From a virus (taxonomy: Duplodnaviria; Caudoviricetes), in the IMG/VR virus record IMGVR_UViG_3300048838_000199, positions 1 to 56,969 of that record: a stretch of DNA of 56,969 nucleotides; one strand, given 5' to 3'. How positions within the stretch are numbered: position 1 is the first letter of the stretch; each line of letters starts with the position of its first letter. The notes below the pieces were generated by a model. That model worked only from the letters and a program-made list of their open reading frames with translations, searched no databases and was not told the origin of the DNA. This document shows, in pieces, positions 1-56,969 of this stretch. The position numbers and the translations under genes are program-made.

Positions 1-179
1 TCGGACAGCCTGCCCTGCTCGATCGTTGGCGCGTCGTTCGGGGCCATCAGCATGCCGGCCACCGCTGCGCCGATCTGGAACCCCTGCCACGCCGTCAGCG
101 CATTGATGCCCAGACTGGCCCCAGGGATGCCGGCCAACGCCACGCCCAGGATGCCACCAAGAACTTCGCCCTTACTCAT
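1..179 (-). CDS. N-terminal part of a J-like/GTA g15-like tail protein segment (runs off the left end)
   Basis: ATG at 179 overlaps the NlpC stop (ATGA); translates MSKGEVLGGILGVALAG...PTIEQGRLS, the typical start of this family. Confidence 0.75.
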   Translation of the reverse strand, partial: MSKGEVLGGILGVALAGIPGASLGINALTAWQGFQIGAAVAGMLMAPNDAPTIEQGRLS

Positions 180-616
180 TCATCACCCGTATACCTTGGC
201 CGCCAGACCTGGCCCAGCGTGTGCCGGTGGTCGTCGGTCAGCCGATGCTTGACTATGCGCAGCCAGTCCTCGCTGTGAACGATTCCCAGGCCGCCGCGCT
301 CGTGGTCGTACAGCACGCCCATGTGCATGCTGCCGGCACCCTTGTGGAACGTCACCACGTCGCCGGCCTGCAGGTCGTCGGTCGTGCCTTCATCGAACCA
401 GCTGGGCAGATGCTCGTGCGACAGTGCCACCAAGTCGGTGCGCCTCGAATAGTCGCGCACGTCCCAATCTGCCGGCAGGTAGCCGGTCGCATGGCCAGCC
501 CCAACAATCAGCCCCCAGCAGTCGACACCACCTTGGCTGCCCTTGCTTCGCCCTTGCCACTTGAAGGGTGTGCCCACCCAGTCCAGAACCTCTGCCACCC
601 ACTGCTTACGTGTCAT
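176..616 (-). CDS. NlpC/P60 family cell-wall peptidase (GTA g14-like)
   Basis: WVGTPFKWQGR..GVDCWGL, HMGV and IVHS motifs; position after DUF2163. Confidence 0.9.
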   Translation of the reverse strand: MTRKQWVAEVLDWVGTPFKWQGRSKGSQGGVDCWGLIVGAGHATGYLPADWDVRDYSRRTDLVALSHEHLPSWFDEGTTDDLQAGDVVTFHKGAGSMHMGVLYDHERGGLGIVHSEDWLRIVKHRLTDDHRHTLGQVWRPRYTGDE

Positions 617-1482
617 TACCCTGCCCTCACGATTCTGAGCATGACGTCGTTGCCCGGTATGTCGGGTTCACCGTCAAAGTTCAGAATGTTGTTCACGCCG
701 CTGGCGTTGGACTTCAGCTTGCAGGCCGCCCGCGTCTTGGCGCAGCCCTCGTACACCGTGAACTCGTCGCCCACCTCGATCGGGATGGCCGCATCGGTCA
801 CCAGCAGTATAGAACCGTTGGCCTGGTCATAGTGCCGCACGTCGTGCCGCAGCCCTGCGTTGCTGCCGGCAGTCCACACGATGTACCCGTAATCGAACAG
901 GCCATCAGCGAACGCGCCCACCAAGTCGGTGCTGCTGAACAGCTTGCGCGAATCCACGCCTGTCACCTCGGCAGCTTGCGATTCCTGGATGGCCTTGCAC
1001 TGCACGGGGTCACCGAATGCCGCCCGGCACGTCGCCTGGGTCAGTGGCACGATGTTGGCCGCCAGCCACTGGCTGCCCCCACGCATTTCAGCATTGAACT
1101 GGTTCTCGGCCCGCACCTGCACCTCGCCCAGCACGCCCCAGATAAGTCGCACCTGGTCGCCGTCGGGGTCGTCGTAGTTCACCAAGAACTTGTACACGGT
1201 CGCGCCGTCAAACAGGCCAGCCCGCAGCTGCTCGGCCTCGATGATGCCAGGCCGCACGAATCCCACCACCTCGCTGTTGTCCACGGCCAGGCCAGCCGAA
1301 CATTCCACGCTTGTGGGTTCCATGCCGCTGTTGGCGTAGTAGGTCAGGCCGTCGATTACCAGGTCCCTGCTGCAGCTCGTGAACCCGAACTCCTGGCCGG
1401 CCTGGGTGACCAGACGCCAGCACACCGCCAAGGTCGTGGTGGTCTGCTGCACGTGCGTCGCCAAGGTGCCGATGTTCCGCAT
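616..1482 (-). CDS. DUF2163/BR0599 family tail hub protein (GTA g13-like)
   Basis: TTLAVCWRL..FGFT, CRAAFGD..C, GCAKT..C..NILNFDGEPDIPG. Confidence 0.9.
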   Translation of the reverse strand: MRNIGTLATHVQQTTTTLAVCWRLVTQAGQEFGFTSCSRDLVIDGLTYYANSGMEPTSVECSAGLAVDNSEVVGFVRPGIIEAEQLRAGLFDGATVYKFLVNYDDPDGDQVRLIWGVLGEVQVRAENQFNAEMRGGSQWLAANIVPLTQATCRAAFGDPVQCKAIQESQAAEVTGVDSRKLFSSTDLVGAFADGLFDYGYIVWTAGSNAGLRHDVRHYDQANGSILLVTDAAIPIEVGDEFTVYEGCAKTRAACKLKSNASGVNNILNFDGEPDIPGNDVMLRIVRAG

Positions 1483-1483
1483 G

Positions 1484-2182
1484 TCAGGCCCCCAGTTCCT
1501 CGATTACCCGCAGCTTCATGTTGGCCGCCTCGGGTGATTCCAGCAGAGCCATGACCATGCTGTCGTCCTGCCACCGCGCATGCACGTCAAACAGCAGCGC
1601 AGCCCTGATGGGGGTGCCGTTGCTTGGTGCGCTTCCAAAGGTCACCACGCCGGTGGACGTGTTCAGCGTGTACTGGCTGGTGTAGGCCTGTAGCGTCGTG
1701 CCCAGCCACACCCTCGGCCCCGTGTACCCTGGATTGTCGCCGGCAGTGTCAGCAGCCCCCCACTTGCATGGCTTGGTGATCTTGCGCCAGGTCGTGATGC
1801 TGCCGAACGTGTACGGCACCCGCAGCTGGAACTGCGTGGTGGTGCCGTCGCCGGTGGCGAATGCCTCGATGCTGGCAGGGGCCAGCGGGGTGATGTCGCC
1901 GGTGCCGCCGTACACGTCGCAGCCTGTCCAGTAGTGCAGCATATCCCTGAACCTGAAGGTGTAGCCCATGCCCCTCAGTGCCAGATAGAACGCCATCAGC
2001 TGGTGCCGCAGGGTGAAGTCCTTCAGGAACGCGCTGGCCTCGTAAACGAAGATGGGGTCGGGCCTGTCCACGTTGGCCTGCGCGTAGCCGCTGCGTGCCC
2101 GCGCGATAGACGTGGCGAAGGTGGGGCCGCCCTGGAACGCCTCGCAGATGCGCTGCGGCATACGGATATCTTGGAACGCCAT
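1484..2182 (-). CDS. DUF2460 family distal tail protein (GTA g12-like)
   Basis: GGPTFATSI..SG, FRFRD, GDGTTTQFQL, RKITKP, FDVHAR. Confidence 0.9.
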   Translation of the reverse strand: MAFQDIRMPQRICEAFQGGPTFATSIARARSGYAQANVDRPDPIFVYEASAFLKDFTLRHQLMAFYLALRGMGYTFRFRDMLHYWTGCDVYGGTGDITPLAPASIEAFATGDGTTTQFQLRVPYTFGSITTWRKITKPCKWGAADTAGDNPGYTGPRVWLGTTLQAYTSQYTLNTSTGVVTFGSAPSNGTPIRAALLFDVHARWQDDSMVMALLESPEAANMKLRVIEELGA

Positions 2183-2199
2183 GCACCGATTATGGCGCA
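2177..2199 (-). promoter_or_regulatory. Class-II leaderless promoter motif TGCGCCATAAT-N6-ATG
   Basis: 23-bp exact repeat of 26111-26133; core also at 11056-11066. Confidence 0.6.
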
Positions 2200-2210
2200 G
2201 GGGCCGGCAT

Positions 2211-5200
2211 TTACCGGCCCGTGAAGTTTCGCCCGCGCTGCCGGCCTATCGCCGCAGCCATTTCGCTGGCCACCTGGCCGCTGGCCCGCCTGAACCCAAC
2301 GGTGTCGGGTGTGGTGATGTTCTGGGTCACGTGGATGATCGGGGCACCAGACTGCAGCAGCTGCTGGGTCTGGCTGCTGTTGTGCATTCTGCCGCCGCTG
2401 CTTGGTGGCGTCCACAGCTCGGGGCCGTACTCACCAACCAGGACAGGCTGGCCGATCATCGGCACGTCGCCGCCGGCAGCGAACCGCATGCCCTTGAACA
2501 TGCTGGTAAGGAATCCACCCTTACCGAACGCGCCAACCGACGACAGCAGGCCCACGATGCCGATGGCGTCAGTCAGCAGGCTGCGCTTGCGCCCACCACC
2601 GCCGGCCAGCATAGCCACCGACGCCAGCGCGCCAAACATGTCGATGTTGCCGCCGATCTTCATGCCGTTGGGCACCCCGCTGGTTTCGCCCGGCATGATG
2701 GAACTGGCCGCCGCGTCTGGGTTGCCGATGGCTCTGGCCATTTCGCTCGTGGCCCTGGCTGCCGCCTCGGTCGCCCGAACTTGCGCCTGCATCACTTCCA
2801 CCTTGCGCGCGTCGCCGGCACCTAGGACCTGCCCGGCCAGGCCGCCGGCCACCAGCTCTGCATCTGCTTCGCGCTGCGCTTGGAACCTGGCCGACTGTTC
2901 GGCCCGATACCTGCGCAGGTCGCGCCCTTGGAACAGTGGCTCCAGTGAACGCATCAGCTGCGATCTGGCCCACTCCAGGAACATCTGCCGAATGGTCTGC
3001 CGCCAGCCGTCCACCAGGCTGTTCCAGAACCCCTTGAACCCCTTGCCTAGGCCGTCCTCGAATGGCCGCATAAGGATGTCGACCAGGCCGCTGGCCTGCT
3101 GGCGCGCGTCGTCGGCCAGCCGTTCCATGTTGTCGGCCTGCAGCTGCCGCTGCCTGTCCTGGGCTGCCTGCACCTGCTCGGTGCCATGCACTTGGTCACG
3201 AACCAGCCGGCTCTGCTCTATGCGCAGCTTCTCGGCTTCCACCAGCTGCTTCTGCTGCTCGGGGGTGATTTCGCCGCGCGACACTCGGGCCTGTTGTTCC
3301 AGAAGGAACAGCTGCAGCTCCAGTGCGTCGTTCTGGTCCTGAATCAGCCGGTACCGTTCCTGCTCGGTCAGGGCCAGGTTCGCCTGAATCGCATGGATGG
3401 CCTGGTCGTGCTTCAGCTGCTCGGCTGCCGCACTCGTGGCCCCCTGCTTGCCCGCCAGTTCCTCGGCCACACGCTGCCGCTGCTCGGCCTGGAACTTCTC
3501 GTACTCGGCACGCGCCAGGGGTTCCAGCTCGCTGGCCTTCAGGTCTGGCCTGGCCATCATCAGCCGCAGCCTGATGCGTTCCTGCTCGGTGACGGCTTCC
3601 ACCAGCTGCTTCTCTTGCTGCAGCCGGGTGACTTCCTTGGCCAGCTCTGCGCTGCGCTGCTGGACCAGCTGGGTGCGCCGTTCCTCGATCAGCTTGGCCT
3701 TGTCTGCGTCGGTCAGGTCCCTGCGATCGGCCAGGGACAGCTTGAACTGGGCCAGGGCCTTCTCGGTTGGGTCGTTCATGGCCTCGGCTGCGCTGGATTC
3801 GCGCATCCGCTTCAGTTCTCGGTCCACGATCGTGCCCGACAGCATGCCGTGCAGCCGCGCCGCCCGTTCCTTTTCCTCGGGCTTTAGCTGCTTGTATCGG
3901 TCCAGGGTCAGCCCCAGCATGTCGGCATACTTCTGCTGCTCGTCTGTGGCTGCTGCTATGGCCACCTTCACGCGCTGGAATGACTGGTCGACCTCGGCCT
4001 GCTTCTGCTTGGCTTCCTCGATCTGCCGCCGCGCCTCGGCCTCGGCTTCCTTCCACGCCTGCAGGACTGCGCTGTCCTCGGCCCCAACCTTGCCGATGCC
4101 CTTGGCCCCACGCTTGCGCGTGCTGGATGCGTGCAGGTGGTCGTAATGGTTGCCGCCGGCCATGGTGCGCCACAGCACAGCCCGATCCTTGCCACTCTCG
4201 GAGTCAGGGAAGTACCCCATTTCCTGGAGTCGCTTGTCCACCAGGTCTGCCAGTCGCTTGCCCTCGGCTGTGGTCAGTGCGTGGCCGTTGATGGCCGCGA
4301 TGTCCAACGCGCTGCCGATACCGTGCCGGCTGGGTCCCTTCCTGTTCTTGGCGTTTACGCTGTCTGGCCGACGTGCCGACGACACCAGGAACTCCATGCC
4401 GAACTCGTCAGCAATCTGCCCCAGGGTGTCCACCAGGTCTGCGTTGATGCGCCGGCTGTTGCGCCCGTCGGGGCCGTGGTGCGCACGCTCGGAGACTCGA
4501 ATGGCACCGCGCCCGAATCGCTGGAACTGCTGAAGGTCGTAATAGGTCGGTGCGCTGCTGCCGCCCCCTGCCTTGCCACCCTCGGCCTTGGTCAGGTCTG
4601 CCACGCCGCCGTATCCCGCAGCCTTCAGCCGCTTGTCCACCTCGGCCTGGTACTTGGCGTCCTGGATCCTCTGCGCCACGTCCTTCTGGATCTGCGCTTC
4701 TCGAGCCTTGGCTGCCTGTTCCTGCAGGTACTTGGCGTATCCCTCGGGGCCTAGCTTCGCCTTGCGCTGTTCCTCGGCAGCTTCGCGCCGCAGCTTGGCA
4801 CCCTCGGCCAGCGTCTTGCGCAGCTGGTCGTTCAGCTCGGTGGCTGCCCTGATTTCCTCGCGCCTGGCTGCTTCCACCGCTTCGTTGCTGCCCTGCCCTA
4901 TGGCCAGCTTGCGCTCTTCCAGCACCCTGTTCTTGATGGCCTGCAGCAACGGGCCGCGCGGGTCGTCGCCCCAGATGCTGGGGTCGATGTTGAACATGCT
5001 GCCGTTGGTGATGCTCACACCGCGCTGCAGTTCAGACAGTGAACGCCCGGCCCCCATGTCGCGCAGGTCGCTGGCCTTCTGTGCCGCGTCGCTGGCGTCC
5101 ATGATGTTCAGCCGCGCCCTGGCCAGCTGCATCTCCTTCTCGTAATGGTTCTGCGCTTGCCGTGCTGCCTCTGCGTGCGCCTTGGCCACGTCCAAGATGG

Positions 5201-7232
5201 CATCGCCCTGGTTGGTGTACTTCTTGACCAGCTCGGGCATCAGTAGCGACAGCTCGTTGGCCACCGACTGGTACCGCCGCTGTTCGTCGTTGCTGCGCCG
5301 AGTCTTGCCGGCCAGCTGCTCGTATTCGGCCAGCAGGTCCTTGGTCTGCCGCTTCAGTTCCACCTTGGCCTTGGCCGACTCGTACGCCTGGGTGTACTCA
5401 GCCCTGAATGCCCTGGCGTTGGCCTCTGCCTGCTCTGCCTCGGCCACGCTCCACTTGTGCAGGCCGTACAGGGCCGCAGCCAGTGCCAACACCGCGATGG
5501 TCACCAGGCCGACAGGTGACGCCAGCGCAGCCATAGCCGTGCCCAGCAGCCCGGTGCTGCCGGCAGCTGTGGTGGCCGCAGCGGATCCTGCCATGGTCGC
5601 CGTGGCCGCAGCCGATGCCGATGCCGCCACTGCTTGGTTGGCAGCCACTGCCACACCCTTCTGCGCAGCTCCAGTGGCCGCCGCCGCACCGCTTGCCCTC
5701 GATGCCGCTGCCAAGGCAGTCTCCGCAGCTGCAGCCTCGGACGCCGCTACAGCCTCGGCCTGGGTTGCCGTCGCCAGGGCCGCCTCGCTTGCCGTGGCCG
5801 CTGCCGTCGCTGCTACAGCCGCCGTGCGCAGCCCGAACAGGGTAAGCCAGGCCGCCTTTAGCTGGGCCGTCACGATCAGCACCGGGCCAGCTGCAGCTGC
5901 GATGGCTGCCAGCGATAGGATGATGCCCCTGGCCGTTGGGTCCATGTCGGCCATGGCACCCACCAGGCCGGCCACCGATCTGGTCAGTGCTGCCGCCTGG
6001 TTTAGCAGCGGCTCTGCCGACTGCTGCATCAGAGTCTCCCAGGCAGATTTAAGACCATCCAGCGCGCCGGCCAGCCCCTTGTTGCGTGCTGCCGCCAGCT
6101 CTGCAGCTGCACCTTCGTCGGCCAGCTTGGTGGTCATGGCGTCGAAGGCTTCGACACCACCGCCCAGCACCACGTTGGCAGCTCTGATGGCGTCGCTGCC
6201 GAACATCACCGCAAAGGCAGCATTTCGCTGTTCCTGCGTCAGGTGCTGCACCATCGGGGTGAACTCGGCAATGATGTCCCGCATGGACTTCATGCGCCCG
6301 CTGGCGTCGTACACCTCGATGCCGTACGCCTTCATCAGGTCGCGCACCTTGGCGATGCTGTTGCCTTCCTGCAGCCGCAGGAACATCGTTTTGATGCTCG
6401 TGCCCGCGTCCTGGCCGACTATGCCGGCCTTGGCCAGCAAGCTGATGCTGGCCACCGTGTCGTCGATCGTCTGGCCGCTCTGCTTCATCACGGCACTGGC
6501 CTGCTGAAGGGCCAACGCCATGTCCTGGATGGTGCCGGTGCTGCTGTACGTCGCCTTGGCCAGAAGGTCTGCCACTCGGGTGGCCTTGTCGCCTTCCAGC
6601 TGGAATGCCGACAGCGCGCGCGCCTGGATGGTCGCAGCCTCGGCAGCGTCGATGCCGGCAGCAGCCGCCAGCTGCATCGTGCCCCTGGCCGCCTTCAGCA
6701 CGTTGTCGACGGCCAGGCCGCCCTTGGCCAGCGCGTTCATGGCTCGGGCTGCGTCGTTTGCGCTTGTGGCCGGCAGGGTGATGTCGCCACCAAGTGCCAC
6801 GGCCTCGGCCCGCAGCTTGGACATGTCGCGCGTGGTGCCCTGAATGGACGCCTGCAGCACGTCCATGGTCTGCTCGAACTCCATGCCCAGCCGGGCCGAC
6901 TCGCGCGCGAACAGGCCGAACGGCACCGTGATGCCCAGCGACATGGCTGTGCCCACCGCCGTCATGCCTTGGGTCAGCCTCTGCTGGTATTGCGTCTGTG
7001 CGCTGATGGCTTCGTCGTACGCTCTGCGCGCCGCCACGGGCAGTGCGGCATACGCCTGGCCCATCTTGGTGTGTGCTGCCTTTACGCCGGCCTCGGCTTG
7101 GTCCGCAGACGCCTTAATCGCGCGCCCGGCCTCCAGCACCTCGGCCTTGGCCTGCTGCATTCCCTGCTTCAGGTCCTTGCCGTCGTACGTTCCCCTTACT
7201 CGAAGCTCTGACAGTGTTGGCATGGTTCCCAC
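2211..7232 (-). CDS. Tape measure protein (TP901-type) with internal M15-like peptidase domain
   Basis: 1673 aa, Ala-rich; TP901 core (AGTSIKT, FGSDAIRA, LKSAWE); C-terminal FAAGG..VGEYGPEL; SRHGIGSALD and HYDHLH motifs. Confidence 0.95.
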   Translation of the reverse strand: MGTMPTLSELRVRGTYDGKDLKQGMQQAKAEVLEAGRAIKASADQAEAGVKAAHTKMGQAYAALPVAARRAYDEAISAQTQYQQRLTQGMTAVGTAMSLGITVPFGLFARESARLGMEFEQTMDVLQASIQGTTRDMSKLRAEAVALGGDITLPATSANDAARAMNALAKGGLAVDNVLKAARGTMQLAAAAGIDAAEAATIQARALSAFQLEGDKATRVADLLAKATYSSTGTIQDMALALQQASAVMKQSGQTIDDTVASISLLAKAGIVGQDAGTSIKTMFLRLQEGNSIAKVRDLMKAYGIEVYDASGRMKSMRDIIAEFTPMVQHLTQEQRNAAFAVMFGSDAIRAANVVLGGGVEAFDAMTTKLADEGAAAELAAARNKGLAGALDGLKSAWETLMQQSAEPLLNQAAALTRSVAGLVGAMADMDPTARGIILSLAAIAAAAGPVLIVTAQLKAAWLTLFGLRTAAVAATAAATASEAALATATQAEAVAASEAAAAETALAAASRASGAAAATGAAQKGVAVAANQAVAASASAAATATMAGSAAATTAAGSTGLLGTAMAALASPVGLVTIAVLALAAALYGLHKWSVAEAEQAEANARAFRAEYTQAYESAKAKVELKRQTKDLLAEYEQLAGKTRRSNDEQRRYQSVANELSLLMPELVKKYTNQGDAILDVAKAHAEAARQAQNHYEKEMQLARARLNIMDASDAAQKASDLRDMGAGRSLSELQRGVSITNGSMFNIDPSIWGDDPRGPLLQAIKNRVLEERKLAIGQGSNEAVEAARREEIRAATELNDQLRKTLAEGAKLRREAAEEQRKAKLGPEGYAKYLQEQAAKAREAQIQKDVAQRIQDAKYQAEVDKRLKAAGYGGVADLTKAEGGKAGGGSSAPTYYDLQQFQRFGRGAIRVSERAHHGPDGRNSRRINADLVDTLGQIADEFGMEFLVSSARRPDSVNAKNRKGPSRHGIGSALDIAAINGHALTTAEGKRLADLVDKRLQEMGYFPDSESGKDRAVLWRTMAGGNHYDHLHASSTRKRGAKGIGKVGAEDSAVLQAWKEAEAEARRQIEEAKQKQAEVDQSFQRVKVAIAAATDEQQKYADMLGLTLDRYKQLKPEEKERAARLHGMLSGTIVDRELKRMRESSAAEAMNDPTEKALAQFKLSLADRRDLTDADKAKLIEERRTQLVQQRSAELAKEVTRLQQEKQLVEAVTEQERIRLRLMMARPDLKASELEPLARAEYEKFQAEQRQRVAEELAGKQGATSAAAEQLKHDQAIHAIQANLALTEQERYRLIQDQNDALELQLFLLEQQARVSRGEITPEQQKQLVEAEKLRIEQSRLVRDQVHGTEQVQAAQDRQRQLQADNMERLADDARQQASGLVDILMRPFEDGLGKGFKGFWNSLVDGWRQTIRQMFLEWARSQLMRSLEPLFQGRDLRRYRAEQSARFQAQREADAELVAGGLAGQVLGAGDARKVEVMQAQVRATEAAARATSEMARAIGNPDAAASSIMPGETSGVPNGMKIGGNIDMFGALASVAMLAGGGGRKRSLLTDAIGIVGLLSSVGAFGKGGFLTSMFKGMRFAAGGDVPMIGQPVLVGEYGPELWTPPSSGGRMHNSSQTQQLLQSGAPIIHVTQNITTPDTVGFRRASGQVASEMAAAIGRQRGRNFTGR

Positions 7233-7278
7233 CTGGCCGATCGGTCTGGCCCTGCCACCCTGCTGGCTCTAACAGCAC

Positions 7279-7312
7279 GAAGGGTACCCGACGCTTCGCC
7301 GGATACCCTTTT
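7279..7312. terminator. Hairpin / probable intrinsic terminator after the tail chaperone
   Basis: aagggtacccg...cggataccctt inverted repeat. Confidence 0.5.
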
Positions 7313-7894
7313 ATTCACCTAGCGCATCTGCGCCACGTCGTGCAGCTTCTGCTTCGAGTCGGAAGTGGTTGCGCGCTGCGATGTCCACCCGTTCGTATTG
7401 CAGTGCCCAGTTCACCCAACACACCGGCAGCTCGCCTGGCTCGTAATGCAGGCCGGCCATCTTCCAGGGTTCCACCCCGATGTACCGGCCCGCTTGGATG
7501 AATGGCACCCAGTCGGGCAGCTCGCCTAGTTTGCCGCCCGATACGATGTACTCTAGGTGCCGGTCGAAGTCTTCGGCTTTGGGACTGCGTCCTCGTTAAT
7601 GGCCGTCAGGATGGTCTGCACCAGTGCCGTCTCAAGCTGCGCCACGCCCTCGGGGGTGATGGGCACCAGCTGGCCATCGTCGCCCATGATGTCCCAGCCC
7701 TTGACGTATTCCACAATGCGCTCTTCCCACACGTCGTGCAGGGTCTTGTCGCCCATTAGGTCCAGGTCCTGGCTGGCCATGGTGATCTTGCCGGGGTCGT
7801 ACGTGATCTGCACCGGCACGGTCGTGTTGGCGTCGACTGCCCATTCCACCGTGATGGTCCGGGACTTCCTTCGGAGTTCTGCTAGGTTTGGCAT
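7311..7894 (-). CDS. Tail assembly chaperone G (7553-7894) and -1 frameshift product GT (ends 7311)
   Basis: C CCA AAG at 7583-7577; -1 frame is open into ORF 7311..7508; lies between tail tube and tape measure. Confidence 0.85.
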
Positions 7895-7976
7895 ACCGCC
7901 GCATTATACAGCACGACGGGCCGGGGCATCATCTGCACACCGGCCCGATCGTTCAGCAGCGGGTGTATGTTACCCG

Positions 7977-9287
7977 CTAGTAGCTCACGACGCCGTTCTC
8001 GATCGTCAGCGTGGGTACTTCGCCGTTCGGCCCTTCCACCCATTCGAGTGACCAGGGGTAGATGACTCGGCCATCTTCGTCGCCAAAGTCGGCAGTGTCG
8101 TCCACCTTTACGCACCCCTTCCAGATCATCTTGTGGGGGTCACTGGTCGCGCCGATCATCGGCCCCACGGCCTCGATCATCAGCCACTTGGTCGCGCCGT
8201 TCCGAATGGAGTTCAGCAGGGCCATGCCCGTGCTGTTTGCGCCCACCGTCAGGTTGGCCTTGAACTTGGGGTCCATTTCGGTGGTGTCGGTGAACGTCGT
8301 GGCCGTGCCACGGTCCAGCGTCCAGAATGGGGTGTGCCGGTCTGCGATGTCGAAGCCAGTGGCCGCCACGCCCACCGTCTTGTCCAGCTTGCCGGCAGCT
8401 AGGCCGGCCTCGGTGTCGGCCAGGTACACGTTGATGTGCTGCGGCAGGATGGGCTGCAGCTCGGTGCCGTACTCGGACCAGCCGCCCTTCGTCGCCTGCA
8501 CCACCGTCACCGTCGGGGTGGTTCCACCCGTCAGTGAGTTGTTGGCCAGGTAGACCATGGGCATGTTCTCGCCGGCCAGCGTGCCGCCGAACGTGATGGT
8601 GAACGGCCCGGTGCCGGTCACGACGACGTTGCCAGCCCCGATGCTCGGCAGGGCCTCCAGCGCAGACGTGATGGCCGCCGCGTTCGCATTGAACTGAATG
8701 GCCGCCGTCTCAGCTCCCCTAAACGCCAGCTTGTAAGTGCCGCCGGTGGGGGTGCCGGTGATGGTCATGGTCTGCACTTCGTTCGCGCCGGTAGCCATGG
8801 TGATGCCGTCGGTCATTTTCTGAGCGAACCACGCGCCAGACACCTGGCAGTCCTGGGTGTTGATCTGAATCTGCAGCCCGGTGTGGACCAGATACAGATG
8901 CTGCTGCGCTCGGGTGGTGGTTTCACCACGCTGCACGCTGTACGTCTTGATGGTGCTGCGCTTCCTGTTCTCCAGGTTGTACTGGTGAATGTTGCGCTGC
9001 GCCGCCACGCCGGTGCCCGAATGGACGCCGGCCCCGATGATGGCTTCCAGAACCACCGGCAGCTCGTTGTAATCGGCCAGGCCGCTGATGCTGCCGCTGC
9101 CCCACTCTCGGGTGGGCACAACCACGGCCTGCATCTTTTCGCCCTGGGGTCGGAACTTCTTTACGTTCACGTTGGGCCGGGTTCGGTAGTTCAGCGCGCG
9201 CATGCGCTTGAAGCTGCTGGCGATCGTGCCGGGGGTGCTTTCCACTCCCAGCAGGACGTGTTCGGTTAGGGTTTGTCTCACTGGCAT
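7977..9287 (-). CDS. Major tail tube protein with Ig-like insert (internal start within ORF 7977..10478)
   Basis: AGGAGG SD about 10 nt before ATG 9287; VLLGVESTPGT N-terminus; NEVQTMTITGTPTGGTY insert. Confidence 0.75.
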   Translation of the reverse strand: MPVRQTLTEHVLLGVESTPGTIASSFKRMRALNYRTRPNVNVKKFRPQGEKMQAVVVPTREWGSGSISGLADYNELPVVLEAIIGAGVHSGTGVAAQRNIHQYNLENRKRSTIKTYSVQRGETTTRAQQHLYLVHTGLQIQINTQDCQVSGAWFAQKMTDGITMATGANEVQTMTITGTPTGGTYKLAFRGAETAAIQFNANAAAITSALEALPSIGAGNVVVTGTGPFTITFGGTLAGENMPMVYLANNSLTGGTTPTVTVVQATKGGWSEYGTELQPILPQHINVYLADTEAGLAAGKLDKTVGVAATGFDIADRHTPFWTLDRGTATTFTDTTEMDPKFKANLTVGANSTGMALLNSIRNGATKWLMIEAVGPMIGATSDPHKMIWKGCVKVDDTADFGDEDGRVIYPWSLEWVEGPNGEVPTLTIENGVVSY

Positions 9288-10478
9288 TATTAGGGTTCCC
9301 TCCTGGGATATGGTCGTCACGCGCACCCTGGCAGTTGTGACGTACTGCGATAATACCGCCGTTGGCGTGTTGGGCCTACGCACCAAGACGCTAAAGGTGC
9401 CGCTGAAGTTGCTGGGAACCCAGCCGCCCGGCTTCGCCCACAGGTAGGTGGGGCTGCCGCACGTGAACATCTGCACCGTGGTCGTGGTGAACACCACCCA
9501 CGTCTCACCGATCGGGTTCACACCGTCCAGGCTTAGTGCCACCTCCAGGGGGTAGTAATAGCCGGTAGGTGGTGGGGGCAGCACATCATTCAGGGGGCCA
9601 TCGCCGCCAGGCTCTGCTTCCACTTCCTCGGTCACGGTGCCAGGCAGCTCGGGGGTGACTGTCGGAGTGCCGACGACGGGGGTGCTGGTGCCGCGCTCTG
9701 CGTTGGTGCCGATCTGCGTGGCCCATGCCGTGGTTAGTATCGGGTCGCCGCCGGCTGCGTTCGGGTCGTCTGTCCAGGCCGTGATGTCCACCTCGATGCC
9801 CATGATGGTGTCGGTGTTCGGCACAGCTGGGGACCAGGTGTAAATGCGCAGCCAGGGGCTTGGCATGCTGATGTTGCCCGGCAGCTGGCAGTAATCCAGG
9901 TCTGCCTCGGCCATCGGGCTGTACGCCATGTCCATGCGCACCTGGTCCACGTACGCCGTGGTGGTGCTGCTGGCCTGGCCCTGGATGGCGATGCCGATGG
10001 TGCCGCTGGCCACGTCGCTGGCCGTCACCCCAAGGGTGGCCAGGTCTGCATCGGTGAACGTGTAGTACACCGTTTCACTGTTCGCGCCGGCCACCCAGTT
10101 GGTCGCCAGCTTCTTGTCCACCGCAGTCAGCACCGTGCCGGCCTTCACCAGGTACACGTGGAAGTCGACCATGTTGCCGCCCACGTCGCGCCGCCGCCGA
10201 ACCATGAACCGCACGTACTTCAGCGACGCGCCGGCTGCCTGGGGCATGGCTGCGAACTCCACGACCAGCTGGTGCGTGTTGCCGCCGGTCGTGGCCAATA
10301 CCGTGGCCTCGGGGCTGCCCTGGCTCTGGACAGCTGCCAGCAGCGACGGGGTGCCAGTCCATGCGAACGAACCACCGCCGGCCACGCTGCTGGCCGCCGA
10401 TGCTGTGCGCCACTGGCACCATATCAGCCACGGCAGCAGCGCGCTGCGATTCGCCGGCAGAAGGGTGCGCAGCGGCAT
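9288..10478 (-). CDS. In-frame 397-aa N-terminal extension of the tail tube ORF (beta-rich modules)
   Basis: ATG overlaps the upstream TGA; no stop before the tube gene. Confidence 0.6.
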
Positions 10479-11050
10479 CAGACCAGGCCCTCGCGCTTCA
10501 GGCTGTCGCGCAGCATCCTGTCCATCATCGGCATGACCTCAGCCGCAGCTGGGCCAAGGAACGGCCTGGCGCGCATTCTGAAGGTGCCCATTTCCAGGTA
10601 AATGGCGTACTCGGCACCCACCCGCACCTCGGCCACCAGCGCATCGGGGGCTGGCTGCATCGGGGGCACCGCCGTGCCACTGCCGCCGATCATCACGACA
10701 CGCCCAGGGCTGCTGCCCAAGATGCTGGCCAGCTGGCTGCCCTCGAATCCTGGCGCGCCGGCAATCGGGGCCTGCTCAGCGAACTGGCCGGGCTTGTACT
10801 TCTTGCGCTTCTTGCTGGGTGCGTTGGGGTTGCCTGGCCGCTGCGCGACTTCCTTGCCGTTGGACGCCATGCGCCCGTTCGGGGTGACGGTGTACACGCT
10901 GTTCAGGTTGAAGCCAGTGTCCACCGGGGACGTCTGCTTGGCGCGCTGTTCCACCTCGAATGCCCAGGTGCGCAGCGCGCGATCGGCTGCACGGGCATAC
11001 CGTGCCGGCCCTTCATCGAATGGTTGGGTGTTTACGGTGACCTCGGCCAT
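10478..11050 (-). CDS. HK97 gp10-family neck/tail-completion protein
   Basis: AKQTSPVDTG..NS and EYAIYLEMGTFRMRARPFLGPA. Confidence 0.9.
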   Translation of the reverse strand: MAEVTVNTQPFDEGPARYARAADRALRTWAFEVEQRAKQTSPVDTGFNLNSVYTVTPNGRMASNGKEVAQRPGNPNAPSKKRKKYKPGQFAEQAPIAGAPGFEGSQLASILGSSPGRVVMIGGSGTAVPPMQPAPDALVAEVRVGAEYAIYLEMGTFRMRARPFLGPAAAEVMPMMDRMLRDSLKREGLV

Positions 11051-11071
11051 GCCCCATTATGGCGCAGGGGG

Positions 11072-11518
11072 TCAGCTTGCCAGAACGTCGGGCTGCACCC
11101 GAATCTCCCACTGGGCACCGTGGTGCCACCGCAGGATCCCCTGGGGGTCACGATCTGGGAACGTCGCCGGCATCATCTGCACCGCCGACAGGATGCGCCC
11201 GCTGCCAAACGTGGTACCGGGCTGGCTGTTGTTGGTTCGCAGGTTGTTCACCACCCACTTGGCCATGGGTCGCAGTGGCTCCAGGTCGTCCACGTTCTCG
11301 GCACCGATGCACAGCACCGACACCGTGAACACCGCGAACATGACGTCGCCGCCCTGCTCGTGGTTGGATGGTGCGCCTGGGATGATCTGGAACCCTATGC
11401 ACGGGGTCTGCTGCTTGGCATCTGCCGGCAAGGGCACCACTGGCCAGTTGCTGGGATTCACCCGCAGCCGGCTGTACAGAAACTCGATCAGGATGCCAGC
11501 TTCGTCGCCTTGGTTCAT
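11072..11518 (-). CDS. Putative tail terminator
   Basis: Size and synteny only. Confidence 0.45.
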   Translation of the reverse strand: MNQGDEAGILIEFLYSRLRVNPSNWPVVPLPADAKQQTPCIGFQIIPGAPSNHEQGGDVMFAVFTVSVLCIGAENVDDLEPLRPMAKWVVNNLRTNNSQPGTTFGSGRILSAVQMMPATFPDRDPQGILRWHHGAQWEIRVQPDVLAS

Positions 11519-11916
11519 GCCGTCACCGTCTGGTATGGCCGATGCACCCGCACCCGTCGCCGTCGGTCGTTGCCCTGCAGTGGGTCCATGTCGGTCGTGG
11601 CCATCCAGTTCTGGCCGTTCATGGTGATGATGTCGCCGCGCCTGATGTCCACGCTGGCGTTGTTGAAGGTCACAGGGAACCAGGCATACCCTCGATCTTC
11701 CAGGCCGGCCAGCTCGGTGGAACTGTCCACCGTGGGGGCCGACTCAGACACTGGCGCGATGTGGCACGGTATCTGGCTGTAAATGGCCGCTGGCGTCTTG
11801 CTTCTGCCGGTGGGGGTGTTGCTGGAAGTGCCGCGCGTCACGTCGGCCTTGCCGTCCAGGATTAGCTGGTCTGTGGCCCGCTGCGCTTCCTTCAGCTGTC
11901 TGTTGCTTAGCTTCAC
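11515..11916 (-). CDS. Putative head-closure protein
   Basis: IPCHI..DIRRGDII pattern; synteny. Confidence 0.6.
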   Translation of the reverse strand: MKLSNRQLKEAQRATDQLILDGKADVTRGTSSNTPTGRSKTPAAIYSQIPCHIAPVSESAPTVDSSTELAGLEDRGYAWFPVTFNNASVDIRRGDIITMNGQNWMATTDMDPLQGNDRRRRVRVHRPYQTVTA

Positions 11917-11934
11917 ACCCCACCGCCTAAATGG

Positions 11935-12294
11935 TTACTTGCTGCCGCCCTTGGCTGGCTTGTCGGCCTTGTCCTCGGCCTGGCCGCCGGCTTCACCCTT
12001 GGGTGCGTCGACTGCCTGTTCGTCCTTGGGTTCCGGTTGCGCGTCGGACTCGTGCGCCGGCTGCTCGGAGGCTTCCTTGGCCACCCATGCGTTCGTTGCT
12101 TCGTCCCAGACCTCGGTGCCCACGTAGGTCACCATGCCCTGCCCTTCCAGTTCCTTGAGTGTCGATTCTGGCACCCTGTCGGTCGTGATGTTCTCGCCGC
12201 CGTTATAAGTGCCGTACTGCCCCAGGGCCGTCCATCGGACTGCCTGGAACACCTTGCGCGTCTGTTGCTTCTGCTTCGCCATAGTTCTCACCAC
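11935..12294 (-). CDS. Hypothetical protein, acidic low-complexity tail
   Basis: ORF packed within the head-neck operon. Confidence 0.6.
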   Translation of the reverse strand: MVRTMAKQKQQTRKVFQAVRWTALGQYGTYNGGENITTDRVPESTLKELEGQGMVTYVGTEVWDEATNAWVAKEASEQPAHESDAQPEPKDEQAVDAPKGEAGGQAEDKADKPAKGGSK

Positions 12295-12659
12295 TCGGGG
12301 CTGTTGCCCACCACAATGCTACCAGGTACCACCTGCTTCACCGGCCCCACCTCGGGGTCTGGAAGGATGCCCTGGTCGGCCTTGGCCTTGATCTGCTTTA
12401 GGCCGTCCAGACGCTGCTGGTGGAACTCATAGGTGGCCCCACCAGCTTCTGACGCGCGCATGACCTCGTTGCCCACCTCGACAATCAGCCGCTGGGCCAT
12501 GACTGCCATGCCCTGCTGCCACCCGAACGTGGCCAAGGTGCTGGTGATGTACGCATCGGTCAGCCTGGCCGTGTCCGCATCGGCTTCGCCAAGCATGGCG
12601 CGTGCCGCGTTGAATGGCTTGCTCTGGTCGTCGGTGTATGCCCACGGGTTCATGGCCAT
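12288..12659 (-). CDS. Putative head-tail adaptor
   Basis: ARAMLGE..LTDAYI pattern; synteny. Confidence 0.55.
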   Translation of the reverse strand: MAMNPWAYTDDQSKPFNAARAMLGEADADTARLTDAYITSTLATFGWQQGMAVMAQRLIVEVGNEVMRASEAGGATYEFHQQRLDGLKQIKAKADQGILPDPEVGPVKQVVPGSIVVGNSPEW

Positions 12660-12663
12660 GGCT

Positions 12664-13182
12664 TTACTGCTCCAGTAGTGCCAGCTCTGCGTTCACCTGG
12701 TCGCGCTCGGCCTGGTCCAGGATGATCTCCAGTTCGCCGGTCAGACCTCGCAGCTGCGCCACAGTCGTCACGCCGGCAGCCACCAGCTTCTCGCGCGCCG
12801 GGAACCCTGCCGGCAGCTCACCTGGCTGCACTTCCTTGCCGCCGTCGCCCTCGGCCTTCTGGCCTGCTTCGCTCTGCACCGGGGGTGCTGGTGGGGCCGG
12901 TGGCGTCTGGGCTGTCGTGGCTTCCTGCTTGCCTCGGCCCGTGCTGGGCTTCTTGCCGCCGCCCTTGGCTTCCAGGACCTGCTGCAGCTGCTCGGGGGTT
13001 AGCTGGTCAGCCGGCAGCTTCATCAGCTCGGCCACGTCGTCGGTGATGATGGCACCGGGCACGCCATCGTAATGGTTCACCAGAATGTCTGCGATTTCCT
13101 TGGGCACCTCGATCGTGCCGGGGCCGTAGACGGTGCCGCGCACGTCCACGATCTTGTTCAGTGTCACTTGTTGCTTTGCCAT
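12664..13182 (-). CDS. Hypothetical head-associated protein
   Basis: Follows the capsid gene; GGAG SD upstream. Confidence 0.6.
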   Translation of the reverse strand: MAKQQVTLNKIVDVRGTVYGPGTIEVPKEIADILVNHYDGVPGAIITDDVAELMKLPADQLTPEQLQQVLEAKGGGKKPSTGRGKQEATTAQTPPAPPAPPVQSEAGQKAEGDGGKEVQPGELPAGFPAREKLVAAGVTTVAQLRGLTGELEIILDQAERDQVNAELALLEQ

Positions 13183-13206
13183 GTTGTTCGGAGTCTCCTA
13201 AATGAC

Positions 13207-13241
13207 CAGGCCCGGCAGCCCTTGTGGGGATACCGGGCCTG
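13207..13241. terminator. Hairpin downstream of the major capsid gene
   Basis: caggcccgg...ccgggcctg inverted repeat. Confidence 0.5.
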
Positions 13242-13267
13242 TGCCCATTATTGCACGCCCTGCGCGC

Positions 13268-14413
13268 TTAGACCATTTCGGTGGTGGTCAGCACGATCTT
13301 GGTGGGGTCCTCGATGATCGGCAGGAAGTTCTCCGCACCGCGTCCAACGAGTCGCCAAGGTTCATCCTGCGGGGTGTACAGCTGCGCCCATCGGCCCATC
13401 TGCCCGCCGCCCTCGATCGTCGGCCCAACGTGCCCATAACCAAGTTCCACGACTGCCGGGGGTGTGGAACCCTGGCCGACCATGTACTGGGTGGACTGGT
13501 TGCGCCCGAAGCTGCCCACGACACCCTTGGGGCAGAACGGAATGCGCAGAGTCTTGCCGGGGTTGGCCAGGTCGTAGACCTCACCTTCCAGGCCGTAAGT
13601 CAGCACCTGCACGGTGTCGTTCGAGTCCGACGTGAACGTGTTGGTGTTGCTGTTGATTCTGCGCCAGATGCGCTGCGACATGTCGGTAGGGTCAGACACC
13701 AGCACGATGTTGTTGGCAGCGTTGTACTGGATCATGTCCGCAGTGTCGGGGTGCATGATGATGGCCGCGATACCCGTGCGCTGCTGCTTGCGATGGAAGC
13801 GGATGTCCGTCCAGAACTTGGACGTGCTGCCGCCATACCCATCGTTGCCAGTGCGCTGCGCCGGCTTGTTGGCCGTCGGGATGCCGTAGTCGACCAGCAG
13901 CCGCTTCTTGTTGAAGGTCCAGTCGATCTGCCCGGTGAACAGCGCGCGCCCCTTCAGGTACTCCTCGGTGTCCATGTGCGCCTGCACGATGATCTTGTCC
14001 AGGAAGTTCAGGGCCTCGGTGACCATCTGGGTGGTGATGGCCTGCTGGTTCACGGTCCCGCCGGCAGCCAGCATGCGCGCCGCCACGAACTGCTGAAGCT
14101 CTCGCAGTTGGGCCTCGTTCAGGCTGGACTTTTGCGCGATCTTGGCCAGCTGCTCGTTGAAGCTGGTGGACTCGATCACGCCGCCCTCGGGGTAATCGCT
14201 GTCCATTCCAACCAGGCCGGCCATCGTGGTGCGGATGGTCATGGAACCAGTGCGCGCCTGATAGTCTGGCCGGTTTCGGTTCGGCAGCAGGGTGTTCAGA
14301 AGGTAGTCGCCCGCTGGCCGCGTTTCGGCAGCCATGTACAGGACGGTGTTGGCGTACCCACCGCTGGGGGTGGCATAGATTTGGCGCAGGGCCTCGGTAA
14401 AGCTGAAGTACAT
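13268..14413 (-). CDS. Major capsid protein (lambda gpE-like)
   Basis: 381 aa; EYLKGRALFTGQI..VDYGIP; follows scaffold and decoration genes; GGAGG SD. Confidence 0.85.
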   Translation of the reverse strand: MYFSFTEALRQIYATPSGGYANTVLYMAAETRPAGDYLLNTLLPNRNRPDYQARTGSMTIRTTMAGLVGMDSDYPEGGVIESTSFNEQLAKIAQKSSLNEAQLRELQQFVAARMLAAGGTVNQQAITTQMVTEALNFLDKIIVQAHMDTEEYLKGRALFTGQIDWTFNKKRLLVDYGIPTANKPAQRTGNDGYGGSTSKFWTDIRFHRKQQRTGIAAIIMHPDTADMIQYNAANNIVLVSDPTDMSQRIWRRINSNTNTFTSDSNDTVQVLTYGLEGEVYDLANPGKTLRIPFCPKGVVGSFGRNQSTQYMVGQGSTPPAVVELGYGHVGPTIEGGGQMGRWAQLYTPQDEPWRLVGRGAENFLPIIEDPTKIVLTTTEMV

Positions 14414-14428
14414 ATCCGTATTCCTCCC

Positions 14429-15361
14429 TTATGCCCTCGTGTCCTGGTACTGCTCGTAAACGAAGCCAGGACCACACAGTGCCAGGGCCGCCTTCTGTGC
14501 GGCAGTGATGACCTTGGGGCTGCCAGTCGCCTCGGGCAGAAGGTTCTCGAACACGTAGCCGCCCACAACCATGCCGTAGCCGGTGCTTGCGTCGGTCAGA
14601 GATCCCTGCGTGGCGTCGCTGTAAATCAGGCCCGCACACTTGCTGCCGTCGCTCTGGGTCACGGTGAACGTGAACTCGTCGCCGGCAATGAAGTCGGTGG
14701 AACCGTCCGCGATCGTGAACGCGATTTGGTTGCTGAAGGCAGTGCCCACAACACCCTCGCCAATCACGACACCGTTGGGGTCCTCAACGATGAAGGTGCC
14801 CAGGTTGCTGGCCGGCTCGATGAACACGATTTTGTACACGCCAGCCTGCCCGCCGGCCACCACTGGGGTGCCTGCAGCTGTCAGGACGCCGTTGCCGGTG
14901 TTGCCTGCCTTGGCCGCCGATGCCGCCGTGTAGGTCGCCGTAATCAGCTTCAGGGGGATGACCTTGCCGCTGGACAGCTCGCCCATGATGGTCATGGCCG
15001 GGATGTACTTGGGGCCGAAGCCACCCACCAAGGCCGTGTCGCCGTTGCTGATGGCAGTTACCAGCGTGTCCACCAGGACGCCCGCTTGGTTCGCACCAGT
15101 TCCAGCGAAGGCTTGGGCCAGTCGCGCAAACTTGCCGCCGCCGAAGTCCAGCACGGTGCCCTTGGCCAGGGTCGTGCCCACGGGGACGTTCAGCGTCATG
15201 TCTGTGGCGTTTTGCAGTGCATTCGCACCGGCTGCAACGGTGACGGCTCCCTGTCGGTAGCTGTCCGGGACTAAATCCCAGTCCACCTGTCGGCCAGTCG
15301 ACTGCACCTTGTAGTTGCCGAAAAGGGCCGCAGGTCGCGTGCCCGTAAACGTGCTTCTCAT
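14429..15361 (-). CDS. Head decoration protein with inserted Ig-like domain
   Basis: KYIPAMTIMG..GKVIP and GGYVFENLLP; precedes the capsid gene. Confidence 0.75.
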   Translation of the reverse strand: MRSTFTGTRPAALFGNYKVQSTGRQVDWDLVPDSYRQGAVTVAAGANALQNATDMTLNVPVGTTLAKGTVLDFGGGKFARLAQAFAGTGANQAGVLVDTLVTAISNGDTALVGGFGPKYIPAMTIMGELSSGKVIPLKLITATYTAASAAKAGNTGNGVLTAAGTPVVAGGQAGVYKIVFIEPASNLGTFIVEDPNGVVIGEGVVGTAFSNQIAFTIADGSTDFIAGDEFTFTVTQSDGSKCAGLIYSDATQGSLTDASTGYGMVVGGYVFENLLPEATGSPKVITAAQKAALALCGPGFVYEQYQDTRA

Positions 15362-15482
15362 GGTTTCGTCTAACTCCTTTTATGGTTTCGGTGGCCGTTT
15401 GCCCTGCTCTGGCCGAGTTGCTGCTGCTTCACACTGTACCACGACGTGCCAGCCCTGTGACACGTCGCAGGTCCTTTACGTT

Positions 15483-16400
15483 TTACTGCTGGCCTTGGCC
15501 GGGGGTGTGGGTGCCGGGCTGCCCTTGCACGCCGTTGGCCTGGGTGTTCTGCCCGCCTTGGCCACCGCCGGCTGGTTTCATCAGGGGGTTGGTGCCACCT
15601 CTGCCGGCCATGATGCCTGCCGCGATGTCACCAATGCCGCCCTGCTGTCCACCGCCTTGGCCGCCGCCGGCTTGCCCCTGCTGAATCCATGGCTGCTGCT
15701 GGCCCTGCTGTTGCTGGCCCTGCTGCTGCCCACCTTGGCCACCCTGCCCACCTTGCGCCTGCAGGCTCGGCATGAACGTGCCCCAGTTCTGCTGCGCATA
15801 GGCTGCCAGTTCCGTCTCCTGGCCGTTGGCGTCCTTGATGTACCAGGCCGTGGTGTCCTTGTCGTTCACCTTGATGGTTCGGCTGGTCAGTTCCAGGCCG
15901 CTGTGCATGCCGAACAGCTGGGTAAGGGCCTCGGGGTTGAATCCGACGGCCTTGGCAGCGTCGCCCACCTGCGCAGCTCGGTCACGCTGGGCCAGGCTCT
16001 CTGCCGCCTTCTTGCCTTCCTCGATCGATTTCTCGATGTCGCCGGGCTTGCCCAGTTTCTTGTATGACTCCCACGCCTCGGCTTCCTCTTTGGTCAGCAC
16101 CAGCGTGCCATCCGCCGGCAGCTTTTCCTTCAGCCCTTTGACTTCGGTGCGCAGGTCGCGCCGCTGTTGGCGCAGCTGGAAGTTCTCTTGGTACAGCGTG
16201 CGCGCCACGGTTTCGGCCTTGTCTGCCTTGGCCAGCAGTGCCTCGATACCACGGCCTGGTTCGTCGTCGTCGTCGTCACCGTCGCCGTGTGGCTTGGGCA
16301 GCTTGGCCAGAATGCCGGCCACCGACATGGTTGCTAGTGAAGCCAGCAGCGCGATTCTGGTGCGCCCTGGCACGGGGATGCTTAGAGTGTTGTTCTGCAT
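15483..16400 (-). CDS. Capsid scaffolding protein
   Basis: Coiled-coil and Q/G-rich tail; synteny; start uncertain. Confidence 0.7.
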   Translation of the reverse strand: MQNNTLSIPVPGRTRIALLASLATMSVAGILAKLPKPHGDGDDDDDEPGRGIEALLAKADKAETVARTLYQENFQLRQQRRDLRTEVKGLKEKLPADGTLVLTKEEAEAWESYKKLGKPGDIEKSIEEGKKAAESLAQRDRAAQVGDAAKAVGFNPEALTQLFGMHSGLELTSRTIKVNDKDTTAWYIKDANGQETELAAYAQQNWGTFMPSLQAQGGQGGQGGQQQGQQQQGQQQPWIQQGQAGGGQGGGQQGGIGDIAAGIMAGRGGTNPLMKPAGGGQGGQNTQANGVQGQPGTHTPGQGQQ

Positions 16401-16484
16401 ACGTGTGCCGCCTTGCGGGGTTTTACGTGCCATGATGCACGCATGGCTGTAATCATATCAGAACACGATCGCGTGCAGCACGGA

Positions 16485-17126
16485 ATGGCCAAAGGTTTCG
16501 ACTGGGCCAGCCACCTCGATGGCGTGGCGCGTGCAGCACTTCGCCGGCTGGTGCCTTCCACCTCGGTCGTGGCCGCCACTGGCGCGTGGGGCCGACGTGA
16601 TGGCTGCCAGGGGTCGCAGCTCGTGCTGTACGTTTCCAGCCACCCAGCGCACCTGCCGATCGTGATGGACGAACTGAAGGCCGTGCTGCCGGCTGTCCAC
16701 TTCGCTGTCGACAATCCCGCGCCGCTGATGCGCGCCCACCTGTTGGATGCCCGGCACCTCTGGGGGAATGCCCCACTGCCACCGCCGCCGGTGGGTGACA
16801 CCTTCGCCGCAGAGTGGGCACCCGTGCAGGCCATCGTTCGGGACTCGATGCGCGCCACCGCGCCCGTCGCTGCCTTGGACGACTGGCAGACCTTGCGCGC
16901 TATCTGCACCATCGGCTGCGTGGAACTGCCCGGTGTTTTCGATGCGCCGCAGTGGGTGCAGGATCTGTACGTGGCCAGGAACATGGGGCTGCAGCAGCTG
17001 CCCGATGGCCTGCAGGTGTTTGCTGATGCCCTCGGCCAGCGAATCGCCGCCGATCTTCGCCACCTGGCCCAAGGCACACCGGCTGCGTCTGTGGCTGCCG
17101 CACTGCGTGCCTGGCTGCTCGGTTAG
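16485..17126 (+). CDS. Hypothetical protein (one of two + strand genes)
   Basis: Fills the gap between minus-strand genes; operator 16472-16482 just upstream; start uncertain. Confidence 0.6.
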   Translation: MAKGFDWASHLDGVARAALRRLVPSTSVVAATGAWGRRDGCQGSQLVLYVSSHPAHLPIVMDELKAVLPAVHFAVDNPAPLMRAHLLDARHLWGNAPLPPPPVGDTFAAEWAPVQAIVRDSMRATAPVAALDDWQTLRAICTIGCVELPGVFDAPQWVQDLYVARNMGLQQLPDGLQVFADALGQRIAADLRHLAQGTPAASVAAALRAWLLG

Positions 17127-17368
17127 GTCAGCGCGTCCACCATGGCCGTGGCCAGGCCCTCGGCCACGTCGACAGGCAGCTGCTTAAACGTTCGCTTGTT
17201 GGGCCGCGCGTCGGCCACGTTCCACGTGCTGATGCACCCCAGAATGGCCAGCGTCTGCGCCTGGTGGTGCCGGTGGTGGTTGCGCAGCTCGGCCTTTACC
17301 TTGTCTGCGCTGAAGGCCACGCGCACGACGGCACCGGCCAGGCTCTGGTACTGCGCGTATCGAATCAC
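17123..17368 (-). CDS. Hypothetical protein
   Basis: GTGA overlap with the upstream gene. Confidence 0.55.
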   Translation of the reverse strand: MIRYAQYQSLAGAVVRVAFSADKVKAELRNHHRHHQAQTLAILGCISTWNVADARPNKRTFKQLPVDVAEGLATAMVDALT

Positions 17369-17991
17369 TCCACACCGTCTGCTTCCAGCACCTGCAGGGC
17401 CTGGATGCCGGCCACGCCCTCGATGTGCCCGTATGACTTCGGCACCATGCGCAGGTGGTTGGCCAGTGGCTTGTCCATCCACCGCCTGAACGTCGCGCGC
17501 GCCAGCTGCTTGCCGTCCCTGGTCAGGTCCCTGCTGTCGCCCTTCTTAACCATCACCGTCTGGGTGAACAGCACCGACTCCACCACCACCAGGCCGCCGC
17601 GCTCGGCCCACTGCTTCCTGGCGTACGGGCACGCCTCGATCGCCACCAGTGCGCAGCCAGGGCAGCATGGTGGTTCATCACAGGCCAGCAGCTTGTCGGG
17701 GCCGTGCATGGCCATGTGGCCCAGCATGATCTTGTGCCGCATCTTGCGCCCGCAGACTTGGCACAGGCCGTGCGCCATCACCCACCGCTGTCGCTGTGGG
17801 GCCATCTGGCCCAGCAGGACCTTGCCCAGGGTGCCGGCAGTCGCATCAGCTCGGTGGTCACGCACGCCGGTAAACAGCGCACCCATTCCCACCAGGGGGT
17901 CGTGCTGAATGTCTGGCTGCTCGTGTTCCCAGGCTGCCACGAATGGAATGCGCAGGCCCTTCAGGACCAAGTCGAACGGCAGCGCGTTCAC
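17365..17991 (-). CDS. Hypothetical Cys-rich phage protein
   Basis: PFVAAW, CQVCG, EPPCC..C...ACPY. Confidence 0.65.
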   Translation of the reverse strand: MNALPFDLVLKGLRIPFVAAWEHEQPDIQHDPLVGMGALFTGVRDHRADATAGTLGKVLLGQMAPQRQRWVMAHGLCQVCGRKMRHKIMLGHMAMHGPDKLLACDEPPCCPGCALVAIEACPYARKQWAERGGLVVVESVLFTQTVMVKKGDSRDLTRDGKQLARATFRRWMDKPLANHLRMVPKSYGHIEGVAGIQALQVLEADGVE

Positions 17992-18725
17992 AGCTGGATC
18001 CTCGCAGCGATGGCTGCAGCGAAGTCTGGCCCCAGCTCGGGGTGCGTGGCGATCTTGTGCAGCAGCGCGTTCATCTTCATGCTGGCCACCTGGTCAGCGT
18101 GCCGGCAGGTATCGCACGCGCCGGCTGCCGGCATGTCCTCGCATGCCAGCATGGTGCCGATGTTTTCCAGCAGCTTCACGAACTTGGGCCTGTCGATGTC
18201 CACGTCTATGCGCGTCAGCTGGCCGGTGTACGCCACGCTGCGCACGTCCTTCGGTGATGTCTTGAACGTCACCGGGGTGAACACCAGAAGGGCCAGCAAG
18301 GTCACCTCCTCGGGCTGCTGGCTGTGTTCGATGGCGTACTGATAGGCCGACATAGCGCGCCAGAACCTGGCCATGTGTTCCACCTTCGGGTGGCTGGTCT
18401 TAAAGTCGATGATGCCCAGGGTGCCATCTTCCAGACGCACGCGCCGATCGGTGTACCCGCTGATGGCCAGCAGGGTGCCGCCGAAGGTTTCGGGCACGCT
18501 GGCCACCTTGTCGCGCCCGATGAACTCAGTGGCCGGGATTCCCATTTCGCGCACGGCCTCGATCGTTATGCCCTGCTTCTGCGCTCGGTCAATATCTCGG
18601 AACACGCCGGGCAGCTTGTCGTCGGGGCCGACGAACCCGCGCAGCTTCAGCCAGTAGCACCGGGGGCATCGGTCATACAGGTACGACAGGTCAGACGGGG
18701 CCAGATACTTCGGCTTGCCACTCAC
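17988..18725 (-). CDS. PD-(D/E)XK nuclease, Cas4/RecB-like
   Basis: CPRCYW, ISGYTD, IIDFKT, MSAY, CDTC. Confidence 0.85.
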   Translation of the reverse strand: MSGKPKYLAPSDLSYLYDRCPRCYWLKLRGFVGPDDKLPGVFRDIDRAQKQGITIEAVREMGIPATEFIGRDKVASVPETFGGTLLAISGYTDRRVRLEDGTLGIIDFKTSHPKVEHMARFWRAMSAYQYAIEHSQQPEEVTLLALLVFTPVTFKTSPKDVRSVAYTGQLTRIDVDIDRPKFVKLLENIGTMLACEDMPAAGACDTCRHADQVASMKMNALLHKIATHPELGPDFAAAIAARIQL

Positions 18726-19045
18726 TTGGACCACTCCAACAGGAAGGCAGCCCAGGCCGCCCGCAGCGCGCGCCACAGCCGTGGGGCCTTTACGATCGGT
18801 CTGGCCGGCATCTGGGTCGTGCCCTGCAGCCGTCCAGTCGGCACCGTGGCCAGCTCATACACAGCGAAGTCTGCCGTGGTGAATGGCAGGCCGATCGTGC
18901 TGCCCTGGGCCTCGATCTTGCACAGCTTCAGCACGTTGGCCCCACTGTTGGGGTTGTGTGCCGTGATGCCCTGGACTTCCAGCAGCTTCGTCTTGGTGCG
19001 CACCATGTCGCCAGGTCGCAGGTCGTTCCAGTCGGTGATGTTCAT
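18722..19045 (-). CDS. Hypothetical protein
   Basis: GAGG SD; promoter and operator upstream. Confidence 0.65.
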   Translation of the reverse strand: MNITDWNDLRPGDMVRTKTKLLEVQGITAHNPNSGANVLKLCKIEAQGSTIGLPFTTADFAVYELATVPTGRLQGTTQMPARPIVKAPRLWRALRAAWAAFLLEWSK

Positions 19046-19070
19046 GTGGTTGTTGTGGTTCCTCGATGTT

Positions 19071-19106
19071 GGTTATACCGCACCGTGCAGCACGGTGCGG
19101 CAGTGA
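19071..19106 (-). promoter_or_regulatory. Promoter with extended operator palindrome
   Basis: ccgcaccgtgc-a-gcacggtgcgg (19078-19100) next to TATAAC. Confidence 0.7.
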
Positions 19107-19119
19107 ATCGTGCCAGGTA

Positions 19120-20481
19120 TCAGAACTGGCCGCGTGGTGCCTCTGGTTCCTGCGTCGGTGTCAGCTTGCACCGCTTCAGGAAGTTGGTGGGCAGTTCGCC
19201 GTTGTACTTGTCGGGGCCGTGGCTGTCCACCGTGCCCGTCAGCAGCACCTCCTGGCCGGCCTCGATGCCGTGCCAGTTCGGGCCGATCTGCAGGCCGACG
19301 GCACCGCTGGCCTTCCACTGCAGCAGGTGGCCGGTTTCGGTCGTGAACCGGCAGAAGGTGGTCACGCCATACATGCCGTCCACCGAATGCACGAAGGTCA
19401 CCGTGGCCTTGATGTTTCGCAGTCGGTCGCCAACCTTGCCCAGGTATGGCTCTGCCGGCAGCTCGGCCTTGGCGCGCTTCTTGCTTTCGAGTTCACCCAT
19501 GGCGCGCTGGTGCGCAACCACTGCCGACACTGCGAAGCTGGCCATGCGAAGGTTCACGTACTCGGTGGACAGCGACACCTGCAGGTTATGCTCGTATTCA
19601 CTCAGCTGGCCCTTGCCGCCGAAGTCGCCGCGCACCCATTCCAGGATGGCTGCAGCTCGATCGATGTCTGCCTGCTCGATCTGGCCGACGGCACCGCGTT
19701 CCTTGGCCTTGTCGTACTGGTCCCTGTCGGTCAGCAGCAATACCACCAGCTGGCCAGTGCCCACCTTCAGCTCGGCCTCTGCCTGCTTCTTGCTTACGTA
19801 GCCGTTCAGCCGCACGAACATCACCGCGAACTGCAGCAGCTCGGCCACGCCCAGCATGCGATACCCGCGCCCGCCGCCGCACTTGTCGCTGTCCTCGGCT
19901 TCCTCGGCTGTTCGGCCCAGCTCGGCCAGCACTTCCAGCCAGGACGCCAGGGCATCGGGGCTGCTGTGGCCGGTGAAGTCGCGCAGGCACTGCTTGCCCA
20001 CTTGCATGTATCGGCCATCATCGTGCCGCACCACGTACGTGTCGCGTCGTCGTCGGTAGGTGCCGCAGTGGTCGCAGCCGCTGGCCGATGTTCGGTACTG
20101 CTCGGGCAGGTCCAGGCCGCTGATGTTGCGCACGATGTTGCCGGCCCCTTCGTGCTGCAGCGTGGCCACGAACTGCCAGCCGTTCAGCTTGGGGGATTCG
20201 CCGCCCAGTCGCACCTCGAACCCTTCCAGCACCACCTTCACCTGCTTGCGCTGGTGTCGGCCAGTCTCTGGGTGGTATTCCAGGATGGGCATGCCGTCGC
20301 TGTCCTTGGCCCAGCCGTCGCGCTCTCGGGTCGCTGGTGTGGCCTCGATCGTGATGGCCGGCACGTCCAGACGCTTCGCGCGTCGGTTCAGCTGGTCCAC
20401 CTTGGCAGTCAGCGCGTCCAGGCCGGTCTGCGTCAGGAAGTAAACGGTGGGGGTCTGCTCGGTGGTTGTTGTGGTAACCAT
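19120..20481 (-). CDS. Phage protein with Zn-finger and probable C-terminal OB fold
   Basis: CDHC..RRR..VGKQCL; YLGKVGDR..GTV..H; leaderless start. Confidence 0.7.
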   Translation of the reverse strand: MVTTTTTEQTPTVYFLTQTGLDALTAKVDQLNRRAKRLDVPAITIEATPATRERDGWAKDSDGMPILEYHPETGRHQRKQVKVVLEGFEVRLGGESPKLNGWQFVATLQHEGAGNIVRNISGLDLPEQYRTSASGCDHCGTYRRRRDTYVVRHDDGRYMQVGKQCLRDFTGHSSPDALASWLEVLAELGRTAEEAEDSDKCGGGRGYRMLGVAELLQFAVMFVRLNGYVSKKQAEAELKVGTGQLVVLLLTDRDQYDKAKERGAVGQIEQADIDRAAAILEWVRGDFGGKGQLSEYEHNLQVSLSTEYVNLRMASFAVSAVVAHQRAMGELESKKRAKAELPAEPYLGKVGDRLRNIKATVTFVHSVDGMYGVTTFCRFTTETGHLLQWKASGAVGLQIGPNWHGIEAGQEVLLTGTVDSHGPDKYNGELPTNFLKRCKLTPTQEPEAPRGQF

Positions 20482-20526
20482 GCACTGCATTATACAGCAC
20501 TGTGCAGCACGATGCAATACCAAAAC
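20482..20526 (-). promoter_or_regulatory. Class-I promoter TTGCAT-N17-TATAAT with operator, leaderless ATG
   Basis: TTTTGGTATTGCATCGTGCTGCACAGTGCTGTATAATGCAGTGCATG. Confidence 0.85.
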
Positions 20527-20553
20527 ATCATTTTGTTGGCGTCACCGATATGG

Positions 20554-20760
20554 TCAGACCTGGCGCGCCCACACGTAGCTCTTCGGTGAATCCAGAATGA
20601 TGGCCAGCAGCTGCTCGCCGCTTACGCCTGGGTGCCGCCGCTGATGCTCGGCCACCATGGACCTGATGGCCCCAGCCCTCGGCCCTTCGCACTTCAGGCT
20701 GTCGCCCTGGGCTTCCACCGTGCCCCACGTGTCTGCAACGTATCCCACTTCCAGCTTCAT
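20554..20760 (-). CDS. Small protein coupled to MuF; candidate immunity protein
   Basis: ATGA overlap with the MuF stop. Confidence 0.5.
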   Translation of the reverse strand: MKLEVGYVADTWGTVEAQGDSLKCEGPRAGAIRSMVAEHQRRHPGVSGEQLLAIILDSPKSYVWARQV

Positions 20761-22847
20761 CTGTAAAGGTCCCCCAGTTCCAAGTCGCCGGCATTATCTT
20801 CCAGCAGCTGCCGCAGCTTGTTGATGCGCTGTTCCAGTTCAGCCGTCACCAGGTACCGCTTGCCTGCCGCCTCGATGATCTTGTCCGCGTTGTCCACGAT
20901 GCGCTGGACCTTCGCCCGCGATAGGGTGAACTCCATTTTGTCGGCCCGCGCCTCGGCATCCATGTCGTTCTCGACCATGAAGTGGTAAGAGTCCAGCCGG
21001 CTTAGTGGCTGGAATGCCCTCTCGTGGTCGATCAGCAGCATGCGCCCGGTGGCCAGGTCGCCCAGGACGTTCTGCCCGTGTCGGTCGCCGTTGCCGATAA
21101 CGAAGTCAAACAGCACGATGTCCTCCCTGTCGCCCCTTGCGATGGCAGCCAGCACTTCGTGGGGTCGCTGATTGGTAACGTCCATCTTTTCGTACACCTG
21201 CGCGAACATGCTGTCTAGGCCGTCCTCAAACTTGGCCACGTAAACATCCTTCTGGCCCATGGCCTTGGCCACTTGCTTGCTGAATGCCTCGTAAGACTCT
21301 GGCAGCAGCCTGGCCACACCCATGTGTTCTGCTACCTCGGCAGCTGCGTATTCGCCCAGGCTGCCGCTTATGGTGGAATCCAGAATCTTCACGATGAACT
21401 TTTCGCCGGCAACCTCTGCCACGCCGGTGGTGTTTACGCCGCTTCTGCCATCTGCACCAAGTGGCCGCCATGCCTTGGCCACCTGCTCGGCTGTTGCCTT
21501 CGGGCCGTTGGGTGGTGGGGCTGGCTGCGCTGCCGTCGTCCTGGTCTGGATGGGCCTGCTGCGCGCCTTCGGTGGCTTCTGTGCAGGTGGGGCCGCTGGT
21601 GGCGCAGGTGCCGGTGCCGGGGCTGGTGGGGCTGGCCTCTGAACGATCGGCACCACGTTGGGCACCGCTGCCGCGTTGAATGCCCACACGGGCCGCCTGG
21701 TCGCTGCTATCGCTGCCCTGGCTTCCACGATGTCCTGCCTGGTGATGATGCCCCTGGCTTCCAGGCTGCGCATGCTGGCAGCTCGGCCAACCTGCCCCCA
21801 GTCGGGGTGCTGGTACTGTTCCACCATGTCGCCCAGCTGGAACTTGCCGCGCCGGTACAGTTCGCCCATCGTGTGGCTGCCGAACACTTCGTCCTGTTCC
21901 TCGGGTGACAGGTTGTACAGATACTGCGCGCCGGTAAAGGCTGGCTCTGGCGAGTAGGCCGTGCGTGGCAGGCTGGTGCATCGGCACTGGGGGTGCGTCG
22001 CCATGACCTCGTCGACACTGTGGACGCTGCCATCCATGGCCAGGCAATACGCGCATGTTCTCGGCCCTGGGAATGCCCGCCATTCCCACGATGCCACCAC
22101 GTCCACGTTGGCCTGATACGTCGCCCTCGATGATTCACGGTATGCCCGCAGGGGTTCAGTCCTGGCCACGCGCATCTGCTCGTACAGGGGCCGGTCCAGG
22201 ATCCCGCCGTGCTGGGTGTCGCGCTGCATCTTGGCTGCGATTTCTCGGGGGTTCGTGCCCTTGGCCAGGCCGTCCACCAGCCGCTGCTGGACCTGGCGCA
22301 CCAGCTCTGGCCCCATGTCCCTGAATGCCTTGGGGTGTGGGCCGCCTGGCCCGCTGAATGCGATAATCTGCGCCAGCGCACCCTCGGGCAGCTCGGCAAA
22401 CTGCCGGGGCACCACCAGACCATCATCGCGCACCCTGAACTTCAGCAGCTGCCCGGCATCTTGGCCGCCGGTGATGGCCTCGGCACTGGCGCGCTTGCGC
22501 ACGTGTTCCAGGCTTGTCTCGCTGTACTGGCCGATTTCGCCCTCGATCGTGGCCGCCAGCCTGTCCAGCCGGCCCACCCGATACAGCCAGGACGCGCTGT
22601 ACTCATTCGGGCCGAACTGCCCACCGTAGGGCAGCACCACCGGCACCTTGCCCTGGGCCTGGGCAGCTTCCACCCTTCGGACCATGGCGTCCAGCTCCCT
22701 GGTGATCTGGTCCCGCGCGATGATGTACCTGCGCACGAAGTCGTCCACCGTGGCCTGTTCCCTTGCCAGCAGCTGCTGCCGGTACTGGGCAGACGCCTGG
22801 TACACGTTTAGCTTGTTGGGTGCTGGAAGGTTGCCCGGTGCTGCCAT
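20757..22847 (-). CDS. MuF/SPP1 gp7 minor head protein with C-terminal PI3/4K-HipA-like kinase domain
   Basis: RVARTE, RTCAYC..DG..HPQCRC; Pro-rich linker; DFVIGNGDRHGQN..LIDHERAF. Confidence 0.85.
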   Translation of the reverse strand: MAAPGNLPAPNKLNVYQASAQYRQQLLAREQATVDDFVRRYIIARDQITRELDAMVRRVEAAQAQGKVPVVLPYGGQFGPNEYSASWLYRVGRLDRLAATIEGEIGQYSETSLEHVRKRASAEAITGGQDAGQLLKFRVRDDGLVVPRQFAELPEGALAQIIAFSGPGGPHPKAFRDMGPELVRQVQQRLVDGLAKGTNPREIAAKMQRDTQHGGILDRPLYEQMRVARTEPLRAYRESSRATYQANVDVVASWEWRAFPGPRTCAYCLAMDGSVHSVDEVMATHPQCRCTSLPRTAYSPEPAFTGAQYLYNLSPEEQDEVFGSHTMGELYRRGKFQLGDMVEQYQHPDWGQVGRAASMRSLEARGIITRQDIVEARAAIAATRRPVWAFNAAAVPNVVPIVQRPAPPAPAPAPAPPAAPPAQKPPKARSRPIQTRTTAAQPAPPPNGPKATAEQVAKAWRPLGADGRSGVNTTGVAEVAGEKFIVKILDSTISGSLGEYAAAEVAEHMGVARLLPESYEAFSKQVAKAMGQKDVYVAKFEDGLDSMFAQVYEKMDVTNQRPHEVLAAIARGDREDIVLFDFVIGNGDRHGQNVLGDLATGRMLLIDHERAFQPLSRLDSYHFMVENDMDAEARADKMEFTLSRAKVQRIVDNADKIIEAAGKRYLVTAELEQRINKLRQLLEDNAGDLELGDLYR

Positions 22848-22861
22848 GGGTGGATTATTCC

Positions 22862-23653
22862 TTAGAACTCCATCACGTTCTGCGCCAGTCGCTGCACGGC
22901 AGTCTGGCAGTGTTCGGGCCTGGCCTCGATCATGATGCACCGCCGGCCCTCGGCCTTACACGCCACCGCCGTGGCACCCGCGCCGCCAAACGGGTCGACA
23001 ATCAGGTCACCCTTGGACGACACCACACGCAGCAGCTTCTGCATCAGCGCGACAGGCTTGGGGCTTGGGTGGAACTCGTTGCTGTCCCTCGGGTTGTCCA
23101 GCACGTTGCCGGCTTCCTCGTGCTGCCATGGGCCTGGGTCTGGGGCCATCTTGATGATGTTGCCGGTGCCTCGGTCGTCTGGGTCGCACGTGCCCTGGCT
23201 GGCGTGCAGAATCAGCTCGTGCTGCGCTCTGAACCCGTTGCCCAGGCCCATGCTTAGCTTGTCCCACACCACCATGTTGTTCACGCGCAGGTTGCAGGTT
23301 TCGACTGCGCCCACCAGGTTCGGCCACTGCCGCCAGTCGATGAACGACAGCACGTTGCCGCTGTCCACCAGCGTCGGCCTGGCCAGCAGCAGCGTCTGCC
23401 GCATCAGCCAGATGAACCCTGTGGTGGTCATTTGGTCGTTCTCGATGGGCTTGCTGGCCCACCTCTGCCCGCGCAGCATGGCACCGCTGGTGGCCTTGGC
23501 CGCCTCAGTGCGCGCGCCCGACGCATAAGGTGGGTCTGTCACGATGGCCTGGACCTTGCCGGCCAGCTCGGGCACGATGGCTGCCAGCACCTGCAGCGTG
23601 TCGCCGCAGTAGATGGTGATGCCGGCAGCTTCGTCGTGGTGGTACGGGTTCAT
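22862..23653 (-). CDS. DNA methyltransferase (N6-A/N4-C, beta class)
   Basis: VTDPPY, HPSPKP, VDPFGGAGAT. Confidence 0.92.
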   Translation of the reverse strand: MNPYHHDEAAGITIYCGDTLQVLAAIVPELAGKVQAIVTDPPYASGARTEAAKATSGAMLRGQRWASKPIENDQMTTTGFIWLMRQTLLLARPTLVDSGNVLSFIDWRQWPNLVGAVETCNLRVNNMVVWDKLSMGLGNGFRAQHELILHASQGTCDPDDRGTGNIIKMAPDPGPWQHEEAGNVLDNPRDSNEFHPSPKPVALMQKLLRVVSSKGDLIVDPFGGAGATAVACKAEGRRCIMIEARPEHCQTAVQRLAQNVMEF

Positions 23654-23925
23654 GGTGCTGCATTATGACACGCCGATGCACGCCGCGCCCGTTTCCCATC
23701 CTCGGCCACCTCGATGCCCACCGCATACTTCTGCAGCAGGGTGGCCTGCCACTTCTTGACGGGCTGCCACTCGGTGCCGATCTTCGCCGCCAGCTGCTCG
23801 GCTGCGCGCTGGCCCTGCGCTTCCCTGGCCGCTGTGCAGCTTGCATGCTCGGCCAGCTTGCCGTTCTGAATCACCGGCCCCTTGCTGTCGTCGGCAGGCT
23901 TGCCGCACCACGCGCAGCGCATCAC
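23650..23925 (-). CDS. Hypothetical protein (CAWC)
   Basis: Overlapping start and stop with neighbours. Confidence 0.55.
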   Translation of the reverse strand: MMRCAWCGKPADDSKGPVIQNGKLAEHASCTAAREAQGQRAAEQLAAKIGTEWQPVKKWQATLLQKYAVGIEVAEDGKRARRASACHNAAP

Positions 23926-24299
23926 TTCGCTAGGTCCCGCAGCTTGGCCGCCGCTTGGTCCAGGGCCTCGGCAGCTGCGATGGCCTTGGCTGCCACGTCG
24001 CCCTTGGTGGCCGACTTCGCCGGCTGTGCCTCGGCTGCCTCTGCCTTGGCCTTGGGCACCCGCAGCGATATGGGCCGCTGGCACTTGGGGCACACGAACC
24101 CGCGCAGCTCGGTGGGGGCATCCTTGCCGGCCAGGTCGCTATCGAGCAGCTGCTGCGCCCAGTCCAGCACTTGCTTGCGCGTGGCCTTCTGCTTCTTGCC
24201 AGTCAAACGTTGGCCAAGGGCCAGCAGCTGGGCATCGTCCAGAACGATCTTCATGGTTGTGGTCATGTGGTTGTCCTCGGCCACCAAAACGGTGGCCAC
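23922..24299 (-). CDS. Hypothetical protein (CPKC)
   Basis: Promoter with operator (24319-24329) immediately upstream. Confidence 0.65.
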   Translation of the reverse strand: MATVLVAEDNHMTTTMKIVLDDAQLLALGQRLTGKKQKATRKQVLDWAQQLLDSDLAGKDAPTELRGFVCPKCQRPISLRVPKAKAEAAEAQPAKSATKGDVAAKAIAAAEALDQAAAKLRDLAK

Positions 24300-24337
24300 A
24301 CCCTAGTTATACCACAATCATGCAGCATGATGCAGTT

Positions 24338-26116
24338 CTATTCTGTGGGGTTCTGGTCTGCCGGTGGCTGGTCCTGCGGATTCAGTGCCCTGTCGCGCGC
24401 TTGCGCAGCCGATGCCCTCAGCTGCTGGTTCGAGTCGTGGTTGGCCTTCAGCTGCGCCAGCTGCTCGGGGGTGACAGTCAGGCCGGCCCGCTGCATCAGC
24501 GTCGCCACCTGCTCGGGCAGCAGCTCGATGCCCAAGGCCGCCAGGTCGTCCAGGCCGACGGGGTTGCTGGGCTTTTCGCCAACGATGCGCTGGAACTCTG
24601 CGTCGGGGTCGTCCACACCCAGCAGCACCATGGCCGTCTCCCTGGCCCGCAGGCCCTTCTCGTACTGGGTGGTGATGGCTTCACGCTCGGCATCGGTCAG
24701 GGGGCCGCTGTTCACGTTCGCCTGGACGGTGGGCCGCAGGTTGTCGTACTTCGTCGCGCTGCCACTGAACAGCGCGCCGAGTTTGGCCAGCACAGCCAGC
24801 AGCCACCTGTACGCACCCTCGGCAGCCACCGTGGTGTCGCGCAGGCTTAACTCGAAGCCAGCGCGCAGGTGTACCCTCGATGCGCCCGATATGCTGCCAT
24901 CACCCTGGGCCAGCAGGTGCCCCTGCTTCGTTTCCATGTACATGGCCGCCCGATACTCGGCCAGCGTCGCCGTGTACGCCTCGGGGCTGCTCGGGTCCCT
25001 AAACCATGGCTTGGGTTCGGTGTATCCGGTGATCTTGCCGTCGTCGTCGCGCACCGGCTGGCCAGTCAGGTAAACCGTCGCGCCTGGGCCGCCTGGGTAC
25101 TTGTCCAGGGCCTTGAACACCTTGCCGCCCTTGCCGTCGTCCTCATACGTGCCCGGCAGCTGCGCGTTGGTGATGATGCGTTCCATAAATCCCGCGTTGG
25201 CGTTGTTGTTGCCCATGGCCGTCAGCGCGAAGTTCAGGCCGCGCTGCAGCTGCATCAGCTGGTCCGTCACGATCGGCTTGCCGTCCATGGTGTGCATCAG
25301 CAGCAGACCGCCCAGGTCCAGCTCTAACGGGGTCGACTCGGTCGTGCCCGTCCAGCTGCGCAGCACCGTCTTGGACTTCCTGCCGTTGCGCTCGGTGAAC
25401 TGCAGCTCCAGCCTGTCGACTGTCTGCTGGCCACCGCCCTGCTGGACCTTCTCAGACCACAGCACGTACGCACCCTGCGCCATGGTGTTCTTGTCGCACG
25501 CCGTGCCGCCCTTGTCGGGGTCCACCTTCTCGATGTACACCAGGTCCAGGGCCGCCTCCAGGTCCAGGCCGCTGGGGATGCCGCCCGATTCCAGCAGGCC
25601 GGGTGGAATGAACAGCCGCACGCTGCCCTTGCCCGTGGTGGCATAGTCGGCAGCTGCTTGCTGAATGAACTGGTGCGCGTTGCGCTTGTCTACCCAGTTC
25701 GTGATGGCCGCCTCGATCTCGGTAACCTCGGGGGCCTTGGCCGGCTTCTTGGCTTCCTTGCCAGGCTCTGGCACCTCGGGGCCTTCCTCGGCACCCTCTG
25801 GCGCGTTCAGGGGCACGAACTGCCAGCCAGGGGGCCGGCCCATCACCGCAGACACGTGCCGGTCCACAACCTCGGCCAGGACGTTGCTGCTGGTGAATGC
25901 CTTCTCTACCTTCAGCATGAACGCAGTAACATCTGCCGCCTTCGTGGTCAGTGGGTCAGGACTCGGCCCGCCCCAGCCAAGGCCGCCCTGCCAGTGGTCG
26001 CCCTGGTAGTACAGCAGGGCCTTCTTGCCCATGTCAGACAGCTGGCCGCCGGCTGCTGCCTTCACCGTGTTGATGTCCCACTGCCTGAATGGGGTGCCCG
26101 TCAGATACTGCGCCAT
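24338..26116 (-). CDS. Portal protein
   Basis: About 590 aa; LLYYQGDHW, SNVLAEVVD, RETAMVLLGVDDPDAEFQRI; upstream of MuF. Confidence 0.85.
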   Translation of the reverse strand: MAQYLTGTPFRQWDINTVKAAAGGQLSDMGKKALLYYQGDHWQGGLGWGGPSPDPLTTKAADVTAFMLKVEKAFTSSNVLAEVVDRHVSAVMGRPPGWQFVPLNAPEGAEEGPEVPEPGKEAKKPAKAPEVTEIEAAITNWVDKRNAHQFIQQAAADYATTGKGSVRLFIPPGLLESGGIPSGLDLEAALDLVYIEKVDPDKGGTACDKNTMAQGAYVLWSEKVQQGGGQQTVDRLELQFTERNGRKSKTVLRSWTGTTESTPLELDLGGLLLMHTMDGKPIVTDQLMQLQRGLNFALTAMGNNNANAGFMERIITNAQLPGTYEDDGKGGKVFKALDKYPGGPGATVYLTGQPVRDDDGKITGYTEPKPWFRDPSSPEAYTATLAEYRAAMYMETKQGHLLAQGDGSISGASRVHLRAGFELSLRDTTVAAEGAYRWLLAVLAKLGALFSGSATKYDNLRPTVQANVNSGPLTDAEREAITTQYEKGLRARETAMVLLGVDDPDAEFQRIVGEKPSNPVGLDDLAALGIELLPEQVATLMQRAGLTVTPEQLAQLKANHDSNQQLRASAAQARDRALNPQDQPPADQNPTE

Positions 26117-26135
26117 GCACCGATTATGGCGCAAC

Positions 26136-26169
26136 AAAACGGGGCAGCCAGTCCATGCCAGCTGCCCCT
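26136..26169 (-). terminator. Intrinsic terminator
   Basis: GGGGCAGC...GCTGCCCC-GTTTT. Confidence 0.65.
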
Positions 26170-26186
26170 GATTCGATGCCTGGCCG

Positions 26187-26555
26187 TTAGGCCATCGGGG
26201 GTACGTCGTATTCCAGCATGAACTCGCGCATGATGCGCGCCACCTGCGACAGCAGCCCGCTGATGGTGGTGGCTGCCGTGTGGCCCAGTTCCTCGATGGC
26301 CGTGGCCAGGACGTTGGCGCGCTGGTCCAGGTTGTTGCCGCCGGCCTTCAGGATGTCGGCATCCTGCCAGCTCTGGCCCTTGCCGCCCCAGGCCACGCCG
26401 AAGGTCGCACGGTCGTCGCCCATGACCTTGAAGTACACGCTGCCGCTTTTGCCTTGCTCGGTGATGAACGCCAGGGGCAGCTGCTGAATGGCGCGCGTCA
26501 GCTGCTCGGCTGTCAGGTCGTTGGTGATGATTCGGGTGGCTGTTGTGGTAACCAT
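26187..26555 (-). CDS. Hypothetical protein (leaderless, MVTTTAT)
   Basis: Class-I promoter directly upstream. Confidence 0.7.
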   Translation of the reverse strand: MVTTTATRIITNDLTAEQLTRAIQQLPLAFITEQGKSGSVYFKVMGDDRATFGVAWGGKGQSWQDADILKAGGNNLDQRANVLATAIEELGHTAATTISGLLSQVARIMREFMLEYDVPPMA

Positions 26556-26642
26556 GCCAGTGTTATACCACACCGTGCAGCACGATGCAATACCAAAACA
26601 CAGAAAAGGCAGGGGGCTGCCACAACACAGCACACCCTGCCC
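26556..26642 (-). promoter_or_regulatory. Terminator plus class-I promoter/operator cassette
   Basis: GGCAGGG..CCCTGCC-TTTT then TTTTGGTATTGCATCGTGCTGCACGGTGTGGTATAAC. Confidence 0.85.
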
Positions 26643-26654
26643 GGATAGAAGATT

Positions 26655-27017
26655 TTACTGCAGGCCGTGGACTTCCACGACGTCGTACTGGCCACGCAGG
26701 AACATCTGCCGATCGCGCTGGCAGCCGTCGCACACCAGGACGGTGTGGCACCTGGCACCGATGTATGTGGCTGCGTCGCTGTACGCTACCAGCTCGGTCG
26801 TGGCGTCCTCGATCTGGCACACCTCGCAGCAGTCGGGTACCTTGGGTGCGCACTGGCACTGCAGCCAGCACAGGCCGGCCAGGGCACCCGCGCCCGCCAG
26901 GTACCACCACCCTGCTGGGTCGTTGGGTTCAGTGGCGAAGGCCGCCAACATCAGCACCAACGCGCCAGCGAACGACAGCACGGCAGCCCGTGCGAACCAG
27001 ATGCGCGCGCTGTTCAT
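26655..27017 (-). CDS. Membrane protein with Zn-finger
   Basis: Two hydrophobic segments; CEVC and CDGC. Confidence 0.6.
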   Translation of the reverse strand: MNSARIWFARAAVLSFAGALVLMLAAFATEPNDPAGWWYLAGAGALAGLCWLQCQCAPKVPDCCEVCQIEDATTELVAYSDAATYIGARCHTVLVCDGCQRDRQMFLRGQYDVVEVHGLQ

Positions 27018-27454
27018 CGGTCGCCACCAGGCCCTTCCAGAACGCCGGCCACAGCCGCCTCTTCTGGGTCGTAAGGCTTCACCACCAGGCTGGTGCCTTC
27101 CAGCAGCTCGGGCCGGCCCTGCACAGCCGCGAACAGCGCAGCGCGTGCGTCCTCGATGAACTCAAACGCAGCCCACTCGGTAGTCAGCCACCCCTCTGCG
27201 TTCATGCTTACACCGTGTGGGTGGGAATCCACCAGCACCAGGAACTGGGCCAGCGCGATGGCCATGGCCGAGTTCTGCGCGTCGTGCTTCTGCTTCCTGG
27301 CCAGCGTGGGGCCAGGCTGCCCGGTGCCGCTGCACTGCTGGCTGCCCGACTGGTGGGGCATCATCTTGCCGGTGGCGTCCACCGTGGCCTTGCGATGGCA
27401 CACGGGGCACCGTTCCTGCTGGCCTGGTATCTGCCGCATGTATGGCTGCCTCAC
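27014..27454 (-). CDS. Hypothetical protein
   Basis: GTGA overlap; CPVC..H..C. Confidence 0.55.
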   Translation of the reverse strand: MRQPYMRQIPGQQERCPVCHRKATVDATGKMMPHQSGSQQCSGTGQPGPTLARKQKHDAQNSAMAIALAQFLVLVDSHPHGVSMNAEGWLTTEWAAFEFIEDARAALFAAVQGRPELLEGTSLVVKPYDPEEAAVAGVLEGPGGDR

Positions 27455-28716
27455 TTGGACACCCCCAACACCGCCATGCCCAGCCGCCCGGCAATACCGT
27501 CCAGGGCATTCTCGAACGACAGGCTGGCATCGTGCGCGCCACTCATGAAGTGGGCCAGCTCGTGCAGGTACGTGCGCACCAGTTCCTGCTTGTTGCCTTC
27601 CAGGAACAGCTGGGCCGACAGCCACAGCACCATGTCGTCCAGGGCAGCCAGGCCCTTCAGTTCATCGGCCCGCACCTCGAATACCCGCACCGTCACCTTG
27701 GGGGCTGCGATGATCTTGTCCAGCTTGCGCAGCTCGGCCAGCTGCTTCCTGTACTTGCCGATCGGCAGGGCCTTCAGGTCGTACTGCGTGCTGGACACCG
27801 TGGCCGACGACGGCACGCCGGCCTTCAGCAGCGCACCGCGCAGGTCCCTGCTGTCCACTACCACCGGGGTGTATCCCTTGCGCGCTGCCACCTGGTCCAC
27901 TTCGCCGCCCATGGCCACCACCGCACGGTCGCCGTGCTTGTCCTCGAATGCCTGGGCCAGCGATTCCTTCAGCTGGTTGTCGACGTGGTAATCGCCGCAT
28001 GCGTCGGCCTCGATCGTTTCAGCGTGGCACAGCAGCTGCCTGGCGATGTCCACCGTGGCGTTGTCGCGCAGCCACTTGCCGATGGCCCAACCGACTTCAA
28101 ACTCTGACACCGTGGCCCTGTCCCTGTTCAGCGTCACACCTTCGCCGCTGATGTTCCAGTCCCAGATGGCCGTGCCCTTCATGGTCGTGATGTACACACC
28201 CTGAATGTAGACGCGCATGCCCTCTGCCTCTGCCCTCGGCATCGGCCCGATGGGGCACGCCGGCAGGATCCTGCCTTCCAACGCCCTGGCCACGTCCTGC
28301 ATGACCACGCTGGCCGTGAACCCTTCGCCGTTCTGTTCCTTGGTCACCTTGGCGTGCAGTGTTTCGGTGCCCATCACCTTCCTGAACAGGAACTCGATGG
28401 TGCTGTCTGGTGTGCGCAGCACGATCGTGCCGCCGGCACGGGTGGCTGCCAGTGCTGCCATCTTCGCGCCTTCACCGAACTGGCCGATGGTGGGGCCGCC
28501 TGGCCGCTTGGTGCCGTGGCCGACGATCAGCAGCTCGGCCAGCTCGGGCACCGTGTTCGTGCTGATGGTGATGGTGTCGCTGCCCTCGGCCTCGATGCGC
28601 ATGCCCTCGGGGTCTGCGTCGATGGCGTTGCATGCCAGTTCTCGTGCCACTTCCCACGCGCCCCAGTTGGGCACGTACGTCGGGGCCAGGTTCAGGTTGA
28701 TGTACTTGGGTTTCAT
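27451..28716 (-). CDS. GHKL (HATPase_c) ATPase with C-terminal HExxH motif
   Basis: RELACNAIDA, GTK..IGQFGEGAK, LHELAH. Confidence 0.85.
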   Translation of the reverse strand: MKPKYINLNLAPTYVPNWGAWEVARELACNAIDADPEGMRIEAEGSDTITISTNTVPELAELLIVGHGTKRPGGPTIGQFGEGAKMAALAATRAGGTIVLRTPDSTIEFLFRKVMGTETLHAKVTKEQNGEGFTASVVMQDVARALEGRILPACPIGPMPRAEAEGMRVYIQGVYITTMKGTAIWDWNISGEGVTLNRDRATVSEFEVGWAIGKWLRDNATVDIARQLLCHAETIEADACGDYHVDNQLKESLAQAFEDKHGDRAVVAMGGEVDQVAARKGYTPVVVDSRDLRGALLKAGVPSSATVSSTQYDLKALPIGKYRKQLAELRKLDKIIAAPKVTVRVFEVRADELKGLAALDDMVLWLSAQLFLEGNKQELVRTYLHELAHFMSGAHDASLSFENALDGIAGRLGMAVLGVSK

Positions 28717-28758
28717 GTTGTGGTTTCCTCGGTTCTGCGTCGTGGGCCGCGCCCCCAT

Positions 28759-29109
28759 TTACAGGGACACCGCCAGGCCGGTCACGGACTCGATCGTGCT
28801 GCGCAGCTGGTCTGCATACAGCCCGTCCAGTTCCTCGATGATGCGCACGTCCATGCCGCGAACCTTTAGGAAGGTCATGGTGTACGTGTCGCTGGGGTTC
28901 AGCGTCACCTTGATGATGCTTACCCGTCGGCAGCCCTTGATTCTGAAGCGAAGGAACGGGCCAGCCCCTTCCTTGGTGTCCAGCCCATACACGAACTCGT
29001 GCGCGCCGATCATGGCGCAGGCTTGTCTGCCGATCTGCTGCACTCTGATGGTTTCAGCGATCTGCTGCAGCTCAAAATCCGAATAGTGGCGTGGTGTTGT
29101 GGTTGCCAT
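28759..29109 (-). CDS. Hypothetical phage protein (leaderless, MATTTP)
   Basis: Class-I promoter directly upstream. Confidence 0.7.
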   Translation of the reverse strand: MATTTPRHYSDFELQQIAETIRVQQIGRQACAMIGAHEFVYGLDTKEGAGPFLRFRIKGCRRVSIIKVTLNPSDTYTMTFLKVRGMDVRIIEELDGLYADQLRSTIESVTGLAVSL

Positions 29110-29190
29110 GTCAGTGTTATACCACAGCGTGCTGCATGATGCAATACCAAAACGCAAAATAATCAGGGGCCGGTTCACCCAGCCCCTGCG
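29110..29190 (-). promoter_or_regulatory. Terminator plus class-I promoter/operator cassette
   Basis: CAGGGGC..GCCCCTG-ATTATTTT then TTTTGGTATTGCATCATGCAGCACGCTGTGGTATAAC. Confidence 0.85.
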
Positions 29191-29199
29191 TCGTCGGCC

Positions 29200-30285
29200 T
29201 TAGTCGTCGGCCTTGTTGGGGTCGTCGTACACGTGGGCACAGTTCTGGCATTCCAGCTGGCCGGCCTCGGTGTACTGGACGCGCCGGCTGCCGCAGCTCG
29301 GGCACCCTGGCAGGTCCAACATGCCCACGAAGTCGCTGTCGTGCTTCATCAGGTCCACAATCGCGCCTATGCGCCCACGGTGCTGGTCTTGCTCGGCCAC
29401 GGCCTCGTGCCATAGGTCCATGTCCAGCTCGCGCTTGATTCCATCCTCGGCCAGCTGCGCCAGTACCCTCGGTTCCAGCGCGTCCAGCTCCCAGGATTCG
29501 CGCCCGTACCGCCTGATGTAGCCGCCGGCCCTGCTGTCGGTGATCTTGGCCGGGTTGGGTGGTGGGGCATACTGCTGAATCTGCGCCATGGTCAGTGCCA
29601 TGTGCCGCACGGTCAGCTTGTCGTTGCCGTCGTCGTCGGTTTCGTTGTAGCTGTACACCTTCTGGTCGCCCTTGTCGTATTCGCCCAGCTCGGTGAACAG
29701 CAGCAGCCGGTCCTCCACGTCGCGCACCATGTCGATGCCGCTGGGGTCGTGGTCGCCAAAGTACAGAATCACCACGCGCTTGTCGCTGTCCAGGGCATCA
29801 CGCAGCCGCTGGCCGTTCTCGTACATGGCCGACGCGCTGGAATACCCACGGTTGGAAGTGAAGGGCACGTCCCACCGCCTGCAGACGGGTTCCAAGACAC
29901 CCTCCAGGGCCGCCTTTTCCACCATCACCTCGACATGCACCGGCTGCCTGTCCCACAGTCGAATGCGGAACTGCTTGGCGCATGCCGCCACGATGTCTGC
30001 CGGGCTGTCCCAATGGGGGTTCTCGATCGTTTCACGGTTTCGGTCCTCGATCAGGTCCCAGTCGACCAGGCCGGCCAACCTCGCATCGGTCAGCAGGCTG
30101 CCGATGTTCTTGTACGACGTTTCCTTGTTGGGCAGGCCGTGGTGCGCCACCAGCTGGTAATAAACCTGCCGCAGGGATAGCCGGTACCCCTGCGCTGCAT
30201 AGCTGGTGCATATCTCGATGATCTTGCGCACCCACTTCAGGCTGTCAGGCTTGAAGTCCTTCTCGATGTAACAGTGCTTTGCCAT
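29200..30285 (-). CDS. Topoisomerase VI subunit A / Spo11-like winged-helix+TOPRIM protein (Mini-A-like)
   Basis: SLRQVYY, VEK, RGYSS, YFGDHDPSG, WELDAL. Confidence 0.8.
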   Translation of the reverse strand: MAKHCYIEKDFKPDSLKWVRKIIEICTSYAAQGYRLSLRQVYYQLVAHHGLPNKETSYKNIGSLLTDARLAGLVDWDLIEDRNRETIENPHWDSPADIVAACAKQFRIRLWDRQPVHVEVMVEKAALEGVLEPVCRRWDVPFTSNRGYSSASAMYENGQRLRDALDSDKRVVILYFGDHDPSGIDMVRDVEDRLLLFTELGEYDKGDQKVYSYNETDDDGNDKLTVRHMALTMAQIQQYAPPPNPAKITDSRAGGYIRRYGRESWELDALEPRVLAQLAEDGIKRELDMDLWHEAVAEQDQHRGRIGAIVDLMKHDSDFVGMLDLPGCPSCGSRRVQYTEAGQLECQNCAHVYDDPNKADD

Positions 30286-30801
30286 TTACTTCACTTCCTC
30301 GCAGTCTGCGCACGCTTCGTGCTGCTGCTTGCCATGGACGCACACGCCGCAGGCCGCTGGGTCCTCGTCTGCTGGCTTGGTCGTCGTTGCCTCGGTCACC
30401 AGGGCCTCGTATCCCTTGCTGCGCTCGGTGCTGGCCAGCTTCGTGGCCAGGTCGTGCCTGCCGCACCAGCCGGCCACCTTCCAAGGCCCTGCTGGGCAGC
30501 CATCGGCCCCTAAGTCGACAAGGGCCTGCAGCTTGTCCACCTGCTCGGTGTAGTGCGCCACCAGCTTGCCGTACGTCCAGCCCTTGGCCGATGACATGGC
30601 ATCAGGGCCGTGGTCGCGCACGTCGGCCTGGTTCATGGCCAGCCGCTCTGCGTTGTACTTCAGGTCCCTGGCTGCCTCTGCGTGGACCTTCTGGCCAGTC
30701 TTGCGTTCCCAGACTGCGTGCGTGTACGTCCTGTTCTCGCTGGTGCGCATGGCCACCTCACCCGTTGCCGGGTGGGTGGTGTAGAACTTCGTGCGTGCCA
30801 T
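30286..30801 (-). CDS. Hypothetical protein
   Basis: TAATG overlap with the upstream gene. Confidence 0.65.
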   Translation of the reverse strand: MARTKFYTTHPATGEVAMRTSENRTYTHAVWERKTGQKVHAEAARDLKYNAERLAMNQADVRDHGPDAMSSAKGWTYGKLVAHYTEQVDKLQALVDLGADGCPAGPWKVAGWCGRHDLATKLASTERSKGYEALVTEATTTKPADEDPAACGVCVHGKQQHEACADCEEVK

Positions 30802-31295
30802 TACTTGGCACCTTCCAGCCAGGTCACCCTGTACAGGCCGTCCTTCTTGAATCTTCGGCACAGCACCCGCATCAGCGTGCTGGGGTTGTCGAATGCGACG
30901 CTGAACCACTCCATGCGGCTGGACCTGTGCGCCAGGTCATTCAATCGCGCCTGGAACTTGCTGGCCGTGTGAATGCTCAGGAAGTACCGGCTGTGGAATC
31001 CTTCGGCACCCTTGTCGCGCTTCGTGTGAAGGTGGCCGAGTTTGATGGAATCAGCCACCACCTGCACCGTGTTGATGCGTGGAATGGTCAGCTGGTACCC
31101 GTCGGCACAGGTCACTGTGAAGTGGCCAGGGTCGCAGCCTGCGCGCATCCATGCCGGTGCGCTCGTGTCCTCGATCGTGGCCACCTGCATGGCTTGGCCG
31201 TGGTGCATGAACACCATGCCCGGCTGCAGGTCGCGTGCGCTGATGATGCTGGTGCCGCCAGCTGCGGGGTTCTGGGTTGGGGTTGTGGTTCCCAT
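30801..31295 (-). CDS. Hypothetical protein (leaderless, MGTTTPT)
   Basis: Class-I promoter directly upstream. Confidence 0.7.
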   Translation of the reverse strand: MGTTTPTQNPAAGGTSIISARDLQPGMVFMHHGQAMQVATIEDTSAPAWMRAGCDPGHFTVTCADGYQLTIPRINTVQVVADSIKLGHLHTKRDKGAEGFHSRYFLSIHTASKFQARLNDLAHRSSRMEWFSVAFDNPSTLMRVLCRRFKKDGLYRVTWLEGAK

Positions 31296-31372
31296 GCACT
31301 GCATTATACACAACATGCTGCACGATGCAATACCAAAACAGCAAAATGGGCAGCATTTTACTGCCGCCCATT
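31296..31372 (-). promoter_or_regulatory. Terminator plus class-I promoter/operator cassette
   Basis: ATGGGCGGCA..TGCTGCCCAT-TTT then TTTTGGTATTGCATCGTGCAGCATGTTGTGTATAAT. Confidence 0.85.
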
Positions 31373-31396
31373 CCTGCCGATTCCTTGCCTGGTCGT

Positions 31397-31945
31397 TTAA
31401 TCCAGGTCCACGAACCTGCTAAAGAACCCAGGGTCGCGCACGCGCTCGTACAGCCCGCCGCCGTCGCTCTGGCTTCCTGCCTTGCCCGCGCTGGTGTTGC
31501 CCTCGTACGTGCGCAGCTTGCCGCCGGCCAGGACCTGCGCCACGATGCCGATGTGCCCGGTGCCGTCCTCACGAACGAACAGGCACAGCCGGCCACGCGC
31601 TGGGGTGTTGCTCAGTCGGTTGTTGCTGCTGGCCCAGCTGCGCCACTGCGCCACGCGCGCGCTGTTCGGGTCGCCGGGGCCGATCGTAACACCGGCCACT
31701 TCACAAGCGAACTCGATGCTGGCCGCGCACCAGTTGTACTGCATGTTCCCACTCAGGCCGGTGGACGTCATGATGGCCGACACCCAGGGGCCTCGGTTGT
31801 TGCCGCCGACTTCGCGCACCTTGATGTCGTTGGCCAGGACTGACATGGCCAGCAGGACGCGCTCGCCTGCCTTCTTGGTCGCATAGTCGGGGTATCGCTG
31901 GCTCAGGATGGCCAGCACCTTCTGCTTCGCTTCTTGGGTCGTCAT
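31397..31945 (-). CDS. CHAP-domain endolysin
   Basis: GNNRG, WCAAS, GHIGIV, EGNT. Confidence 0.85.
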   Translation of the reverse strand: MTTQEAKQKVLAILSQRYPDYATKKAGERVLLAMSVLANDIKVREVGGNNRGPWVSAIMTSTGLSGNMQYNWCAASIEFACEVAGVTIGPGDPNSARVAQWRSWASSNNRLSNTPARGRLCLFVREDGTGHIGIVAQVLAGGKLRTYEGNTSAGKAGSQSDGGGLYERVRDPGFFSRFVDLD

Positions 31946-31970
31946 GGTTTCACCTCGCGCCTAGTTTAGT

Positions 31971-32375
31971 TCATTCGCGCCGGTCACGCTCGTAAATAGC
32001 CTGCAGCCTTGCCTTGGCTTCAGCCTGCTCTGGCGTCAGTGCGTCGCCGGCCACCTCGAAACACTGCAGCACGAACAGGGCACTGATGGCCTGGCTGTAC
32101 TCGGTGTTCTCTCGGTCACGATGCAGCAGCCTGCGCTTCAGGTCGTCCACCTCTGCCTGCAGTCCTTCCACCGTCTTAGTTTCGGGGTCGCGCTGCTGAA
32201 TCTCTCGATTCAGATACCAGGCCGCCTTCTTTAGGTCCTCGGTGCCCGCCTTTTCCTTTTCGCGCAGCACGTACTTCACCACGTTGCCCAGGCAGAAGCC
32301 AAGGCCGAACTGCTCGATGATGCGCATTACCGTGTCGCCCTTGTAATGCCCTGGGTTCACTGGGTCGTGTCCCAT
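31971..32375 (-). CDS. DUF3310 family protein
   Basis: VNPGHY, GFCLGNVVKY, EDLKKAAWYL. Confidence 0.88.
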   Translation of the reverse strand: MGHDPVNPGHYKGDTVMRIIEQFGLGFCLGNVVKYVLREKEKAGTEDLKKAAWYLNREIQQRDPETKTVEGLQAEVDDLKRRLLHRDRENTEYSQAISALFVLQCFEVAGDALTPEQAEAKARLQAIYERDRRE

Positions 32376-33256
32376 CAGCGTGCCACCACCACGTTCTCGT
32401 TGGCGAAGTCCTTGCGATACTGCCGCCAGCCGGCAAAGTTGCCCCAGTATTCGCGCTCGGTGTCTGGTGTGGCCACGTGTTCAAACGGTGACCAGTGGCC
32501 AGACTTGGCCAACCTGTCGTGCAGCTCGATGTCGGCCAGCACGTCGCGCTTGCCTTCGTGGGTCAGGTAGGACACCCTGGCGCACCGGCCCACCGACACC
32601 TTGGTGACGTACTCGGGCAGCACCATCTCCATGTGGCTGCAGCTGATGCCTTCACCACCGTGGTATGCCGATGAATCCAGGTATGCCTGCACGTCCTGGA
32701 TGTCCTGGTCCTCGATCAGGGGCCAGTGCCACCAGCCTGCCGGCACTTCCTTCGGCTGGCTTGCTTCCATGGCTTCGCGCGCCATGGTCGCCACGGCCTG
32801 GAACGATGGCTCGGCCTCGGGACTGCAGCGCAGGTGCCAGACGTTGGCCCAGTCGGTCGCGCTTACGATGATCGTGCAGAACATCCAAGGCTCCAGCAGC
32901 CGGTTCACGTACTGCTTGTGGATGTTCAGCGTGTGCATCAGCCTGGCCTTGTTTACCGCGTCGTCCCGGCCTTCCAGCCACAGCGTGCGCGCCAGCTCTG
33001 CCTGGTCGTCGTCCAGAACGTCGCCGGCCTGCATGCCCTTCTGGTTCTGCCTGAACTCGGGCACGAACGGGTCGTCCACCACGCGCTGTATCAGCTTCTC
33101 GGTGGGGATGGCCCGGCTGCTGGCCGCGTTCCTGCTAAGCATTCGGTGGGTGTTCACCTCGGCCAGAATGACGCGCGGGAATGTCCATTCCATCGTGGTC
33201 AGTCGCTGGCCCTGTGGACTGATGGAATCACACAGGACGCGCGCGCTGATGGGCAT
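32375..33256 (-). CDS. thyX: FAD-dependent thymidylate synthase
   Basis: AEVNTHRMLSRNAASSRAIP, HKQYVNRLLEP, CARVSY, HWSPFEH. Confidence 0.9.
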   Translation of the reverse strand: MPISARVLCDSISPQGQRLTTMEWTFPRVILAEVNTHRMLSRNAASSRAIPTEKLIQRVVDDPFVPEFRQNQKGMQAGDVLDDDQAELARTLWLEGRDDAVNKARLMHTLNIHKQYVNRLLEPWMFCTIIVSATDWANVWHLRCSPEAEPSFQAVATMAREAMEASQPKEVPAGWWHWPLIEDQDIQDVQAYLDSSAYHGGEGISCSHMEMVLPEYVTKVSVGRCARVSYLTHEGKRDVLADIELHDRLAKSGHWSPFEHVATPDTEREYWGNFAGWRQYRKDFANENVVVAR

Positions 33257-33678
33257 TACTTCTGCAGCTCCAGATTCAGCTGCTGCGTCTTGCCGTTGGC
33301 CGACGCATAGACCGTGCCCTCGATCTTGGGGCCAGCGCGCAGGAACAGCTGGCCGGTCACCGTGGCATCCGTGCTGCCGATCTTCAGGGTGCCGACGACG
33401 TTGCCGCTGCCGGACACCGTGCCGCTGCCGGTGAAGTCGGTGCCGGTTCGGTTGTTGTGGCCGGTGGCCGTGAACTTACCGCTGCCCTCGATGGCCATGG
33501 TGATGGGGCCGCTGCCGTTGACAGGTATCTGGTCCTGGAACGTGCCAGACCAGCTGCCGGCATAGGGGCTGCTGCCCCCACCCCCACCACCGCCCGAGCC
33601 AAGGTTGGCACCACCGCCACCGCAGCCGAAGGCAAGAACGACGAAAACGCCCAACAGGGCCATGCGCATGTGTTTCAT
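33256..33678 (-). CDS. Lipoprotein
   Basis: Signal peptide with LAFG-C lipobox and Gly linker; own promoter with operator. Confidence 0.8.
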   Translation of the reverse strand: MKHMRMALLGVFVVLAFGCGGGGANLGSGGGGGGGSSPYAGSWSGTFQDQIPVNGSGPITMAIEGSGKFTATGHNNRTGTDFTGSGTVSGSGNVVGTLKIGSTDATVTGQLFLRAGPKIEGTVYASANGKTQQLNLELQK

Positions 33679-33862
33679 ACAGCCGCATTATAACACAGCA
33701 CCATGCAGCACGCATACAGCACAACGGGCCGCCGTTTCCAGCAGCCCGTCGACTTGGTTGCCTATCGCTTGGCTGGGTGCCGCAGCTGGCCCACGATCAG
33801 CAACCACACCCTGCAGAACCTGAACCGTGGCCGGCCTTGGTGTCTGCTCGGCTGCCGGTGCT

Positions 33863-34497
33863 TCACTGCTGGCCTTCCTGGTCCACCACCTGGCGCGCTT
33901 CGTCGTTCAGGGGTTCCACGTTGGTGAACTTCTGCGGCAGACCATGCTGGCCTGGCTGCGTCAGCCACTCGGGGTGCGTGGCTTCCTTCCACCACCTGGC
34001 ATACGTCGGTGTTTGCTCTGCGCGCCACACGCCGGCCAGCACCGGGCTGCGCATGTCGCCCTCGTTCACCACTTCCACCTCGCCGGCCTCGGCTGGCAGC
34101 ATGGTAATGCACCTGTGCTGGGTGATCTCGTGCAGGGCCTGCTCCAGCTCGGCCCGTGTCAGCCCCTTGGCGTTCAGCATCAGCTGCTGCTTGGCGAAGG
34201 TCAGGACGTGGCGCAGCCGCCCCATAATCGCATCGATGTCCTGCTCGGCTGCCTGGGCCTGTGCGTCGTTCTCGGGCACCTGCGCCAGAACCTCGGCCAG
34301 CTTGTCCAAGTCGGCAGTGGCTTCGTCCACCACCTCGATGGTCGCAGCCTCGGCCAGCACGACGCCGGCCTATGGTCGCCCTTCTTGGCCAGCAGCTGGT
34401 GGCTGTCCTTGTCGTCGGGGGCCTCGGCCAGGATGCCCTTGCCGTCCAGTCGCATCCAGATGTCGTGCGGGGCAGTGATGGGCTGCATGGTTGCCAT
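33863..34497 (-). other. Possibly frameshifted gene (34497 start continuing into 33863..34360 frame)
   Basis: Leaderless ATG at 34497; coding character shifts to the -1 frame near 34365. Confidence 0.4.
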
Positions 34498-34631
34498 GGC
34501 TCTGATGTTACCCGTGGGCAAAGTAAAGGCCCCCTACCGCTGCCGTCGCAGACCTCGGGGGCCTTCCTGGACGACTCGCAGCTCCCACGTCTGGTGCTGC
34601 GCCAGGCTGCGCAGGATTCGCTGGTGTGACT

Positions 34632-35375
34632 TTACCCGCCTCGATCGGTGGCCGCGCCACTCGTGCCTGTCGTCTTGGTCGGTGCCGGCACGAACGACAC
34701 CCGAACATCGAACAGCCGCGCGCCTCTGCTGGCCGAGTCGGTGTACAGATACCCGTCCTTCATCAGCCAGTAGGCCATGCGCAGCTGGTGACCAACCGGG
34801 CACACGTCGGTGGTGCCTCGGCCCACTTCCTTCTTGGTGCCGTCTGGGAACACGCCCCACTGCACGACGTTCGCGCCCTTGGCATGCACTTCCATGGTCA
34901 GCTCGTACTTGTTGAAGGGCCGCGCCAGCTGCTTGAAGCTGGCCACGTTCACCCCTGCCCTGAACGCGCCGCAATACAGCAGGTACGGGTTGTTGGCGTC
35001 GCGCCAGCGCGTGGCTTCCAGCACGTCCACCTCGTCCTTGGTGGCGTCGTCGTACGTCCAGATGGCCCGCACGCCGGCAGGGTCGTCCTGGTCCATTCGG
35101 TTGCGCACCTCGAAGGTGTACGTGCCCAGCTGCACCTTCGGACCCAGGACGCCGGCAGACTCGAATGCGTTGGTGATCTTGAACCGCAGCCACCCCTGGC
35201 TCATGCTCTGCACCAGCTTGGGGTTGTACGGGGCCGCATATCCGACTTCACCGCTGCGCATGGTCCATGCCGTGATGCGAGTGGGTGCCGGGGTGTCGGC
35301 CTGGGTGGTTTCCTTGACTTGGCCAACGGCCAGGACAGCCGCCAGCAGAACGCCGATGATGGTTATGCGTCGCAT
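34632..35375 (-). CDS. Secreted/periplasmic protein
   Basis: N-terminal signal peptide; TATAGT-N6-ATG. Confidence 0.7.
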   Translation of the reverse strand: MRRITIIGVLLAAVLAVGQVKETTQADTPAPTRITAWTMRSGEVGYAAPYNPKLVQSMSQGWLRFKITNAFESAGVLGPKVQLGTYTFEVRNRMDQDDPAGVRAIWTYDDATKDEVDVLEATRWRDANNPYLLYCGAFRAGVNVASFKQLARPFNKYELTMEVHAKGANVVQWGVFPDGTKKEVGRGTTDVCPVGHQLRMAYWLMKDGYLYTDSASRGARLFDVRVSFVPAPTKTTGTSGAATDRGG

Positions 35376-35391
35376 GGCCGACTATACCGCC

Positions 35392-35601
35392 TTACACGCG
35401 CTGCCGACGGGTGAACAGTGCCACGTACTCGGGCCTGGCCTTGCCCACCATCACCAGGGTGCCCGTGGCCCATTCCTCGCAGACCAGATACCAGCAGCTC
35501 GGGCAGCTGCGCCGCACCACCTTGCCGTTGTCGACCAGCTGGTGGATGGCACCGGGCTGGCCGCATCGGTCGCACTTGGCCAGGTCAGGGTTCCACGCCA
35601 T
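35392..35601 (-). CDS. Small Zn-finger protein
   Basis: CDRC and CPSC. Confidence 0.5.
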   Translation of the reverse strand: MAWNPDLAKCDRCGQPGAIHQLVDNGKVVRRSCPSCWYLVCEEWATGTLVMVGKARPEYVALFTRRQRV

Positions 35602-35893
35602 GGGCACACAGGATGCACCGCCGGCCTGGTCGCACGTACCACCCGCGCCTGTGGGTGCGCATCGGCAGGACGTGGCCGCATTCCAGCAGCTCTGCATCGG
35701 GCTGCCTAGCTTGCCAGTGGTCGCCCACCACGTCGTACACCGGGCTGGCGTCCCAGTTCAGCATCGCCCAGTGCCGGCTGCCCTCGATTCGGATGCCGCA
35801 GTCTGGCCAGAACTGCTGCCGTGGCACCTCGATCGTGTGGCCGCCCAGGTCCCAGACGTAAGCCACCACCTGCTGGACGGCCTTGCGCTTCAT
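35585..35893 (-). CDS. Hypothetical protein
   Basis: LECGH..CILC; overlaps with neighbours. Confidence 0.55.
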   Translation of the reverse strand: MKRKAVQQVVAYVWDLGGHTIEVPRQQFWPDCGIRIEGSRHWAMLNWDASPVYDVVGDHWQARQPDAELLECGHVLPMRTHRRGWYVRPGRRCILCAHGVEP

Positions 35894-36195
35894 GACTGTG
35901 CCCCCTTGCCCCTTGCCGGCACCAGTAACTCGAGACGGTGCAGTGCGCCCTTCCTGGTGTTCAGCGTCGCGCCTCGTGTCGATGGCCGCAGGCAGTCCCT
36001 ATGCAGAACGCGCAGGCTGCCGAACCTGGCTTGTGAGTCGTCAATCACGAACGGCCTGGTGCCGATCGGTTGCCCGCATTCGGGGCACTCCATGGCCGGC
36101 ACCTTGTCCAGGTCGCAGCCGTATGGCCCGATGTTCGCGCCCTCTCGTGGGCAGCACAGCAGGCAGGTGCAGCCGTCGACTGGCTCGTGATTCAC
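35890..36195 (-). CDS. Hypothetical Zn-finger protein
   Basis: CPEC..H..C; GTGA overlap. Confidence 0.5.
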   Translation of the reverse strand: MNHEPVDGCTCLLCCPREGANIGPYGCDLDKVPAMECPECGQPIGTRPFVIDDSQARFGSLRVLHRDCLRPSTRGATLNTRKGALHRLELLVPARGKGAQS

Positions 36196-36776
36196 TCCAC
36201 CCACCTGCCGAACCAGTTGCCGCGCACTTCCTTCAGCGTCACCGGCTTGGTCAGTAGCTTGGCCAGCTGCTGCACGTGCTGAACGTCCAGGCCCACGTTG
36301 GGATCTGTGCGCACCAGCCGTGGTGCCGGCACTTCCAGGTCGTCCACGATGGCGAAGGCCACCGGCACGCCGTCCATGCTCGGCTGCCGCCTGAACGCCT
36401 GCAGGTGTGCGCCTATCTGCTCGGCCCGCACCCTGGTGCCGTGCTGCTTCAGCCACTCCCAGTATTCGGGTGTGGTCCTGTTGCCCCAGAACTGGCCCTC
36501 GGTCGCATCTTCGTCGCTGGCCGTCACGCTGTGGATGCGCTGGTAACAGTCCAGCCCATGCGTCAGCAGCAGCGTCTCGATGCCGGCCATGGTCATGTTG
36601 CCGTTGTGCAGCTGATACCGCCAGGCCGACGACAGCACCAGCTGCACGTCGGGCATGGCTGCCAGCAGCCGGTTCATCAGGCCGGTGGGGTACGGGTGCA
36701 GGCCGCTGTACCCGTTGGCGTGCCGCTCGTGTCGATTCAGCACGCCATCGATGTCCAAGTACAGCAGCCGCATCAT
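36192..36776 (-). CDS. HAD-domain protein (Swiss-Army-knife RNA-repair-like)
   Basis: LYLDIDGVLN, VLSSAWR, AIVDD. Confidence 0.85.
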   Translation of the reverse strand: MMRLLYLDIDGVLNRHERHANGYSGLHPYPTGLMNRLLAAMPDVQLVLSSAWRYQLHNGNMTMAGIETLLLTHGLDCYQRIHSVTASDEDATEGQFWGNRTTPEYWEWLKQHGTRVRAEQIGAHLQAFRRQPSMDGVPVAFAIVDDLEVPAPRLVRTDPNVGLDVQHVQQLAKLLTKPVTLKEVRGNWFGRWVE

Positions 36777-37168
36777 TCTGCGCACCCGCCAAGGCTGCCG
36801 TAAAACGGGCACCGGCCACACTCCAACAGCTCGGGGTGACCTTCTCGGAATCGCAGCTCCCTGCCACACTCTGGGCACACCGGCAGCTCGAGCCTGCCCT
36901 GCTGCCAGCTGTACAGCATGAACTCGGCCACCTTCTGCTTCTTGCGTTCCTTGTGTTCGCCACTGATGGCAGGCAGGTGCTGGCCTTCTTGCAGCATTTC
37001 ATAAACGGCCAGCAGGTCGGCCACTTCGCCCATAATCCTGTCCGCGTTGCTGTGTGGTTGCCCCTGCTGCACTTCGTCCAGCCCGAACCTGGTGGCCTTG
37101 CTGCACCGTTGCGCGACTTCCACGCCTTCCTCGCCCAGGATGCCCAGCAGCATATCCAGCAGCGTCAC
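36773..37168 (-). CDS. MazG-like nucleotide pyrophosphohydrolase
   Basis: EEGVEVAQ..SK..RFG..EVADL. Confidence 0.75.
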   Translation of the reverse strand: MTLLDMLLGILGEEGVEVAQRCSKATRFGLDEVQQGQPHSNADRIMGEVADLLAVYEMLQEGQHLPAISGEHKERKKQKVAEFMLYSWQQGRLELPVCPECGRELRFREGHPELLECGRCPFYGSLGGCAE

Positions 37169-37473
37169 TGGTCCCACTCCCTGAGCAGTTCGCCCGTGAA
37201 CGTGATGGTGTTGCCGTCGTCGCCGGCCTGCACTTCCACGTGGGCACCGCTGGCGTTCTTGATGGCCTCGGCCATCTGCTCGGGGGTTGCGTCGTACGGC
37301 AGGGCCTCGGTTTCCCAGCCCTGCACGAACAGCTCGCCCTTCCACCTCGATGGCAGGACGCGCTCCCAGTGGTTGGGCAGCAGCCACGCCACCGCCCTGC
37401 CGATGATGCCGACGGGCACGACGACGCGCCGGCCCATCTGCCCAACCTTGAAGGATCCACCCGTGGCCTTCAC
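37165..37473 (-). CDS. Hypothetical protein
   Basis: GTGA overlaps on both sides. Confidence 0.55.
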   Translation of the reverse strand: MKATGGSFKVGQMGRRVVVPVGIIGRAVAWLLPNHWERVLPSRWKGELFVQGWETEALPYDATPEQMAEAIKNASGAHVEVQAGDDGNTITFTGELLREWDQ

Positions 37474-37706
37474 AGGTCCAGCCCTCCCTGCCCAGCTGCC
37501 TCGGCCACCATGCGCGCTGCGTGCGCCTTGCCCTGCTCCCTGGCTTCGTCCTCGGTGTCGAATCCCACGGCCATCAGGTCGTCGCCGGTGCCTGTGTCCA
37601 GCGTATACGCCCAGTGGGTGCCGTCCACTTCCTTCCACAGCTCGGCCTTGGGGTGCCCGGTGTGTTCGCACTCGATGCCGGCCCACAGCATGTACTTCGC
37701 CCTCAC
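37470..37706 (-). CDS. Hypothetical protein
   Basis: GTGA overlaps on both sides. Confidence 0.55.
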   Translation of the reverse strand: MRAKYMLWAGIECEHTGHPKAELWKEVDGTHWAYTLDTGTGDDLMAVGFDTEDEAREQGKAHAARMVAEAAGQGGLDL

Positions 37707-38050
37707 GAGTCGCCCCCTTGCTTCTCGGCCATAACGCCCAGCACAATGCTGCGCACTGCGTCGGGGCAGATGGTCAGGAGGCTGTGCTGTAGCTGGTAGC
37801 GCGCCCGATACTCGCCGCACTTCTCACCGACCTGGTAGCGCGCCCGATACTCGCCGCACTTCTCACCGACTTGTCGACCTTGGTGGTACACCCGCACAGC
37901 GTTGGCCAGCTCTGACTGCGTTGCCTCACCTTCCAGGGTGAACAGCTTGTCGCCCTCGCAGCTGAACACCTCGGTGTGGCCCTGTTCGTTGATGATGCCC
38001 TCGTACACGTCGCCGTTGTACGTGGTGGTGTTGGTTGGTTCGTCCATCAC
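37703..38050 (-). CDS. Hypothetical protein with a 13-aa duplication
   Basis: TATACT and operator (38068-38078) upstream. Confidence 0.65.
   Translation of the reverse strand: MMDEPTNTTTYNGDVYEGIINEQGHTEVFSCEGDKLFTLEGEATQSELANAVRVYHQGRQVGEKCGEYRARYQVGEKCGEYRARYQLQHSLLTICPDAVRSIVLGVMAEKQGGDS
37793..37870. repeat. Perfect 39-bp tandem duplication
   Basis: ctggtagcgcgcccgatactcgccgcacttctcaccgac x2. Confidence 0.95.
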
Positions 38051-38091
38051 CGTGCAGTATAGCGCATCATGCAGCACGGTGTGGCGTCATT

Positions 38092-38388
38092 TCACCAAAG
38101 TGAATCATGCCAGTCTGGGCACTCGATCGTTTGGCCGGCCATGGCGTGGGGGCAGTCGCTGCAGTATTCGATGCGCCCATCCTTCAGGAACAGGTGGCAC
38201 TTGGTGATGTTCGCACCTTCGCGTGCGCCCACGCGCAGCGATGGCGTGAACGTTGGCCGCTCCAGGTCGCCGTTGAAGTCCCAGCGGGGCACCTCGAATG
38301 GGTGGACGCACTGGCACGCTGGGCAGTAGAAGATGTAACAGGACACCACGCCCGCCTGGTTGTTCAGCCCCTTGATCTTGGCCGCCAT
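38092..38388 (-). CDS. DUF6527-like Cys/His protein
   Basis: CPAC..H, WDFNGD..PTFTPS, CHLF..G.I.YCSDCPH. Confidence 0.75.
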   Translation of the reverse strand: MAAKIKGLNNQAGVVSCYIFYCPACQCVHPFEVPRWDFNGDLERPTFTPSLRVGAREGANITKCHLFLKDGRIEYCSDCPHAMAGQTIECPDWHDSLW

Positions 38389-38398
38389 GCCCTCGATG

Positions 38399-40426
38399 CT
38401 ACCCGCTGGTTGCCACCGAGTGGGCCGAATCCATGGCCGCCGGGTGTGGCGTTGGCGCGAACGACAGCACCAGGCTGTCGGCCTTGTCGGGTGACTTCAC
38501 GCCACGGTCGCGCATGTCCTTCTTGCTTTCCATCTGGACCTTGCCGCTGGGCACCTCGATGGTCAGCACGCTGCACAGTTGGCCGATCAGCTCGGGGTCG
38601 TTCGGGATGCTGATGCACTCGGTGGGGTCGTGGGGCACACCGCCTGGGTCGCCTTGCCGCCACAGCCACAGCTCGTATGCCTTCCTGAACCTTTCGCGCA
38701 CCGTCCAATACAGCTCTGCGCGCATGTTGGTAAACAACTCCTTGGCCGGCTTGTCGCCAAAACGTCGCCCGCTGCACTTGCCGCTGCCGTTCACCGCGTG
38801 CAGCTTAAATGGCCACTGCTTGCCGCCGTTGGCCTCGGGGTGGTATTCGCTGGCCAGTGGGCCGCCATAGCCGCCGCCGGCATCGTAATGCAGCACCCGC
38901 GCACTGACGCTGCTGGTGACCATCAGCATGGCCCTGGCCACCTGCGCCGGCACTGGCCGCACAATCACCTTCTGCAGCACCACGCTGGCCCCTCTGCGCA
39001 TGGTCCACACGTCCACGTCGGCACCGCTGCCCGACAGGTCCGCGCCGCATTCCACGATTTCGCCCATGTCGCCCAGGTCCAAGTTGATGGCCGCCGTCAC
39101 CCACGCGAATGGGAACACCAGCCGATCGCTGGACGCGCTGTAATCGATGTCCACTTCGCGCGCCATCTTCGCCGGGTCTGTAAACCGCTGCTTGGCCTTC
39201 TCGTACCAGGGGTAAATGATGCGCCGGGCACCGATCGTGGCCGGGTCTGGGGATTCGCCCTTGCCCGTGGCGATCGTGTTGCCCTCGGTGTCCAACGCCA
39301 GCCAGGTGTTCTTGCGCGGGTCCTGCTTCCACCGCAGCGACAGCACCGGGTGGTTGCCGCTGAACCGCTTGGTGGCAAACCAGTCGCCGGGGTTGTTCGG
39401 GGTGGACAGCCAGAACTTCACCTCGGCAGTTTCGGACAGCGACGCCTCCACGCTGTCGGGCTTGGCCGTGAATGCAGCCTCGTCAATCAGCACGCGCGTC
39501 GCACGTCCACCGCGCCCGATCTGGTTGCCACCTTCACCCACCAGCAGCGAACCGTTGGCCGGGTTCAGGATGCGCAGCCGCAGGCCGTGCTTGGCTTCGT
39601 CGTATCCCACCGGGGCCATCCAGCTGGGCAGCGTACGTATCATCATGCGCGCCTTGTGCATGATGCTGGACGGGTCGCCCTTGCTGTCCACCAGGGACAC
39701 CTTGCGACTGCAGAACAGGCCGGTGAACTCAGGCTCGAACAGCCAGGACCAGGTGAACCAGGCCACCAGCAGCCAGGTCGCACCCATGTCGCGCGCCTTC
39801 TCGATGATGCCCTCGGCCTGCGCGCCTTCCACCTCGAACAGCCACCGGGCAGCTTCCACCTGGTAGTCGAACGGGATAAACGGCAGCATGCCCTTGTTGG
39901 GTGGCCGTGGCTCGTACGTCCAGCCGTAGAACTCCAGCCAGTACAGGAACCCGTCGACACCGCGCGCCGGGCTGCACTTGTCCAGCTCGGCCTGCTGTTT
40001 GGCCACGTCGCTGTTGGCCTCGGCCAGCAGCTTGCTGCGCTGCTCCAGGTTGGCCAGCTCGACACCGCGCGCCGGGCTGCACTTGTCCAGCTCGGCCTGC
40101 TGTTTGGCCACGTCGCTGTTGGCCTCGGCCAGCAGCTTGCTGCGCTGCTCCAGGTTGGCCAGCTCGACACCGCGCGCCGGGCTGCACTTGTCCAGCTCGG
40201 CCTGCTGTTTGGCCACGTCGCTGTTGGCCTCGGCCAGCAGCTTGCTGCGCTGCTCCAGGTTGGCCAGCATGGTGGGGTTGGTCAGCTTGGCCAGCCCTCG
40301 TATCACCAGGTGCGTGGCCTGGTCAGTGCCCACCTGCTTGCCGTGCCTGGCCAGCTCGTTGCGCACCACCTGCAGCTGTGCCGACTGCCGAACCTTCTGG
40401 AAGGCCAGCCGCGCCGTTCTACCCAT
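38399..40426 (-). CDS. Terminase large subunit
   Basis: EKARDMGATW, GRGGR..LIDEAA, LSTPN, GADLSGSG.D, SPDKADSL. Confidence 0.92.
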   Translation of the reverse strand: MGRTARLAFQKVRQSAQLQVVRNELARHGKQVGTDQATHLVIRGLAKLTNPTMLANLEQRSKLLAEANSDVAKQQAELDKCSPARGVELANLEQRSKLLAEANSDVAKQQAELDKCSPARGVELANLEQRSKLLAEANSDVAKQQAELDKCSPARGVDGFLYWLEFYGWTYEPRPPNKGMLPFIPFDYQVEAARWLFEVEGAQAEGIIEKARDMGATWLLVAWFTWSWLFEPEFTGLFCSRKVSLVDSKGDPSSIMHKARMMIRTLPSWMAPVGYDEAKHGLRLRILNPANGSLLVGEGGNQIGRGGRATRVLIDEAAFTAKPDSVEASLSETAEVKFWLSTPNNPGDWFATKRFSGNHPVLSLRWKQDPRKNTWLALDTEGNTIATGKGESPDPATIGARRIIYPWYEKAKQRFTDPAKMAREVDIDYSASSDRLVFPFAWVTAAINLDLGDMGEIVECGADLSGSGADVDVWTMRRGASVVLQKVIVRPVPAQVARAMLMVTSSVSARVLHYDAGGGYGGPLASEYHPEANGGKQWPFKLHAVNGSGKCSGRRFGDKPAKELFTNMRAELYWTVRERFRKAYELWLWRQGDPGGVPHDPTECISIPNDPELIGQLCSVLTIEVPSGKVQMESKKDMRDRGVKSPDKADSLVLSFAPTPHPAAMDSAHSVATSG
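39954..40268. repeat. Perfect 105-bp x3 in-frame tandem repeat
   Basis: Units start at 39954, 40059 and 40164. Confidence 0.95.
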
Positions 40427-40763
40427 TCACCACCCAGTACAGCCCCAGAACCGTCAGCAGGCCGCCGCTGCTGGGCATCGGGTCCCACAGGCTGCCGTCG
40501 ACTTCGCGCACCACCGCGTGGAACGTGCCGCCCTCGATCGTGCCCACCTCGATGTGTCTGCCGATCGGCTGCGCATGCCGCAGCACCTCGATGCCGGCAC
40601 CGTCAGCCACCGACACCATGGCCACCAGCTGCAGCCCCATGGCCTGAAGCCAGCCGGCTGTGTCGGCCAGCCAGAACTCGGGATCCTCGGCCACGAAGTT
40701 CGGCACCAGCTCGTGGGGCACGTCGGCCAGCCTTGCGATGCACCGCCGCCAGCAGTCAGTCAT
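40419..40763 (-). CDS. Hypothetical protein (possible Cys-His-Asp peptidase-like)
   Basis: DCWRRCIA..HAVV..WDP. Confidence 0.5.
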   Translation of the reverse strand: MTDCWRRCIARLADVPHELVPNFVAEDPEFWLADTAGWLQAMGLQLVAMVSVADGAGIEVLRHAQPIGRHIEVGTIEGGTFHAVVREVDGSLWDPMPSSGGLLTVLGLYWVVNG

Positions 40764-40942
40764 GGGTGCCCCTGCCTTCGTCGCCGCACGTATCGCTGCT
40801 GCTTCTTTTCGGGGTCGTTGGCCGTGTGCCAGGCCCTGCAGTCGTCGCACAGGTATGCCACGTGGCCGAGACGCTTGGCCGCACGCTGCGCTGCCTTCTT
40901 GGTGTCATGCTGCAGCTTTCCACTCGGGCAGTCCTCACCCAT
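40760..40942 (-). CDS. Small Zn-finger protein
   Basis: CPSGK..YLCDDC..WH. Confidence 0.6.
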   Translation of the reverse strand: MGEDCPSGKLQHDTKKAAQRAAKRLGHVAYLCDDCRAWHTANDPEKKQQRYVRRRRQGHP

Positions 40943-41339
40943 CCACCGCCCCCAGCTCTGGCCTGGTCAGCTGGCGCGCCCAGTCCAACACCACGAAGTC
41001 GGGGCCGTACGCCTGCTGCACGCATGGCACGTGGTTCAGCATGCACACCAGCATGTCCACCCGATTCACCCACGGCCACACGCCGCCGGCCAGGTACCTC
41101 GGCTCTGCTTGGCCTTCCACCTCGGCAATCAGGCAGTGCATCAGCACCCTGTCCCTGGTCAGCGCGCCGATCTGCCGGCCATACCCCATGCCGGCTGCCT
41201 GGACGTAGATGCTGGCGTCGCTGAAGTCGGGCACCAGGCACACCTGCGTGCCGTCGCTGAACTGCACCACCGTGCCGCCAGACACGTCGTACCGCAGCTG
41301 CATGCCGCCGATGTAAATGGTGCCCATCACGGGTGCCAT
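40935..41339 (-). CDS. Hypothetical protein
   Basis: Overlaps with neighbours. Confidence 0.55.
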   Translation of the reverse strand: MAPVMGTIYIGGMQLRYDVSGGTVVQFSDGTQVCLVPDFSDASIYVQAAGMGYGRQIGALTRDRVLMHCLIAEVEGQAEPRYLAGGVWPWVNRVDMLVCMLNHVPCVQQAYGPDFVVLDWARQLTRPELGAVDG

Positions 41340-41818
41340 CAGCTGCCCCCTTCCTCGGCCAGGGGTTCCACGTCCACGTTGTGCCTAGTGCGCCAGTGCT
41401 TGCCGCTGTACTCGGTCCAGCTGTATCGCATCATCTGCACCAGCAGCACCTTCTCGCGCATGTCGTGCGCTTCCTGCGCCGTGGCCGCTGCCACCTGCCG
41501 CATGCCACCGCCGCTGCACTCGATCAGCCCCCACCCTGCTGGCAGCTCGTGCTTTTCGATGATGCCCCTGGGTGCAGCGTAGTACCTGAAGTTCCCCACG
41601 CCCATGGTGGACAGCCGCCGGTGGGCCTTGTTCCGATCGGCCAGGAAGTCGCTGCGCGATACCTTCACCTCGACAAGCATGGACTGGCCGGCATAGGTCC
41701 ACCCCACCACGTCGGGGGACTCGGGGCAGTGCCACGCCACCACCTCGGTGGCCACCACCACGGCCCCATGGTTCCGCAGCCACGTGGCCGCGCGCTTCAC
41801 CAGCTCGGCATGCGTCAC
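41339..41818 (-). CDS. MmcB-like PD-(D/E)XK nuclease
   Basis: PDVVG..VEVKVSRSDFLAD..ELPAGWGL. Confidence 0.75.
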   Translation of the reverse strand: MTHAELVKRAATWLRNHGAVVVATEVVAWHCPESPDVVGWTYAGQSMLVEVKVSRSDFLADRNKAHRRLSTMGVGNFRYYAAPRGIIEKHELPAGWGLIECSGGGMRQVAAATAQEAHDMREKVLLVQMMRYSWTEYSGKHWRTRHNVDVEPLAEEGGS

Positions 41819-42174
41819 CGCCGCCGCCCCTTCACTCGGTTGTCGACGCCCAGGACTTCCACCCGCATGGACTCTGCCCGCGATGGGTGCCCCAGCATGC
41901 CCAGGCCGATGTCAGACAGCTGCCACTCGAAGTATCGGCTGCCCACCCAGGACTTGCTGCGCCTCTCGATCATGCCGGCCTGCGCCATGCCTTCCACCAC
42001 GATGGCTGCCACCTCGATCGTGCCGCCGCCCATCAGCTGGATGGTGGCCACGCCTCGGCCCGTCCAGTTGGGCATGGTGCCCTTGCAGTACAGCAGCTGC
42101 AGGACTTCCATGGGGTTCGGACTGCCTTCCTTCAGCCATGCCTCGAACAGCTGCTCCTTCTGCTCTGCCGTCAT
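41815..42174 (-). CDS. Hypothetical protein
   Basis: ATGA overlaps. Confidence 0.55.
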   Translation of the reverse strand: MTAEQKEQLFEAWLKEGSPNPMEVLQLLYCKGTMPNWTGRGVATIQLMGGGTIEVAAIVVEGMAQAGMIERRSKSWVGSRYFEWQLSDIGLGMLGHPSRAESMRVEVLGVDNRVKGRRR

Positions 42175-42746
42175 GCCTGTGCCACTTCCTGCTGCATCTT
42201 CAGCACGTCGGTGATGCCCAGGGCCAGGGCCTGCGCCTCTGCGCACTTGTCCATGACCTCAGACGCGCCGCGAATGGACGCCACAAGGTTGGCCGACGGC
42301 ACTGGTGGCTCTACACTTTCGGGGTCCTCGGCCTGGTCCACCGCCCGCATGTACGCACGCTCTGCCCAGTCCAGCCGCCTGGTCGCCATGCCCAGCAGCT
42401 TGTTGGCCGCGTCGTGCAAGTTGGCCGCTCGGTTTGCTGCCTGGTGCAGCATGCGCTCGTACGGGTTGCTGGCCTCGATCGGTGCCAGCTCCATGGCCTG
42501 CTGGATTCTATGCGAATCGTACGCCGCTGCCCGGTTCACCCAGTCGAATCGTGCGCGCAGCCTGTCCAGCGATCGGGACGCCAGGCCCGTCGTTTGCGCC
42601 AACGCGCGCGCGCTGCGGGGGGCTGGCATTCGCAGATACGCCGTGAAGGTGGCGAAGTCCTTGTCTGTTTCCTCGGGCAGTCGTTCCCATGGGTGGGGTC
42701 CTTGCGCGCCTGTTGCGCTGGTGTGTGTCTTGGTTGCGTCGTCCAT
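42171..42746 (-). CDS. Putative terminase small subunit
   Basis: PWERLPEET..F..Y..RS..WVNRAAAYD HTH pattern. Confidence 0.65.
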   Translation of the reverse strand: MDDATKTHTSATGAQGPHPWERLPEETDKDFATFTAYLRMPAPRSARALAQTTGLASRSLDRLRARFDWVNRAAAYDSHRIQQAMELAPIEASNPYERMLHQAANRAANLHDAANKLLGMATRRLDWAERAYMRAVDQAEDPESVEPPVPSANLVASIRGASEVMDKCAEAQALALGITDVLKMQQEVAQA

Positions 42747-42902
42747 GTGGCCACTTCCCTGCCAGTCCTTGCTGGTCGGCCAGGTGCTTCCATTATCCCA
42801 CGCGCTGCACGCCATGCGCACCCCTCTGCAGCACGAAGGGCCAGCTGCACCTTCTTGATGCCTCTGGCCCTTCTTGGACTTCTTGCGCCTTCCCTGCTTC
42901 CT

Positions 42903-43223
42903 TTACGTGTCCATGTCGCGCACGCGCTGCTCGTACGTCTTGCTTGCACTGGTGTCGGCAGCTAGGACGGCAAGGGCATGCTGCCTGGCTGTCGGGTCGT
43001 CGTACAGCTGCTGCAGGGGTATGCCGGTCGCGCCGGCTGCCTTGGTCAGGACGTACCATACCGGCAGCTCGGCCATGGCCCCCTCGCCTCGGCCCATGGC
43101 TGCGTCGACCAAGACGGCCACACAGTCGGGCAGCTCTGCGCGCATCTGCTCCCAGGATGCCGGCACTATGGCCTGCTTCATGTTCTGGTCGGTCAGGGTG
43201 TCCACTCGTGCCCCCTCATACAT
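42903..43223 (-). CDS. Hypothetical protein
   Basis: Coding-like 3' part of the long ORF. Confidence 0.5.
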   Translation of the reverse strand: MYEGARVDTLTDQNMKQAIVPASWEQMRAELPDCVAVLVDAAMGRGEGAMAELPVWYVLTKAAGATGIPLQQLYDDPTARQHALAVLAADTSASKTYEQRVRDMDT

Positions 43224-43636
43224 GTGGGCACGCCTTCCACTGGTTCGCCCTTGGGCCTCGGGTGCTGCATGGCACTGGCCTGGTGTCTTGCCGTCTGCCG
43301 AGTCACCAGCGCGCTGTACACCGCCGCCACGACGACGAACGGCAACATGATCGGCCAGGAGACTGCCATGCCGACGGCCATGGCGTTGTGGTGCTGCTGG
43401 TCCTTGATGTCCACCGCCAGGCAGACGTCGTGCGCCAGCATCTGCATGACTCGCATGCGCCGGTGGTTGAAGTCGCTGCCGACGGGCACCAGCACGTCGT
43501 CGCCAGGTTGTACGGTGTTCTCGGGCACCAGGTTCACCCGCCACAGCTGCGGATGATGCCCCGCGATGAGTAGCACGACGGTCACGACGGCACCCAGCGC
43601 ATAGATGATGGCTGTGCTGTAGGATCCTAAGTTCAT
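43193..43636 (-). CDS. Membrane protein
   Basis: Two hydrophobic helices; GAGG SD. Confidence 0.6.
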   Translation of the reverse strand: MNLGSYSTAIIYALGAVVTVVLLIAGHHPQLWRVNLVPENTVQPGDDVLVPVGSDFNHRRMRVMQMLAHDVCLAVDIKDQQHHNAMAVGMAVSWPIMLPFVVVAAVYSALVTRQTARHQASAMQHPRPKGEPVEGVPTCMRGHEWTP

Positions 43637-44220
43637 TGGTTCACCTCGACTTGCATGGGCATCATCCACCTAGGGATGTACTCGCGCCAGTCCTCGTGCC
43701 AGTGGCTCTGCTGATTCAGGACCAAGTTGGCCAGGCCGCCCATGGCTGCCGCCTTTTCTATTTCATACGCTTGGAACGTCACCACCTGAACCTCTGCGCC
43801 CGTGTCCCCCTTGGGGTTCAACAGGTGGAAGTATTGCATAAAGGTGTCAACGCCCTCGAATCCCTCGGCCTTGGCGTCGTCCTCGGTGATGCTGTCCAGC
43901 CGTTCCAGCCTGGTGGACTCGATGCGCAGCGCGAACTGGCACAACCAGCTGGGCATGTGTATGGAAGGCTTCAGCACCCAGCCTGCCGGTGGGCTGTATG
44001 CCGGCCTGCCGCCGGTGCCTTGGATGGCCATGGCCACGTGGTGCTTCAGCTCGTGGTAATACCTCGGGTCTGCCTTCATGCCGCGCTGCACGAACCAGTT
44101 GCAGCTGGCCAACACCCACTCGCCCTGCTCGTACTTCCTGGCGTTCATGCGCCTGGTCTGCTTCTTGTCGCCGGCCTCGATCTTGGACAGCATGTAATGC
44201 GTGAAGGGCAGCCGCTTCAC
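43633..44220 (-). CDS. ASCH/PUA-like phage protein
   Basis: GDKKQTRR, KPSIHMP, ERLDSITEDDAKAEG. Confidence 0.8.
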   Translation of the reverse strand: MKRLPFTHYMLSKIEAGDKKQTRRMNARKYEQGEWVLASCNWFVQRGMKADPRYYHELKHHVAMAIQGTGGRPAYSPPAGWVLKPSIHMPSWLCQFALRIESTRLERLDSITEDDAKAEGFEGVDTFMQYFHLLNPKGDTGAEVQVVTFQAYEIEKAAAMGGLANLVLNQQSHWHEDWREYIPRWMMPMQVEVNQ

Positions 44221-44471
44221 AGTCGCCCCTCGCTGCACACCTCGGCCCTGCAACGCTCAGCAGCGCGCGCGTCGCCGTACGTGCGCCGGCAGCAGTCGCA
44301 CTGGAAGATGGTAACCAGCTGGAATGCGCCGCACTCGATCGGCTGCCACGGTGTCGAAACTTGGCCGCGCCGCTTGTCCTCGCCGGCCTGGATGGTCAGA
44401 GTGGTGACGCCGTTGTGCGTCGGTGGTGGTGGCACGCCTCGTGCCCTGTATACGCTGTGTGGTTGTGACAT
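44217..44471 (-). CDS. Hypothetical protein
   Basis: Downstream of TATAAT and operator 44523-44533. Confidence 0.55.
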   Translation of the reverse strand: MSQPHSVYRARGVPPPPTHNGVTTLTIQAGEDKRRGQVSTPWQPIECGAFQLVTIFQCDCCRRTYGDARAAERCRAEVCSEGRL

Positions 44472-44545
44472 AAGAACACCCTGGGGCCGATCAGCTCAGC
44501 CGCCAGGGTGTTATTATAGCACCGTGCTGCACGGTGCAGCCCGTT

Positions 44546-45049
44546 TTACTCGGGGTCCTCGAAGTTTCGATCGGCCAGGGATTCCACGAACTCCACCAGC
44601 TCCTCGGTCGCAGCTTCGCGCGCAGCCAGGACTTCCTGGAAGTCTGCGCCGGTCTTGTCGCAGATGGCCTTTACAGCCGATCGGGGCACGGTCAGCGCGC
44701 GCTGCAGGGTATCACGCCCAAACGCACGATAGACCAGGACGCCCAGTTCGATCAGGCTGGTGTTCAGCTGCGGCAGCTTCGTGGCCTTCTGCCTGCCGAT
44801 GATGCCAAGGTCCTCGGCCACCTGGTCGCCCACCTGGTCGTCGGGAATGTCGGCCAGGGCCTCGATGAACGCCACCCACGCCTTGGCCGCTTCGTTGCGT
44901 TCCTCTAGGGCCAGCTCGGGATCCGCGCCGGTCTTCTTGCAGATGCTTCGCACCCAGTTCTCGGGTGGGGTCAGGGCACGCTGGACAGCGGCTTCGCCTT
45001 GGGTGACCAAGATGGCCAAGGCTAGGGTGATGATGGTGTGGGTCTTCAT
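44546..45049 (-). CDS. Protein with internal duplication
   Basis: QRALT..ICxKTGAD..LAD x2. Confidence 0.7.
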   Translation of the reverse strand: MKTHTIITLALAILVTQGEAAVQRALTPPENWVRSICKKTGADPELALEERNEAAKAWVAFIEALADIPDDQVGDQVAEDLGIIGRQKATKLPQLNTSLIELGVLVYRAFGRDTLQRALTVPRSAVKAICDKTGADFQEVLAAREAATEELVEFVESLADRNFEDPE

Positions 45050-45138
45050 TTCAGCCCGATTCTACCCACCGGCAGGTCTGGGGATGGCCAACCACAACCA
45101 GAACTCCGCCCCGTCGCTGCCGGTGGGTAGTCGCCGGG

Positions 45139-45561
45139 CTATTGTGCCGGCTTGTCGTCGTCCCTGCTGTCGATGTAGTGCCGCACGATGGCCAGGGATT
45201 CGCGCACGCGCTTGGGTATCGGGATGCCTAGAACTGCCGCGTGTTCGGTGATGCTCAGCAGCTCATTCACCAGCCACCAGACGGCAGCCAGGCCGCCGAA
45301 CGTGATGGTGACCTCGAACCCCAGCACCGAAAAGTTCACCGCCAGCAGCAGCCCATCGAACAGGCACGCCAGCAGCACCGTGAACGCCATCAGCATCTTG
45401 CGCATGATGCCTGCTCTGCTGATGCTGCTGGCCGCCTTCTTGTGTGCGAACGCTACAGCCAGCCCGAACAGGAAGTCGCTAAACGTGGCCGCAAGATACA
45501 AAACCATAAAGGGCAGCGTGATCTGCCAGTCAGTCCTAAGTGCTTCCTTGAATGTGTCCAT
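45139..45561 (-). CDS. Holin (phage holin 4 / toxin-secretion family)
   Basis: DFLFG..SSISRAGIMRK..NELLSITEH..LGIPIP. Confidence 0.9.
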   Translation of the reverse strand: MDTFKEALRTDWQITLPFMVLYLAATFSDFLFGLAVAFAHKKAASSISRAGIMRKMLMAFTVLLACLFDGLLLAVNFSVLGFEVTITFGGLAAVWWLVNELLSITEHAAVLGIPIPKRVRESLAIVRHYIDSRDDDKPAQ

Positions 45562-45613
45562 GGGGTTGCCTACCGTTTGGTACTGCCGCCCCTGGCTGCA
45601 GCTGCATCAGAAT

Positions 45614-46390
45614 CTACCCTCCAGCAGCTGCAGACGTGGTGCCCTGTTCCTCGATCTTGCGCCGAATCACTTCCATGCCCATGATGTTGCGCGCCTCGGC
45701 CTGCCGATCTGCCGGCAGCGATGCCACGAACTTGTCGCGCTGTTCGCGCCTGGCCTTGGCTGCCTCGGCATGCACTTGCAGCTCTTGCTCGATCTGCTTG
45801 CGCTGCTCCAGGTCCAGCGATGGCTTGGGGGCTGTCGATGCCGGCAGTGCCTTTACTGCGCCATCTATGCGCGCCTCGATCGTGGCCGCCAGCTGCTTCA
45901 GCGTCGTGCCCTCGGGCAGGGGTGACGGTCGTCGTCGCAGGCCGTTGTCATACTCGCAGTCCAGCATGCTGGCCCAGTAGGGCAGGCCCTTGTTGATGGC
46001 GTTGCGCCGGCTGGTCACGCACACCCTGCCATCCTCGCAGACATACACCGGGTCGTTTATCACCCCTGGGGGGTTGCGCTTGTGCTTCAGCGCGCGCATG
46101 GCGTTCACCAGCTCGGCACTCGATGGGAACCACCGCAGTGATCTGCGCACCTCGTGGCCGTCGGCCATCACGTCGCCCAGCTCGATGCCCGCGTCGGCCA
46201 GGTCCATCACGTACAGGCCGACGGTTTCAGGGTCCTGCAAGTCGAACCCGCGCAGCCGCTCGGAAGGCATGGGCAGGCCGGCCTTCATCATCAGCAACAG
46301 CATGGCGTCGACGGCAGCCCACAGTTGTGGGTTCCTTGCATAAACGCCGTCGTACCATTCCTGCTGCACCTTCTCAGGCTTCTGACTCAT
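45614..46390 (-). CDS. Putative helicase loader / replication accessory protein
   Basis: Follows the initiator; WFPSSAEL motif. Confidence 0.5.
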   Translation of the reverse strand: MSQKPEKVQQEWYDGVYARNPQLWAAVDAMLLLMMKAGLPMPSERLRGFDLQDPETVGLYVMDLADAGIELGDVMADGHEVRRSLRWFPSSAELVNAMRALKHKRNPPGVINDPVYVCEDGRVCVTSRRNAINKGLPYWASMLDCEYDNGLRRRPSPLPEGTTLKQLAATIEARIDGAVKALPASTAPKPSLDLEQRKQIEQELQVHAEAAKARREQRDKFVASLPADRQAEARNIMGMEVIRRKIEEQGTTSAAAGG

Positions 46391-47318
46391 TACCAGCTCC
46401 CAGCGCGTGTGCCTGGCCGTTTTGGGCCGCAGCTGCTCGTATCATCTGCTGCCGTTGTTCCATGGTCTGCACCATAGTCTGCACGCCATGCCGCACGCTC
46501 TTACCATTTACAGACGCTGCAGAACCGGGTTCTGGTTTCCATTCGCGCGCCACGTCCTCGATGATGCCCTGCCACTGGCCGCCGGCAGCCCTCTGAACGG
46601 CATGCACGACAGCCGCCAGTGGGTACTTGTCCCACCAACCGCAGTTAGTCACGCGCAGCCCGTAGACGGTGGGCATGCCCTTGCGCTTGTCGGCCTTGCG
46701 CGCCTTCACCCACTCGATCATGGCTTCGCGAAGCTCGGGGCAGCTGGCATACGGTTCGCGCACCTCATAATCGCCATCCTTCACGTGCAGCGTAGGCCAG
46801 TCCTTTGCGAAGTCGGGCACAACAATCGCCGCAGATGCAGCCAGGTCGCCCTCTTGTCTGTCTGATGGATGTTCTGATGTATGTTCTGATGTATTGGGTG
46901 GCGTGGTGCCGCACCCCCCTGCGGCATCAGGCCGCACCCCCCTGCGGTCTGTCGTCGCACCCCCTGCGGCATGGTGCCGCACCCCCTCTGCCGGGGTGTG
47001 GCATGGTGCCGCACCCTGTTCGGTGGGTTGGTCTGGGCCGTCGGCCAGCTGCTTCAGCCGCTGCACGTCCAGCCTGTAGACGCTCGGGAACCCTATGCGC
47101 TCGGCCACCAGAACCAGCACGCGCTGCTCCTCCAGTTTCGCCATGATGCGCTGAACCGTGCGCCTGTCCAGGCAGCAGCGTGTTGCTATGGTGCCCTTCG
47201 CTGGCCGCACGTTGTTGCCTTCGTCGTCGGCACGATCGGCCAAGGCCAGCAGGATCAGCTTCTCGGCTGGGGTGTCGGTGGGAATGTCCCAGACCTGGCT
47301 CATAAGTCTGATGCTCAT
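46374..47318 (-). CDS. Replication initiator (N-terminal HTH)
   Basis: MSIRLMSQVW..EKLILLALADRADDEG..IATRC..RRTVQR. Confidence 0.85.
   Translation of the reverse strand: MSIRLMSQVWDIPTDTPAEKLILLALADRADDEGNNVRPAKGTIATRCCLDRRTVQRIMAKLEEQRVLVLVAERIGFPSVYRLDVQRLKQLADGPDQPTEQGAAPCHTPAEGVRHHAAGGATTDRRGVRPDAAGGCGTTPPNTSEHTSEHPSDRQEGDLAASAAIVVPDFAKDWPTLHVKDGDYEVREPYASCPELREAMIEWVKARKADKRKGMPTVYGLRVTNCGWWDKYPLAAVVHAVQRAAGGQWQGIIEDVAREWKPEPGSAASVNGKSVRHGVQTMVQTMEQRQQMIRAAAAQNGQAHALGAGNESEA
46861..47020. repeat. Iteron-like repeats, probable replication origin
   Basis: CGCACCC at 46910, 46933, 46956, 46978, 47010; TCTGATG x3 at 46861-46891. Confidence 0.7.
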
Positions 47319-47386
47319 GCCAGGGCCTCGGGTTGTTGAAGATGTCGCCGGCCTCGTGCCAGCTGGGTGTGTCGGGTAACTGCCAT
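47315..47386 (-). CDS. 23-aa leader peptide MAVTRHTQLARGRRHLQQPEALA coupled to the initiator
   Basis: TGA overlaps the initiator ATG (ATGA). Confidence 0.6.
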   Translation of the reverse strand: MAVTRHTQLARGRRHLQQPEALA

Positions 47387-47517
47387 TTTGTCGTTTTGTC
47401 TTGTGGTCGTTCCAGCCCTCACTGCGCGGACTTGCACGGCCTATGGCAGTTACCCGTCTAAGGTATGGCCAGCAGCCGCGCAGTGAAGTGTTCTCTGGTT
47501 CGTTGGGTTCTATTATA
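47373..47517 (-). ncRNA. Structured cis-regulatory leader (pseudoknot/antisense loop)
   Basis: Interleaved perfect inverted repeats of 11 and 14 bp downstream of TATAAT (47517-47512). Confidence 0.6.
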
Positions 47518-47548
47518 GACGTTTACGCCTGCCACAGCGTGCTGCCCA

Positions 47549-48130
47549 TTATAACCTGAAGGGTTTCACCTCCTGCGCTGGCACGATCTGCACGAACAGC
47601 CTGGCCCTGATGTTGTCAGGCTTGCCAGCTGCGCCGCCGGTGATGGCCACGTGTTCGGCCCTGGTCAGGTACCAGGTGCGCCAGCCCTTGATGCTGCGCA
47701 CGTCGTCGGTGCCATCCTTGGGTTCATCGCCCTTCTTGGCAGGTGGTGGCTTGGGCAGCACGCCGGTGTCGACCAGCACGTCGCCCACGCACTTCTGCAC
47801 GTTGTCCCAGTCGCGCGACTCGATGAAGCCACGGCCACCGAACACCCACAGATACACCACCACCGGGCCATCGAACTGGCCGGCCTGATACTTCTGCAGG
47901 ATGGCCTTGGCGGCCCGTTGTGCCCAGGCCGTGTATTCCTTGGTTGGGAACGTCTGCACCCACAGCCGCAGCTTGCCCTTGCACCTCGGGCACACCTGGC
48001 CAGGCTGCGACGGTGGTGCCGGCTGGCACTGCACGCGCTGCTGGTTCCGATGGTTGCCACTTGGCACCAGGTTGTACTTGTCGCCTTCCTTGCCGGCCAT
48101 CCAGCCGAATAGTTCCACCGCGTCCTTCAC
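47549..48130 (-). CDS. rusA: RusA family Holliday junction resolvase
   Basis: VPSGN, RDWDNVQK..D.L..DD. Confidence 0.75.
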   Translation of the reverse strand: MKDAVELFGWMAGKEGDKYNLVPSGNHRNQQRVQCQPAPPSQPGQVCPRCKGKLRLWVQTFPTKEYTAWAQRAAKAILQKYQAGQFDGPVVVYLWVFGGRGFIESRDWDNVQKCVGDVLVDTGVLPKPPPAKKGDEPKDGTDDVRSIKGWRTWYLTRAEHVAITGGAAGKPDNIRARLFVQIVPAQEVKPFRL

Positions 48131-48555
48131 GATCGTGTTGCCCTCGTGGTAAAGAACCCATCCAGGTCTGGCTCGTTCTGGTGAATCAGCCGCGCATAGT
48201 ACGCCCGGTGGTTGTTGGACAGCTTGAAGGGGAGGCCGTCGGTGTCGGTCGTGGTCAGGCTCTGATACCTCAGAACCTCCCACAGGGCAGCGATGCCATA
48301 CCGCTGCACGCCTCGGCTGCGCAGCTCCCTGGCCATGGCCACCAGCCGCCGGTACACCTGCGGGTTGGCCTCGTGGTAGACGGTGAACCGCTGCTGTAGT
48401 GTCTGCTTGGGCCGTTTCGGTCGCCGCTTGTTGCGCGCCTCGATGCCCTTGCGAATGTGCCGGGTGTGGCTCCGAACGACGACGACAGCAGCCTCTGGAA
48501 TCTGCCCAGGTGCTGGCTGCTGCGCTTCGCCACCGAACAGGCTGCCCTGTGTCAC
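48127..48555 (-). CDS. Hypothetical phage protein
   Basis: F..YHEANPQVY..FKLSNNHRAYYARL. Confidence 0.7.
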   Translation of the reverse strand: MTQGSLFGGEAQQPAPGQIPEAAVVVVRSHTRHIRKGIEARNKRRPKRPKQTLQQRFTVYHEANPQVYRRLVAMARELRSRGVQRYGIAALWEVLRYQSLTTTDTDGLPFKLSNNHRAYYARLIHQNEPDLDGFFTTRATRS

Positions 48556-49376
48556 GGCACCAGCTCCAGCAGCCGAGTCGCCGGCAGTTCCCTGCAGATT
48601 TCGCCGGCCAGGTCGCCGTCGACCTTCTTGCCCACGAACACCATGCCACCGTTGCCATCGGGCACGTGGTTGCCCCACTGCTTCCACCAGAAGGCTGCGC
48701 CGTAATCTCGGCACGCCTGCCTGATTCGCAAGGCCCACTCGAACTGCATGGGCCGCGCCTGGTCACGGGCACCCGATTCGCCGCCAACAATCGCCCAGTG
48801 AATCTGCCCAGTGGCCAGCCACTTGCCGATGTCCACCAAGTCGCCCACCAGTGGCTCGCAGGACAGGCCACGCACGCGCGCCGGCAGGTCCAGCAGCACG
48901 CTGCACCGCTCATTTAGCCGTGGGTTGTTCTCAGCCGACACCATGGCCCATGCGTTGGCCGGCCAACCGTCAGCCATCCAGTGGCCATACCCGCATTCAT
49001 CCAGCAGACGGGCTGCCAGCTCGGGCCGCTTGGTCAGCAGCAGGAAGTCCAGGCTGGTGCATGATTCCACCAGGGCCAGCATCCTGGCGCGATGGTCGCG
49101 CAGCTCGGGCCGATCTTCCCAGATGTCACCGAACGACATGCAGAACACCCGCCGCCGTTCGCCTGCATCGATGGCCGCCTGGTTCCACTTGGGCACCTGC
49201 TTCCAATACGCCTCTGCGCGCAGCTGCCGGCTGGCCTTGGGGCCAAACACGTCCAGGCCGTACCGCTTGGTGTCGCGCTCTGCATAGCAGAACTTACAGC
49301 CCTCGGACACCTTCGTGCAGCCACTCCAAGGGTTCACGGTGTGATGGCACCAGCTGATGCCTGTTACTTCGCCCAT
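48552..49376 (-). CDS. DUF5131 (Gp37/Gp68) family protein
   Basis: NPWSGCTKVSEGCKFCYAE, LLLTKRP, SCEPL, IVGGESG, KQWG. Confidence 0.92.
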   Translation of the reverse strand: MGEVTGISWCHHTVNPWSGCTKVSEGCKFCYAERDTKRYGLDVFGPKASRQLRAEAYWKQVPKWNQAAIDAGERRRVFCMSFGDIWEDRPELRDHRARMLALVESCTSLDFLLLTKRPELAARLLDECGYGHWMADGWPANAWAMVSAENNPRLNERCSVLLDLPARVRGLSCEPLVGDLVDIGKWLATGQIHWAIVGGESGARDQARPMQFEWALRIRQACRDYGAAFWWKQWGNHVPDGNGGMVFVGKKVDGDLAGEICRELPATRLLELVP

Positions 49377-49864
49377 TACTTTCCACTCCAAGGCAGGGCC
49401 AGGTTGCCAGGGGCTTGCCCCTTCTCGATGGCCTGCATGACCTGGGGTAGTGCAACCTCTGCCAGCGTCTGGCCTTGGCTGCCCACCACGATATCGCCCA
49501 CGAACGCCTGCTCCACAGTCTGGATGCCTTCCTCGATGGCCACCAGCCTGGCCTTAATCAGCGCGCCCAACGCACGCATGCGCCGGGCCATTTCCTGCTT
49601 CACCTTGTCGGCCTGCTGCTCTGCCGTCGCCGGCTTCCAGCTCGTGGCGTTCACCTTCACGCGCGTGAATCGCTCCTCGTTGGGGTCTGGCTTGGGCACG
49701 CTCAGCCGGTAGGCCACGCCGTTCACGACGAAGGCCACCACGAACTGGGCAGTGTCCTGCATGGTCATTTGCTGGGTGACACCGATGCCACCCAGCATGC
49801 CGCCGATCTCGGCCAACGTGCGCTCGATCGGCACCTCGGTGCCTTCTGCATACCGCCTGCTCAT
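49376..49864 (-). CDS. Conserved phage protein
   Basis: RYAEGTEV..IKARLVAIEEGI. Confidence 0.7.
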   Translation of the reverse strand: MSRRYAEGTEVPIERTLAEIGGMLGGIGVTQQMTMQDTAQFVVAFVVNGVAYRLSVPKPDPNEERFTRVKVNATSWKPATAEQQADKVKQEMARRMRALGALIKARLVAIEEGIQTVEQAFVGDIVVGSQGQTLAEVALPQVMQAIEKGQAPGNLALPWSGK

Positions 49865-50754
49865 TCGTCCCCCCAGTCGCCAAGGTTGGGCTGCTGGCCA
49901 GGCTCGTGCGCACTGGTTGCCGGCAGTGCCTGGACGGTCGCCGCCGGCAGTGCCTGCTGCGCGTCGTCCTCGGTCACCATCGTGCCGTCCACCACCTTCA
50001 TCGGTATGCCCAGCTTAAATGCCACTTGCGCCATCTTGTCTGCCCCTTCCAGGGCCTTCATCTTCTCGAAGTGGTCCATGGCCAGCGCGCGCAGTTCGTC
50101 GTTGCTCTGGTCCAGCCGAACGGCCAGCACGGGGTACGTCTTGCCGCCGCCCTTCCTGATGTCGATGGCCAGCCGCGCGCGAATGTGGGCACCCATCTGG
50201 GCCAGGGCCTCGATGCCGTCCATGATGGCCGGCACTTCCTGCGCTGCATAGAAGCTGCCCGTGGTCACTTGCCACAGGCCGACGTCGGGCAGGTTGGGAA
50301 TGCGCACGAACAGCCGGCACGACAGGCTGCAGACGTTGCTGCCCTTCAGTTTGGCCTTGGCCGCCCTCTCGATCGGGTCACGTGGGCAGACGCAGGGGCC
50401 GCCACGTTCCACGCCTTCCACGATCGTGCAGCCGTCACACCGTCGCACGCACTGCTTGCTGCCCTTGCCGCCCACCTGCGCCCACAGCTCGTACTGGGTG
50501 CTGGCTGCTACGTTGCTTATCTCGATCGGCAGTTCGTTCGTCTTGGTGATGATCTGCCACGCCTGGCTGCCACCTGGCCACGGCACCACCTGGCCGCCGA
50601 ATATCTGGGCAGCTCGGTCCAGCGCGCGCTTGTCGTTGCTGGTCAGCCTGAACGTGGCCAGCCGCTTGCCGACGCTGTTGGGGCCGGCAGACTGTTCGCC
50701 CAGCCTGATGATGCCGCACCGCTTCATCTTGGCCTGAATGTCTAGGACTCTCAC
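49861..50754 (-). CDS. phiC31 gp3-like (recombination directionality factor-like) protein
   Basis: GIIRLG..FRLTS..FGG..W..RRCDG..C.C..GLWQVTTGSFYAA. Confidence 0.7.
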   Translation of the reverse strand: MRVLDIQAKMKRCGIIRLGEQSAGPNSVGKRLATFRLTSNDKRALDRAAQIFGGQVVPWPGGSQAWQIITKTNELPIEISNVAASTQYELWAQVGGKGSKQCVRRCDGCTIVEGVERGGPCVCPRDPIERAAKAKLKGSNVCSLSCRLFVRIPNLPDVGLWQVTTGSFYAAQEVPAIMDGIEALAQMGAHIRARLAIDIRKGGGKTYPVLAVRLDQSNDELRALAMDHFEKMKALEGADKMAQVAFKLGIPMKVVDGTMVTEDDAQQALPAATVQALPATSAHEPGQQPNLGDWGDE

Positions 50755-51830
50755 TTCGCACCACCTTCCACCAGCTTCAGCGGCAGGCCGGGCTGGTTGG
50801 GGTCCACCTTGCGCACGGGCACGCCCTTCATCGTCTTGGGATGCTCGGGCTGGAACATGGCCTCCCACAGAACACGCGCATACAGGAAGGCCCGCATGGG
50901 TTCGCAGTCGTGTGGGTCGTCGCACTTGCGGATCCTCGGCCAGTGCCGCAGCTTCACGCCATCGGGCTGCACGTACAGGTTGGCCATCCAATCCAGTTCA
51001 ACCATCGGCACCCGCTCTGCCGTGTTGGGCACGCCAATGTGTTCAGCGTAGAAGTAGGCCGCGCCCTGCAGCTCGTGGCTGGGCTGGTCTGACTTGCTGC
51101 CCTTGGCGTCCACCATGCCCACCGGCCCGATGGCGTCCAGCTCGGGGTACCCCTGCAGCTTCAGCACGGTGTCCAGCGTGCCGGCATAGTTGTACGTGTC
51201 GCTCATTACCACGGCCTCGGCCATCAGAACATCAGCCACGTGGCGATCGCACCACAGCAGCAGCTGCCGCACGTACTGGTCGCAGTAGTCGGGTGTCAGG
51301 GTGAACCCCTTGGCCTGAATCAGCCCCTGGGTGTAGTCGGTGACTTCGTTGGAACTGATGCGCAGGCCATACGCCCATTCCTCTAGTGCGCCGTGCAGGA
51401 TGCTGCCACGGTTGGCGCGCTTCCTCATTTCCCTGGGGCCGGCCTTCTTAATCCAGTGCATGCCGAAGTTCTTGGGCCAGCTCGGTGGCTGCAGCTTGTT
51501 CAGTAGCAAGTCGATGGCCGCCACTTCCACGGTTTCGCCGCCGTCCTCGTTGTCGGTGTCCACCCACACGGGCACGGGTGTCTTGGTTCTGGCTGCCTCG
51601 GCCAGGAAGTTCACGTACTCGGCAGTGAACCAGTGTTCAGCGTGCCGCATGCCGCCTGCCATGAACTCGTCCAGCACCGTAGTCACCGATGGGTACATGG
51701 TCACGGCCTCGGGGTTCTCGGCCAGGGTTGGGTGTGGCCATCGGTAAATGCCGGTGGCGTCGTCGCGCAGGTCCGTGCCGTGCTTCCACGTCGGCTGCCC
51801 TTCAGTTTGCTGTGTGTTGGTTGGTTTCAT
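50751..51830 (-). CDS. PD-(D/E)XK exonuclease
   Basis: PSVTTVL, RGSILH, E..YAGTLD, VDAK, LQGAAY. Confidence 0.8.
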   Translation of the reverse strand: MKPTNTQQTEGQPTWKHGTDLRDDATGIYRWPHPTLAENPEAVTMYPSVTTVLDEFMAGGMRHAEHWFTAEYVNFLAEAARTKTPVPVWVDTDNEDGGETVEVAAIDLLLNKLQPPSWPKNFGMHWIKKAGPREMRKRANRGSILHGALEEWAYGLRISSNEVTDYTQGLIQAKGFTLTPDYCDQYVRQLLLWCDRHVADVLMAEAVVMSDTYNYAGTLDTVLKLQGYPELDAIGPVGMVDAKGSKSDQPSHELQGAAYFYAEHIGVPNTAERVPMVELDWMANLYVQPDGVKLRHWPRIRKCDDPHDCEPMRAFLYARVLWEAMFQPEHPKTMKGVPVRKVDPNQPGLPLKLVEGGAK

Positions 51831-51852
51831 GGGGTTGTGGTTGGGTTGGTCC

Positions 51853-52107
51853 TTAGTCGTCGCGCCCAAGTGCTTCCAGCTTCGTGGGCTGTTCTTGGTC
51901 CTGCGCGTCGCCTGGCAGTTCACCGTTGGCACTTTGCCACCGTCGCTGCATCGTTTCGTGGAACAGGTTGGGGTACGCCTCGGCCAGCCGTGGGCTGTCG
52001 TCGTCGTCCACCAGAATGGCCGCCATGATGAACACGCGCGCCGGGATGCCCTGGTCTGCCAATGCCTTGGCGTCCAGGTAATGCAGCTGCCGCACGTTCT
52101 CGGGCAT
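51853..52107 (-). CDS. Hypothetical protein
   Basis: TGATG overlap. Confidence 0.55.
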   Translation of the reverse strand: MPENVRQLHYLDAKALADQGIPARVFIMAAILVDDDDSPRLAEAYPNLFHETMQRRWQSANGELPGDAQDQEQPTKLEALGRDD

Positions 52108-52382
52108 CAGCTGGCCGCCTCGATCGGCTGCAGCTCCTTGGCCCACTTCACCCACTTGAACAGGGTGCGATCGCTCGGCATGTGCTTGCCCCACTTCTTG
52201 CGCAGCTCTGCAGTGGTCAATGCCTGGCCCGCTTCGTTCTCGCCGCGAACGTCGCCAACGAACTCGTGCCGCTTCTTGATGGGCACGGCAGGCTTGGACC
52301 CCCCGCCGTGCGTGTCGCCTGGCCAAGCCAGATCATAAGTTCTACCGGCATGGGTCGTGCCGGTGATGGGTTTCTGTTCCAT
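52107..52382 (-). CDS. Small HTH-like protein, candidate regulator
   Basis: TTAELRKKW..SDRTLFKWVK; TATAAT just upstream. Confidence 0.5.
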   Translation of the reverse strand: MEQKPITGTTHAGRTYDLAWPGDTHGGGSKPAVPIKKRHEFVGDVRGENEAGQALTTAELRKKWGKHMPSDRTLFKWVKWAKELQPIEAAS

Positions 52383-52538
52383 ACGCACGGCATTATACTG
52401 CATGATGCGCGCCGATGGTGCAGCACGGTGAAGTTTATGGTAGGATTCCAAAACGGCCAGCGCGCACCGCCTCGATCATCACCACCACCCACGCGCGCAG
52501 GTGGTCACAACCACGCACCCCAGGGGGGCACCTCGTAA

Positions 52539-53273
52539 ATGAACCAAGAACTGTACAAGCTCGAAAACACTGTCCGCAAGGCAGAATCGGCTTGGGATAG
52601 GCAGATGAAACGAGACGGGCACCTAAAGAAGGAATCCCGCGACATTTCCACCTGCACCCCGGCCACCATGTCACCCACCGCGCGCGCTTTCTATCACGAA
52701 TACACCGCCGCCAAGACGAAGCTGGACGACGAAGCCAACCGCACCAACCTGTTCGGAGGCAGTCCTGCCGCCCCGAACGACGGCCTGGACGACGACGACA
52801 CCGACGACGACGAACAGCAGCCCCGTGGTCGCAGGGGCAAGGGCAAGGCCAGCCACCTCCAGGTGGTCACGCCGGCAGCAACACCCGAAAACGTGCAGAC
52901 GCCCGACGGCATGCCCGTGAAGGTCGTGGCACCCCAGCTGCTCGATGACTGGCGCGCCCTGTGCGCTGCCGAGTCGCTGGGCAAAAAGAACCCCACCGCC
53001 AAGGTGATCGTGCTGGAAGGTGGCACCTGGGTCTGCACCCAGGTCGGTGAAGGCTTCGCTGTGCTTACCCGCTGCGTCACCGAACACGAATACGAAGGTG
53101 AACGCCACGACAGCATGGAAGGCAGGGACCCCGACGACACCGCCGGCTTGGTGTTCCGCTCTGGCCCTGGTCGTTCGCCGCAGTATGTCCTGATGAACTC
53201 GGGGCAATCTGTCGCTGCTGTTGCTGGGGACCCTCTGCAGAACGTTCAGCTGCAGACGGGCACCGACGAATAA
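52539..53273 (+). CDS. Hypothetical protein (divergent, + strand)
   Basis: Clean ORF; TAGGAT upstream; terminator downstream. Confidence 0.8.
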   Translation: MNQELYKLENTVRKAESAWDRQMKRDGHLKKESRDISTCTPATMSPTARAFYHEYTAAKTKLDDEANRTNLFGGSPAAPNDGLDDDDTDDDEQQPRGRRGKGKASHLQVVTPAATPENVQTPDGMPVKVVAPQLLDDWRALCAAESLGKKNPTAKVIVLEGGTWVCTQVGEGFAVLTRCVTEHEYEGERHDSMEGRDPDDTAGLVFRSGPGRSPQYVLMNSGQSVAAVAGDPLQNVQLQTGTDE

Positions 53274-53292
53274 GCCACCGCCGGCAGGCACA

Positions 53293-53335
53293 GAAAAGGC
53301 CCCCGCCCTTGATCTGGGTGGGGGCCTTCTCGTTT
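53293..53335. terminator. Bidirectional terminator
   Basis: aaaaggccccc...ggggccttct between convergent genes. Confidence 0.8.
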
Positions 53336-53343
53336 GTTGGGCA

Positions 53344-54387
53344 TCAGCTCACGACGCGATACCTGAACCCCATCATGGGCCGCATCAGCTGGTCGCTGCC
53401 GAACTGCTGGCCGGTCGTCGGGTTGCTGCCTGGCGTGTACGGGAATGCCTGCGCGCCTGCGCTTAGTTTCTTCATCTGGTAGCCCAGGGTTGGCCGGCCT
53501 TGGTCAGCACACTGGCCAGCACTCCAAGTGCCCTCGATGTGGACGCCCAGGAAGTACCACGTGTGCGCCTTGAACACGCGCCTGGCCGCCGTCGTCTTGG
53601 TGGCGATGCCCCAGCTGATACTGCCGGGTGATGCTATCACGTCGTTGTTGGTCACCCTGGTGTGGCCGGTGCCCTGGCCCACGATGTCCTCGACTGCGCC
53701 GCTGAACATGATCGGGCCGACTTGCCCAGTGCTGGCCATTTCGTGGAACCATGTGCGGATCCTCGCAGTGGTGGCGTCGCTGCTCGGCAGCTGGGGGCCG
53801 AACACAAAAATAACCTGGTCCACGCTGGCGTTGTGCGTGAACATGAACGGGATGTACCCAGGGGTCTGGTTCCCGCTCGTGGGCAGCGCGATGGCGTTGG
53901 TGACGCTCACAGGGTTGCCCAGCAGCAGCTGCTGCGTGTTCACGAACTGGTCGACGCTGCCGATGACGCCATAGCTGCGCAGCGTCCAGTATCCCGTCGA
54001 CGTGTACACCACCTCGATCCATGCGCCAGGCAGGACCAGCACCGCGCTGCCGGCAGTCACACCGTCAAGATTCACGCCGCCAGGGGCCGCCAGGGTGATG
54101 TTGTTCACGCCTGCGTTGCCAGACACGTCGCGCACAATGAACCGCTGGCCGATCTTGGGCACCACGCCAGCACCAGTGCCTGGCAGGGTGTAGGTCGCAG
54201 CTGCCGAGTGATTCGACAGAATGACGCCCTCAGTCTTCAGAAGGGTGGCCGTGGCCGTCTTGGTGGTGACTGCCAGCAGGCCGGCTGCAAAGTCGTCCAG
54301 CAGCGTCATGTTGCCGTTGATGGTGACTTCCTTCTGGTTCTGGCCGGGGTCCAGGTTGGTCAGTCCTAGCGTCGCAGTGGTGGACAT
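53344..54387 (-). CDS. Tail fibre / receptor-binding protein (DUF2793-like N-terminus)
   Basis: LGLTNLDPGQNQKEVTIN..LLD; follows the J-like gene. Confidence 0.7.
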   Translation of the reverse strand: MSTTATLGLTNLDPGQNQKEVTINGNMTLLDDFAAGLLAVTTKTATATLLKTEGVILSNHSAAATYTLPGTGAGVVPKIGQRFIVRDVSGNAGVNNITLAAPGGVNLDGVTAGSAVLVLPGAWIEVVYTSTGYWTLRSYGVIGSVDQFVNTQQLLLGNPVSVTNAIALPTSGNQTPGYIPFMFTHNASVDQVIFVFGPQLPSSDATTARIRTWFHEMASTGQVGPIMFSGAVEDIVGQGTGHTRVTNNDVIASPGSISWGIATKTTAARRVFKAHTWYFLGVHIEGTWSAGQCADQGRPTLGYQMKKLSAGAQAFPYTPGSNPTTGQQFGSDQLMRPMMGFRYRVVS

Positions 54388-54408
54388 GGCCAGATAATAC
54401 CGCCAGCC

Positions 54409-56841
54409 CTACACAGGGCCGACGGTTTCAATGGTGGGGTGACCTCGGCCAACCAACGGGGACACCTGGTACAGCTTGATGCCCAGGGTGCTGGGCACGT
54501 CTATCATGTCGGTGGCTTGCATGGCTGCCGTGTAGGTCCACGTTGGGCTGGTCAGGCCCGTGGCCGATCGTATCAGGGTGGTGTACGTGTCGTCCCACAC
54601 CTCGATGTCGTACAGCTCGATGGACTCACCCAGGGGCACCGTGCCGCTGCCGCCGTTGGCCAGTTCGTCGCCCCACCTCGATCGGTATTTCCAAGTGAAC
54701 ACCAGGTCGCTGTTGGCTTGCCGTGCCACGGCCAGGTTGCCCGGCCCCCACGGTTTCCGCGCGTTGCCGACTAGCTGCACGCTTGTGGTGGGGGTGTTGG
54801 TGTAGTCTGCGCCGGCCTTGCCCACGTCGAATGCGTGCAGCGTCTTGGTGCCGCCAACCTCTGACAGGTTGGCCTTGAATCTCAGGGCCGTGTCCTCGGT
54901 CAGAAGTGCCACCATGGTGCCGGCTGCCTTCACCTCGCGCGCCAGGTATTCGGTGCCGCGTCGCCCTCGCAGCAGCCTGGTCAGCTGGTACGTGTCGTTG
55001 CCCAGGTCCAGGGCACTGACATACTGCACAATCTCACCGCCAACCACCAGGACGTTCGCGCCATTCAGCACGTCCAGGTCCGTCGCGCCGGCAGGTGGGG
55101 TGCCCTTGACGCCGCCCACCTCGGCCACGGTGATGGTGAAGCTGTCGCCGTTCACGAACGCCGTGCTGCCTGCCGTGATCTTGAACCGCACCTCGTTGCT
55201 GAACACCGTGCCGACAGTTCCCGGGCCCACGGTAACGCCCAGGGGGTCGTACACCCTGAACGACGTGGCCGACAGCATCAGCACCGAATAGTTGCCGGTC
55301 AGCACGCCGCTGGCCGTCGTCGGGTCCTGCATTTCCAGGATGCCGTTGCCGGTGTTCGCGCCGGCTGCCGTGCCGTACGCCCCATAAACCCGTTCCAGCT
55401 GGAAGGTCAGCACGCTGGTGGTGTCCCAGACATTCGGGCCGGTGTACGCTGCCAGCGTGCCGGTCAGCCTGCCGATGGTCCCACGCACTGCGTGGCTGTT
55501 GATCTGGGTCTGCAGCTGGCCGCCGATGTCTCGAATGCCGGCCTGGTTCATCACCTTGGCACCTGGCCAGCCCGTGCGCGCCGTGGCCACCACTGTAATC
55601 AGGCTGCAGCCATCGAACGACGCATCGGACGTGGGCACCAGGGCATTCAGGTCGCCGGCATAAATCACGGGTGCGTACGCCTCGGTGACGCCCCCACCGC
55701 CGCCGTTTGGTGGCGCAGAACCGTCGCCCGTCAGGGTGTAGATGTCTGGGTCGTCGGGCACCATGGTGAACTCGATATGACCAAACAGACCCACCAGCTG
55801 CTTCACGATCTTGAACCGCTGCACAACGCCCGACGGCATGGGCATGTTCACCACGTCGGTGGGGGTCCATGCGATGTATCGCCACGGCAGGCACACCTTC
55901 ATGGTGTCGCGCTGCAGCTGCCGCATGGCCAGGTACCTGCGCGCGATGGCCATGGCGTTGGTTTCGGTCATTACCACCGGCAGGGGCAGCTGCTCGGCCT
56001 TGCGCACCAACGTGGCCTCCCTGCTTGTTGACTGGGTGAAGGTCTGGAAGTCGATGGCCTGCGAGTGGTACACCACGTCCACCTTCTGCGGGGTTTCCAG
56101 CTGCTGGCCTCGTGTCAACTGGAACAGGTCAGCCTGCGGATCTGGAGTTCCTGCCCCCAGGTGGCTCGTGTCGATCGTGCCGACAGGGTTGCCGCCTCGC
56201 AGCACCGCCTTCAGCTTGTAATCCACGTCCACGAAGTCGAACATGTACGCATCCTGAAGGGTGGCCAGGTGCTGCCGCGCCTCTGCGCGCTGGCTCAGCA
56301 CCATGCCGTCGACCTTCAGGCCGGCCAAGGCTGTCAGGTCACGGTTGCCGGCAGGAATGCCAGGGATGCCTGCGCTGGGGTCGCCGGCCTGGTCCATGAT
56401 GTCGTTCACCACGTCGTCCAGGTCCATGCGCCCGTTGGCGTCGGTGCCCTCGCTTTCCACCTCGAACGACATGCTGGGGGCACGCCCGCCGAACTTGTGG
56501 ATGGGCAGGTCCTTGAACACCACCAGGACACGGCCACGGTAGGCCGGGCAGTCGTCGGTGCCGATCAGTGCTTCCAGGGTGGGGCTGGCGTCTTGCGTCT
56601 GGGTCCCCAGGTACACCTCGATGTTGGCCAGGACCAGGTACGCCGCCAAGGATGGCCTGCGCCCGTCTGCCGTGGCTGGCCGGCCAGACCAGCCTGCCTG
56701 CTCGGGCCGATCATCATACACCACGCCGTTGTCGAACCAGATGCGCCTGATGCGCTTTACAGGGCCTCGGGACACCACCACCGCGATGGTCTGGTAATAC
56801 TCGTACCCGTTGATGTTGGCAGTGGGTTGGCTCTTGCCCAT
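54409..56841 (-). CDS. J-like / GTA g15-like central tail protein
   Basis: GPVKRIRRIW, PAYRG..DLP..FGGRAP..FEV, EIVQY..LTRLLRGRRGTE. Confidence 0.9.
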   Translation of the reverse strand: MGKSQPTANINGYEYYQTIAVVVSRGPVKRIRRIWFDNGVVYDDRPEQAGWSGRPATADGRRPSLAAYLVLANIEVYLGTQTQDASPTLEALIGTDDCPAYRGRVLVVFKDLPIHKFGGRAPSMSFEVESEGTDANGRMDLDDVVNDIMDQAGDPSAGIPGIPAGNRDLTALAGLKVDGMVLSQRAEARQHLATLQDAYMFDFVDVDYKLKAVLRGGNPVGTIDTSHLGAGTPDPQADLFQLTRGQQLETPQKVDVVYHSQAIDFQTFTQSTSREATLVRKAEQLPLPVVMTETNAMAIARRYLAMRQLQRDTMKVCLPWRYIAWTPTDVVNMPMPSGVVQRFKIVKQLVGLFGHIEFTMVPDDPDIYTLTGDGSAPPNGGGGGVTEAYAPVIYAGDLNALVPTSDASFDGCSLITVVATARTGWPGAKVMNQAGIRDIGGQLQTQINSHAVRGTIGRLTGTLAAYTGPNVWDTTSVLTFQLERVYGAYGTAAGANTGNGILEMQDPTTASGVLTGNYSVLMLSATSFRVYDPLGVTVGPGTVGTVFSNEVRFKITAGSTAFVNGDSFTITVAEVGGVKGTPPAGATDLDVLNGANVLVVGGEIVQYVSALDLGNDTYQLTRLLRGRRGTEYLAREVKAAGTMVALLTEDTALRFKANLSEVGGTKTLHAFDVGKAGADYTNTPTTSVQLVGNARKPWGPGNLAVARQANSDLVFTWKYRSRWGDELANGGSGTVPLGESIELYDIEVWDDTYTTLIRSATGLTSPTWTYTAAMQATDMIDVPSTLGIKLYQVSPLVGRGHPTIETVGPV

Positions 56842-56969
56842 TTACTTCTTGCCCCCGCCGCCGCCGCCTTGGTTCACAATGACCTCGCGCACGTCGCCAG
56901 CATAGACCACGACGCACCCAACACGTTCGCGCCCGTACACCGTCGGAATCGGCACCCCTTGGCTGGAAC
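56842..56969 (-). CDS. C-terminal part of the ORF that begins at 179
   Basis: SSQGVPIPTVYGR..GGGGGGKK-stop. Confidence 0.75.
   Translation of the reverse strand, partial: SSQGVPIPTVYGRERVGCVVVYAGDVREVIVNQGGGGGGKK

What the first reader, a model, noticed from the sequence alone, without database searches (positions are those of the whole stretch)
1..56969. Genome-wide strand polarity: GAGG/GAGC and (G)GCGG nearly absent from the + strand regardless of gene direction
Seen by eye, not computed: CCTC, GCTC and CCGCC are everywhere on +, but I found GAGG only a few times (e.g. 12068, 37778, 48232, 52756) and GGCGG about once (47909). Minus-strand genes use GAG freely and avoid CTC. The + strand gene 52539-53273 does the reverse: 16 of 17 Glu codons are GAA, and it uses CTC and CCGCC. 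The bias therefore follows the DNA strand, not codon usage. Known: T7 escapes type III enzyme EcoP15I because all its sites are co-oriented; type III and ISP enzymes need head-to-head sites. Inference: selection against one orientation of several asymmetric host defence motifs.
Basis: partly seen in the sequence, partly recalled or inferred. Interest (0 to 1): 0.8.

Follow-up and report, generated by a model that had tools for sequence, protein, structure and literature searches.

The report
One-strand purge of short DNA words
This uncultured 57-kb phage has removed a few very short DNA words (GAG, GCGG, GGCG) from one strand of its whole genome while keeping hundreds of copies on the other strand, most likely so that host enzymes that attack DNA in a strand- or orientation-dependent way cannot break it.

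Summary
On the + strand GAG occurs 56 times against 872 CTC, GCGG 39 against 614 CCGC, and VGGCG 0 against 638 CGCCB. Shuffling synonymous codons does not reproduce this: CGCCG is 0 against 144 expected. The one real + strand gene follows the DNA strand, not its own coding strand. All twelve 5-kb bins show the same polarity.

The genome also lacks many palindromic restriction sites. Its tail protein points to an alphaproteobacterial host. GAG/CTC is purged from both strands in three cultured Rhodobacter and Paracoccus phages. There the surviving GAGs sit in GANTC methylation sites, so the GAG reader is probably blocked by adenine methylation.

The best reading is selection at the DNA level against strand- or orientation-dependent, restriction-like attack. 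The enzyme is unknown. Classical type III enzymes fit poorly: the words are 3-5 nt long, depletion is graded by context, and two of the families contain no adenine.

The parts
1..56969 (+). Whole record. The + strand is purged of GAGV (18, against 747 BCTC), GCGG (39 against 614 CCGC) and VGGCG (0 against 638 CGCCB). Polarity is the same in all twelve 5-kb bins.
52539..53273 (+). The only supported + strand gene (244 aa, no family hit). It obeys the DNA-strand rule and breaks the coding-strand rule: GAA 16 / GAG 1, GCGG 0 / CCGC 12, VGGCG 0 / CGCCB 7.
   Evidence: 13 homologues at 44-61% identity and 225-278 aa; G+C by codon position 0.66/0.46/0.76; statistics; no Pfam or PHROG hit
53296..53328 (+). 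Hairpin with a 13-bp stem and a T-rich tail between the convergent + gene and the minus tail operon. It is the terminator of the + gene.
   Evidence: sequence
46861..47016 (.). Probable replication origin inside the RepO-like gene: three 12-bp repeats, then five 20-nt repeat copies spaced 22-32 bp, three of them palindromic TGCGGCA...TGCCGCA iterons. These iterons hold 3 of the 39 GCGG tolerated on + (46921, 46944, 46966), all in the TGCGG form. Polarity does not switch here.
22862..23653 (-). Phage DNA adenine methyltransferase (PF01555, DPPY motif). It aligns over its full length with CcrM (GANTC) and is a candidate protector of the spared GAGTC sites.
38399..40426 (-). Terminase large subunit. 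It marks the start of the late, co-oriented packaging, head and tail genes whose template strand is the purged strand.
54409..56841 (-). Tail protein similar to the host-specificity protein of gene transfer agents (GTA). Its matches point to an alphaproteobacterial host.
12068..12071 (+). One of the 4 surviving GAGG (the others are at 37778, 48232 and 52756). All four read GGAGGC.

Best explanation
Purifying selection acts on the DNA itself and keeps every copy of a few short asymmetric words on one strand. The words are GAGV, GCGG (mainly VGCGG) and VGGCG, as read on the purged + strand. The purge is made entirely through synonymous codon choice and choice of codon junctions.

The most likely selective agent is restriction-like DNA attack in the probably alphaproteobacterial host, whose damage depends on which strand or orientation carries the site. 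Two forms are possible. One is a nuclease that hemimethylates its site and cuts only between inverted site pairs, with type III, ISP or MANTIS logic. The other is a frequent-cutting, methylation-sensitive nickase, which makes double-strand breaks only when sites lie on both strands.

If all sites are co-oriented, the genome cannot be cut, or is only nicked on the strand that is not the template for 57 of my 58 called genes.

Shown: the purge, its independence of gene direction, that it is not explained by codon usage, and that strain variation respects it. Inferred: that a defence enzyme is the agent, that the GAG reader is blocked by m6A, and the host group.
For: (1) Strand rule. The + gene has GCGG 0 where 8.0 are expected from the coding-strand rate of minus genes (P=3e-4). 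It has CCGC 12 where 0.52 are expected. GAG is 1 of 17 Glu codons, against 63% in minus genes (P=1.5e-6). The 9,286 bases I left unassigned hold VGGCG 0 against CGCCB 103.

(2) Not codon usage.

(3) Ongoing selection. Mirror words are gained and lost freely.

(4) A site-avoidance lifestyle. AATT is 0 (22 expected), CGGCCG 0 (83), AGGCCT 1 (26), GGGCCC 1 (20), GTGCAC 0 (18), RGCGCY 0 and WCCGGW 2.

(5) The same GAG word is purged on both strands in 3 of 13 cultured phage records examined: Paracoccus R3 (GAG 12 / CTC 0 in 42 kb), RcHartney (1 / 1 in 15 kb) and RcBaka (73 / 32).

(6) Methylation sensitivity. In RcBaka, 32 of 37 GAGT are GAGTC and 17 of 20 ACTC are GACTC. In the window GAGTC is 17 against GACTC 24, which is no depletion, whereas GAGV is 18 against 747. 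The window encodes a DPPY adenine methyltransferase.

(7) One-strand depletion as an escape from pair-dependent restriction is in print: T7 and EcoP15I (PMC3874151) and MANTIS and type III sites (preprint section 10).
Against: No host, methylome or nuclease has been identified. GCGG and VGGCG contain no adenine on either strand, so the known hemimethylating systems, which all act on adenine, cannot explain two of the three families. The words are shorter than the 5-6 bp type III sites in the review I read.

Depletion is graded: GCGGA 10/18, TGCGG 25/132, GGCGG 1/262; GAGT[AGT] 21/101. Eighteen GAGV and 39 GCGG survive, which strict pair-dependent cleavage would not tolerate unless the true sites are longer.

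The strand test rests on one 735-bp gene, plus RcBaka's minus blocks (11 GAG against 3 CTC). The polymorphism test used only the 40 differences that the tool printed, and its null ignores codon position. The nickase precedent (chlorella-virus RAG and CCD nickases) is recalled from memory and comes from no call.
Confidence: 0.55

Rival explanations
1. Enzymes specific for single-stranded DNA act only on the strand that is exposed during rolling-circle replication or at entry. Candidates are DarT-type ADP-ribosyltransferases, deaminases or ssDNA nucleases with 3-4-nt motifs. The phage has removed their motifs from that strand alone.
For: The words are 3-5 nt with 'not-T' or 'not-A' flanks, and depletion is graded by context. 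This is typical of ssDNA enzymes. DarT2 reads TNTC/TCTC in ssDNA, and DarT1 modifies G and prefers two Gs one base apart (PMC11543638 and PMC12945103 passages). All forbidden + strand words contain G-A-G or G-C-G. TCTC (2 against 22.5 expected) and TTTC (6 against 39.5) are depleted on the minus strand. Polarity is genome-wide with no switch.
Against: The origin is lambda-like, with iterons inside a RepO-like gene. Bidirectional theta replication from it would expose different strands on its two sides, yet polarity does not switch there. TNTC as a whole is not depleted: TGTC is 100 against 55 expected. The sparing of GAGTC/GACTC specifically in RcBaka fits methylation of duplex GANTC better than an ssDNA footprint. 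R3 and RcHartney purge both strands.
Confidence: 0.15
2. The purge is self-avoidance. The phage's own enzyme, or its polar packaging or replication machinery, reads these words, for example a nickase or nuclease used against host DNA. The phage keeps them off one strand to protect itself.
For: Many genes are of unknown function. The genome carries a TopoVI-A-like gene, a neighbouring gene of unknown function (PHROG 6077, with an HExxH-type WLM hit below the Pfam cutoff), an exonuclease and a DUF5131 radical-SAM-like gene. In the window, R3 and RcBaka, GAG is rarer on the template strand of the late genes.
Against: No nickase or HNH family was found among the roughly 50 proteins searched. The three phage lineages that share the GAG purge have no detected nucleotide or terminase similarity to the window. 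A common host factor therefore explains the shared word more simply.
Confidence: 0.12
3. The constraint acts on RNA or on transcription. Long minus-direction transcripts must lack CUC, CCGC and CGCCB, for instance to escape an RNase or an RNA-modifying toxin.
For: 57 of my 58 called genes are on the minus strand, so the RNA and DNA readings are confounded over most of the genome.
Against: The + gene's own mRNA is rich in the forbidden words (CTC 6, CCGC 12, CGCCB 7), while its antisense is clean. It also ends at its own strong terminator. Unassigned and origin regions obey the rule. In RcBaka the residual bias follows the DNA strand in minus-gene blocks (P=5e-4). Sparing of GANTC sites is a DNA-level effect.
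Confidence: 0.07
4. The bias is a by-product of codon or dicodon usage, or of strand-biased mutation, without selection on the words themselves.
For: Coding strands are normally purine-rich. Second-tier asymmetries here (TTG/CAA, CTT/AAG) match those of Phobos.
Against: Synonymous shuffles fail by more than 100 occurrences. The + gene reverses its codon choice. The likely single-base mutation products of the forbidden words are not enriched: AAG, GAA and GAC on the + strand are all rarer than their complements, and GGG 1108 is close to CCC 1066. Counts of 0 of 638 cannot be a mutational equilibrium.
Confidence: 0.03

Closest known systems
Co-orientation of type III sites: phage T7 and EcoP15I, the 'strand bias model'
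   Same: An asymmetric site is present many times but in one orientation only, which gives immunity because cleavage needs inverted pairs (PMC3874151, passages read).
   Different: T7 involves one 6-bp adenine-containing site with 36 copies. Here three families of 3-5-nt words have hundreds of copies each (up to 0 of 638), two lack adenine, and depletion is graded by flanking base.
Single-strand depletion of MANTIS and type III sites in Pseudomonas phages (preprint 10.64898/2026.09.23.753747, section 10 read)
   Same: One-strand depletion is read as escape from hemimethylating, orientation-preferring defence. It occurs alongside two-strand depletion of palindromic type II sites.
   Different: Those are statistical depletions of 6-bp sites across a phage panel. 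Here the purge is near-total, involves shorter words, and lies in an uncultured phage with no known host system. Supplementary tables of the preprint were not available to me.
Classical avoidance of palindromic restriction sites by phages
   Same: The window also lacks AATT, CGGCCG, RGCGCY, GTGCAC, AGGCCT, GGGCCC and others on both strands.
   Different: Palindromes cannot show strand polarity. The finding concerns asymmetric words kept at normal frequency on the other strand.
Two-strand GAG/CTC purge in Paracoccus phage vB_PmaS-R3, Rhodobacter phages RcHartney and RcBaka (found here)
   Same: The word is the same (GAG), with survivors followed by T or lying inside GANTC. The hosts are Alphaproteobacteria.
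   Different: Both strands are purged in those phages, and GCGG and VGGCG are normal. The genome papers on these phages do not contain the words 'restriction' or 'GAG'.
Frequent-cutting nickases with 3-nt sites, with a cognate methyltransferase for the RAG enzyme (chlorella-virus Nt.CviQII RAG and Nt.CviPII CCD). Recalled from memory, not from a call.
   Same: They read very short words with a three-fold degenerate flank and nick one strand; the RAG nickase has a cognate methyltransferase. Sites confined to one strand would give nicks but no double-strand breaks.
   Different: They are eukaryotic algal virus enzymes. No such enzyme is known in Alphaproteobacteria, and none was found in this window.

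Membership tests
Type III restriction escape by site co-orientation | Asymmetric site present in one orientation only across the genome | tested here: met
   VGGCG 0/638, HGAGG 0/347, GAGV 18/747, GCGG 39/614. Polarity is uniform in 12 of 12 bins.
Type III restriction escape by site co-orientation | [quoted passage not shown] | tested here: not met
   GAG is depleted as a 3-4-nt word in nearly all contexts except GAGT, and GCGG is 4 nt. Only VGGCG is 5 nt, and it is degenerate.
Type III restriction escape by site co-orientation | Site carries an adenine that is methylated on one strand only | tested here: inconclusive
   GAG has its only adenine on one strand, and GAGTC (GANTC) is spared. GCGG/CCGC and VGGCG/CGCCB have no adenine, except the optional flank of AGGCG.
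Type III restriction escape by site co-orientation | A host enzyme that cuts DNA with inverted sites and spares co-oriented sites | not testable with these tools
   Host unknown. The only clue is a tail protein that points to Alphaproteobacteria.
MANTIS/BREX-type hemimethylating defence escape | 6-bp asymmetric adenine-containing motif | tested here: not met
   No 6-mer explains the zeros. The maximal zero-hit words are 5-mers with a degenerate position.
DarT2 (TNTC) target avoidance | Depletion of TNTC on the exposed strand | tested here: not met
   On the minus coding strand TCTC is 2/22.5 and TTTC 6/39.5, but TATC is 42/61 and TGTC 100/55.4.
Polar guide sequences (Chi, KOPS type) | Over-representation of the word in the favoured orientation | tested here: not met
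   The abundant orientation is at expectation: GCGG 525 against 528, GGCGG 225 against 230, GAGG 309 against 354. The signal is avoidance, not enrichment.
Palindromic type II site avoidance | Palindromic site depleted on both strands relative to a Markov expectation | tested here: met
   This holds for other words (AATT 0/22, CGGCCG 0/83, and others). It does not apply to the asymmetric words of the finding.

The most novel reading that the evidence does not exclude
Alphaproteobacteria carry one or more undescribed DNA-targeting defences that read words of only 3-5 nt (GAGV; VGGCG; GCGG) in a strand- or orientation-dependent way. At least one of them marks or reads cytosine or guanine rather than adenine. 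Phages answer by co-orienting every site genome-wide. That pressure may also help explain why nearly all genes of such phages lie on one strand, so that the site-free strand is the template strand.
Probability: 0.3. Interest if true: 0.85.

Novelty: new variant of a known kind. Interest (0 to 1): 0.78.

Why it matters
A phage genome can act as a negative imprint of the defences it meets. This one predicts precise and unusually short target words, with their flanking-base rules and a methylation exemption, for systems that nobody has described in Alphaproteobacteria.

It shows that one-strand site depletion, known for single 6-bp sites, can be pushed to near-total, genome-wide purging of several words using synonymous changes alone.

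It also gives a testable system in cultured phages: RcBaka and RcHartney on Rhodobacter capsulatus, and R3 on Paracoccus. Finally, it offers practical rules for building vectors or phages that survive in these bacteria.

Tried and rejected
Relatives' DNA. Scans with the TerL protein or its alignment found only distant loci (at most 56% identity, over a 52-residue piece) in viral contigs. They found one locus at 31% in metagenome contigs and none in genome contigs. I did not analyse those distant loci.

Nearest cultured phages. The only nucleotide match was 42 bp to Phobos and Ppu-503. The capsid protein had no match, and TerL reached at most about 32% identity.

Function of the + gene. It has no Pfam or PHROG family, no match in phage records, and no usable Atlas hit, with a low-confidence model.

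Readings considered and dropped:
- Chi-like enrichment was rejected because the abundant orientation is at expectation.
- Mutational conversion was rejected because the likely single-base products are not enriched: AAG, GAA and GAC on + are rarer than their complements and GGG is close to CCC.
- An assembly or sequencing artefact was rejected because contigs from other studies carry the same sequence, and their listed differences respect the rule.
- CRISPR PAM avoidance was rejected because one-strand loss would not protect.
- GDGCHC as a whole is not avoided (128 copies).

Expression. No RNA holder was listed for the stretch. The runs labelled RNA-Seq are flagged as probably DNA.

Loose ends of laid contigs contain forbidden words, but they may belong to other organisms or to non-homologous modules, so I drew nothing from them.

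Earlier scan notes held nothing on strand-biased words in other genomes.

Literature. Searches for strand bias with type III, for the Rc and Paracoccus phages, and for GAG/CTC under-representation in phage genomes found no description of this purge. The R3 and Rc-phage papers contain neither 'restriction' nor 'GAG' in their main text. The supplements of the MANTIS preprint, which list per-phage site counts, might bear on prior description.

Full report
WHAT THE RECORD IS. The window is a whole IMG/VR virus record of 56,969 bp with 64.6% G+C. PHROG and Pfam searches identify siphovirus-type genes: tape measure (2211-7232), capsid (13268-14413), MuF, terminase (38399-40426), a tail module like those of gene transfer agents (GTA), a RepO-like initiator, an exonuclease, a ThyX-like enzyme, a TopoVI-A-like protein and an adenine methyltransferase.

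My codon-likelihood gene calls place 57 genes (48,207 bases) on the minus strand. The tail genes run across the record's ends, and a related run holds a collinear 56,672-bp contig. The record is therefore probably a permuted complete genome, although CheckV rates it 67% complete.

THE OBSERVATION. In sharper form, the + strand holds GAG 56 against CTC 872, GCGG 39 against CCGC 614, and not one VGGCG against 638 CGCCB. All 118 GGCG on + are TGGCG.

Other maximal words with zero hits on + are HGAGG (0/347), GAGGD (0/248), GAGRR (0/224) and GAGST (0/208). The four surviving GAGG all read GGAGGC.

Depletion is graded by flank. GAGV is 18/747, GAGT followed by A, G or T is 21/101, and GAGTC is 17/24. 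GGCGG is 1/262, GCGGT 1/110, TGCGG 25/132 and GCGGA 10/18. All twelve 5-kb bins show the same polarity, with 1-7 forbidden words against 72-199 mirror words.

NOT CODON USAGE. I shuffled synonymous codons within each gene 200 times, keeping each protein and each gene's codon counts. The shuffles give coding-strand CGCCG 144 (lowest 114) against 0 observed. They give CCGC 365 against 34, CCGCC 137 against 0, and CTC 199 against 38. The mirror words are at expectation (all 3-6-mers).

Controlling for the window's own dicodon usage would be circular, so I used an outside reference. A 36-kb co-oriented block of Phobos (63% G+C) carries CGCCG, CGCCC and CGCCT at 3.7, 2.3 and 2.1 per kb, and its largest 5-mer asymmetry is log2 4.4 against 9.2 here. 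The second-tier asymmetries here (TTG/CAA, CTT/AAG) are the ordinary coding kind seen in Phobos too.

THE BIAS FOLLOWS THE DNA STRAND. The + ORF 52539-53273 is a real gene. It has 13 homologues at 44-61% identity and similar length. Its G+C by codon position is gene-like. It ends at a hairpin with a 13-bp stem and a T-rich tail.

On its own coding strand it has GCGG 0 (8.0 expected at the minus-gene rate, P=3e-4), VGGCG 0 (8.2 expected) and CCGC 12 (0.52 expected). It also has 7 CGCCB, a word that never occurs on the coding strand of minus genes, and GAG is 1 of 17 Glu codons against 63% elsewhere (P=1.5e-6). The 9,286 bases I could not assign to genes hold VGGCG 0 against CGCCB 103.

The probable origin lies inside the RepO-like gene: five 20-nt repeat copies, three of them palindromic TGCGGCA...TGCCGCA iterons, plus three 12-bp repeats. 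Those iterons hold 3 of the 39 tolerated GCGG, all in the TGCGG form. Polarity does not switch there.

THE BIAS IS UNDER SELECTION NOW. Near-identical and roughly 90% identical strains occur in wastewater, river and sludge runs of several studies. Contigs of four runs were laid on 37000-56969, and the tool printed 40 of the 2,273 differences. Random placement of the same base changes gives a net +5.0 (P=0.0005), and mirror words are gained and lost freely. This also rules out an artefact of a single assembly. The sample is small, and the null ignores codon position.

CONTEXT: A GENOME SCULPTED BY SITE AVOIDANCE. Many palindromes are missing from both strands. AATT is 0 (22 expected), CGGCCG 0 (83), AGGCCT 1 (26), GGGCCC 1 (20) and GTGCAC 0 (18). 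All RGCGCY are absent, WCCGGW is 2, and ACGCGT and CCCGGG are nearly absent. By contrast TGGCCA, GCCGGC, GCGCGC and CAGCTG are common. The asymmetric word CGGA/TCCG is low in both orientations (30/230 and 33/93).

HOST AND A WIDER PATTERN. The tail protein 54409-56841 matches 55 phage records, nearly all from Alphaproteobacteria: Rhodobacter 16, Caulobacter 13, Brevundimonas 7, plus Erythrobacter, Sphingobium, Ruegeria and Paracoccus.

I counted the words in 13 cultured phage records or 15-50-kb pieces of them. GCGG and VGGCG are normal in all 13. GAG/CTC is purged from both strands in 3 of them:
- Paracoccus phage R3: GAG 12, CTC 0 in 42,093 bp (about 700 of each expected).
- RcHartney: GAG 1, CTC 1 in 15 kb.
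- RcBaka: GAG 73, CTC 32 in 41,643 bp.

In R3, 7 of the 12 surviving GAGs read GGAGT, and at least six of them lie 11-12 nt before an annotated gene start, like ribosome-binding sites. In RcBaka, 32 of 37 GAGT are GAGTC and 17 of 20 ACTC are GACTC. The survivors therefore sit in GANTC, the site of the alphaproteobacterial CcrM methylase. The residual excess of GAG over CTC on RcBaka's + strand persists in its minus-gene blocks (11:3, P=5e-4 against a coding-strand rule).

In the window GAGTC is likewise not depleted, and the phage carries a DPPY adenine methyltransferase that aligns over its full length with CcrM. The papers describing R3 and the Rhodobacter phages do not mention this.

MECHANISM. 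The agent reads DNA, not RNA or codons. For GAG it appears to be blocked by N6-methyladenine. GAG has its only adenine on one strand, so any cognate modification would be hemimethylation. That is the situation in which type III, ISP and MANTIS systems rely on inverted site pairs, and in which one-strand depletion protects (PMC3874151; preprint section 10).

Several points count against a simple type III reading:
- The words are 3-5 nt.
- Depletion is graded rather than all-or-none.
- Eighteen GAGV and 39 GCGG remain.
- GCGG and VGGCG have no adenine.
- Three other phages purge both orientations.

A methylation-sensitive frequent nickase would fit the short, degenerate words and the graded cost. 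Such nickases are known from chlorella viruses; this precedent is recalled, not checked. Confining sites to one strand turns double-strand breaks into repairable nicks on the non-template strand.

An enzyme acting on single-stranded DNA (DarT-like) also remains possible. It fits the lambda-like origin and the GANTC exemption less well.

I therefore commit to orientation- or strand-dependent, restriction-like attack on DNA at 0.55, and leave the enzyme class open.

VERDICT. One-strand site depletion is a known kind of phenomenon. Its extent here is new to the literature I could search: three word families, words as short as 3 nt, 0 of 638, and GC-only words. So is the link to a recurrent GAG purge with a GANTC exemption in phages of Alphaproteobacteria.

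Noticed in passing
L054 (NC_026608.1, Paracoccus phage vB_PmaS-R3), whole record: GAG occurs 12 times and CTC 0 times in 42,093 bp (about 700 of each expected). Seven of the 12 GAG read GGAGT, and at least six of these lie 11-12 nt before an annotated gene start. GANTC, GATC (4), GTAC (2) and most GC-only 6-bp palindromes are also missing.
   Followed up: partly
L055 (MW677509.1, RcBaka) and L056 (MW677514.1, RcHartney 1-15000): RcBaka has GAG 73 / CTC 32, and 49 of these 105 lie inside GANTC sites. RcHartney has GAG 1 / CTC 1 and GANTC 0 in 15 kb. GATG/CATC is also low in R3 (10/6), RcBaka (45/35) and RcHartney (13/4), which marks a second shared avoided asymmetric word.
   Followed up: partly
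window 46861-47016: Probable origin inside the RepO-like gene: three 12-bp TCTGATGTATGT-type repeats, then five 20-nt repeat copies spaced 22-32 bp, three of them palindromic TGCGGCA..TGCCGCA iterons.
   Followed up: partly
window, whole: Many palindromes are absent on both strands: AATT 0, CGGCCG 0 (83 expected), AGGCCT 1, GGGCCC 1, GTGCAC 0, RGCGCY 0, WCCGGW 2, ACGCGT 0. GGTCTC/GAGACC is 0/0, and CGGA/TCCG is several-fold low in both orientations.
   Followed up: partly
window, minus (coding) strand: Further words depleted on one strand relative to synonymous shuffles: CGGGG 4/65, CGGTC 2/34, GGGTC 2/29, CAAT 9/72, TTTC 6/39, GATCT 2/23.5. Their reverse complements are near expectation. CGGGG is G-rich, so not every purged word on the coding strand is pyrimidine-rich.
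   Followed up: no
window 1-616 and 54409-56969: The tail gene module runs across the record's ends (tail assembly genes at 176-1482, tail protein at 54409-56841), and there is no terminal repeat. With the collinear 56,672-bp contig in run X6, this suggests a permuted complete genome rather than the 67% completeness estimated by CheckV.
   Followed up: partly
L051, L057, L058 (RcRudolph, RcSimone-Hastad, RcTiptonus): GANTC is nearly absent (8 in 50 kb, 0 in 15 kb, 0 in 15 kb) although GAG is normal. Avoidance of the CcrM/HinfI-type site is thus a separate and common trait of Rhodobacter phages.
   Followed up: no
window 52500-52538: The + gene is preceded by AGGGGGG 10 nt before its ATG, not by a GGAG-type ribosome-binding site. 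This would fit avoidance of GAG on this strand, but it is a single case.
   Followed up: no

What the first reader, a model, noticed from the sequence alone, without database searches (positions are those of the whole stretch)
47315..47517. Pseudoknot/antisense leader and coupled leader peptide upstream of the replication initiator
Seen in the sequence (minus-strand transcript after TATAAT at 47517-47512): an 11-bp perfect stem (47476-47486 with 47419-47429), extended by GGCC pairing, presents the loop sequence CGGGUAACUGCCAU (47456-47443). This is the exact 14-nt complement of AUGGCAGUUACCCG (47386-47373), the start of an unannotated 23-codon ORF whose UGA overlaps the initiator AUG. The repeats interleave (B-A-B'-A'), so they form a pseudoknot or alternative folds. 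Known analogues: repY/repZ of ColIb-P9, tap/repA of R1, and the C4/CI RNAs of P1/P4. Inference: an RNA switch gates initiator translation, possibly setting copy number or a carrier state in a phage with no visible integrase.
Basis: partly seen in the sequence, partly recalled or inferred. Interest (0 to 1): 0.85.

Follow-up and report, generated by a model that had tools for sequence, protein, structure and literature searches.

The report
Structured leader before phage replication initiator
The 230-base gap in front of this phage's lambda-O-like replication initiator gene holds a very stable RNA hairpin whose loop is a perfect 14-base match to the start of a tiny upstream reading frame; this is unlikely to be chance and probably controls initiator output, but no related sequence could be fetched to test it.

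Summary
A perfect 14-nt inverted repeat (47456-47443 / 47386-47373) interleaves with a perfect 11-nt one (47486-47476 / 47429-47419). A 23-codon ORF starts at the first base of the distal 14-mer and ends in ATGA on the initiator's ATG (47318).

Perfect 14-nt spaced inverted repeats are rare: 2 in the genome against a mean of 0.08 in 100 shuffles. The 11-nt stem is the core of a 22-bp hairpin (-40.3 kcal/mol, z -4.57, 0 of 200 shuffles). It is more stable in the mRNA sense than in the antisense.

The downstream gene is a lambda-O-like initiator with its origin iterons inside the gene, so the leader is not the origin.

My best reading (about 0.4) is a repressive leader. The hairpin loop masks the otherwise very accessible start of the small ORF, in cis as a pseudoknot or in trans like P1 c4.

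It is not a member of the repY/repZ, tap/repA or C4 families: defining features were tested and not met, and Rfam gave no hit. In three related populations similarity stops just upstream of the leader.

The parts
47549..48130 (-). Upstream gene (193 aa, weak RusA-like); its stop TAA 47551-47549 lies inside a first TATAAT (47553-47548)
   Evidence: Codon-likelihood gene call. Pfam RusA E 2.5e-4, below the curated cut-off. The TATAAT position is kept in a relative's loose end, but coding (Leu-stop) explains that (read by hand).
47532..47545 (-). GCAGCACGCTGTGG, the same 14-mer that fills the spacer of the promoter-like site at 29121; a half copy of the phage's dispersed palindrome
   Evidence: Listing of all TATAAY sites with their upstream sequence.
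47512..47517 (-). TATAAT, candidate -10 of a promoter for the replication genes; no TTGCAT-type -35
   Evidence: TATAAT occurs 8 times on the minus strand against 1.59 expected, and 0 times on the plus strand. The sigma-70 scan did not call it.
47417..47488 (-). Hairpin P1: 22 bp with three 1-nt bulges on the 3' side. The core is the perfect 11-bp stem 47486-47476/47429-47419, followed by GGCC 47470-47467/47441-47438. The apical loop is 25 nt (47466-47442).
   Evidence: Fold -40.3 kcal/mol, z -4.57, 0 of 200 shuffles. Pair probabilities 0.98-1.0. Plus-strand fold only -34.3, z -2.66.
47443..47456 (-). Loop 14-mer A, CGGGUAACUGCCAU
   Evidence: I10. Cost to open 3.55 kcal/mol.
47386..47411 (-). 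A/C-rich tandem 8-mers (CGACAAAA-like, 3.2 copies) directly upstream of the small ORF's ATG; predicted unpaired
   Evidence: Tandem Repeats Finder. Mean unpaired probability 0.95 for -13..-5.
47373..47386 (-). Distal 14-mer A', AUGGCAGUUACCCG, exact complement of A; its first three bases are the small ORF's AUG
   Evidence: Duplex -25.1 kcal/mol.
47315..47386 (-). 23-codon upstream ORF whose TGA overlaps the initiator ATG (ATGA)
   Evidence: Codon score -0.108 per codon against a gene mean of 0.41 and minimum of 0.064. No SD. Both changes in a 98.7% variant are non-synonymous.
47326..47329 (-). GAGG Shine-Dalgarno of the initiator, 7 nt before the ATG at 47318; can pair with CUUC 47341-47338
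   Evidence: Accessibility of the initiator start region 0.27, tenth lowest of 73 genes.
46374..47318 (-). Replication initiator, lambda-O-like (N-terminal HTH_36)
   Evidence: Pfam HTH_36 5.2e-10. PHROG 1032/391 replication initiation 5e-21 and 6.7e-16. Of the 11 homologues aligned, 9 begin MS[IV]; P0008 begins at the later Met and P0011 is longer.
46861..47016 (.). Origin-like array inside the initiator gene: five about 20-nt iterons (TGCGGCATGGTGCCGCACCC, 46897-47016, spacing 22-32 nt) followed by an AT-rich 12-mer repeated 2.8 times (46861-46894)
   Evidence: the repeat finder D1/D2/D6. Tandem Repeats Finder.

Best explanation
The gap is a structured mRNA leader of the replication module. 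Transcripts arrive from the lone TATAAT at 47517 or by read-through from the upstream genes. They first fold the 22-bp hairpin P1, which displays CGGGUAACUGCCAU in its 25-nt loop. About 60 nt downstream, an unstructured A/C-rich tract leads into AUGGCAGUUACCCG, the start of a 23-codon ORF that ends in AUGA on the initiator's AUG. Pairing of the loop with this sequence hides the small ORF's start codon. The pairing could occur within one molecule as an H-type pseudoknot, or between molecules if the hairpin survives as a stable fragment, as in P1 c4. With the small ORF silent, no ribosome arrives to open the moderately structured initiator start site, so less initiator is made. The net effect is negative control of initiator synthesis that travels with the replicon-specificity module. 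Shown: the sequence elements, their non-randomness, their energetics and the identity of the gene. Inferred: transcription start, translation of the small ORF, coupling, formation of the long-range helix, and any effect on replication.
For: 1. The 14-nt perfect repeat is not chance: 2 in the genome against 0.08 per shuffle, 0 of 100 shuffles reach 2.
2. P1 folds at -40.3 kcal/mol, z -4.57, 0 of 200 shuffles. The opposite strand gives -34.3, z -2.66. The extension beyond the 11-bp core uses G-U pairs that exist only in the mRNA sense, which favours an RNA-level role.
3. The 14-mer A' begins exactly at the A of the ATG of the only ATG-started frame that ends in ATGA on the initiator start.
4. 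Without the loop pairing, the small ORF's start region is among the most open in the genome: unpaired probability 0.82, exceeded by 1 of 73 gene starts. The initiator's own start region scores 0.27, tenth lowest of 73, with its AUG at 0.09.
5. The loop-target duplex is -25.1 kcal/mol, opening both sites costs 7.35, so the net is -17.75 before a pseudoknot penalty. A nested alternative that breaks P1 is 4.9 kcal/mol worse than the minimum-energy fold, so the pairing would form as a pseudoknot or in trans.
6. The 14-mer is not a dispersed operator. Only the two leader copies and one copy inside a coding region were found.
7. The origin iterons lie inside the initiator gene, so the leader repeats are not the origin.
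8. In a genome where many genes follow a -10 hexamer by 6-9 nt (leaderless style), this gene has a leader of about 190 nt.
Against: - No comparative support. Relatives' DNA could not be fetched (closed; searches gave nothing usable).
- In three related populations (X5, X7 and a divergent X6 contig) similarity stops at 47568, 47574 and 47583. The leader is therefore not alignable there at 80% or more.
- The 98.7% variant X1 has 2 changes in the leader, none in a stem. With 24 changes in 1901 nt this is uninformative.
- The small ORF lacks an SD, scores below every accepted gene in codon usage, has no homologue among called proteins, and both X1 changes are non-synonymous (H6Y, R14Q).
- The initiator has its own GAGG and ATG, so it may be translated independently.
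- Rfam gave 0 hits at gathering thresholds and only an E = 3 chance hit in the permissive scan.
- The TATAAT at 47517 has no -35 of the phage's own promoter type.
- P1's raw energy is not among the 15 most stable 80-nt windows of this GC-rich genome.
- Perfect Watson-Crick arms are equally compatible with a DNA-level role.
Confidence: 0.4

Rival explanations
1. P1 is a double-strand-specific (RNase III-type) processing or stability hairpin. It separates the upstream message from the replication-gene message. The 14-nt complement is secondary or irrelevant.
For: P1 is a rod of about 22 bp, roughly two helical turns, which is the size RNase III needs (recalled). A second intergenic rod of about 22 bp built on the genome's only other perfect 14-nt repeat fills the whole gap after the holin gene (45141-45052, -51.6 kcal/mol, z -3.42). 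Long intergenic hairpins therefore recur in this phage. P1 has no U-tract, so it is not an intrinsic terminator.
Against: It does not explain why the loop carries an exact 14-nt complement of a site 56 nt downstream that starts at an ATG. A repeat of that length is expected 0.08 times per genome. Three bulges interrupt the rod. The host and its RNases are unknown.
Confidence: 0.2
2. The repeats act as DNA. The two 14-bp arms, with or without the 11-bp arms, are inverted binding sites for a phage or host protein that blocks or loops the promoter-proximal DNA of the replication genes, or they extrude as a cruciform.
For: Both repeats are perfect Watson-Crick with sharp ends, as expected for protein sites. 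The gap also holds a half copy of the phage's dispersed promoter palindrome. The leader is exchanged together with the initiator's DNA-binding domain and iterons in relatives, as a specificity determinant would be.
Against: The 14-mer occurs nowhere else in an intergenic region. It does not resemble the iterons (compared by eye). The arms lie about 50 and 120 nt downstream of the candidate -10, not over it. Centre-to-centre spacing is 70 bp, not a whole number of helical turns. The hairpin's extension by G-U pairs and the 6 kcal/mol strand asymmetry point to RNA.
Confidence: 0.15
3. Plasmid-style countertranscript control as in ColIb-P9 or R1. An antisense RNA made from the plus strand across the leader binds the P1 loop and competes with pseudoknot formation.
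For: On the plus strand the hairpin is still stable (-34.3 kcal/mol) and is followed by a moderately T-rich stretch. The general layout (hairpin, leader ORF, overlapping rep start) resembles those plasmids (PMC4705826 and PMC8053102, passages).
Against: The consensus scan found no promoter-like site on the plus strand between 47300 and 47520. No TANNNT with a plausible -35 was seen by eye. There is no TATAAT on the plus strand anywhere in the genome. Almost all transcription units run on the minus strand.
Confidence: 0.05
4. There is no function. The repeats are a by-product of the mosaic junction at the start of the replication module or of a recent local duplication-inversion, and the small ORF is a chance open frame in GC-rich DNA.
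For: Single-genome evidence only. The leader lies in a segment that is replaced in relatives. Short open frames are common at 64.6% G+C. The small ORF shows no coding signal. A third, 13-of-14 copy sits inside a structural gene (15051-15064), so the 14-mer may simply recur.
Against: Two independent perfect repeats interleaved in one 230-nt gap is hard to get by chance: a 14-mer is expected 0.08 times per genome, and an 11-mer falling in this gap about 0.017 times (4.09 x 230/56969). The hairpin z-score is -4.57. The boundary of the repeat coincides exactly with the ATG.
Confidence: 0.15

Closest known systems
P1/P7 c4 RNA with icd-ant (also P4 CI RNA, N15 CA RNA)
   Same: The regulator is encoded on the same strand and upstream of its target in the same transcript. 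A hairpin presents a single-stranded sequence complementary to the translation start region of a small ORF that overlaps the main gene. [quoted passage not shown] The icd-ant coupling, the a2/b2 target sites, RNase P processing and the P4 and N15 cases are recalled, not read here.
   Different: No match to any Rfam family, C4 included. There is one long hairpin with one 14-nt contact rather than two short contacts. No tRNA-like end (CCA directly after the stem) was seen by eye. The controlled gene is a lambda-O-like replication initiator, not an antirepressor. Processing is unknown.
ColIb-P9 repY/repZ and IncB repBA pseudoknot switch
   Same: Both have a leader ORF ending at or over the rep start. 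Both have a stem-loop about 100 nt upstream whose loop pairs with a distal sequence to form a pseudoknot. The controlled gene is a replication initiator (PMC4705826, passages).
   Different: [quoted passage not shown] It activates a weak GUG start masked by structure and is countered by the antisense Inc RNA. Here the pairing is 14 nt over the leader ORF's own AUG, 55-68 nt before the initiator start, and should repress. The initiator has AUG plus GAGG. No antisense promoter was found. The initiator family is different (HTH_36, O-like).
R1 tap/repA with CopA
   Same: A leader peptide is translationally coupled to the initiator, and control works by blocking leader-peptide translation (PMC8053102, passage).
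   Different: In R1 the blocker is a counter-transcribed antisense RNA. Here the only complement found lies on the same strand, in a hairpin loop.
Lambda O / ori-lambda replication module
   Same: An initiator with an N-terminal DNA-binding domain, iterons with internal dyad symmetry and an AT-rich stretch inside its own gene, and an overlapping downstream gene. The lambda layout itself is recalled.
   Different: To my knowledge (recalled), lambda has no structured leader with a coupled small ORF in front of O.

Membership tests
IncI-alpha/IncB pseudoknot-activated rep control (repY/repZ, repBA) | Leader ORF whose end overlaps or abuts the rep start | tested here: met
   ATGA overlap at 47318-47315.
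IncI-alpha/IncB pseudoknot-activated rep control (repY/repZ, repBA) | [quoted passage not shown] | tested here: not met
   The target is the leader ORF's AUG at 47386-47373, not the region next to GAGG 47329-47326. The initiator has AUG and GAGG at 7 nt. The feature is as described in PMC4705826 (passages).
IncI-alpha/IncB pseudoknot-activated rep control (repY/repZ, repBA) | Counter-transcribed antisense Inc RNA with its own promoter about 100 bp upstream of rep | tested here: not met
   No plus-strand promoter-like site in 47300-47520, and none seen by eye. A consensus scan cannot exclude an unusual promoter.
R1 (IncFII) CopA/tap/repA | Antisense RNA from the opposite strand blocks tap translation | tested here: not met
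   Same as above. A leader ORF is present, but no antisense gene was found.
C4 antisense RNA family (P1/P7 c4; Rfam) | Match to the Rfam covariance model | tested here: not met
   0 matches at gathering scores over the whole genome. The permissive scan of 47200-47650 gave only Atu_At1 at E = 3.
C4 antisense RNA family (P1/P7 c4; Rfam) | Same-strand upstream hairpin RNA complementary to the start region of a small ORF coupled to the regulated gene | tested here: met
   Loop 47456-47443 is the exact complement of 47386-47373. The ORF overlaps the initiator ATG. The definition of this feature is recalled.
C4 antisense RNA family (P1/P7 c4; Rfam) | Processing of the RNA out of the precursor (RNase P, tRNA-like end) | not testable with these tools
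   No raw RNA reads were available. There is no CCA directly 3' of the stem by eye. The feature is recalled.
Lambda-O-like replication initiator with internal origin | N-terminal HTH DNA-binding domain and family match | tested here: met
   Pfam HTH_36 5.2e-10. PHROG replication initiation families 5e-21 to 6.6e-4, 10 families.
Lambda-O-like replication initiator with internal origin | Iterons plus an AT-rich region inside the initiator gene | tested here: met
   Five copies of a 20-nt unit at 46897-47016, and a 12-mer repeated 2.8 times at 46861-46894.
Intrinsic terminator or attenuator | G+C-rich hairpin followed directly by a U-tract | tested here: not met
   P1 is followed by GGGCUGGAACGACC. 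The terminator scan found none in the gap.

The most novel reading that the evidence does not exclude
The hairpin is a new kind of same-strand antisense regulator, unrelated in sequence to c4 or CI. It is cut from or outlives the leader and acts in trans on the start codon of a coupling ORF to throttle a lambda-O-like initiator. It would then be a replicon-specific incompatibility or copy-control determinant that is swapped together with the initiator's DNA-binding domain and iterons. That would bring plasmid-style RNA copy control to a phage theta replicon that shows no integrase, partition or repressor gene.
Probability: 0.15. Interest if true: 0.7.

Novelty: new variant of a known kind. Interest (0 to 1): 0.45.

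Why it matters
RNA leaders that set initiator levels are textbook for IncF, IncI and IncB plasmids, and processed same-strand antisense RNAs are known for phage antirepressors. I found no description of either principle applied to a lambda-O-type phage initiator. That rests on search 74 (15 papers held at least 4 of the 5 terms; 12 were listed, and I saw only titles and abstract starts) and on searches. If the pairing works as proposed, it would show how a phage limits or times theta-type initiation. It could also explain why the leader travels with the specificity half of the replication module. The design is small enough (about 190 nt) to test directly with reporter fusions. If it turns out to be a processing hairpin or a DNA site, it is ordinary.

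Tried and rejected
Searches for relatives that gave nothing:
- Megablast, blastn and tblastn against phage and plasmid records found no match.
- Scans of viral contigs with the initiator, its alignment, a back-translated motif, both neighbouring proteins and the repeat pattern found no relative.
- The genome-contig scan found none. The pattern scan gave 4 loci, L002-L005, all chance by tblastn.
- The first metagenome-contig scan found none. The second gave only L001, an unrelated HTH_36 initiator that shares 11 N-terminal residues and has a 38-nt gap with no leader.
- The scan's earlier findings held no look-alike windows.

Protein homologues exist: 14, at 31-98% identity, several on 55-57 kb contigs.

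RNA evidence: no RNA holder was listed for the stretch. One run labelled RNA-Seq, which the tool judged probably DNA, holds a 213-nt contig identical to 47250-47461. Contigs cannot show ends or expression, so I draw nothing from it.

Ideas rejected:
- Origin of replication in the leader. The iterons are inside the gene.
- Intrinsic terminator. There is no U-tract.
- Dispersed operator. The 14-mer is not repeated in other gaps.
- Rho-loading tract. The C-over-G excess of 47418-47341 is only at the 85th percentile.
- Leaderless start for the small ORF. There is no T, and so no -10, in the 21 nt before its ATG.
- A protein gene in the gap. All six small frames score negative.
- Initiator binding in the leader. 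There is no iteron-like core, by eye.

Papers: PMC1170848, PMC139621, PMC312442 and PMC196329 are not held. Details of P1 c4/icd/ant, P4 CI and N15 CA are therefore recalled. Supplementary files were not consulted.
Full report
WHAT IS THERE. The window is a whole virus record of 56,969 bases. It has 64.6% G+C, and almost every gene lies on the minus strand. Read on the minus strand, the 230-nt gap between a 193-aa gene (47549-48130, weakly RusA-like) and a 314-aa gene (46374-47318) contains, in order:
- a TATAAT that overlaps the upstream stop codon (47553-47548);
- the 14-mer GCAGCACGCTGTGG (47545-47532);
- a second TATAAT (47517-47512);
- stem arm B (47486-47476);
- GGCC (47470-47467);
- the 14-mer A (47456-47443);
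- GGCC (47441-47438);
- stem arm B' (47429-47419);
- an A/C-rich run of three 8-mers (47411-47386);
- the 14-mer A' (47386-47373), whose first three bases are an ATG;
- an open frame of 23 codons from that ATG;
- GAGG (47329-47326);
- ATGA (47318-47315), in which the small frame's TGA overlaps the large gene's ATG.
The repeat finder finds both repeats independently as I10 and I25.

IS IT MORE THAN CHANCE. I counted perfect inverted repeats with spacers of 3-150 nt in the genome and in 100 dinucleotide-preserving shuffles of it.
- For arms of 14 nt or more the genome has 2. The shuffles average 0.08, the maximum is 1, and 0 of 100 reach 2.
- For arms of 11 nt or more the genome has 6 against 4.09, and 23 of 100 shuffles reach 6.
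The 14-mer pair is therefore significant on its own and the 11-mer pair is not. However, the 11-mer falls in the same 230-nt gap (about 0.017 expected there). It is also only the core of a longer hairpin: 22 base pairs with three one-base bulges, -40.3 kcal/mol, z -4.57, with 0 of 200 shuffles folding as well. The same DNA read on the other strand folds 6 kcal/mol less well (z -2.66), because the extension uses G-U pairs. This is modest evidence that the RNA of the gene-sense strand is what matters. In raw energy the hairpin is not among the 15 most stable 80-nt windows of this GC-rich genome. It stands out only after correcting for composition.

WHAT THE NEIGHBOURS ARE. The 314-aa protein matches Pfam HTH_36 (5.2e-10) and ten PHROG families annotated as replication initiation or O-like (best 5e-21). 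Inside its gene, in the part that encodes the low-complexity linker, lie five copies of a 20-nt unit with internal dyad symmetry (46897-47016, spaced 22-32 nt). Next to them is an AT-rich 12-mer repeated 2.8 times (46861-46894). This is the lambda arrangement of an origin inside the O gene (the lambda layout is recalled). The leader repeats are therefore not the origin, and by eye they do not resemble the iterons. Of the 11 homologues aligned, 9 begin MS[IV], one begins at the later Met and one is longer, which fixes the initiator start at 47318.

The phage has a family of promoter-like sites, TTGCAT, then a CRTGCWGCAYG-type palindrome, then TATAAY. TATAAT occurs 8 times on the minus strand against 1.59 expected, and never on the plus strand. 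Many genes start 6-9 nt after such a hexamer, in leaderless style. Against that background, a leader of about 190 nt before the initiator is unusual for this genome. The TATAAT at 47517 lacks the family's -35 element, and the generic promoter scan does not call it.

ENERGETICS OF THE LONG-RANGE PAIRING.
- In nested folding, P1 forms with pair probabilities of 0.98-1.0 and A:A' is essentially absent at 0.002.
- Forcing A:A' in a nested fold breaks P1 and costs 4.9 kcal/mol (-62.0 against -66.9).
- A lies in the loop of P1, so both helices can coexist as an H-type pseudoknot, or A' can be bound in trans.
- The duplex is worth -25.1 kcal/mol and opening both sites costs 7.35, so the net is -17.75 before any pseudoknot penalty.
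- Loop lengths are 10 nt before A, 1 nt after it, and 32 nt between B' and A'. They look compatible with such a knot. This is my own geometric judgement, not a computation.

WHAT THE PAIRING WOULD DO. Without it, the start region of the small ORF is one of the most open in the genome. Its mean unpaired probability is 0.82, and only 1 of 73 gene starts is higher. The initiator's own start region is on the closed side at 0.27, tenth lowest of 73, with its AUG at 0.09. The simplest reading is a repressive device. The loop hides the small ORF's AUG, no ribosome runs into the initiator start, and initiator synthesis falls. This is the logic of P1 c4 acting on icd-ant (c4 as a trans-acting repressor of Ant synthesis: PMC8546580, passage; the rest recalled). 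It is the opposite sign to ColIb-P9. There a 4-nt loop pairing next to the rep SD activates a weak GUG start, and an antisense Inc RNA competes with it (PMC4705826, passages).

EVIDENCE AGAINST.
- The small ORF has no Shine-Dalgarno sequence.
- Its codon score is -0.108 per codon, below all accepted genes (mean 0.41, minimum 0.064).
- A search with the 40-codon version found no protein, not even from the near-identical variants.
- The initiator has a good GAGG and ATG of its own.
- Rfam gives nothing.
- No antisense promoter is visible.
- Above all, there is no comparative evidence.

WHAT THE READ-LAYING SHOWED. The only look at other populations came from laying public contigs on 46300-48200.
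- A 98.7% variant (X1, 24 differences in 1901 nt, all listed) has two changes in the leader, at 47346 and 47371. Both lie outside the four arms, and both are non-synonymous in the small ORF (R14Q and H6Y, worked out by hand). With about 0.6 changes expected in the 50 arm bases, their absence there says nothing.
- In X5 and X7 the upstream gene is 96-98% identical, but similarity stops at 47568 and 47574. A more distant X6 contig stops at 47583.
- In X5 similarity returns only for 24 nt at 47209-47232 and again from 46821 downward.
The leader, the initiator's DNA-binding domain and the iterons are thus replaced together, while the C-terminal domain is shared. This is the classic lambdoid specificity module (recalled), and the leader belongs to it. 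That fits a replicon-specific regulator, but it equally fits a variable junction with no function.

RIVALS.
- A processing or stability hairpin of the RNase III type is plausible. The genome's other perfect 14-nt repeat forms a second rod of about 22 bp that fills the whole gap after the holin gene (45141-45052).
- A DNA-level role for the perfect repeats cannot be excluded. The 14-mer is not reused in other gaps, and the strand asymmetry argues for RNA.
- A plasmid-like countertranscript has no support.
- Chance or a junction scar keeps some weight, because everything rests on one sequence.

LIFESTYLE REMARK. Six-frame searches found no Phage_integrase, Resolvase, ParB_N or HTH_3 match at E <= 0.1, which agrees with 'no visible integrase'. 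The record has no terminal repeats and CheckV rates it 67% complete. On the other hand, several homologue-bearing contigs are 55-57 kb, about this length. Nothing here speaks for or against a carrier state.

VERDICT. The best reading is a repressive, c4-like or pseudoknot leader of a lambda-O-like initiator (0.4). It is not a member of any named family. It would be a new variant of a known kind of control, of moderate interest, and directly testable.

Noticed in passing
window 46861-47016: A lambda-like origin lies inside the initiator gene. It has five about 20-nt iterons with internal dyad symmetry (TGCGGCATGGTGCCGCACCC) followed by an AT-rich 12-mer repeated 2.8 times. The iterons also show up as repeated peptides in the protein's linker, in this phage and in its homologues.
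   Followed up: partly
window 45052-45141: The genome's only other perfect 14-nt inverted repeat (45062-45075/45117-45130) forms a hairpin of about 22 bp (-51.6 kcal/mol, z -3.42). It runs from the holin gene's stop codon to 2 nt before the next ATG. Its 3' arm contains the TAGAAT that looks like the -10 of the leaderless gene at 45049.
   Followed up: partly
window 15051-15064 (-): A third copy of the loop 14-mer with one mismatch (CTGGTAACTGCCAT) lies in frame (LVTAI) inside the 310-aa gene 14429-15361. By my own estimate about 0.02 such near-copies are expected. It could pair with A', or it may be coincidence.
   Followed up: partly
window 47568-47583 and 46821: Mosaic boundaries in related wastewater and river populations. 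Similarity to three relatives stops within 16 nt of each other, just before the end of the upstream gene. In one relative it resumes in the initiator's C-terminal half. The leader, the DNA-binding domain and the iterons are exchanged as one block.
   Followed up: partly
window, 13 sites on the minus strand (e.g. 20494, 26567, 29121, 31308): A promoter-like family: TTGCAT, a CRTGCWGCAYG-type palindrome, then TATAAY, followed after 6-9 nt by a start codon. TATAAT occurs 8 times on the minus strand (1.59 expected) and 0 times on the plus strand.
   Followed up: partly
window 49861-50754 (-): A Gp3-like 'recombination directionality factor-like' protein (PF18897, 8.4e-21) sits in a genome where no integrase of either kind was found in six frames.
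   Followed up: no
window 47250-47461: A run labelled metagenomic RNA-Seq holds a 213-nt contig identical to exactly this stretch, from inside the hairpin loop to 68 nt into the initiator gene. The tool judges the run probably DNA, so no inference is drawn.
   Followed up: no
window 52539-53273 (+): This is one of only two plus-strand genes accepted by the codon model (244 aa; the other is a weak 167-aa call at 16623-17126). It has no Pfam match.
   Followed up: no
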